A DNA stretch of 44,844 nucleotides, counting the filler, from Jimgerdemannia flammicorona (Eukaryota): the NCBI GenBank assembly GCA_003990765.1. It is 2 parts of 2 records of this genome, joined end to end, with 100 filler letters (N's around TTAATTAATTAA, not from the genome) between each part and the next. Parts side by side here need not be neighbours in the genome. Positions count along the whole stretch, not along the records: positions 1 to 22,377 come from RBNJ01001292.1; positions 22,478 to 44,844 come from RBNJ01001293.1. The stretch is one strand, 5' to 3'. A program made the translations under genes and the position numbers. The notes beneath the pieces are model-generated. The model was not told the origin of the DNA. It searched no databases and saw nothing but the letters and a program-made list of their open reading frames with translations. Each line of letters opens with the position of its first letter. Position 1 is the first letter of the stretch. This document shows, piece by piece, positions 1 to 44,844 of this stretch.

Positions 1-1871
1 TTTTTTGCCACCAAATCCGGGTGAATTGTCCCAAAGTCCCAAAGCTTCCCGGACGTCCGACAATCGATAAAGAAAAAAAATCACTTCGGTACGTTCTCTT
101 GAAATCTTATAGAATTATCCTATCTGCGAGGAAGTATATACGTAAAGATGTCCATTCGCGTGGTGGAGGATTGGAAAGAGTGTAGGTGGGTATGGTTAGT
201 TGGAAGTTCGCGAAGGGGCCGTTAATTGTATGATCAAAAGGGATGAGTGAGAAAGGTTCTTCAGTTGCTGAGTTACTAAGTAGCCGTAGTATATGAAACC
301 GAGACCCTATGGAGCTAAACGGGTTATGGTTCTGCCTACGGATGTACGCAGCGCTGAAACTGGCGTATGGGACAGAAACCGAGACTGAGAGATGGGTTGT
401 GAGGATTGCATAAGGTTGATTTCAGCTTGAACTTTGCTCATTATAAGAAATGTTCGTGCTCGAGTTCCATCAACGTCGTCCTGTTTCCTATTTTTAGTAA
501 CAAGGAAGGATAAAAAAGCTTTTATCTATTAGCGATCAATCAGCGCAAAATTTCAACGGCGGTTCTTGCCATTGTTTTGTTATAGGTCGACGCATGTATA
601 TGTTTATCAGGAACCACAACTGATTGGTCTAGGTCTTGTGTTTCAAGGATGTAATTTCTATGCCATTTTCAATCCACCATCATCGCTTTCAGAACTTCTT
701 TGCACTTGGGGAATTGGAAGAGCATCCGCCAAAAGCGGTTCCCGACGCTGTGCGGCCGTTTTTTTTTTTTTTAACTATTGGCGGAAACTCAATTATTTCC
801 ACCATGAGAGCAAAAAAATATAGAAGCCCCTAAATCTGCGGTGCATAAAGTGTTCAATGTGGATCTGTTTTCACTTTCATGTTTGTAAATACATTACACA
901 CTGGTGCACCTTCCACAATCGGATTTTTAAATGGCAGACGTATAAACTCTCTAGTCTCGCAAAGCCCAATGTATTAGTGGGCTCACTAGTATTGCAGGCT
1001 GAATAGGGCACATTGTCTCCGACGACCAGGACAAGACGGCGGGTTTTCACAAGGGATTGAAATATTGCGACGTTTATCCGATGGGCCACTTGTTCGACGT
1101 CTCCCAATACGCGGAGTGAAAGGTGTAGATGTGGCTATCCAAAGTTTGTCATTTGCAGTTCTTGGACGAGAACGCCAAGGCATCTATCTGGCATACAATC
1201 ATAGCAAACGCAATTATATCGGTGTTCGATACGTATACCTGGTGTTCCAAACGGTTGAAAACGTTGGATGTATGCCAATGATAATCCCATATAATGACAA
1301 CTTGCAGTGTGTAATAAGAGAGTTTATTTCACACCGGTTCTTTTTCTCCAACACAAACCATCTCCACATCCATCCTTTTACCAGGAACCCCACACCTCTA
1401 CCTCCATCTCCACCATCCACAAATGAGCATGGGAGCACAAAATTTTCTTCCAAATCCCTCGCCTCCCTCTTCCCCAGCTTCCTCCATATCCCCTCGAGCC
1501 TCCTTCCGCATCTCCTTTTCAAGCCTCCTCTTAGAAAATGGATTCGACTTAGCACAATCAAGCTCACTCTTGCCAGCCCGCAGCCCACAAATAATATTCT
1601 TTTACACGTAGCATCACACGCACCTTCCCCACCTGAATCCGACGTTCGGTGCTGGCAGTACTTGTCAAACATTGCCGCGTCGGACTCGAACCGTTCTGTC
1701 ACTCGGTGCCACCACCGCGCATCAAGCGCACCACCCGCCGTATCGCTGGGAGTGCCATAGGTCTCGCGTGCGGAATAAGTTTTGAGTGGTGTTGGTGGAC
1801 TCCCAGATGCGCGATTGAGAAAGGTGATTGAGTCTAGAACTTGGTAGGTCATAGGATCGATTTTGTTGATA

Positions 1872-4255
1872 GAGGTAAAATCAAAAAGATGAGACCAGTT
1901 TTTGACATGTCAGAATTGAAATGCAAGCTGCGCCACATTGGTTCATTTTTAGGCCTGGTATTTACAATCATGTGTTGCTCTGCCACTTATCTTCCACCCT
2001 GCTAACATGCAACTCTCTGCAATGAATGATGCTATAATTAAATAAGATGGAAGTCCTCTTACCAGAATTGAGTATATTATCCTAATCAATGTCTGGTGAT
2101 ACTTAAATAAGTATAAAGTAGTCTACATAACTCATATCACTACCAAAGGCCACAGACTGCTTGCCTTGATCACTGGTATTGGGGAAAATACTGCACAGAA
2201 GGCCTTGGCCTTCAAAAAGAAGAATGAGCTACTGCTGAGTACATATAAATGATATTGATAGTACTTGAAATAAATTGAATTAAATTAAATTTATCTCTAA
2301 TTCAATTTAATTTAAAATATTTAAATCAAATTAAGGGTCAATTTGATTCAATTCAATTCAAATTGAGGTCCAATTCAATTTGAAGTTCAATTTGAACTTA
2401 ATTTTTCAAAATTCAATAATATAATCAAAATATATTCAAATTTAATAAATTTTAGCTTATTCAATATGCTTTATAATAGAGAATCTAGTATAATAAAAAA
2501 TATTAAATTTGGATATATTTCTATTGAGTTATTATATTTTGAATTTGGGATAAATATTTCAAATTAAATTAGATTCCAATTTGATTTGATTGAATTGAAT
2601 TAGGTCTCAATTTGATATAAATAACCCTAAATTTAATTCAATTCAAATTGATTCAATTTTTTTTAGGAGCACTAGATATTAGTTACAAAAAAAAAAAAAG
2701 CAAATCAATAATAAGTATACTGTAGCTATTAGAGTCCTTATTCTCAAAAAGAATATAAAGAGTACTCTGGTTACTACCTATCTGCTCAAAGAGTCTCTTT
2801 GCTAATACTATAGCTTTAAGATAGCTATTGTGATATTGTATAGAGATCTCTATCTGATGGGCTACCACTTTGAAAAAAGTATCTGTCAGAATATTCTCTA
2901 TTATATATAAGTTAACATCAACTATTATAACCTTTATATTAAGTGTTAGCTGAAAAATCTCAATACCAACTACCTTCCTAAGCTCCTGGAAGTCTTTCTG
3001 AACAAGTTATACTACTATCTTAATTACTATTTATAGAAGACCTAGATGGTGTCTGAAAGAGCCACCAATGAGAGGAGCTGATAACTAATGCTTATAATTT
3101 TTGAAGTATTTGTCATCTACTGCCAAAATGACTATCTCAATATATAGTTTATCAAGAAGAGTATTCTCATCTGATCAATCAAGAGAGGAGTAAGAGGAGT
3201 ACTATAAGAAAAGAGAGAGCAAGATCATAGTAGGTCAGTGAACAAAGAAGAACTTCATAAGTATATTATTTGAATATCTGTTTAAAAGCCTCTGCAATAT
3301 GCTCAAGAAGGATTTCAGATCATACTATATCTATATAGATAGAACTAAGTATTATATCTATATAAAGAACTCATACTATAAAGATTGCTAAGGTGTATAA
3401 GTAATTTATATATATAAATATCTCTATTTTTACTGACTCAATTCTAGGAAAGAAGCTGACAAAGGTAGAAATGATTATATATATCAAAACATTGAACTAT
3501 CCTATATATTATCTTATATAAGATTATAAGTACTATAGATATATTATCATAAAACTCTACTATATTACTATGAACTTCAGTCTATTGAGCAGATGTGAAG
3601 TATTATTAAGAATTAAATTACTATATACTCAAACTCTCAAGAAATAAAAGTAATACTTATGAACTAACTGCTATTACTATTTACTACTATCAAGCCTATA
3701 ACCCTCATTAATATCTGAAAAAAGACTGTAAAGATTAATGAAAACTATCAAAGATCTATAAAAGAGAAAATAAGATAAGATTCAACTTTAATACTGAGGA
3801 ATCTAATACTAAGAAATTGAACAGTAAAAAGAGCACAGAAGACAATAATAATAAGTAGAGTGTAATGGGGCAGATAAATCAATTAAAACATATCATAGTG
3901 ATGATAAAGAGTATAGAGATAACAGAACATGTAAGTAATCAGAATAAGAGTGATGAGATGAGAGTGGTGAGAATAATGATTACTAGGAGTGGAGACAGCT
4001 AGAGGTTCTAAACTAATAGAAACCATAGTATAAAATAGAAAGTATATAGAACAAAATTTAGTTTCTTGATGAAAAAATTGTTTTTCTATAAAACAATTCA
4101 TCTTCTACTAGATTTTGGAAACAAGACTATTCTATCTATCCCAGGCTTTCTGAATAGCAACTCTATGAAGTCAAACTTGAATAAAGTCAATAAGATATTT
4201 GGTTGTTGAAATATTTATGTATTTACCATGGTCCTATCTTTTTTGATTTTACCTC
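1872..4255 (+). mobile_element. Decayed Tc1/mariner (IS630-Tc1-mariner)-like TIR DNA transposon with TA target-site duplication
   Basis: Imperfect ~26-bp TIRs: TA|gaggtaaaatcaaaaagatgagacca (1870-1897) and tggtcctatcttttttgattttacctc|TA (4229-4257). Removing the element plus one TA restores the acceptor ctag| and the reading frame FR-INKIDPMTY of the host gene. A decayed + frame at ~2008-2240 (GSPLTRIE..INVW*Y..LITGIGENTAQKAL) resembles a transposase HTH N-terminus. No DDE motif recognised. Confidence 0.8.
2259..2674. mobile_element. AT-rich MITE (hAT-like) nested in the Tc1-like element
   Basis: Inverted termini tagtacttgaaataaattgaat.. and ..attcaattttttttaggagcacta. Near-identical 8-bp flanks gatattga (2251-2258) and gatattag (2675-2682). 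The interior is built of aattg/caatt/attca pentamer repeats. Confidence 0.65.
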
Positions 4256-6319
4256 TACTAGCCAGAGGGAGAGTGAGTGTATTTAGCATTATTAATAAAG
4301 TCAGATAAAGTAATAAAGTCAGATAAAGTAAAGTACAGATGGAAAAGGGTAACGAATGGGGTCAACGTACCGGAATGCCGGATTAGTATTCAATCTCGGA
4401 ACGACGGATGGCGCGAGATACCCGACAGAGATGGTATTATCTACAGATGGCCTGAACTCATCTGCATAAAAGAGCTCGAACTCGTCGCCGTAGAACTGGG
4501 CGGCAATGACGTGGGGTGACTATCGTTGCACAATCTGGCAGTAGAAGTGCGCGAAGTTGTGGAAGCAGTCGCTCGAGCCGGGCGGAACGTCTAAAAGTGG
4601 GAGGGTGGGTAAGTGAGTGTGGCGCAATAAGATGGGTTTTGAAGGGAGAGAGTGCATGTACGTACGGGCGACGATCCAAACGCCTAGTGTGTGAAAAGGA
4701 AAAAGATAATAAGAGCTATTGACATAGCTGCAGATGCCAGACATGCAACGAATAAAATAACCACGTACATGCGCAGGATTGAGAACCGAGAAAACCATAC
4801 CTGCAATTGAGCCACAAGAAAGGCGAAGATCCCTAAGCAATAAATCCGATAAATTATGTCATCATCGATATCCACCAAAATAATTTCTATCACCTTATCT
4901 TCTCTCCACTCCCATTATAGCCACCAAACCTACCATTCGGATCCAGTTCGCTAGCCTTCTCATAAAACCACCAGTCCTCGATGTAACACAAGTTAGTGTT
5001 GAGCGCAATGACTTTGAGCCCCGACACGGGCGAGTGGCGTACGACCCGTAGTCGGCGGCCTCGAGGACGGCGCCACCCGCAAGCCAGGTAGCTCGCTCCA
5101 GCTATTGGCTAGCGTTTGGTACACCCACTCGCCGTCGTGCGATTGTGATTTGGTGGAAAGAGATTTACGGGCGCTATGTCTGGGTAGTGGTGCAAGTAAG
5201 CAGGTGGATTAATAGGGCGGTTACCCGAAGAGAATGTTTGGAAAGAGGTTGATATGGTGTGAATGACCCGCAGGGGAGACACAAAGTACCGTGGTTACCG
5301 ACCGCCGGAAAGACCTTTGTGATGTTAGAGGTCGCGAAGTGCTTGGAGATTGCGGTGTAAATGGTCGTGAGCGTCGTAGTCACAGAGGCCTGGTTCGCAA
5401 GCCAGACGTCTTGCGGGGCGATGTCGCTAGGTGATTGCCAATCTGATCTCTTCGGTGTAAAAAACAAATGTTGACCTACCCCGTGGTGATGGCGAAGTCG
5501 ATGATGGGCTCAATCTTGGAAATAGCGTCGAGCAGGTTTTCCAGGAGTAAGGCAGGCGTGTCGCTTAGGTGGTTAGAGATGGGAAGAAAAGGGAGGGTTA
5601 GGTAGAAGAGCAGATGGGACGGATCAAATATGCGTTCGAGTTCAGCAAGGGCTCACCTGAAATAGTCGCCCCATTTGAGTGCCGGCCTACTGGGCGTCGT
5701 CTGATTCTCGTAGTCGCGGCAACAGATCGGGAACTGGCAGTTCGCTTCGGTGCCGGGCTGCGCGTCGCGGGGAACGAGGATTCTGAATCTCTGACTCCAA
5801 AAACCAAATAAGGAAGCACGCGCAAGTATCTGTGCTAACTCAAAATCGCAGCGAAATCAACCCACTTACTGCATACAGTGGGTCGACGTGAATGTCCGAC
5901 AGGTGCAACACGGTCTTGACCTTTCCGCTCACGGCCGGGGCGGACGTGTTAGCAGGCCGGGGTTTGGGAAAAGTGACGCTGTAGTTGGGAACGGCGGGGT
6001 AGGGGCAAAAACCGCCCATGGTGGCCCACATCAGCCTGCCCTCGTAGCCTGGTTGGTTGGCGATTTTGGGAAGGTGGGGCGCAGGGGAGGTAGCCATTAC
6101 GTGGGAAAAAATGAGTGTGGGAAGGTGAGTGGTGAGTTTTAAATCAGGATTTTTTTTTTTTTTTTTTTTTGACGTGCATGTGAGAGAGGTGAGCGGGGCT
6201 CACGACTATGCCCATCAGGGTCTTTGAGGATTTGCACACCGCCTTCAGTAGGGAGATGAAGCCTTCCTCGGAGATTTCGGCGATGGTTTGCGCCAGCTTT
6301 GATGAAACCTGGGTTACGA

Positions 6320-6394
6320 CTAAGCATCGCTTGGTTCCGGACCATTTCCTGCCATCCTGAAAGCGTTGGCATGCTTTATTTGTCTTAAACATGG
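6320..6394. repeat. Dispersed ~75-85 bp repeat, copy 1, at the 5' truncation point of the sphingomyelinase pseudogene
   Basis: ctaagcatcgcttggttccggacc..ctgccatcctgaaagcgttggc.tgctttatttgtcttaaa.atgg recurs in the same orientation at 20712-20798. The ORF track shows FKTNKA(C/R)QRFQDGR at both sites. Confidence 0.9.
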
Positions 6395-7496
6395 TATATA
6401 CATGCGAATTTTCATCTGTCTAAGACATATATGTATGAGACATTTCATGTAAACCCTAGTAATAAAAGAATGTCTCAACTCCTATGACCTCTCTTTCCTA
6501 TGACCTCTCTTTTTTTTGTATTATTATGAATGACAACCAAATCCAACAGCAATGTGACTGTGCCAAATTCCTTCGACACGTTACTGAAGCTGTTGCAGTC
6601 AGCCTCCGCCCTCCTCTGCCAGATCCAGAGATTGCAAATGGATGTGAGTGCTCCTCTGATGATGGGCAGATGATCCCTCAAACCTCAGAGACAACCCTGA
6701 TGGAATAGACCTCCACATGATGTCACTGATAGTGGTGATGAGAAATTCCTTGACAAGGGCTATTAGGTATTACAACACTCCTTTCATATTTACTGATGTG
6801 ATTCCACAGGACTGGATTGAGATCCATCTCATTTTCACTAGTCTCTAAAAACTCCTCTATTGTAATCCTGAGCCAAGATATGGGGTTTTTTACACTCTCA
6901 TCATTGATAAGACCTTTACTGATAATTTCTCTAAGGCTATTAAGAAAGCAGACAAGGTTCTTACTGAGATCTAATAAGTAATTTATAATACTCTCTATCT
7001 GGTTACTATTATTCTTTATACTGTCAAACTATGTCTGAATAGTATAGATCTCTATCATAGACTAATTTATGATAATAACATTTCTTCTCTAATAGAAAAA
7101 CTCTAAGACTCTCTCTAAATCAGCTTTTATGAGACTGAATACATTCAGATCTATCACTGTACAGAGCTTGTCAGAGCTGCTAAATAGTTCTCTGCTCTTA
7201 TCTCTGCTTACCATACTATGGTCTCTAGCTTTAGTTTAATAGTAATCTGTTTAGTACTAACTTCATCTGTCATTTCAATAATAATACTAAATATTAAAAG
7301 TACTATCTTATTATATATAATATAGTCAAATATAGCTACAATAATAATACTTTCTACTATAGTTTAACTTTCTCTAAAGATCTCAGTTAGAAAAATAAAA
7401 TTTAGAGCAACTACTATTCTAATTATTATTGATAATACTTTAGTTCCAGAAATCACACTCTAAGTACAAATAGTTAAAAAGGTTTCTAAGCTCTAT

Positions 7497-10400
7497 ATCT
7501 TTGTACTTGTATATATTGATGACATCTTGATCTTCAGTAGCACTGAAGAAGAACACCTCAAGCATATTGAACAAGTCCTCAAGATCCTTCATAAGAACAA
7601 GCTCTATACAAAGCTCAAGAAATGTGAAATTTTCAAGGATCAAGTTGAATATCTTGGACATATTGTATCAGCCAAAGGAATTCAAGTAGACCCAAGGAAA
7701 ATATAAGCCATTGAACAGTGGCCTGTACTAGCAAACCTCACTGAACTCAGATCCTTCCTTGGTCTGGCTAGATATTACCATCAATTTGTTAAGAACTTTT
7801 CTGGTATCACAGAATCTTTAACAAACCTCCTGTGAAAGGAACCCAACTCTGACCTCTATGTCTCCTATATCTGGAATGCTTTCTGTCAATAAGCTTTTCA
7901 AGAACTCAAGAACTGCCTGACCCATGCACCTGTTCTTAGAAACATGGACCCAAACTTGAAGTTCATAGTCACTACAGATGTATCTAACTTTGCCATTAAT
8001 GCAGTCATTTCTCAAGATGATGGTCAAGGACACTGACCTATTGCCTTTAAGTCAAGAAAATTGTCCCCAGCTAAACAAAAGCTGGCTACTCACAAAAAGA
8101 AACTCCTGGCAATTATGTATACTCTCAAGACCTGGTGACACTACCTAGAAGGAGTTAAGTTTGACATGATCACTGATCACAGATCCCTTCAGTACATCAA
8201 CACTCAACCAACCCTTTCTCACCAACAAGCCAAGTGGAGTCAACTACTTCAAACCTTTACCCCAAACATCATCTATAAGTCTGGCAAAACTCTAATTGTA
8301 TCAGATGTACTTTCAAGAAGACCTAATCTTGCTGCAATTTTACAAGTCACCATGGCACCTGAATTCCTCAATCAGATCAAGAAGGCATATGAACAAGACT
8401 CTCTAGTTCTACAAAGGAACACCAAGGAATTCAAGAAAAAGTATATCATCAAAGACAACCTCATGTACTATCAAGACAAAGTATATATTTCTGCTAACTC
8501 TAAACTATGGTATAAGATTCTTCATGAACATTATGACTCCCCACTAGCTGGTTACCTTGGAACTGAGAAGACCATCAAGAATATCCAATGAGATTACTAC
8601 TGGTCAAGCATGCTCAAGGAACTCAAGGAGTATGTCTAAAGCTGCAATCTTTGTCAAAGAAACAAGTCAAGCAACCAAGCACTCACTAGTCTTCTGCAAC
8701 CTCTACCAATTCCAACCAAGAAGTTCAAACAAGTCACAATGGACTTCATTGTACAACTCCCACGAACCAAAACAGGCTATGATGCTATTGTTGTATTTGT
8801 GGACTGTCTCATCAAGATTACAATTGCCAAGCCAACTATAACCAATACCACTGCCCCAGAAATTGCAAGGATCTTCTTCAAGACTATCTTCCACCATTAT
8901 GGACTTCCCTGAGTAATTATCAGTGACCATGATCCCAAGTTCACAAGCCACTTCTGGCAAGCACTCTTCAAGACTCTTGGAATCCAAATCACTATGTCCA
9001 CTGCCTTCCATCCTCAAACTGATGGACAGACTGAGTGAATGAACAAAATACTTGAACAAATGCTCAGAAACTATATGTCTTATGAGTAAGATGATTGGGA
9101 CCACTATCTGACCTATACTAAGTTCACCTACAACAATGCTACCTGATCATTGACTGGTCTTTCCCCATTTCAGCTACTTCATGGTCAAAACCCTGAGACC
9201 CCTGCAAGTCTAGTCTCATTCCAGCAATCCAGTCACACACAAGTCTCCACAGCCCAGAACCTTATTAACAAAATGGATTCCCTTCTCAAGATCACCACTA
9301 TAAATCTACAAAAGGCTCAGCAATATCAAGCTAAGTATATAGATAAGAAGCAGTGAGATGTTATATACAACATTGGTGATATGGTTCTACTCAAAGCCAA
9401 TAACATCAAGGCTTAATTTCAAGTCAACTGCCAGTTAGCCAAATTTTAGCCTAAGTATCTTGAACCCTTCAAGATCACTAAGCAAGTCTCCACCTGGTCT
9501 TACCACCTCAACTTGCCAACAATCATGTATATACACCCAGTATTTCATATGTCACAACTCAAGGCCTGGAACCAGTTACCCCCATACCCTGGCTGAATTC
9601 CAATACCATAAGCACCAGTGATAGTTGAAGACCACATTGAGTATAAAGTTGAGAAAATCTTAGACAAATAAGTCTGGTACTGTTACACAGAATACCAAAT
9701 AAAGTGGATGGGTTATCCTAAATATGATGCTACCTAGGAACCTGCCGCCAATCTCAAGAACTCTCAAGACCTCATCTAAGAGTTTGAGCAAAAAGGAACT
9801 CATTGACTGCTCATGAGGTTCTTTCCTTGGATAGTAGATGACATACTGTGCTGATCAGACACATTAAGCACTGGGGCACTCTAAAGGATATAGTATCAGA
9901 AATAAGAGATATAAGAGAACCCTATAAATCCTACAACCAATGAGGTTTGAACCAGTTCTCATCTGATCAAGATAATACTTTGACCCTTGTCTTATACAAG
10001 GATGGCCAGTCCTTGCCAATGAGCCGACATATTTTGTTTGAGGTTTCTTTTAGTCTTATTGTTTATTATATATAACTTTGAGAATTCAACAAGCATGTTG
10101 ATTCTTAAGAAGAGGAAGATGTAACATTTTAGCATAGTTTACTTCTTTTCTTTATCTTTTCTTAATATTCTACAACCTTCTGGTACTTTCCAAATACTTA
10201 GAAATCCTTTCTTGGCACCAAGCATCCACTAGTACTTATTTAGCTAGTTACTGAATATTCTGGAAACTTGTAAAACTTTATTTGTTATCATTTGTCATCT
10301 TTGCTGAGAACTTTCCTCTTGGTATTTTCCTTTGATTTCTCAGATCCTTCCAGATCTTTCTTTCAGATCTTCTATAAATATCTCCTTTGTTCTTATGAAT

Positions 10401-10523
10401 AAAGTCTTAGAATATTTCCTCTTAGAAATCCTTCGAGAACACTTGAATCCTTAAGTATCTCTTCAAGTTACTTAGAACCACCAGAACTAGTTGCTTCCTT
10501 ATTTAGAAACTAGAACCATTACA
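7497..10523 (+). mobile_element. 5'-truncated Ty3/gypsy chromovirus (RT-RNaseH-integrase-chromodomain, PPT, 3' LTR), pseudogenised
   Basis: FVLVYIDDILIFS..YLGHIVS (RT); TTDVSNFAI..ELLAI..ITDHRSL (RNase H); H..C..C and [26 protein letters not shown] (integrase); EYKVEKILD..YQIKWMGYP..DAT*EP (chromodomain, ~9640-9790). Many in-frame stops. Confidence 0.95.
10120..10523 (+). repeat. 3' LTR of the Ty3 chromovirus
   Basis: Starts tgtaac directly after the purine tract aagaagaggaaga (10107-10119) and ends ttaca. Contains tataaata (~10373) and aataaa (~10398). Confidence 0.75.
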
Positions 10524-12182
10524 ATCTGACTCAGTTCTTCTAAGAAAGAATAAGTACTTACTAACTTTATAATATTTATATAGCTATTAGATAGAGATAT
10601 CTATAGTATATAGAGCTTATTTCTCTACTCTTCTATCTATCTTATATCTCATTTAAGATTCTATAAATATATATCTCCCTTTATTCAAGAATAAGTTCAG
10701 CTAATGAGATATAATTACTCTCATATAATAATTATTATATATCTCTAGGATTTTATAATCTAATTAAGTTATAGATATTATATAGCAAAAAGATATATAT
10801 TTTTCTGAAATTATATACATTCTGACAGATAGTAAGTAACTTTATCAAATAATAAGTAACTATCAGTTTTTACAGTAGTATAGATGACTGACTAACTAAG
10901 ATGGTTCTAATAGTAGATACATATAATAAAGAAATATATCTCTAATTAAGCTCTTCTATCTCATCTCTACTCTCATTAAGAATAAGAATATATATCTAGT
11001 TTATTGAATATTTTATTGAACTTATAAAATAGAATCTCTATGCTCAATACTAAATAGTAATTAGCTTTTTATCAGCATACACTCTTCACACTATAGCCTC
11101 ATCTCCAACCATCTCTACAACTAATTTTTTGAGTATATAGTAGTTGTAGATATTGATTCCATTTACTGCCCCCACTCTGTTCAGGCCAAATCCTCTACTG
11201 AGACTCTCAAAGGGGGTACATCTATTGATAAAGCTCTTGAAAGCAGTATCTGAAGCTTTTGGATAACTTTTAAGTAATATTATCATCTCTTCTATTAGAC
11301 ACCTGCATGGATCTCATCTCTAGTCTATATGATTCTCTAGTATAAGAGCAAGGGCAAAGGTAAGAGCATCCATCAGATACTATCTCAGTGCTCTACTCAC
11401 CTTTGATCTACAAATAACTAACTCTGAAATTGTCTGGAACCAAGTAATACTTGGTCTCAGATAGACAAGACACCAGAGGTACTAAAGTCTGTCCCAGATT
11501 TTGTAAGCTTGGAGAGGATCATGAAGAGTTGGTTTTCCACCCATTTCCTGACCCCTTTTACTGGGTTTAATTCCTATTCTTTCCTACCTTCAGGCTGTGC
11601 TTTGCCAGCCAGTTTATCCTTTATTTTTCCCTTCGGGCGTTTTCCTGGCTCACATGCCAAGCTTTCTGGGCTAAGGGACTCTGTGGGCGTTGAGACATTC
11701 TTTTATTACTAGGAACCTGTGAAAATTTTGATTGGAGAATATCCTCACGATGGCAATATTTCCCTACCGCATAGTCACTATGGCCCGAGGTCATTGAGAT
11801 AAATGAAATTGAGATCTGTAGGCGGCGCGGCCTCGCTCCACCCAAAGTATTGGCCATCCAATTTAACAACCATTGGTCAAGCTTGACTAAACATCAACTT
11901 CGAATATCAAAACAGGTCCGAACAAGTTTGACGTCCAACAATAACAATCCGGATATATGCATAGAGCGTGCGGTGATGCGGGCATTTATGAAATTATATA
12001 TTCAAGTCTCGGTAAAAATCAGCTGCCGCTATTCAAAAATAGATCGGGCTCGGGCGAAAGCCATTCCGGGTCTAATAGTGCCTATTAATCGTTTGACACG
12101 ATGATAGGTTTTGATAAATACCACCGCCCTGTTCTCGAAGCTTTATATCTGCGAACAATAACGGTACTACTGTATAAAATCC

Positions 12183-13764
12183 ATGGAAGATCATAACCCA
12201 TTGCGCATACAAAACTGCCCTGAGGCACGTAAGCCAGCTCGTCTCGGCGTGCAGGGACAAAGCAGGTATATATATACGTTAGCTGTCTCACACGTGGTCC
12301 GAGAGTGCCTTTTGTACCCCATTAAATAAGCCACGTTAAATATAACGTTAAATATAACGATCCCTTCCATCAGTCAGGTCAAGGTGTCTTTAACATCGAC
12401 CTCACGGGCGGCCGCAGCTACTATATCGCGCACCCTCAGCATCGTGCATCGATTTGAGTTCGATGGTCGCTCCAACCGTGTCTCCTACAGCTCCGGTACA
12501 CCGCTGAGGGTGTCGGAAAACGGTTCAGCGCGGATCCGGCCGAAAGTGTCTTCGGAAAGGCGTTCGCTTTCTACCCTCGCGTCAAGATGAGCCAAACGGA
12601 ACGCGATCGGATGCAAGCAGAGGATCCGACGTCCGAGTTGGTTAATATTACAGTCATGCCAAATTTTCCTATGTCCAAGGAGATGAGAGAACAAGGGCGT
12701 GGGCCTGGTGATGAAGACACCAATAACTAAAAAAGCTACACCAACATCCACTCCGCTCTCGTTGGTCAAACTTCCGCGACCCATCCTCAGTATGACAAGG
12801 ACACAGGAATATCTCAACTTCACTCTGATTTGAAGGTCGAATACACCGTCTTCTAGCTCGACGCCGGCGGCCAATGTCCCAAACACACCATCATTACTAA
12901 GCCCAAAGGCAGTGACGAGTGCCTTATCCTCCCATCTTACATCCATTTCCTCTCCCTCACCAATCGCTACCTCGTTTTGCCAAACTACCCTTTCTCCTTT
13001 GCCTTCAACGGCCTCGGCCTCGTCTGGTCCGGCAGTCTTGCAGACGCTTTCCGTTGGGACCCCAGCAAACCCACCCTGCTCCACGCATGTAGCAACATAC
13101 GAAGCAGACGCGTACTTCGCCTTTCATACCCTTAACGCCTGGGATGATGGAGACGATGACCTATCAACATACGATGACGCCTCGATTATGTTTCGCACAA
13201 ACGACTTCCTCGAGCTCGAACCCGCAGCTAGACCAATGGCTTCCAGACACAATCCGACCGCCCAAGTTCGTCGATACCGCCTGAGAGATGTTCCAGGTGT
13301 CACCAAGTTTCAAGCCAATCGTTCCTCGTGCATGCTTCTCAAAGTCACGCCCGGGATTCCTCCACGCCCGCGCGCCGAGTACGACGTCGTCGACGAGGAC
13401 GTCGAATTAGGCCAGTATAATCAGCGATTTAGTCGGCGTCCTTACCGGGATCTCTGCGCTCAAGCCTGAGATTGGCTTGCGAAAACTCGACCTCATTTTC
13501 GGCACTTCGGTGCGATGGGAAGAGCCGGGGATGTCGGCGTCGGAGGCCATGTTCGTGCCGTGCCCGGACTCCCACGTCGCTGAGGATGAAGGGGTTGTGC
13601 TTAGTATTCTAAACGCACGGCCTATGGGAAATCGATGTATTTTAGTCGTGCTGGATGCGCACACGTTCAAAGAGATTGCAAGGGCGGGGGTTGGAGAGTT
13701 CACGGCATGCACGTTGCATGGAAGCTTTGTGGATGGGCAGGGGATAGCGATGGCGGTAAATTAA
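12183..13764 (+). pseudogene. Carotenoid oxygenase / carotenoid-cleavage dioxygenase (RPE65 family) pseudogene
   Basis: ATG at 12183 after tataaaa. Motifs in order across shifting frames: NCPEARKPARLGVQG, intron ~12267-12373, GQGVFNIDL..IAHP/LSIVHRFEFDG..VSYSS, VNITVMPNFP, HPQYDKDT, PSYIHFLSLTNRYLVLP, YFAFHTLNAWD, SEAMFVPCP..EDEGVVLS..LVVLDA..EIARA..LHGSF. Multiple frameshifts, stops and short deletions (e.g. the FDG of HxFDG is missing). Confidence 0.9.
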
Positions 13765-16038
13765 TAGGGTCATAGGTCGTGCTCGTACCCTGAGGTTATT
13801 TAATCTGCGTTGATGGCGAGTGGAAGGAGTCCACTTTAAATCAACCAAGTTGTATTATACGTTACAATAAACATTTATACTGTTCCATTTGCCGCTGCAT
13901 TGATTGTAGTTTCCCTGACTATAAGAAATAGGTTTCCTCTCTTGTCGATTAGCACGCGGAGTTTCAATGCTTGTTGGAAATGCTGATCACACAATCATAT
14001 ATTGATGTACATTTGCCGTACAATTTGATCCAATTGCCTTCAATTAGATTGGAAATGCGTGTGTCTCACAATGCATTTCGTAATACGGTATTTCATAATA
14101 ATTAAACCCCTGACACAAATCATTCCAATGATTGCTTTCTGTTCTTTTATTGCATTCACGAATACTCGTATATACCGTTATTGGCATCGTTCAGCAAGGC
14201 AGTTATCCCACGGTACAAACCATTGGTAATATATGTAGTTGGTGCCGCGGCAAACGTTACGCAACCTGTTACGAACAACTGCTTCTAATTTTTTATTTTA
14301 TTTTTATAGCTCCTCTTCAATGAAGGATCATATCCTAAAAAATACAATTAAGCTCATCGTTTCAATTTTCGTGTCTGGACCTACTGTACGAATGTTTACG
14401 TGAAGAAGTCGCGGAAAAAGAAAATGAATAAGCGCCCAATGTGATGTGGGACAAATTAAAACCTCAGGTTCGCATTTTCTATGTGGTGATTAATCTCTTC
14501 TCGACCACTTCGTAGAGTTCAACAGGTGCGATTTGCGTCGGATGCGGTCAACTCAATTTTTGAGCGAGCCGTTTGCCTCTTGTACATATGCGATCCATTC
14601 CATTTCATATTTCATATTCCCAAGTGCTTCTATTCGCCTTCCAGCATTAGTAGCTTCTATATATTTCCAAGTCATATGTTTATGTTTATTTTTTCCTTTT
14701 ACCATGATCCCGTTTGCCGGTGTCTGACCTTTCAACATGGTATTCGACCGCCATGGCAAAAGGGCCTACTATATATATAAATATATATATTTCATTGTAT
14801 AACACATGATTTCTTGAGCAAGTTTAAGGGATGTATGCAAGTGTGGATAATTTTGTTAGCGTATATTCGTTCGCTCACAATTCCATGGCATTGGGTCGAT
14901 ACCGCGATAATAGCGGCTGAGAGGACGACGACTTGCTAAACAGATCGCTTTGGGATTCATTCATTAAATGAAGTTGAGATGGGTCGTAGATAACAAGCGT
15001 GTGCATAACATTGCTGTTTCCCGACCGAAGCACGATACCTAAATCAGCCGAGAAGCGAAAAGACGAGGGAGACCTAAACATAATGAATACATCGATAACA
15101 CACTTAAACTTGTTATGCACATTCAACTCTCACAATGTATCGAGAGCCGATTAAATCGACCTACGTCATTGAGGTTTTTTCCGCGGCCATCAGAGCCTCA
15201 TAAATAAAGAAATATATTATTTACCTAAGGTAATAACTCGATTCACGGTTTCGGTGTATACCACCCTTCCAACGCTTCTCATTGAGTGGCTCGCTTGGAT
15301 CCTCTGGCTGCGGAGCGTTCCGAGCGGGAGCGAATGGCCATGCTCGACTATAAGGGGCATCAACAAAGGGAAACAAAAACAAGTTTTAGACAGCATGGCG
15401 TGCAATTGTACCCTCCGATTTTCCTTTTGTTAACGGACTAATTGATTGATAAGATTATCCATGCGATCATCTCAAATCATTGTGTTTCACGAGACAAGCC
15501 TTTCCATTCCCTATCGACGTATTGTGCTGCAAACAAGGCACTCGTCTCATACAGCTAGTCTGTTCTGATATTATAATCTTTTCTCACGGGATGACAAGTT
15601 AACTGGGAAACATGTGTACATTGTTCAGTTGAGTTGACATTATAGAGGATACGTATACTCTCAAACTCGAAAATGGAAATCATATTATTCGGCAAATGAC
15701 ACAACTCAAAAGGTCACCGCATCGGAATCCGAGATCATATGATCAACAAACTGGAATAACGAGAACAAACAAAAAGGGTAAATCATTGCATGGATTTGTC
15801 CGATATATACATACACGTTGGCAACACTGGAGTCTGTTGTCTGAATCCGCTCGTCTAGCGCGTCCGAAATCCTGTATTCTGTATTCCGTTTTCTCTTTGT
15901 TCTCTTGAACCACGCTTAAGAACGTGTGACATGAAAGTGCAACAAATAATTTTGACTGCGCATGCAATCTAAAAAAAAGAACACTTATGCGATCGACTCA
16001 TAGTGCTTCATTGTTTGGGGTACGCGTATCCCGTTGAC

Positions 16039-16094
16039 ATACAATAACCGAGCCGCCCAGTACCTAGGCTCGGTACCTAGGCTCGGTATTGTAT
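16039..16094. repeat. 56-bp hairpin with internal tandem duplication
   Basis: atacaataaccgagcc..ggctcggtattgtat are inverted arms. The middle holds two tandem copies of gtacctaggctcg. Confidence 0.7.
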
Positions 16095-16436
16095 TATCGC
16101 ATATGGTCTAGCCCTGGGTCTGATGTCACTTTAGGTCGTCGCAACAGGGACAAAAACGGTAAATGTATTGGGAACGCAATTTGGTTAGACTGCTCAAGTG
16201 GGGAAACATTCCCCAGGGTCTGGAACACTGGTCTGGGCCGTTTTCACTCTTCTGGGAGTAGTGTTGCTTCTAGAATCCAGAAACTGGTTCGTGTGTACAC
16301 AATCCTGTATATACTTAGTCCGATGCTATTGTTTCATGTCACTCCTAACCATGTTCCACTGTGTTTACAAACAATCCTGCGTTCTAGTAATCGTTGGTAG
16401 GTGCGCATGTCACGTAGGGCAACCACCGTTGTGGTC

Positions 16437-16437
<1 letters not shown>

Positions 16438-16474
<37 letters not shown>
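16438..16474. repeat. (TAT)n microsatellite, about 12 units
   Basis: Read directly. It produces the poly-Y/L/I runs in the ORF track. Confidence 0.95.
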
Positions 16475-17153
16475 GGGAAAACATGCGTGGCGCTATGTCC
16501 ATGTCCGTGCGCGTCCGCGTCCGGTTGCGGTCTGTTCCGGTGAAGGAGCCTGGGCTTATTGTCTACAAATTTGCCTAAACCGAACACTGGGACAGGCTCT
16601 CGCATCGTGAAATGTTTTAGGGTTGGTGGCCGCCAAGACAGGCTAGATAAACAAATCATTCGGGTGGGAGAACTGACATAAACGACAACGTGCGTGGGGA
16701 GGCGCCCAACTGATTTGACAATAAAAATATTATTTCCGAACATGACACGGCAGATGCCAGTACGCGGTAAGCAGGTGTAAAGCATCGTGAAGTCCCCTAT
16801 TCATACATTGCTAATAGCGAGGCGATTTTGCGAGAAACGAATGCCTAGCGTGTCCCACGTGCGTAATATATGTCCGCCGCGTTGAGCGGGTCCTTTTTCT
16901 CCAACACTGTTAGAGGCAGTACGGAAATCGGGGTGACAGCAGGTGGTCAAATGTGGATAAGCTCCGTTAAATCGGGTTGCACACATCCCAATTTCGGCCG
17001 GCGGACATGCAATCTCTCTTAATAAAATCCACCTTTCTTAGAAGCAAAACCTCTGTCCAACGCTTCCATCGTCGCTCTCCTTTTATTCGGCAGTTACAGA
17101 GACCACGTCCACACGGCCCACCCTCAAGATTTAGCGACCACCCTTCATCCCAT

Positions 17154-18474
17154 ATGGGCCAACGCCATTCCCACCCGAGCAAGAGGCTCTCCGAGTTCTT
17201 CGCCTCGTCGACGAAAACTGCGTCTGTTGACGGCTCCACTTCACCCTCCTTCAACTTCTCCGCCACGACTTCTCCGACCCCCAGCTTCCCTGAGGGTTTC
17301 CGGTGGATTGAGGGTCGCCACTTTACAGACGACACAAGCCCGGTCTACCCGATGCCGAACGACAGCGACGAGAAGGCCCGCCTCGACTCCCAGCACTACC
17401 AGATCCGGTTCGTCTTCCAGGCCAACCAAGTTGCACCCGTGCGTAAGGACCTGCGCCGTGGGGTTAAGGTGCTCGACGCAGGCTGTGGGACTGGGATCTG
17501 GGATATTGAGATGGCCAAGGACTACCCGAATAGCGAGTTTACGGGAACCGACATAACGGACGCGTTCAAATCATGGGCGGAAGTTGCACCGCCGAATGTG
17601 CGATTCCAAATCGCAAACACATTGAAACTGCCGTTTGAAGACGCGACATTTGACTATGTGTTCCAAAGGCTGCAGACGGGTAGCTTTCGCGAGAATGAGT
17701 GGCCAGTGGCGGTGAAGGAATTGCTCAGGGTGTTGAAGCCAGGAGGGTGGATAGAGTTTGGTGAGTAGAGGGTGGTTTCATATCCGGAACAGGTGGGCCA
17801 TGAGCATGGATTCCATTTCGTGACGCTAACTCTATGCGGCCTATTAGTCGATTCGGATGCATGGTGCTACAGCACGGGACCAGCTACCACGAAATTTTTC
17901 AACAACCGTATGTAGAGTAGAACACACCTTCTGATCTGATTTTTATTTGCTCTTGCCATATCCACGATCACGCTGTTGTCTCTCCAACCCTCTTGGCGAT
18001 GTGTTTCCATAATCATATCCACCTCCGCAACCTCTAGTACATAGCATGCTCGGCCTCCGCGGCATATATCCCAAATTCACCCTGAACTTCTGCGAGGCCC
18101 TCGAGGCCGCAGGACTACAAGACGTGATGCAAGACCACCGATCCATCCCCGTCGGGTGGGGCTCGCCAGAGATTGCGATGTCGTCCGCTAAGGTATGTGC
18201 GCCGATTTCCATACTTATTCTCCAGCCGACAGTGGCGCTGCCTCGAGCAAATCAAAATTCGCAAGGCCGAGACCGCCCAGCTAACTGGCCAAACCACCCA
18301 CCCTGTGAACAGAACGTTACTACCCTCATTAGCTCTATCAAGCCGCAGATGACCCATGTCCTCGGCATCAGCCCAGACGAGTACGACGAATTGTTCAAAG
18401 ACTGTGGCAAAGAGTTTGCAATACATAAGACCTATTGGAACGCTCAGTTCGCCTTTGGAAGGAAACCTTCATGA
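17154..18474 (+). CDS. Class I SAM-dependent methyltransferase (Methyltransf_11/23/25-type, LaeA-like fungal family), 4 exons, ~327 aa, apparently intact
   Basis: Exons 17154-17760, 17848-17907, 18038-18192 and 18313-18474 total 984 nt, in frame, with GT..AG introns (gtgagt/gctaac/tag; gtatgt..tag; gtatgt..cag). Motifs: YPMPNDSDEKARLDSQH, VLDAGCGTGIW (motif I), FTGTDI, LPFEDATFDYVFQR, ELLRVLKPGGWIEF, IPVGWG, AFGRKP. An upstream in-frame ATG at 17007 is possible. Confidence 0.92.
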
Positions 18475-19767
18475 GATGGGTTAATATGTAGGTGAGGAAA
18501 ACGCCGCGGACGGGTCGTCGTCAGCCCATCACCCGCCATAACAACGATTTTTAATGAACACGCGGCGCGTTGCGGCATTATGTTGGGTCGCGTCAGTGTC
18601 TTCGCGCGACGAGCTAAATGGTGGTTTTTCTCTGAAAATTTTCTCCCTAAGCTTGAGTTTTATATCGGGGTTTATTTTATGGTGTTGGTGCATGGTGTTC
18701 CATGTCATAAAATTGCCACATGATTATTATACCCAATATATAGATAATACTTAAAATGTACATTACTCATCCTATTTTTTCAATCGTGCTATTTGCACCA
18801 ATAACGCTGCTTCATTTTCGGACCCTGGCTTTGGCAATCGACCCAATGGTTTGACCTGACCTGAATCCGTTAGATCACTCAGCCACGCCGATTTACAAAC
18901 ACGGCATTACCGCGTGACTAGATCGTTTCAAGCTGGACAGGGAGAACGTGGCCGGTTCACTTTTCGGCAAACCAGCCTTTAAACGTGTTTTACGTGGCAG
19001 GCGCCGTTTGTGATAAATTTTCAAGCAGTACGCTAGTTGATTGCGCAAATGAGACCCAATGGGTTAGTGAATTTCCCGGACGGACAGGTCTCGTGGTTAC
19101 TCAGATTGAGTTGAATATTCTTGAAAAGGCCACCCGCATTAAAGATGTCCCTGCATGATATGAACAAACGCCATCAATACGATGGGACTGATATCAAGCT
19201 TTTTAATCGTGCTTTGTCATTCAATTAACAGATGAGACTTTGTTAATGAAGCGCGATGAATAAAAATTGGCTGCAAAATATCTAAGGATTGCATTACATA
19301 TGGAGTCAACGACGTCGAACAAATTTTTACCGGTACGTAGCGCAGCCAAGTTTTACTCTTCCGTCACCCAATAGCGTCGCAGTCAAATAATCCTCCTCGA
19401 ATTTTTCCCAAGGTTCTGTGGTGCACTCACACGTGTAATGGTAGCGTTGGCGAATATTGGCGCCATTGAAGTATGACGGATAACAGTTGTACTACGCGTG
19501 TTTATATTCAATCTCTGCTGTTGTCAGGGAAACGTTTGAAAAAACGCCACTTTACCTTTTCTGAAGTGTACTACCTGCATTTACAGAGCCGTGATACAAC
19601 CAATCAATAGGTTTAAAGTTTAAAAGATTGCGAAAAGGAGTCAGTTTCTGCTGTGCAAGTTATGTCCTACAAGACGCCGTTTGCACATGCTGTTCTTCAT
19701 AGTTTTCATACTCAAGGATGGCAAAATGGTATAGGTTCTCGAAGCCAGTAAACAATATTAAATCTTC

Positions 19768-19805
19768 AAAAAAAAAAAAAAAGAAAGAAAGAAAGAAAAA
19801 GAAAA
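19768..19805. repeat. Poly-A/(AAAG)n simple repeat
   Basis: An A run followed by gaaa units, read directly. Confidence 0.85.
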
Positions 19806-20711
19806 GGAGTTAAAATAATACATAATATAGTCGAAGACGGTGAAAATATGTCTTTTTGTTTGTCACTTTTATGTGTTTGTGTGTCGTTCGCTCATATAAA
19901 TAGATCCCATTTCACCAAAGCACCTCATTGTGGGACAGGTTTTGTCGAAAAGAAAACATATAAAATAAAACCCCCCCTTGGGGATTCTTCTTCATCATGC
20001 TACACTACTGCATACATCAGAAGACAAGATGTCAATGAAAATGTGTTTTCCTCCCAAATAAAATATCATAGATATAAAGACTGTAATACTGTAATAATCA
20101 GATTATAATAATATAATATATAATTAATGCTGTTATTCTGAAATAAACCTTTATTGTTTACGTAGATAAAAGAATATAATTTACAAGCAGTGTTCTCAAA
20201 CAAATCAAATCGTGAAAATTCTTACTGGATAATGAGTGTAGATCACGGATTGCTTAATACATTGTTTAATGTTGCAAAATCAACCAATCTCTAAATCAGC
20301 CACACCTTTGATGGTGAGAAATCGCACCACCATTGTGGAGTTACTGAGCCGATTGCGCCGAAAAAAAAGAAAAAAAGAAAGGGTTGTGTACCCCTGGTCC
20401 CAAAATCCGATCAGTAGAAAGAAAGGATTCGGTACATCCCATAAATTCGATACACACGTTTCCCTGATCAATATTTTGCTCAAAAACGGCCTGCCAGCAA
20501 AACGTGCCTTGTTTCGGTTCTGAGATTCGTGGTTTGCGCTGCCAACGTAACTACCAATTTGACAGCCTTCTCGATTGAGTGACTTTGTGTAATAAGGGAG
20601 GTTAGGGCATTGTCAATTTTGCATTGAGCAAATTTTTCCGAATGTATGGGTCGCGCCACCTTGATTGGTTAACGAATCGGGGTTAAGACGCTTCGATTTA
20701 CGGGGTCGGGT

Positions 20712-20798
20712 CTAAGCATCGCTTGGTTCCGGACCGTTTCAGAGTTGGTTTCTGCCATCCTGAAAGCGTTGGCGTGCTTTATTTGTCTTAAAAATGGT
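20712..20798. repeat. Dispersed repeat, copy 2 (longer version of 6320-6394)
   Basis: Matches 6320-6394, with an extra ~11 nt (agagttggttt) between two tttc motifs. Confidence 0.9.
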
Positions 20799-20939
20799 TC
20801 TCCGTCGTACTGATGACCGCGAGGCGAAACAGAAAATACGGAAGTCCAACACTAATAGAATAAAAAGGAAATTCTGGGCGTCCAGCCGGCCGAGTATCAC
20901 GGCTTCTTCTAGTGTGGTAAGGAACAACAAAAAAAAAAG

Positions 20940-21140
20940 TGCAAGTCAGGCCTTGTGGTGACCAGTATTACCAAGAGCATCACCCAAAACAACTTACACT
21001 TGGTTCCAGTATAACAAAGAGCAGCACCCAAGGTATCAAATGCAAACTGGGCCTTGTGGCCACCAGTACGACCAAGAGCATCACCCAAGACAAGTGACTC
21101 AGCTCCAATTTACTGATGAGCTGTACACAAGATATCAAGC
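20940..21140. repeat. Degenerate tandem repeat (~100-bp dimer built from ~45-50 bp subunits)
   Basis: tgcaa..ggccttgtgg..accagta..accaagagcatcacccaa occurs at ~20940 and ~21041. The core ccagta..aagagca.cacccaa occurs three times, plus a fourth decayed unit. Confidence 0.75.
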
Positions 21141-21179
21141 TTAAGAGTTCCACTAGTGGGGGACTTTATTGGAATAAGG

Positions 21180-21799
21180 GTTTGTAGATGAATAAGAGTA
21201 TTGGATAGTGGTATTTGAAAATAATAATAAGGATTTTAAAGTGAAATAAATCTTTTTTTTTATTTTTTTTATTCTATAATAAGTATAGTTTATAATATTC
21301 ATTATTGTCAAATTAATTCTATAGCTTGAGTTAGATATTAATAGATAGTATTAATTATTACTAACTAATATCTCTTAGAGTAGCTCTATTAAACAAAGTT
21401 TAGAAGATATAAGAATATAGCTTTTAAGTCTTCAAGATCACTAGTTATAGTAAATTTGAATTCAGAAATCATATAAATAACAATGATACTTAGTCAATTT
21501 AAAGTTATATAATATAGAACCAAATTTAAGAAATAATAATACTTAGTAAATAAATATAAAGCTAAGTTAAGAATAAGTTATAAGAATTTATAACTGATAT
21601 TACAGAATCTTACTAATTAAGAATCAAGTATTATATAAATTATTCTAAATTGAAGAATTATAATAAAAATCAAAATTAGTATAAATAGATCTATAATATA
21701 TATAAATATATTCTCAATTATCTATAACTATATCTACTCTAATATCTGATAAGCAATTATTAATCTACTACTAAATATAAAATCTTAGAAAATATATAT
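21180..21799. mobile_element. Extremely AT-rich, CpG-free relic of an unidentifiable repeat
   Basis: No CpG seen, TpA-rich, T-tract at ~21253-21270. The texture matches the other decayed TEs here. No readable domain. Confidence 0.45.
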
Positions 21800-22377
21800 T
21801 GTGGCGTTGGTTATGTATAATGAACTTCGACTTCACGGCTCAATGTATGCTACTGGGTGAAGCGCGCGATGTATAACTGAGTGCGTGGGTGACGTTCGCG
21901 GCGGTTGCGGGTCGATGGTCACGTGATCGGCTCGTTCGATTCGTGCGGTATTTGATAACAGGTCGTTCGACGATGGTGGCTCAATTGTTTAGTGGAAAAG
22001 GGTGTTGTTGCTAACAGAGGGCGGTTACTCGGGTGTGCTGGCGGCGATAAACTTTGACGGCGAACTTGAATTTATGCAGCAACGACGGGCTTGCTCTTTA
22101 TGCGGTCAATTAAAGCGGGCGACGGTCTTGACTTTAAGCGGTTCGTGGCGCAGTAGGGAATCGTTCGGGTCAACGGTTCGGTCGAACGTTCGTTCTTAAC
22201 TTGAGGGCGGGTCCCTGGGGTCCTTGGCGGTTGTTCTTGCTAGCTGGCGGGTCTTGTACTGGTATCCTTGAGTTCCTTGGCTTTTCGGGGACTTGAATCT
22301 CGAATGGCGGCGAATGGCGGTCTCGAATGGCGGCGATTCTTGAATCCTTGGCTGGGTAACTTGGGTTTCTGGGTCTT
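21800..22377. mobile_element. Young, CpG-rich LTR-like segment running into the assembly gap
   Basis: Abrupt switch from the AT-rich relic to CpG-dense sequence starting TGTGGCG. Internal short tandem repeats (tctcgaatggcggcga). Non-coding and ends at the contig break. Confidence 0.45.
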
Positions 22378-22477
22378 NNNNNNNNNNNNNNNNNNNNNNN
22401 NNNNNNNNNNNNNNNNNNNNNTTAATTAATTAANNNNNNNNNNNNNNNNNNNNNNNNNNNNNNNNNNNNNNNNNNNN
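22378..22477. other. Artificial assembly spacer (44 N + TTAATTAATTAA + 44 N = 100 nt)
   Basis: TTAATTAATTAA gives stops in all six frames and is a known contig-joining linker. The N padding is symmetric and the total is exactly 100 nt. Confidence 0.95.
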
Positions 22478-22783
22478 CACCCACTAGCCCATTTCCGAGC
22501 ACCATAGTCTCACACTTATGCCAGTTGAGCTTCACCCCTGAGTGCACCTCATACCATTCCACTGTCTCCTTGAGAGCCTCAACATCTGCCACAGACCCAA
22601 GTCCGACCACCATATCATCAGCAAAGGCCCCCACCTTCTCCTCTATACCATAAATAGAGAGCCCTGCCACCTTCCGGCGAATCCTATCCATCAATGGCTC
22701 TAACGAAAGGGCATAGAGAATAGGGGACAGAGGGTCCCCCTGAGGAACTCCTCTATCCAGGGAGAATGCCACCCCAGAGTACT
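22478..22783 (-). mobile_element. LINE reverse-transcriptase fragment (same family as 24237-30127)
   Basis: GVPQGDPLSPILY..AFADDM..SGVKLNWHKCE in an open frame, closely similar to 25735-26030. Confidence 0.92.
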
Positions 22784-24328
22784 TGTTGTTCGCCATTTCC
22801 TTATCACCTTTCTCCAATAAACGACTTGTGAGTGTGTTGTAAAGTGTGTGTAACGTGAATATTAGCTGAGAAAGGTGGGAGGGAATATCATTGGAACAAT
22901 TGTCCCCACAGGTGAGGTGGTGTGATATCTGAGCATCTTCCTTTCTGTATATGGATCTGTTTTGCCATATATGTGGTGGGAAAGAAAGGTGGCTATGTAG
23001 GGGGAGGCCCTTTGAGATTAGGAAGGTCACCACATCTCCCTAGCAGGTTGGGTGTTGATTTTGAATATCTACTGGTTCCCCAAGCTGTGGTATGTGGCCT
23101 ATCACTTAAACTTCCCAGCTTGGGTAGTGAAGAGACTGACAAAGCTGGCCAGAGATTGAATTTGGGCAGAGAGGAGGTCTCAGATCAGTTGGGATACTCT
23201 TGCAGTACTGGTGACTTGGGGAGGTTTAGGCCTTGTGGACTTTCCTAAGAGGCTGCACTGCCTATGAGCTTGGTGGCTGACAAGGGCTGCTGAACTGCAA
23301 GGGGGGGGTTAGGTACTGCTGATACAGAAGGTGTGGGAGATGAGATTCTCCCCTCAGGGGTCATTGGGAGATTTGCTATCTCTAGTGGGCCTGGATGGTA
23401 GCTGATGACTGCAGTATAAGGGCTTCTGGTAGAGGGTGGTGGATGGAGCACACCACATTGACCTGCACTGAAGGAGCAATGAGGGGGAGATGCTGTGGAG
23501 ACCAGCTATGTGGAGATGAGACAGACTGCTTCTGGAGGGCATTCTGCTTGCTGAGTTTGATATTGGTGATGGAGTAGAGTGCCAGTAGGGTCTTGGTCAG
23601 GATATTTGGCCAAGTAGTTGGCAGGCAGTGAGAATTGGTGAGGAGTGGGACTGGGCAGGAGTCTGGTCATGGAGTACTGAGGTGAGGAGATAGTTGTCTC
23701 CCAAGTTCTGAGTGATATGGTGGCAGATGCTACAGAGGAATGTAATGTTGAATTTCCATGCTGGTCATCTGGTGGATAGTGGCCAGTTAGACTATGAGGA
23801 GTATTATAATGTGGGGTAAGTTGGGAGTTTTGTGCAGACACCAGAACATTGGCTAGGAGAATGTGAGGTTCTGGGGGACTTTTGGATAGCAGTAGAGGAT
23901 CAGCTGGGTGTGGAAAGGAGGCCAGATGAAGAGCATGGGTGCTGAGAGAATTTGAAATCTCAGCTAGTGAGGGGTGTGGAAAATGAATAGCTCACTATAG
24001 GGTGGGTGTTAGCTATTTGGATAGGGCTGGCTAGGCACTGACTCTTTGTGTTTGAGATGGGGTAACAGTTAGGTCTGCAAGAGAAGTTGCTAAGATGGAA
24101 GGGGTTGATGGGTAATTTATTGACAGGATGGTGGGTGAGCTGGGGTCCCCAGGGTGGGCATCATCACTGTCTGGTAGATGGGATATGTGAATAGAGCAGT
24201 GGGTGGGTTGTGATGGTTAATGATCTCATGGTCTTTTTTTTATTTTATTTTATTTTTTTTTATAGTCACTCAGACTTCCTTCCTTTATTATGCCCATCTA
24301 TCCCATATAAATACATTGATCCCTCCTC

Positions 24329-27300
24329 CTACCTGATCCCCCTAGGAGGGCCCCCCCCCCCTACCCCTTCCTGATGGAAGACCACTTTGTCTAACACAAT
24401 CTCCACCCTCCCTCCACTCTGCTCACAGATCCTTACCACCAAACCACAATGTCACCTACCCTGAAGACTCCAACCCACCCACCATCCAGTCAACAGATCC
24501 CCCAACAGCTCCTCCTACCATAAAACCTTCTCCTGTAGCCTCATCTGCTGTCCCTCCTCAAATACAAAAAGCCAATGTCCTGCCAGTCCCACCCACACTA
24601 CCAACACCCACCCTACAGTGAGTTAGCTATCACCCACCCCACCTACTAGCCAAGATCTCAAATCCTCCCATCAGCCTCCCTCACCCTCTGACCTCCACTC
24701 TATATCCAGTCTATTCCCTATTTCTATCCAAAAGTCCCCCAAAACCTCACACTCCCTCAGCCAATGTTCCAGCATCTGCATAAGACCCCCAGCTTGCCCT
24801 ACATTACAATACTCCTCACAATTGAAACAGCCACTGTCTACTAGATGCCCAGTGTGAAAATTCAACATGATATTCCTCTGCAGCATTCACCACCATGCCA
24901 CTCAGAACTTGGGAGGAAGCCACCTCTGCACCTCAGCACTCTAAGACCAGATACCTGCTCAGTCCCACTCCTTACCGATCCCTGCTGCCTGCCAGCCATT
25001 TGGCCAAAGATCCTGGCCCAGACCCTGCTGACACTCCACTCTATCCCCAAAATTAAATGTATCAAGCAGAGCACCCCCCAGGGGCAGTCTATCCCATCAC
25101 CACATATCAGGCCCCCACACTACCTCTCCCTCATCGCCTTGCCAGTGTAGACCAATGTGGTGTGCTCCATCTACCACCCCCCACCAAAAGCCCTTAAACC
25201 ACAGTCACCGAGTCCCAATCAGCCCTACCAAAGAGAGCAGATCTCCAGAGAACCCTCGAGGGGAGGTTCCCATCTCCCACACCTTCTGCAGCAGTGGCAC
25301 CCAACCCCCTCCTTGCAGTTCAGCAGCTCTCTTCAACCACCAGGCTCGCAAGCAGTGTAACCTCTTAGGGAAATCCACAAGGCCAAGACCTCCCCTGACC
25401 ACCAGTGTTGCAAGAGTATCCCAACTTATCTGGGAACTCCTCCCTGCCCAAATCTAATCTCTAGCTATCTTCGTCAGCCTCTTCACCACCCAAGCTGGGA
25501 AGTCTAGGTGGTAAGCTATGTACTACAGCTTGGGGAACCAGTATACATTCAGAATTGACACCTGCCCTGCCAGAGAGATATGGCGGCCTCTCCAACCTCG
25601 AAGGGCCTCCCCCCAAATGGTCACCCTGCTCTCCCACCACACTTATGGCAAGACAGAACCATATACAGAAAGGAAGATATCCAGATACTGTACCGCCTCA
25701 CCAGTAGGGACAATTGTTCCAATGATGTCCCCATCCACTAGCCCATTTCTAAGCACCATTGTCTCATACTTATGCCAGTTGAGTTTCACCCCCGAGTGAG
25801 CCTCATACCATTTCACTGTCACCTTAAGTGCCTCGACATCTGCCACAGACCCAAGTCTGACCACCATGTCATCAGCAAAGGCCCCCACCTTCCACCCTAT
25901 ACCATATATAGAGAGCTCTGCCATCTTCTGGCGAATCCTATCCATCAATAGCTCTAATAAAAGGACATAGAGAATAGGGGACAGAGGCTCCCCCTGAGGA
26001 ACTCCTCTACCCAAGGAAAATGCCAAACCTCAGTAGCCATTACACATCAGTGCTGCCCGACTACTCTCTAGCAAATTCAATATAGAAGCCTGAAATCTTG
26101 GGGGGACACCTATTCAATCCAACACCATGCCCAGCCAAACCCGCCATACATGGTCATAGGCCTTCTCCTGGTCCAAAAAGACCAATCTTCCATCCAGTCC
26201 ACAAGCCCAGGCCCCTTCAATGACACCATGCACCCATGCAGTCCAATCCCTTATAAGTCTGCCCCCAACAAAGCTCTGCTGCTCCTCCCCCAGCACCTGT
26301 TGGGCAACTTTCTGCAGTCTTGTGACAATCACCTTAGTCACCATCTTCCTGTCCATATTCAGGAGCATGATAAGTCTCCAATTCTTCCAGTCTTCCCTCC
26401 TCCCCTTGTCTTTGTACAATAAGGCCACCAGCCCAAGGTCCTACTCTCCAACCCACTTATCACTCTGAAGAACATGGTCACAGAGAGCAGCCATCTCACC
26501 CAAAATGCCAGGGACTTTTACCATCTTCTTCCAGAAGTTCTACAGTAACTCATCCTCTCCTGGCACTGTTCCAAGCTTAGTCACTACAATGACACTCTGG
26601 ATCTCCTCTCCTTGCACTAGTAAGATCAAGTCACCCAGTCCAGCTACTTGCAGCAGCCCCCACTCCCCTAGTGTATCTGCAATCACCACCCCATCAGCAC
26701 CCCCTTCTCTCTCACTCCACAAACCCTGTCATCTCTCCTTCAAAACTCCTAAGATTCATTGTGTACCATGCACCATATCCCCATCAGCATCTAAGATCCC
26801 ATCCCACCAATGTCACACCCTCCTAGCTTTGAGGAGTCTCAATAAGTACCTAGAAGGCTGCTCACCCTCCTTAAGCCCCTGCCACCATAGCCTAGCAGCT
26901 ATTCCATGCATATGAGTCTCCTCTTCCTCTCTCAGCACCTGTTGCAGTTCCACTATCTCCAATTTCGCCTGCTCTATCCTCCAATCCTCCACCCCATCAG
27001 AAGTAAGCAAATCTGCCCAATCCATTTGCAGTCTCCTCAGCCTGTTGGAAGTATATCGCATGCACTCCCTCCTCCACCTCCCAGCATCTCTACCAGCTCC
27101 TCCCCAATAGATCCTTGCAGCCTCTTTCAATCTTATCCAATGGACACCCATAGACAAACCCTATAACAACCTTTGCCTGAATGTCCTCCACCCATGAGTT
27201 CCACAACTCCTTCTCAGCCAGCAGGAAGGAGTTAAGGCACTAATGTCTGGGTCCATCTCTACTCCCCCCAAACTGCCCCTGCCCCAACAGTCCCCAGTGA

Positions 27301-27977
27301 TCAGACCATGGGCACCACTCCACCTCCAATGTCTTCCAAAAATCTGAACCCCAACACTCTGCCATTAGAATCCAGTCAATCCTTGTACCTAAACCATTCA
27401 CCCAATGTGTGTAGACCCTGGTGTTGCCCCACCATGTTCTGCCCATATCCCTTAAGGAGCCCAACTTCTCCACCTCCTCCCATGCATCCAGACCTCCACT
27501 TCTCCCCCCTGTAATCCTCCCTCCATCAGTCCTGTCTAGACACTGATCCCAAACCATATTAAAGTCCCCACCAAGAATATCAACCCCTTCCTCCAAGAGA
27601 ATACCCTCCTCCAGCAGCTCCTCAATCCATGCAGTCCTCTCACCCCTAACTGCAGGGTAGTAGTAAGAGCCAACTCTCACTGACTCTCACCCTGGCCGCT
27701 GCCATTCTCCCCAGACTAAGCGATCACCCCAGCTCCTGATTCCCTCCAAGTCTCCTCTACCCTTCCTCACCAGAATTGCCACTTTTCCAAACCAAGCAGT
27801 AGCCCCACCCCATTCCTTAGTCCACTCCACCCGATCATCCTCATCCTCACACTGAATGTCCTGTAGTAAAAAGAGATCAGCCTCCAATCCCTTGAGCCAA
27901 GTAAAAATGTTCTTATGCCATCCAGATCCCCTCAACCCATTCACATTCAAAGAGAAAATGTTAGTTGTACTATTCAT
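24329..27977 (-). pseudogene. LINE ORF2 (APE endonuclease + reverse transcriptase + C-terminal zinc-binding region), ~1200 codons with stops and frameshifts
   Basis: MNSTTNIFSLNVNGLR..LLQD; ILGGDFN; YTH..TRIDWIL..PWSDH; KNWRLIMLLNMDRK; LDQEKAYDHV; GVPQGEPLSP; AFADDM; CFNC..EHWLREC. Confidence 0.92.
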
Positions 27978-28008
27978 TAGGAATAATGTTAAATAGCAAT
28001 TCCATCCT

Positions 28009-30036
28009 CTACAAGTCCATAATCTGCTCCTCCTGCACCAAGTCCAAGTCATGTTCAGCAGCTAGTTCCCTCTCCCCAGCTTCCCGTGCCTCCAACCCTC
28101 CCAGAAGTTCTACCATCATCCTATCTTCTCTCTCCTCAAAGTCCTCATGATACTCCAGACAGGCCTCTCTCCAGAGCTACAAACCATGACACTCAGCCCA
28201 ACAGTAGACTGTCCACTCACCTGCAACCACTACCAGCTCTGCCCTCCTCACCTCATCGACCTCATATCCCTCCTCCTCTAGGAAGATCACAAGAATCTCT
28301 ACCCTCAGCACCTCCACCATACCATCTCCATACAGAATCTGCTCCCAATGCTCCTCAGGCATTACCCCCAGGTCCACTTCTCCCAATGCCTCAGCCATGA
28401 GGTTATCCATCACCTTGCTTATCCACAGCAAGTACCCCACCTCCTTCCCTCCCAGAGTCCCTGGCCATCCTGCATCCAACATTGTGGTGTCAGCACCTAC
28501 ACTGGCAGTCTCATCTCACTCCTCCTCAGGGACATCCACCAGCTCATCCTCACCAGCCGCCACCACCTGGCCCCCTTTTATCACATCAGGGACCCCAAAG
28601 TGCACTCGCTGGGTCCTCTGCATCAGTATATCCTCTATTGTCCTTCTCTTCGCAGCCAGGCCCCTCCTGATAAGAGGGGGGGGGGTGGCATCCAATTCCT
28701 GCTCCCAGACCTCGAAAGTGCCATCAGTATAGGGGTCCTTGCTCAGCACCTTCCCAGCTCCTTCCTTGCCTGCCTCCACCTCCCCTACTCCTTTACTAGC
28801 CCAGACACTGGCTTCAACACCCCCAGACACCTCAGCCCCAACTGCCTTCTTCTTTGCCTCTACTGTCATACTTGCCAATAACTCCCTCTGCCTTCTGTAC
28901 CTCTGTGTCCATTCCCACTGCCTCTTGTCCATGCGGATACACTTCCCCTCCACAACCACTAGATGTGTTGTCTCCTCAAAGAGCTTCCAGGCCTTCGCCT
29001 ACCATTCCACCATACCACTCAACTCCTCCAGTGCTTCCAACAAGTCCTCCTCCTCCTCTTCACTCTCCTTCACCCTTGACACCCTACAGACAACAGCCCC
29101 CCACATCAGCACTGAAGGCCAGTCACTCATCTTTCCTGTGGCCTCCCTCCCTACCAGCCTAATCCTGACATCCACATCACCTGTCCTGATTGCTGTCCCC
29201 TCCCACACCCAGAATCCGATATCCACCATGTCTCCATACTCAGCCACCACCTCCTCTATCCTCCTCCTAGTCTCAACCTTCATCACCATAGGTACCCCTT
29301 TGACTAGCAGCTGTACCACCCTGGGGTCCTACCTAAGGCAGTGCACTATAGGGACCACCACCTCACCAACCACCACTCCAGTCTTCATTGCCTCATCCAG
29401 TAGGCCCACCTCCTCAAAGCCCACCTCCACCCCCTCCAACCCCTTCAGGAACTTCACTGAGGCTGCCCCAGCCACTTGCTGCAAGATAAGCCCCAGAACC
29501 ATCCTCGCCGTCATCGCCAAGCCCTGGAAGTACAAGGTAGCCATAAACTCCAAAACTGACTTCTTGAGTAATGGTGCCACCACCAGCCCCATCATACCAT
29601 CAGCCAGGTCCCCCTTCCGAATTGGTAGCCCCAGCCCCACTCCGCCATTAGCCATCGCATCTCTTTTTTTTTCCTGATTCCCTGTCACACCTCCATCAGC
29701 AGTCCCACCTCCAGCCACAACATCTTCAGGCTCTATGCTCATACCCCCAGTCTGAGAACCTCCCCCCCTCCCATGGCTCACCTTGTCCTTCCCCACAGTA
29801 GCACCAGCTCTGTCTCCAGCTGATCATCCACTCTCCTTCACCTTGTCCACAAAGCTTGAGGGGTCAGTTCTTCCCCCATTACCTCCTGACACCAGGTCTC
29901 CACCAGAGCCCTTGCCGCCATTTGAACCTTCAAAAGCCCCCATCCCCAGGCCATAACCCCTCCCCACATTCTGCCAGCTGAAAGCCCCAGCTCCCCCCAA
30001 CCTAGTATGCCTGTCAGAACTCTTGCTTGATGACAT
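28009..30036 (-). pseudogene. LINE ORF1 (Gly-rich N-terminus, RRM-like core, acidic tail), ~675 codons with stops
   Basis: Fragments MSSSKSSDRH.., VQLLVKGVP..VVAEYGDMVDI..IRTGDV.VRIRL (L1 ORF1 RRM-like) and ..EEQIMDL*, which ends ~30 nt before the ORF2 ATG. Confidence 0.75.
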
Positions 30037-30254
30037 ATTGATAGTACCTTTCCTCCTAGTTGTGTCAAAAAACCATTGCTTGAAGTTTTGTATAACATGA
30101 ATTGTACAGGAGAAAGGTGTTTTTTGAATCTTATGGTCTTTAATCATGAAGGAGTAGGGGGAGGAGAGCCCCCTAGGGGTATTGGATAGGAGTGGGCTCA
30201 ATGTATTTATATGGGATAGAATGGTGTATTAATAAAGAAAGGAGTCCAAGTAAC

Positions 30255-30288
<34 letters not shown>

Positions 30289-32988
30289 CACATATATACT
30301 ATTGGAGAAAACTTTTTCCTGGAAAAAGAACTTCTCAAGATCCTGCACCAGAATGAAGGAGTACTTTCTACAGACTTCAGAGATATCTATAATCAAGAAC
30401 TCAAGTACTATTATAAAGTTGATACTGGCAATACCAAGCCCATCTACCAGAAAGCCAGACCTATACTACCAGCCTACAGAGAATGGCTGTGAGCAGAACT
30501 CAAGAAAATAGAAGAAGCCAGAATCATCAAGCAAGCTATCAGTCTCTGGGCTTCACCTATTATCCTTGTCCCAAAGAAAGAAAGCAAGCCTGGAGAGTTT
30601 GCCCCAAGACTCTGTATTGACTACAGAAAGCTCAATACAATTACCAAGAAGGATAGGTAGCCCTTGCCAAATATTCAAGAAATCCTTACCACCCTTGAAA
30701 GTGAAGCCAAATACTACACCACCTTGGATCTGTTCTCAGGCTTCTATCAGATTGGTCTCACTCAAGATGCCAGTGAGAAATCAGCCTTCATCACATCTGA
30801 TACCATCTATATCTATCTGCAAATACTATTTAGATTGTGTAATACCCTAGCAAGTTTTCAGTGAATGATGAACAGAGTCTTCAGCAATGAGATTGGAAAA
30901 TGGCTCTTTGTCTATATTGATGATGTGATCATCTTCAGTAACACTGCATGGGAACATATCAACCATATACAGCTAGCTTTCAAGAAGCTCAAGAAGCATG
31001 GCCTCTATATCAAGCCCAAGAAGTATAAGTTTGTAGCTCAGGAAATCACCTACCTAGGACACCTCATCAACCAGACCAGAATCCACATAGACCCCATGAA
31101 GATTGAGGCTGTTGCAGTTTACCCAAGATCCAGAACAACTACAGAAGTCCATGTCTTTCTTGGACTGGCCCCCTACTATAGAGAATTTATCAAAGGATAC
31201 TCCAATATTACAATACCTATCTATGAGCTACTGAAGAAGGAAACCGAATTTGAATGGACCAAGAAATGCCAAGAAACCTTCAATGAACTCAAGATCAGGT
31301 TGACCCAAGTACCTATCCTCAGAAGACTAGATTGGACTCTAGAGTTTACCCTACAGATAGATGCAAGTACTATAGGACTTGAAGCAGTCCTGGCTCAGAA
31401 GAAAGATGGACATGAATATGTCATCTCCTATGCAAGCTGAGGTACCCATGGAGCAGAACAGAACTATGAGTTATGCAAGCTCAAATGCTTAGCAGTAGTT
31501 TGGGCAGTAGACAAGTTCTACTACTACCTAGCTGGGAAATACTTCACCATTCAAACAGACCATTCTGCTCTTGCCAAGCTATTCCACACTCTGAACCCCA
31601 AAGGAATATATGCCAGATGGATCTACAGACTGCAAGAGTATGACTGTACTGTCAAGCACTGCTCAGAAAAAACCAACACCAATGCTGATATACTCTCAAG
31701 AACACTCTGAAACACCCTCATCAAGACTATTCAACATGAATAAGAAGTTATAATATGGATTAATCAGCTATTTTGGGCAGTGGAAGATGCCCAACCACCT
31801 CAAACCCTAGACAATTACCATCATCAACCAGACTTAGAAATAGTTTGAACTAGACAACACCACACTCAGAAAAGAAGGAAAGCTTGTAATACCTGAACAC
31901 AAGAAGTATCAAGTAATGAAGGAAGTATATGAACAAGAATATCTAAGAGGAACCAACACATATGACAAGGCAAGAAGAACTATATAGTGGCTCAAGATGG
32001 AAGAAGACCTATACCAATTTGTCAAAGGGTGTGATAAGTGCCAAAAACAGAAACAAGATCAGCAAGATCAGGCACCCAGGTCATCAAGAATTGAGCCTAT
32101 CTCCTTCCACCATATTACAATGGATATCATTAGGCCACTACCAGTAATAATATCAGGAAACTACTATATTATAGTTATTGTAGACCTCTTTACCAAATGG
32201 ATAGAAACAGGAGTATTACAAGAAGCCAATACCCTCTCTATAGCTGACTTTCTGCACTGAGAAATTATCTGCTGCTATAAGACACTGAAGCAAATCACAA
32301 CAGACCATGATACAGAATTTGTCAATAGATTCTATTGAGATAATATATCAGAAATACAATATTCAGCACATCAAGACCACCACATACTACCCTCAAGGAA
32401 ATGGACAGATAGAGAGAACTAACAAGACCCTCAAGAACATCCTGGTGAAGATCTCAGAGATATATGAGAATTGGGATAACTACCTCCCAACTGCCCTCTC
32501 TGTCCTATAGGACATATGGTCACAGAGTACACACTTTATCCCAAGAGAACTGCTCTTTAGAGAAGAAGATTCTGATAGAACCTCAGCCACAAATCTAGAC
32601 CTAACTTGGAGATGGGTTGATGCAGAAATCTGGAGACTACACCAAATCAGAAAGAAGGCTGAAGATTACATTATCAAGTCACAAGTGCTGATAAGGAAGA
32701 ATGCAGAAAAGAATCACAAGACCCTAGAACTCATCTAAATTGGAGAAAAGGTCCTACTGTATCAAAATATAGTAGAGGCCTCATAGTTGCAAAAACTGGA
32801 GCCCAAATGAGAAGGATCCTTCTACATATAAGATATCAAAAGAACTACCTTCTGGCTTAGAAAAATCTCAGGGACCATACTGCTTACTATGGTACACAGA
32901 AACAGACTCAAGAAGTACCATGAACCTATACAAGAGAAGCAAAATGTGATGACTGCCTGCAAGGTTCTAGTTCATGAATCATAACAGC

Positions 32989-34358
32989 ATGTCCTGTGAC
33001 CAGCAGGCTATCTGTCTGGACCATTCTCTAAGGGATATGGTACCAGCAACTACTCATCTATGAGACTTTCAAAGCCAGAGGAGTTCGAACTGTCAACTGA
33101 TTGATCAAGATCAGAATCAGGCTCTTGCTCTATATAAAGAAAGCAACCCTTCACCATCATGCCATAATACATAGGGAAGATGCCAGCCCATAAATACCAC
33201 TTTTTGACCCCTTATCAGAGGTTATGGGATCAGCAAATTTTTCAGAACTGGACCAATGAATAAGGATATTCAAGAAGATTCTTATTTAGGAGAAAGATTT
33301 AATAGTGATCTCAGAATGATGACATCAGTATAAGAGACAGCCTTTTCCTACAAGCCACCAGATTGGAGCACAAGAAGATCATATGGCATACAAGATGATC
33401 AATGATGACCAACTGTGAGTCATTGTGACCACAGTTCAGGTATCTTGAGAAATATAAAAGAAGGATCAAGGAACTATAGTAGCAGCAACCAATAAGACCC
33501 ACCAATTCCAAAATAGCTTAAAGACTTATCACAAATGAAATGCCTGCTGCTTATCAAATCTCAAGGTCAAGAAACCACCAAGACACCTCAGTTGAAGAAA
33601 GAATGTTCCAAGATATCAGAAGAGCCATGAGGACCTGCACAAGAAAGACTCCTAGTATCAACCTGGGTACTGCAGATCCTTATCACTTCATCCTCTACTG
33701 TTGTGAAATGGATACAAGGATCACTATTACTATTGAATACCTCCAAATATGACAGGAGTACAAAATAGAAAACCTCCTCTGCCAGGAGTTCCCACAGGCC
33801 AGTCCTCAAGAGTTACAAGATGCTACTCCTATAGATATATGTGAAGCAAGAATAGCTAAGAAGATCCATCAAATCTTCAGGCATGCACTATAGTCAATCC
33901 CCAACTTAGAGTATGTTAGAGTCTCAGACTTCAGAGATCTATCAGCCTGCTATATCAATGCACTAGAAGCCAGGGTGGCTACAGAAGCCCAGTCCACTCT
34001 CACCCTCAATAGTGATGAAGTAGAAGACTTCTGGCATCCCATCCTCTAGGACAACCCAGATCAATTCCTGCAAGGATTGATCTCAGTATTCCAAGGCCCA
34101 AGTATCCAGGTTAGACCTCCCTAAGACTCCACATTTGTTCTCTATTTTATGGAAGAGAACCTCATAGATTGGAGAGCCCCCAATTTCCCCACTGAACATG
34201 ATGATGTCATCAGCAATGACATCATCTCATGTGACATATGTGAAATATGCAACCTATATGATGAGATGGATGAGATGTTCATGGATCTTATCTCCTTTGA
34301 AGACATCCTGACCTCTGATGAAGATGAAGTCTCTATAGTCTTGAATATTCTGCTCTAA
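32989..34358 (+). pseudogene. Decayed accessory ORF downstream of integrase in Ty3 element 2, unknown function
   Basis: Track ORFs 33540-33752 and 34149-34358 share one frame. The sequence between and upstream reads as protein-like text broken by isolated TGA/TAG/TAA codons. The candidate ATG at 32989 is in another frame, implying a frameshift. Confidence 0.55.
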
Positions 34359-34648
34359 GTCTCTTGGTTATACTGAATTATATCAGTACTCTTTTCTTGT
34401 ATACAGCTATTCCTCTACTGGCATTCTGATGTGACTCAGAATTATTCCAGCACTATTTTCCTGTATCACCAAAATTATACCAGCATCCTGAACCTGTGCA
34501 ACCATCAGTGCTGACCCTGGAACTTAGCAGCTTTCCATGTCCTGGTATTTTATTTTAGTTATTGGAATTTATATTTAGCTTTATATCTTAGCAACCATTG
34601 AATTATATTTTGTATAAATACCCCTCTTATTTCCTCTAAAATAAAGTC

Positions 34649-35297
34649 AGTTCCTCTCAGTACAATACATACAATTTCTTACAAGCAATCTAAGAGATAA
34701 TAAGACAGTTTAAAGATAAGAAGTTTGAGGACTATAAGATCTTGAGAAGGCACTCCAATAAGAACTTACTTATAACAAACTTGAGTTAGTCTAAGAGATA
34801 CACCTTGAAGAGAATTTGATATATTTAAAGAACTCACTGCCTACTACATGACAATATGTATAATATAGTCCCCTTAGTTTTAGTTTACTTATACTCAATT
34901 CCATACAAACAATCTAAGAGATAACAAGACAGTTTAAAGATAAGAAGTTTGAGGACTATAAGACCTTGGGAAGGCACTCTAATAAGAACTTATTTATAAC
35001 AAACTTGTAGTTAGTCTAAGAGATACACCTTGAAGAGAATCTGATGTATTTGAAGGACTCAGTGTCTACTACATGATAATATGTATAATATAGTTCCTCT
35101 TAGTGCAATATATACAATTCCTTGCAAGCAATCTAAAGAGATAACAAGACAGTTTAAAGATAAAAAGTTTGAGAACTATAAGACCTTGGGAAGGCACTCC
35201 AATAAGAACTTACTTATAACAAACTTGAGTTAATCTAAGAGATACACCTTGAAGAGAATCTAATGTATTTGAAGGACTCAGTGACTACTACATAACA
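34649..35297 (+). repeat. Three tandem ~220-bp copies of the distal LTR region
   Basis: Units start agtt/cc(c/t)ct.ag at ~34649, ~34867 and ~35092. Each contains caatctaagagataa.aagacagtttaaagat..gagatacaccttgaagagaat..ctactacat.a.a. Confidence 0.93.
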
Positions 35298-36417
35298 ATA
35301 TATATCCAACTAGTAAACATTTTAATCAGATATATATGTGATTTTGAAAATAATTTTATTTATAAATTAGGAACTAATTTAGTAAGTAATCAGAAAGTAA
35401 TATATATATTTCAATCTATTTTTTATTTTTTTATAGATAATGCTTACTGTTCCTAAGAATATATATATAAAACTTCTAAAGTATTACTACAAGATGATAC
35501 TATTATATAGTATAGCTTTGGCCTTAGATCTATATATTAATATGTATTATTTTTGTCATAAGTAATAGAAAAAATTCTTAATTGATGAATGGAAGAATCA
35601 GATGGAACATATCTGGGAAAAGAAGTATAAGCTTGTTAATGCTGTTATTATACTCTCAATATTCTATGATGTTGATGATTTTATCAACTCAATATATAAG
35701 AAGAAACAGTGTTTCAATATATATGATGAGCTTGAATAGTGAGTATTATTGTTATGTTTTTTAGTTGGCTTGGTTGATTTTAACTCATATTTCTCTATTT
35801 CAGTTATTTGTTAGAAAATTCAGCTAATTCTCATATAGATATACTAGGTTGGTGGTTGTAAAATCAGTCAGTATTTCTAATCTTTCATAAATGACTCATG
35901 ATTATCTTGCTAATTTAGCAACATCTATTCTATCTGAATGTATTTTTTCTATTGCTGGTGAGCTGATGACTAAATGTCAAAACAGCTTATATATAAATAC
36001 AATTTGTGCATATATATGTCTGGATTCTTAGTAGTCTTCAGATATTTATAACTTCCAATTGCTCTGAATATTATCCAAATATTATCTGAATTATTTTTTT
36101 AGGGCAGAGTTCAGAGGGTCAGATTCAGGGTCAGGTTCAAGAGTTAGGTTTAGGGTTGGGTTCAGGGGTTGGATTCAGGGTTGAGTTTAGGGGTTGGGTT
36201 AGAGACAGGTAATATATTTTTCTGGATTGAGTTAAAGATAGATGATATATATTTCTGAGTTGGGTTAAAGACATGTGATGTATAATTCTGGGTCAGGTTA
36301 AAGATACATGATATATAATTCTGAGTTAGGTTAAAGAAGGGTGATGTCTAATTCTGGGTTGATTATTTTATAGATTGAGTTTTGAGTTAATTGAGTCAGA
36401 TTTATAGAATATTACTG
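35298..36417 (+). mobile_element. hAT transposon 3' fragment (C-terminal dimerisation domain, subterminal repeats, terminus ..CTG)
   Basis: DILGWW..DYLA..ATS..SE..FSIAG..NSL..NTI.A..CLDS (~35838-36030). Hexamer and ~35-bp gggttaaaga..tgatatataattct subterminal arrays. Inverted homolog of 40107-41295. Confidence 0.88.
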
Positions 36418-39400
36418 ATATCTCAAAAAGGCACCAACTACCAAGAAATCAAGATTATCTCTGCTATTCAGATGAAGAGACTCTCTTATAAAAAGGAGAA
36501 TACATATTTCATCTGTATTATATAAAAAGTTCCTAAAGTCTCAAGTAGCCCAATTCTACTAGAAGCTTAGGAACTATTTGGGAAATTCTAAGATATATTC
36601 TAGGAACCTAGAGGACTTCCACCAAAGTACCAAATCTAACATAGAATTGATCTTATTCCAGAATCTAAATCTCCATATAAGAGTATCTACTAACTAGCCC
36701 AATCTAAACTCAAGATTTTTAAAAATAAGTTGACCAAACTATTGACCTAAAGATATATTGAACCCAGCTGTTCTTCATTTGGAGCCTCCATTCTGTTTAT
36801 CAAGAAGAAGAATGGTACTCTGCAAATATATATTGACTATAGAGCTCTCAATATGATCACTATTAAGAACTGGTATATCTTACCTAAGATTGATGAGTTA
36901 TTATACCAGATATTCAAGGCCAAGATTTTTTCTCTACTGGACCTGTGAAATGATTATCACCAGATTCTCATTGATGAGTAGGATATTGAAAAGACAGCTT
37001 TCTAAATGTGGTTTGGATACTACCAGTTCTAAGTCATGTTCTTTGGTTTGACCAATATACTAGCAATATTCCAATATCTAATAAATAACATCTTTAGATT
37101 ACTACTTAACATTTGTATCCTCTACAGTAAAATAATATAACTATACTATACCTACCTCAGACAGGTACTGACCCTTCTGTGAGAACACCAGCTCTATACC
37201 AAGATGAGTAAGTATAAGTTCTATTAAGATCAGATCAAGTATCTAGGATATATTATCTCTACTAAAGAAATCACTATAGACCCCCAAAATGTATCAGCTC
37301 TTCAGAATATTTCTATCCCTACTACCCTCAAGCTACTCTAGTGATTCCTGGGTATTACAGAATATTACTGAAGTTTCATCTAAGGATACTCTACTATTAC
37401 AGCTCTGCTGACCAGCCTGACCCACAATGGAGTGAACATTAAGACCAAATGGACCCCTAAGTATACTCAGACTATAGACCATCTCAAGAGACTTCTTAAT
37501 GAGATCTGTGCTAATTGCACCAGACTCTACCAGACCATTTACTTTGACTACTGATGTCTCTAATATTGTCATTAAGGTAGTACTCAGCTAAGAAGACTGT
37601 CCAGTGACCTATCTTTCTCAAAAGTTCAAGCTAGCTAAGACCCAATATACTACCTATAAGAAGGAACTTCTGGCCATTGTCATTGCACTCCAGAAATGGT
37701 ACCATTTCCTCTATTGATAACTATTCTGGCCTATACTGATCACTATGCCCTACAGTATATCTATACTTAGTCCATACTGACCCATAGACAAGCTCATTCA
37801 CTGGAAGTCATTGCCAACTTTGATATAGAAATCAAGTATATCCTAGACAAAATCAACTATGTAGCTGATAGTTTCTCAAGATATATAGAAGATAAACTTG
37901 TCTTCATAGTTAAGATAATTGGAGACCTCACTCAGATTATCTAGGATGGCTATCAAAAAGATAGCCCCCTGGTAAAATTCCTTCAATTCTGCCAAGACCC
38001 AGAGGCCAAGGTCTCAGAAGCTATGAAAAGAATGTCCAAGAGATTCACATACTATAATAGACTCATCTATAGAGACTATAACAGAGTGGTAGTACCTAAT
38101 AATAATACTATATGGCTCAAGATTATATAGAAACTCTATAATATACCTGCTGCTGGACATTTTGATTTTGAAAAGACCTACAATCTCCTCTCAAGAGAGT
38201 TCTACTAGCTATAGATAACCAAGAATATCAAAGACTTTATAGCCTAATGTGAGATATACCAAAGATTCAAGAGCAGTAACAAGCTACCCACAGAACTCCT
38301 ATAATTTCTGTCCATCCCTAGCTATAACTAGAATCAGATTACTATAGACTTTATTGTCCAGCTCCCTAAGACTAAGGCAGGATGGGATACCATTGTAGTA
38401 TTTGTAGACTACCTGAGTTAACAAGCCCATTTTGTACCCATTAAGACCACTGCTATAGTCTCTGAGATTGCTGAGATCTTTCTCAATTAAGTGTTCAGAC
38501 TATATAGCATACCTAGTACCATTATATCTGACCAAAATGCCAAGTTCATGAGCAACTTCTGGAAGGCATTCTTCTCTCTTTATGATACTAAACTGAAGTT
38601 CTCCACTACCTACCACCCCCAGGCTAATGGTCAGACCAAGTGTACTAACAGGACTCTCAAGCAGATGCTTAGTATCTTTGCTGTTATAAGTAAAATGATT
38701 AGAACAAGTACCTAGTCTATTCTGAGTTTGCCTACAATAACAGTCAGTAAACTTTTATAAAGAAGACTCCATTCTTTCTAAACTATGGTCAATACTCAAG
38801 AACCCTGAGTACCACTGTAAAATCAGCAATCTCAGTAGTCCAAGATTTAGCCAAGACCATCTCTAAGCTTATTCAAATAACAAGAGATGCTCTCATAGAA
38901 ACACAGAACTACCAGACTATGTATGCTAATGTAAAGTAGAGAGAAGTCTCCTACAATATTGGCAATATGGTCATACTCAGAACAGACCATCTTCACCCTA
39001 ATATCCTAGCCTAGCAATTATCCAAGAATGTGAAAAAAGTCAGCAAAGTCAACTACAAGCTATAACTCTCTCTCAATATTCAAGTTCACCCAGTATTCTA
39101 TATCAATCAATTGATAGACTACTATATAAATCCATTTTCTGAGTATATAGTTCCACCACTATTCCCAATTAGGATCAATTATTATAAGGAATTTGAAATC
39201 AAGAAAGTGCTTAACCATAAGGCCTGCAAATATACTAAAACAGTCAAGCAGTTTTTCTCATCAAGTAGAAGAGTTACCCTACCCATGATGCTACCTGGAA
39301 AAAAGAAGATATACTGGTAAATATATATGAAGCTCTTTAGAACTATATGAAAACACTTATCCCCCAGCAAAAAAAGGAACTACAGCTCTAAAAATGGTGA

Positions 39401-40106
39401 GCATATAGCAAATATAGTGATGATATATACTTACCTAGGATATATAATAATGAATATTACAAGAAATAAAATACTATAATTAGCCAATGAGACAAAAGGT
39501 TATTCTATTGAAGAACTCCTCCAGACCTCCCATATATAGTTAAATCAGAAGGACCATACAAAATTAACACAATATATAGTGATTATTCTGGTATGATATA
39601 ATACTTATCAGTAACTACAGAAAGTTATCTGATTGGGTTTAAACCCCCAGTCTTCAGTCTAGAGAATAATATCTTAATAGGGAACCAACTCTCTATCTAA
39701 AGTCAAAAGAAAGAAATTTTAAACTGGTGAAATCTAGTAATTTCCATATGACTAGCACATGCTCTGCTTATAGCAATAAGTCACACATTCTCCTAGGAAT
39801 GTGATTGAAATGATATCATAGTAGACCAGCAAATAAGTATAAATATCTAGGGTAAGAATATACTATAACCCTTATTCCCTTTTCTTCTCTCCAAAGAAAA
39901 CACAACTCAAGAATACCTGCTATCTACCACCAAACTACCCACCATAGCCAGCCCCTCTCAAGCCAGATTGACCACCTCTTTGGATATATCCAAGTTACTA
40001 TCTAAGGAAGAAACCACTGCTCTGAGGCTCTTAATCTCACTAGCCAGAATCTAAAACACTATGTTCTTATCTACTACAAAGTTATAGAGAGAGCCTATCT
40101 TGCTAC
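36418..40106 (+). mobile_element. Ty3/gypsy chromovirus element 3, heavily decayed (RT-RH-IN-chromodomain and start of putative 3' LTR)
   Basis: FGASILFIKKKNGTL..IDYRALN; LPKIDELL; MFFGLTN; LTTDVSN; KELLAIV; TDHYAL; AGHFDFEKT; DFIVQLPKT; SDQNAKF..STTYHPQANGQTK; EFEIKKVLNH..SYPTHDATW (~39185-39300). Confidence 0.9.
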
Positions 40107-42520
40107 CAGTAGTACTCTATAAATCTGACTCAATTAATCCAAAACCTGACTTATAAAACAGCCAACCTGGAATTAGATATCACTCATCTTTAATCCAACC
40201 CAGAATTATATATCACCCAACTTTAACCTGACTCAGAATTATGCATCACCTATCTTTAACCTGATCTAGAATTATATATCACATATCTTTAATCTAACCT
40301 AGAAATATATATCATCTGTCTTTAACCTGACTTAGAATTATTCATCACCCATCTTTAACCTGCCTTGGAAATATACATTATTTATCTTTAACCCAACTCC
40401 TGAACCTGACCCTAAATCCAACCCCTGAATCCAACTCTGATTCCAATCTCTAAACCTGATCCTAAGCCTAACCCTCTGAACTCTGTCCTGAAAAAATAAT
40501 TCAGATAATATTTAGATAATATTCAGAGCAATTGGAATTGAAAAATATCTAAAGACCAATAAGAATCCAGATACATGCATGTACAAATTGTATTTATATA
40601 TAAGCTGTTTTAATGTTCAGTCACTAGCTCACCAGTAATAGAAAAAATAGATTCAGATAGAACAGATGTCACTGAAATAGTAAGATAATCATAAGCTATT
40701 TGTGAAATATTAGGATATACTAACTGATTTTACCACCACCAATTCAGTACATCTATATAAGAATTAGCTAAATTCTCTAACAAATAACTAAAATAGAGAA
40801 ATATGAGTAAAAATCAACCAAGCCAACTAAAAAACATAACAATAACACCCACTATTTAAGCTTATCATCTATATCAATATACTGTTTCTTCTCATATATT
40901 GAGTTGATGAAATCATCAGCATCATGAGATATTGAAGATATAATAACAACATTAACAGGCTTATACTCTCTTTTCCAGATATATTCTATCTGATTCTTCT
41001 ATTCATCAAGTATAGATTTTTTCCATTGCTTATGATGAAAATAATATATATTGATATATGAATCTAAGACCAAAGCTTTGCTATATAATGGTGTTATCTT
41101 ACAGTAATACTTTAGAAGTTTTATACATATATTCTCAGTAGTGATAAGCATTATCTATAAAAAAATAAAAAATAAATTGAAATATATATATATTACTTTT
41201 CAATTACTTACTAAATTAGTTCCTAATTCACAAATAAAATTATTTTCAAAATCACATATATATCTGATTAAAATGTTCACTAGTTCAATATATATCAGTA
41301 ACATTTTTGAGGTAATTATATAGCCAATTAAATAGTAGTATAACAGCTGCTATTGTAGGACACTTCAAAGTTGACATTATAGTTATTACTTTGATAAAAG
41401 ACTTGAGAAATCAGCAAATCAATTCAAATTATTGCCATATATCTTTAGATATATTACTCATTTACTTATCCATAGCACACAATATATCCAAACCCTATTT
41501 AGATATAATATCAATTTATTTAGTACCAAAATACATCTAAATTATATTCTAAAATCTATACAAATAGATTCAAAATCTTATCTTATAAATCTCCAGAGTA
41601 CATATTAATATTTTATATATAGAACTCTATCTCATTGTAATATCTAAGATAGGATTCACAGACTTTTGCCAATTATACTTATCATTACACTGAATTTTTG
41701 ATCTTCTTTATCAACTCCCATAGCTTTCCAATGGGCTCACTAAGAGAACCAAGAGCATCATGAATAATGAGATTCAATATATAACTGAAACAACAAACAT
41801 GATTAAGCAGATGATGGAGATTCTCAAACAGAGTATCATTATTACTAGTATTGTCTAATATAACAGTAATAATTTAATTGTCACTAGGCAACAAATCATC
41901 TATTACCAGCTCTAGGCTCTTTATAAGATTGGCACCCATGTGTGATATTTTGCTGATATTCACAAAGTCTAAGATAATGTCATGCATCTTCCAATTACTA
42001 TCAATCTAATGAGCTGCTATTTTAAGAAAGACCTTAATGTTAATGTTCAACATCCAACTATTAAGTATAAGTGATATCTTCAACTTGAGCCCTGTTAGTC
42101 TTACTTTTACTTAAGTCTGCAATGGTTCAAATTTTATTTGAATAACTCATAAAATTATATCAGCTGATGGAAGGGTCAGATTAGAGCATAATATATAAAT
42201 GAGATACTTGAAGTCAGGGGTTTCAATAGTAGAGAATGGCTGATACCCAGTGATAATGAAGTTGGTAATTAACTAATAGAGATTCTCATCACTTAAAGTC
42301 TTACTAGTATGGTCCTATTTGTAATAATAAAATTTGATGAATTCCTAAGTACTTCTCAAATTTCATTCTATCTATACTTACAATATTGTCTTTCTTAGAC
42401 CAGTGAGATGCTAGAGAGATAAGAGTATGACATCATAATACTTCCAGAGATATCATTTAAGATTATTGATATTGCTATTCTTTAATATATAGCTCTAATG
42501 AACTTAAGTCAGACAGTGAT
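40107..42520 (-). mobile_element. Near full-length decayed hAT transposon, 5' end lost at a LINE insertion
   Basis: Terminus CAGTAGTACTC at 40107. Minus-strand remnants: BED-finger tail NNLK*YLWKYY (~42440-42475), QPFSTIETPDF, ISLILNSW, AAH*IDSNWK..LDF..SHMGANL, LDNTSNN..HVCCFSYILNL, LDITMR*SSIY, and the dimerisation domain at ~40560-40760. Confidence 0.88.
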
Positions 42521-42521
42521 T

Positions 42522-44260
42522 CTGATGAATGGGTACAGGGGGATTTCATTCCCCCTGGGTAGAGGAGTGTCTCAGGGAGATCTACTATTACTGATCCTAT
42601 ATATACTATCTCTGGATCCACTGTTGGATAGGATTTAGCAAAAGGTAGGAGAGTTGGACATTATAGGGGTTAATTGGAAGATGGGGCCTTTACTGATGAT
42701 ATAGTAGTTGGGCTAGGATTGGTAGAGAATATGGTGGCACTGAGAAGTGCAGTAGAGTGATATGAGGAGTACTTAAGTACAAAACTCAACTGGTATAAGC
42801 ATGAGCCTTTGGTGCTGAGAGAAGGGTTAGTAGGTGGAAATATAATTGGAATAATTATCCTAGTAGGAGAGGCTGTTTACTATCTGGGGATCTACTTCTC
42901 AGTTTATGGCTCCTTATTACTCCACTGGTGGTGGGAGCAGTGGTTGGTTGAGTGGAAGGGTATGCTCTTGAGATGGGGAGGTTATTATATATCTCTAGTT
43001 GGGAGGGTGATAGTGATGAATATATACTGACTGACAAAATTGTGGTATCTGGGATACTACTTAGACTTCCTAGTATGAGTAGTTAAAAGATTACTAAAGA
43101 TGGCCAGAACCTGGATATGGGTAGGGTGATGGAGTCAGATTGGCTGAGAGATATTGACCTTGCTGGTGAGCCAGAGAGGACTGGGTCTGGTGGACTTTGC
43201 CAAGCACCTTCATTACTTGCAGACATAGTGATTGAAGTGAGTGAGTGAGTTGAGGAGCAGAGAGTGAGTCTCTCTTATGCAGAGAGTGTGGGCAGCCCAG
43301 TTCTCCTCCCATAATATGACTGGCAACTTGTTTTCTATAGTGGCTTTGGAGGGGAGCCAAAGGATGTGCTTTAGGGAATTCTGGTAGGAAGTAGTTGATA
43401 GAGCTCACTAGATTGGCCTCCATTGATAAGAAGATGAGAGAGAGGAGAACTGAGAACCCCAGATATAGAGGTGGGACCATCTTCTATTAGGGGGAGTATT
43501 AGTGGATAACTTTTGTTTAGAAGATGGCATAGAGTATCTTCAGGAGTATAGGAGAGATCTGTGGCCTGAGGTATAGCAGGGGGTTGAAATAGGAGAGGGG
43601 TGAGATTGGAATGGTATTTGGGATTGAAGTAAGTAGTTGGCTATCTGGGTGCTCTCCAAGTTTTGGGTGTAATAGTGAAGATTGCTACAGAATAATGTAA
43701 TGTTGAATTACTAGTCAGGATACTTGGTGGAGAGTGGTACCCAGAAGTGTGAGGAGTGTCTGAATGTTAGACAGAAGTAGAAAGTGGTACAGACTCCAGA
43801 ATATTGGCTAGAGGAGTGTGAGGTATTGGGTAACTTGTGGCAGATGATTGAGGGAAGGTTAGAAATGCATCCACTAGTGCTGAGAGTGGGAGAGAGGTGG
43901 GGTGACCTCTAGAGTAGGCTGGTAGAGAGAGTGAGGTATGAGTGGTTGACTCTGGGTTAGTTGCTGGCTATTTGGATCAGGATTGCTGAATATTAGTTAT
44001 ATGTATTTGAAGAAGATCAATGGTTGATAGTAAAGGTGAGGGTGGCTAGATAGGAGTGGCTGATGGTAGATCTATTGAATGGGTGGTAGAGAGGGTAAGG
44101 TACTGGGGGGGGTCTCTGGAGGAGACTGGTAGAGACAATCTGTAGAAAGAGTAAGGAAAGAGTTTGAGTAGTAGGGGAGATAATGATATTTCAGAGAAAT
44201 GGCAATAGAGGAGAGAGAGAGTTCCTATGTAAGATTGGATAAGAGATTCATTTATATAGA
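42522..44260 (+). mobile_element. LINE copy C (5'-truncated within RT, older divergent subfamily)
   Basis: GRGVSQGD..AFTDDIVVG..KLNWYK..YYLGIYF..SLVGRVIVMN. ORF2 end ..KIG* at ~44240. Confidence 0.88.
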
Positions 44261-44261
44261 T

Positions 44262-44844
44262 ATTGGGAAAAGAGTAGAGTGTTAGCAGGGATTGGGCCAG
44301 GATCTTTGGCCAAGTGGCTGGCAGGTGACAGGGATCGGCGAGGAGTGGGACTGGGCCGGTATCTGATCTTGGAGTGCCAAGGTGCAGAGGTGGCTCCCCC
44401 CCAAGTACTGGGTGGTATGGTGGAGAATGTTGCAGAGAAATGTCATGCTGAATTTCCACACAGAGCATTTGGTAGATGGTGGACAATTTTAATGTAAGGA
44501 GTGTTATGATGTTGGGCATACTGGAGGGCATGTACAGACACCAGAACATTGGCTGGGAGAGTGTGAGGTTTTGGGGGAATTTTGGGCTGAAATAGAGAAT
44601 AGACTGGGTGTGGGGTATAGGCTGGTGGGGGAGGGGGGTCACTGGGAGGACTTGAGATCTTGGCTAGTAGGTGGGGTGGGAGATAGTTGGCTCACTGTAG
44701 GATGGGTATTAGTGGTATAGGTGGGCCTGGCGGGCCATTGGCTATTTGTATTTGAGGAGGGGTGGTGGTTGGGGCTGCATGAGAAGGTGTTGAGGTGGGA
44801 AGGGCTGTTGGGGGACCTGCTGAATGGGTGGTGGGTGGGCTGGG
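44262..44844 (+). mobile_element. LINE copy D (3' portion of ORF2, B-like subfamily), continues beyond the window
   Basis: Closely matches the reverse complement of ~24480-25050 (gggccaggatctttggccaa.tggctggcagg..) and is much closer to copy B than to adjacent copy C. Retains some CpG. Confidence 0.88.

Follow-up and report, generated by a model that had tools for sequence, protein, structure and literature searches.

Transposon remnants in a 44,844-nucleotide stretch of the Jimgerdemannia flammicorona genome (hereafter, the window) are nearly free of CpG and interrupted by stop codons, which raises the question of what process converted their cytosines to thymines. The original prediction read the pattern as a CpA-to-TpA signature resembling repeat-induced point mutation (RIP), the host being a probable non-ascomycete and perhaps of Mucoromycota type, with a non-CG methylation defense as a second option. 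The host placement was correct, as J. flammicorona belongs to the Endogonales (Mucoromycota). Here, we report that the footprint fits a scar of DIM-2-type methylation better than classical RIP.

Organization of the window

The window comprises two separate contigs, C1292 and C1293, joined by a spacer. The annotated features are as follows (strand given where assigned).

1932..4350: decayed, CpG-free, AT-rich block (GC 0.28; 0 CG)
6316..11713, + strand: decayed DIRS-like element with inverted ends, from CG positions and from matches of 6316-7309 and 10618-11709 to L208, a 4.75-kb copy of the family
8100..9806, + strand: Ty3 pol with RNase H, integrase, and a chromodomain-like end, from an RT_RNaseH match, translation, and pairwise comparison with 24 genomic copies
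11714..20700: CpG-rich control DNA (CpG o/e 1.14), from Pfam and a host match
20712..20797, + strand: solo end fragment (86 bp) within gene-rich DNA, DIRS-like family, 96.6% identical to the L208 end
22378..22477: artificial spacer, a run of N's (C1292 ends at 22377 and C1293 starts after it)
22875..24217: LINE fragment with 0 CG, GC 0.49, and TpA o/e 0.79, paired in inverted orientation with 24396-25738
24396..30290, - strand: younger LINE (endonuclease and RT, by Pfam), with 35 CG remaining
30300..44250: nested TE block (2 CG, none in 33087-44335)
35298..36359, + strand: first arm of an inverted pair, from a family of 30 copies
36400..40100, + strand: second Ty3 pol, lying between the two arms, with RT, RNase H, and integrase by Pfam (stops read as X)
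40231..41295, - strand: second arm, sharing 84% identity with the first

The Ty3 element at ~7310-10600 interrupts the element at 6316..11713, which retains some CpG at its ends and almost none inside. We take the latter to be DIRS-like from its end structure and motifs, Pfam support for the family being RT alone (RVT_1) in a related copy. An interpretation in which 6455-11713 would be a TIR DNA transposon flanked by a 3-bp duplication was abandoned, as the element begins at 6316 and is DIRS-like. The "hAT" label previously given to the inverted arms found no Pfam support, and the block at 1932..4350 gave no Pfam match in six frames with stops read as X. The control DNA holds a carotenoid-oxygenase (RPE65) gene (Pfam) and a spliced SAM methyltransferase gene at ~16971-18474 (Pfam, with a run X1 contig showing GT..AG joints). 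Five CG are retained in the solo DIRS-like end fragment.

CpG loss and stop codons in transposon blocks

Counts of CG were 0 in 1932-4350, 4 in 6650-11600, 0 in 22874-24230, and 2 in 30300-44250, with 0 observed against 337.6 expected in 33087-44335. In the neighboring intervals 1-1900, 4353-6454, and 11714-20700, CpG o/e was 0.96-1.14. Both measures bear out the predicted contrast between nearly CpG-free transposon bodies and CpG-rich neighbors, with sharp borders. The accompanying description of these bodies as rich in TpA was overstated: TpA o/e was 0.74-1.12 in TE blocks versus 0.71-0.81 in genic DNA, a weak enrichment, and the LINE named in that description (22874-24230) reached just 0.79. 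The composite RIP index was at most 0.33 in 89/89 1-kb windows and negative in most; values were thus negative or close to zero, where canonical RIP would give positive indices.

Within the Ty3 pol at 8100..9806, stops occur at 9036 (TGA), 9087 (TAA), 9144, 9354, 9414, 9447, 9594, 9609, 9669, 9735 (TAG), and 9777 (TAA). Among 24 other genomic Ty3 copies, the codon is CAA in 23 at 9087, TGG in 23 at 9735, and CAA in 16 (TAA in 8) at 9777; at 9036, it is CGA in 13, CAA in 7, and a stop in 4. Because the copies carry CAA or TGG at 9087, 9735, and 9777, the CpA-context stops proposed for this element are real. The TAG proposed near 38329 is likewise present (38329, in the second Ty3 pol), its ancestral TGG being presumed.

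Spectrum of C>T changes among repeat copies

Genome-wide copies were collected for three families, with the LINE at 24396..30290 as the query for its family. Copies are top-scoring matches, ancestral states follow a column-threshold rule, and copy-by-site cells are nonindependent events, giving the following counts (CG sites kept; C>T in other contexts).

LINE family (30 copies): CG kept 321/2771; CpA 1000/9789; CpC 1009/12805; CpT 312/10234; A/T>G/C 421/31773
Arm family (30 copies): CG kept 73/891; CpA 793/3174; CpC 193/1069; CpT 70/2166; A/T>G/C 42/14971
DIRS-like family (11 copies): CG kept 255/3916; CpA 995/6170; CpC 746/6796; CpT 113/5379

The resulting rank is CpG >> CpA >= CpC >> CpT, with hazard ratios of 0.10-0.23 for CA/CG and 0.08-0.16 for CC/CG. 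Across four independent sets, CpA exceeded CpT by 3.5-9x and CpC exceeded CpT by 2.7-6x. The CpC rate was 0.65-0.8 of the CpA rate in the three polarized families and slightly higher than it in unpolarized Ty3 pairs (0.231 versus 0.212). The two arms in the window differ by C/T at 57/116 CpA, 11/34 CpC, and 6/91 CpT sites; older LINE pairs in the window show a weak CpA-versus-CpT contrast (0.33 versus 0.27 and 0.32 versus 0.33). The distinctive feature of this spectrum is that CpT is spared. As such, the proposed CpA-to-TpA signature stands insofar as C>T change extends beyond CpG, while CpG dominates, CpC lies close to CpA, and the gain of TpA is weak.

Two other context rules were tried and rejected. 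A plant-like CHG rule failed because, with the stricter threshold applied, CAG and CTG were no higher than the remaining CAN and CTN, and an APOBEC/AID-type 5' motif failed because the context effect comes mainly from the 3' base, TpC being the least favored 5' context for CA.

Homology or chromatin domain

Canonical, homology-triggered premeiotic RIP (RID or DIM-2 dependent) with an unusual context preference would explain why C:G>T:A transitions are concentrated in repeats and almost pure (2829 transitions versus 266 transversions in Ty3 pairs) and why CpA lies well above CpT. It would not explain why CpG, rather than CpA, is the leading context. Nor were the one-strand episodes of RIP seen: copies showed no strand heterogeneity (chi2 p 0.74 and 0.97) and no same-strand clustering (same-minus-opposite z of -1.79 to 0.55), although many weak rounds would blur such a signal. 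A deficit of strand runs in the arm family (z -3.56) disappeared once site and copy rates were modeled.

DIM-2-mediated RIP in Neurospora characteristically spreads into single-copy DNA beside repeats. At 12 copy ends, picked for CpG-rich DNA 400-1000 bp out, no such spread was found, and element flanks were undepleted (CpG o/e 0.78-1.05 within 1 kb). Protection of element ends follows the neighboring DNA and not the edge of homology. Matches to DIRS-like ends kept 41/68 CG beside CpG-rich DNA (13 copies) versus 1/25 beside CpG-poor DNA (5 copies), and CG retention correlated with neighboring DNA (rho 0.67, p 0.0014, n 20). With CpG content as a proxy for chromatin, the effect appears to be set by domain rather than by sequence, and these tests favor a chromatin domain over homology pairing.

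Gene copies point the same way for histones. Seven histone copies differ from their source genes by C>T at 171/548 CG, 46/666 CA, 29/518 CC, and 6/598 CT sites (reverse differences in the source genes, 12/2502); the pseudogenes with the signature sit in CpG-poor DNA, and the source genes are without it. RIP acts on duplicates above thresholds of ~400 bp in length and 80% identity. An HSP70 pair in gene-rich DNA, 91-92% identical over 1248 and 642 bp (1.9 kb), is unmutated (CpG o/e 1.03-1.12; CA 11/202 versus CT 12/217). Canonical RIP would mutate long duplicates wherever located and however they arose, and this was not seen in the one long pair, itself under selection. The spared HSP70 duplicate and histone source genes weigh against canonical RIP, yet even under RIP a source allele can persist intact through selection or segregation. 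For genes of the window itself, paralogs reach at most 70% identity over long stretches.

Genic paralogs, pooled with a polyubiquitin pair entered once, showed no CpA/CpT contrast (CA 36/337 versus CT 66/378), these controls being under selection and codon constraint. The non-TE control rests on genic paralogs and composition, which stand in for truly neutral single-copy DNA such as polymorphisms or a euchromatic pseudogene. Reads of two runs (small shares) compared with 1-20000 gave short contigs with at least 5 differences in unique DNA and were left out as a control; a metagenome scan found no Endogonales locus among 22 loci (identity at most 50%).

These controls also bear on a process in which methylation is confined to CG, while mutation or deficient repair, generally biased toward AT, produces the remaining changes in heterochromatin or neutral DNA. 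Such a bias would account for CpT change 2-12x above A/T>G/C, and genic paralogs are not the clean neutral single-copy DNA that would test it best. It nonetheless leaves the CpA/CpT and CpC/CpT ratios of the four sets unexplained, as well as the lack of contrast in genic paralogs and the (CA+TG)/(CT+AG) ratio of 1.45-1.50 in intergenic DNA versus 0.66-0.79 in old TEs. We regard this process as very improbable.

Methyltransferase genes

Three DIM-2-like genes were found in the genome, the closest solved match of each being Neurospora DIM2 (9BAQ). C8187 scored 136 bits for DIM2 versus 92 for DNMT1, C11271 scored 30.7 versus 22.5 bits in one exon, and C3657 gave a weak one-exon match to DIM2 (E 0.016). 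C8187 carries RFD (weak), BAH (below cutoff), and DNA_methylase domains, the RFTS/BAH plus C5-MTase architecture of the DIM-2 class as judged from pairwise best matches rather than a tree. Both C8187 and C11271 show recognizable motifs I, IV, and VI.

Exon-wise searches of the fragmented genome with PF00145 and TIGR00675 gave no RID-like gene among 8 and 6 candidates, respectively; being exon limited, these searches could have missed RID. C1744 was rejected as RID or DNMT5, being DNMT2-like, and no separate DNMT1-class gene was found in the same family searches. In a search for RID-type proteins, the best 120 of 565 matches comprised a single Basidiobolus protein, the others being short MTases of bacterial type. 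A TDG/MUG-type glycosylase fragment is present, and loss of G:T repair was therefore rejected as an explanation of the rate. A report of RID exists for the AMF, the sister clade (PMC8298701), which, like the exon-limited search, lends canonical RIP some room; set against the lack of a RID-like gene among the candidates scored, the RIP indices, and the strand, flank, and end data above, we consider it very improbable.

Slow deamination or active mutation

We assign a probability of roughly 65% to the reading that TE decay reflects DIM-2-type methylation of CG, CA, and CC followed by slow deamination. DIM-2-class enzymes would methylate transposon-rich heterochromatin, CG heavily, CA and CC partly, and CT little, and 5mC on both strands would then turn gradually into T over long periods. 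Any sequence within such a domain would decay, TE or gene retrocopy alike, and the mark would fade over ~200-400 bp toward gene-rich borders with no outward spread. The spectrum, its confinement, its dependence on neighborhood, and the three DIM-2-like genes are observed, and we infer 5mC in these contexts, its placement by DIM-2, and its passive loss. The original prediction was right about C>T hypermutation beyond CpG in TE-type domains. Its RIP-like, homology-directed CpA process is unsupported because CpG mutates first, CpC lies near CpA, strand bursts and flank spread are absent, the HSP70 pair is spared, and end load depends on the neighborhood; the spectrum and domain dependence instead argue for its second option, non-CG methylation.

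The tempo of change counts in part against passive decay. CpG mutated 35-64x faster than CpT, itself above A/T>G/C, and an enzymatic push is possible; the mammalian CpG mutation excess is roughly 10-15x. Gradual decay is favored by the arm family, in which CpA load rises with the sum of transversions and A/T>G/C changes (rho 0.70). In the LINE family, the correlation of CpA load with this clock is negative (rho -0.59), which is attributed, presumably, to subfamily structure; together with the weak CpA/CpT contrast in old LINE pairs, it counts against the methylation-and-deamination reading.

Alternatively, an active, RID-independent heterochromatin mutator, in which a DIM-2 paralogue or partner deaminase turns C or 5mC into T in vegetative or sexual nuclei, would resemble the mitotic Dim2 mutator of Zymoseptoria with a CG>CA>CC spectrum. 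It would accommodate CpA C>T at 8-102x A/T>G/C, as well as five arm-family copies with 0 transversions and 0 A/T>G/C that have already lost 17-22/30 CG and 9-15% of CpA. The presence of DIM-2 in three copies and the precedent for DIM-2-linked mutation also speak for it. Known DIM-2 mutators, on the other hand, are CpA specific and spare CG, neither clustering nor strand bias was found here, and the rank order is already expected from passive decay. A nonprocessive enzyme would give the same footprint, and sequence alone cannot tell active from passive. We consider such a mutator unlikely, and hold as equally tentative its more specific form, in which one of the three DIM-2 paralogues is a dedicated RID-independent mutator, deaminating CG>CA>CC and sparing CT in any heterochromatinized DNA.

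Comparison with known systems

Zymoseptoria tritici resembles J. flammicorona in TE confinement, a DIM-2-class enzyme, and, probably, the lack of a tie to meiosis (PMC8016269). According to that report, Dim2-dependent 5mC in its TEs is 43-61% at CG, 10-22% at CA, 3-8% at CC, and <0.01% at CT, a ranking shared by the mutation rates in J. flammicorona. Mutation there differs: >98% of C>T falls at CA with CG spared, whereas in J. flammicorona CG mutates most and CC at almost the rate of CA; the host is also an ascomycete with rid and dnmt5 (PMC8016269). That DIM-2-linked mutation in Zymoseptoria and Neurospora is CpA specific, departing from the methylation profile (PMC8016269; bioRxiv 10.1101/115501), counts against the methylation-and-deamination reading.

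Tuber melanosporum shares a predominance of CpG with CpA second, TE-coextensive MIP-like methylation, negative RIP indices, a large TE-rich mycorrhizal genome, and decay ascribed to deamination (PMC4352252, PMC4165359). It is an ascomycete with a RID/Masc1 gene, and near-total CpG erasure and a CpC component, as in J. flammicorona, appear not to be described for it in those two reports. Phycomyces blakesleeanus, also of the Mucoromycota, has a DIM-2 homologue and CG-led methylation with minor CH, nearly all in repeats (PMC11258239, PMC7862722), at 3.4% for CG, 0.5% for CHG, and 0.9% for CHH, a CH/CG ratio resembling the mutation ratios in J. flammicorona (PMC11258239). It differs in having a DNMT1-class gene and in that methylation was measured and apparently no mutational footprint described in those reports, J. 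flammicorona being known from sequence alone (PMC11258239, PMC7862722). RIP in Neurospora crassa and other Pezizomycotina likewise makes massive, stop-creating C:G>T:A changes in repeats with CpA above CpT, and is homology triggered, premeiotic, CpA led, and RID dependent, with a DIM-2 branch spreading to flanks (PMC12543289; bioRxiv 10.1101/115501). The CpA lead, flank spread, and homology targeting would appear to be lacking in J. flammicorona, and RID was unseen in the searches with PF00145 and TIGR00675.

Implications for early-diverging fungi

Our literature search found no report of such decay for Endogonales. One survey lists J. flammicorona as "no RIP," supplements 14 and 16 of PMC12543289 hold no row for it, and surveys, as far as they cover the matter, place RIP-like C>T defense with non-CG contexts in ascomycetes. 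The CG>CA>CC>>CT footprint and three DIM-2-like genes suggest that, in early-diverging fungi, DIM-2 heterochromatin alone may be enough to degrade transposons; they also suggest that screens for k-mer enrichment may miss such a footprint. As the genome stands at 231 Mb, the process has not stopped expansion. J. flammicorona offers a pairing-independent contrast to Neurospora for asking whether DIM-2-linked C>T change is passive deamination or enzymatic. Should a DIM-2 mutator prove to be at work, it would represent an early-diverging, pairing-free forerunner of RIP, and mutational genome defense would predate Dikarya.

Host placement and loss of CpG

The methyltransferase gene at ~16971-18474 matches Jimgerdemannia flammicorona and Endogone proteins: part of it is 100% identical to a J. 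flammicorona protein, over 36% of the query, and Endogone supplies the best of its named full-length relatives. The host, which the original prediction took to be probably non-ascomycete, thus belongs to the Endogonales (Mucoromycota). The assembly comprises 231 Mb in 35,354 contigs; since the window joins two of these through an N spacer (22378-22477), its halves are not necessarily neighbors in the genome. The elements considered here are as follows:

6316-11713, DIRS-like element
8100-9806, Ty3 pol, with further copies elsewhere in the genome
24396-30290 (-), younger LINE
35298-36359 (+) and 40231-41295 (-), arms of an inverted pair

Transposable element (TE) blocks are stripped of CpG next to normal genic DNA, as predicted: CG counts are 0 (1932-4350), 4 (6650-11600), 0 (22874-24230), and 2 (30300-44250), 337.6 CG are expected and 0 observed at 33087-44335, and genic DNA of the window has a CpG observed/expected ratio (o/e) of 0.96 to 1.14. 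The claimed TpA richness of these blocks exists in mild form only (o/e 0.74-1.12 versus 0.71-0.81). The composite RIP index is ≤0.33 in all 89 windows, and canonical RIP is very unlikely. The premature stops named in the original prediction are present, and those at 9087, 9735, and 9777 are CpA-context changes, because most of 24 other Ty3 copies carry the ancestral codon (CAA in 23/24, TGG in 23/24, and CAA in 16/24, respectively).

Three other features of the window were recorded. A CpG-rich, T/G-skewed segment at the end of the first contig (21790-22377), possibly a very young insertion, adjoins a CpG-free, AT-rich block (21069-21805). Contig depth at ~10440-10525 exceeds 1,000 in both sequencing runs versus <12 elsewhere; the sequence there may be an abundant repeat end or resemble an LTR. 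Both arms contain tandem arrays of 33-bp and 12/13-bp units (36116-36383 and 40134-40424).

Mutation spectrum across copies

For the LINE and arm families, the best 30 of 40 scored copies each were used, including those of the window; the DIRS-like set comprised the 11 of 20 fetched stretches with at least 3.2 kb aligned at ≥80%. What is counted are copy-by-site cells, which share ancestry, and a column threshold set the ancestral states; the rank order of contexts was stable at both thresholds tried.

C-to-T changes by context, CG retention, and other changes in three TE families
Family; CpA; CpC; CpT; CG kept; A/T to G/C fraction; transversion fraction
LINE; 1000/9789; 1009/12805; 312/10234; 321/2771; 0.013; 0.007
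Arm; 793/3174; 193/1069; 70/2166; 73/891; 0.003; 0.003
DIRS-like; 995/6170; 746/6796; 113/5379; 255/3916; 0.006; 0.004

Hazard ratios across the three families were 3.5 to 8.8 for CA/CT, 2.7 to 6.1 for CC/CT, 35 to 64 for CG/CT, and 0.10 to 0.23 for CA/CG. The 24 unpolarized Ty3 pairs gave 0.90 for CpG, 0.23 for CpC, 0.21 for CpA, and 0.055 for CpT. In the window, the two arms show C/T differences at 57/116 for CpA and 6/91 for CpT (p = 5e-12); in older in-window LINE pairs this contrast is small (0.33 versus 0.27; 0.32 versus 0.33). C-to-T change beyond CpG therefore stands, while a CpA-only signature does not, since CpG leads and CpT is spared in the three families and the Ty3 pairs: the signature is CpG first, CpT spared. 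In the LINE and arm alignments, CCT and CAT mutate above CCA and CAA, and the CpA rate is lower after a 5' T, which may reflect the flanking preference of an enzyme.

The plus-strand share of CpA and CpC changes was homogeneous among copies (chi-square p = 0.74 and 0.97), and no same-strand clustering was found at any distance after modeling of site and copy rates; a deficit of strand runs in the arm family (raw z = -3.56) disappeared under this modeling and was dropped. CpA load climbs with transversions plus A/T-to-G/C changes in the arm family (rho = 0.70) and drops as they rise in the LINE family (rho = -0.59), a putative effect of subfamily structure. Five arm copies with 0 transversions and 0 A/T-to-G/C changes have already lost 17 to 22 of their 30 CG. 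Relative to background change, the process is therefore fast.

Neighborhood versus homology

In the DIRS-like family, CG retention is 0.34 to 0.39 within 100 bp of an end and 0.05 past 400 bp, and CpA plus CpC load rises from 0.05 near ends to 0.14 past 400 bp. Among 20 end matches, CG was kept at 41/68 sites in the 13 adjoining CpG-rich DNA (35/62 without the reference copy that set the sites), 1/25 in the 5 adjoining CpG-poor DNA, and 0/10 in the 2 with intermediate neighbors (rho = 0.67 with neighboring CpG). By inspection, interior loads of full-length copies are alike in both neighbor groups (CpA 0.11-0.21), so age is no obvious confound. Flanks of 12 element ends in gene-rich DNA showed no CpG depletion (o/e 0.78-1.05). 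Arm-family load is lower where flank CpG is higher (rho = -0.61, n = 29), a correlation to which age may add. Within the window, the DIRS-like element has inverted ends; its left end and a solo fragment (20712-20797) still carry CG, unlike the internal segment complementary to the left end (11416-11452), which has none.

Among genes, 20 histone loci (29 matches) were examined, and seven copies, two of them intron-less, align at ≥88% to three CpG-rich source genes. C-to-T changes in the copies were 171/548 at CG, 46/666 at CA, 29/518 at CC, and 6/598 at CT; reverse differences, an upper limit on source-gene damage, were 12/2502. Intron-less retrocopies noted in the assembly are as follows:

L112 (contig C28274) and L114 (C549), histone H3 retrocopies, 95 to 99% identical to the H3 gene on C830

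An HSP70 pair 91 to 92% identical over 1248 + 642 bp has CpG o/e of 1.03 to 1.12, with CA 11/202 versus CT 12/217, and pooled genic paralogs gave CA 36/337 versus CT 66/378; these gene controls, like the histone sources, are under selection, and a neutral single-copy control was sought but none was found. Divergent H3 variants at loci L115-L118, L124, and L129 (e.g., on C28574, C27062, C138, and C127) lie in multicopy, partly CpG-depleted segments of 1.6 to 2 kb, 84 to 97% identical, and are possibly carried by a mobile element.

Methyltransferase and repair genes

C8187 (L132), C11271 (L144), and C3657 (L133), three DIM-2-like genes
C58 with C2181, and C1744, apparently two DNMT2-like genes

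We take C58/C2181 to be DNMT2-like from our own reading of motifs. The C8187 protein has a C5-methyltransferase domain with weak RFD and BAH matches, scores 136 bits to 9BAQ (Neurospora DIM2, per the available part of PMC11315935) versus 92 to DNMT1, and has its nearest named relatives in the Mucorales and Glomeromycotina, including a protein named Dim-2. For C11271 and C3657, one exon each has DIM2 as best match (weak for C3657); C11271 scores best of the three to Mucorales and Glomeromycotina homologs, and C8187 and C3657 look like diverged extra copies. The exon-wise search of the assembly returned no RID or DNMT5 among matches of general C5-methyltransferase family profiles, and a TDG/MUG-like fragment is present. 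In the portions available, RID is assigned to Ascomycota in PMC13297926 and to AMF in PMC8298701.

Mechanism and relation to known systems

In the reading we favor, with a probability of about 0.65, DIM-2-type enzymes would methylate CG in heterochromatin, and CA and CC to a lesser degree, and the putative 5mC would then deaminate gradually. The CG/CT ratio here exceeds that of mammals, which counts against this reading. As far as the accessible text of PMC8016269 and bioRxiv 10.1101/115501 goes, the mutation linked to DIM-2 is CpA-specific in both Zymoseptoria and Neurospora, unlike here, which weighs the same way; an active mutator therefore keeps a low but appreciable probability. For methylation followed by deamination, the sections seen of PMC8016269 give a Dim2 methylation order in Zymoseptoria equal to the mutation order here, and those of PMC11258239 a Phycomyces 5mC CH/CG ratio resembling our mutation CH/CG ratio. 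A bias to CpG, then CpA, is described for Tuber in PMC4352252.

We did not find the pattern described for Endogonales in the literature searched, mostly outside subscription journals. PMC7928374, in its available part, mentions RIP in general terms only. The kingdom-wide survey in PMC12543289 scored J. flammicorona as "no_rip"; by the criterion in its accessible text, only k-mers enriched >2-fold on scaffolds >50 kb count, so CpG loss would go unregistered. The pattern is real and strong; most plausibly it is a variant of the methylation-linked decay already known for TEs, and we found no report of it for this lineage. New here are the tests that separate neighborhood from homology.
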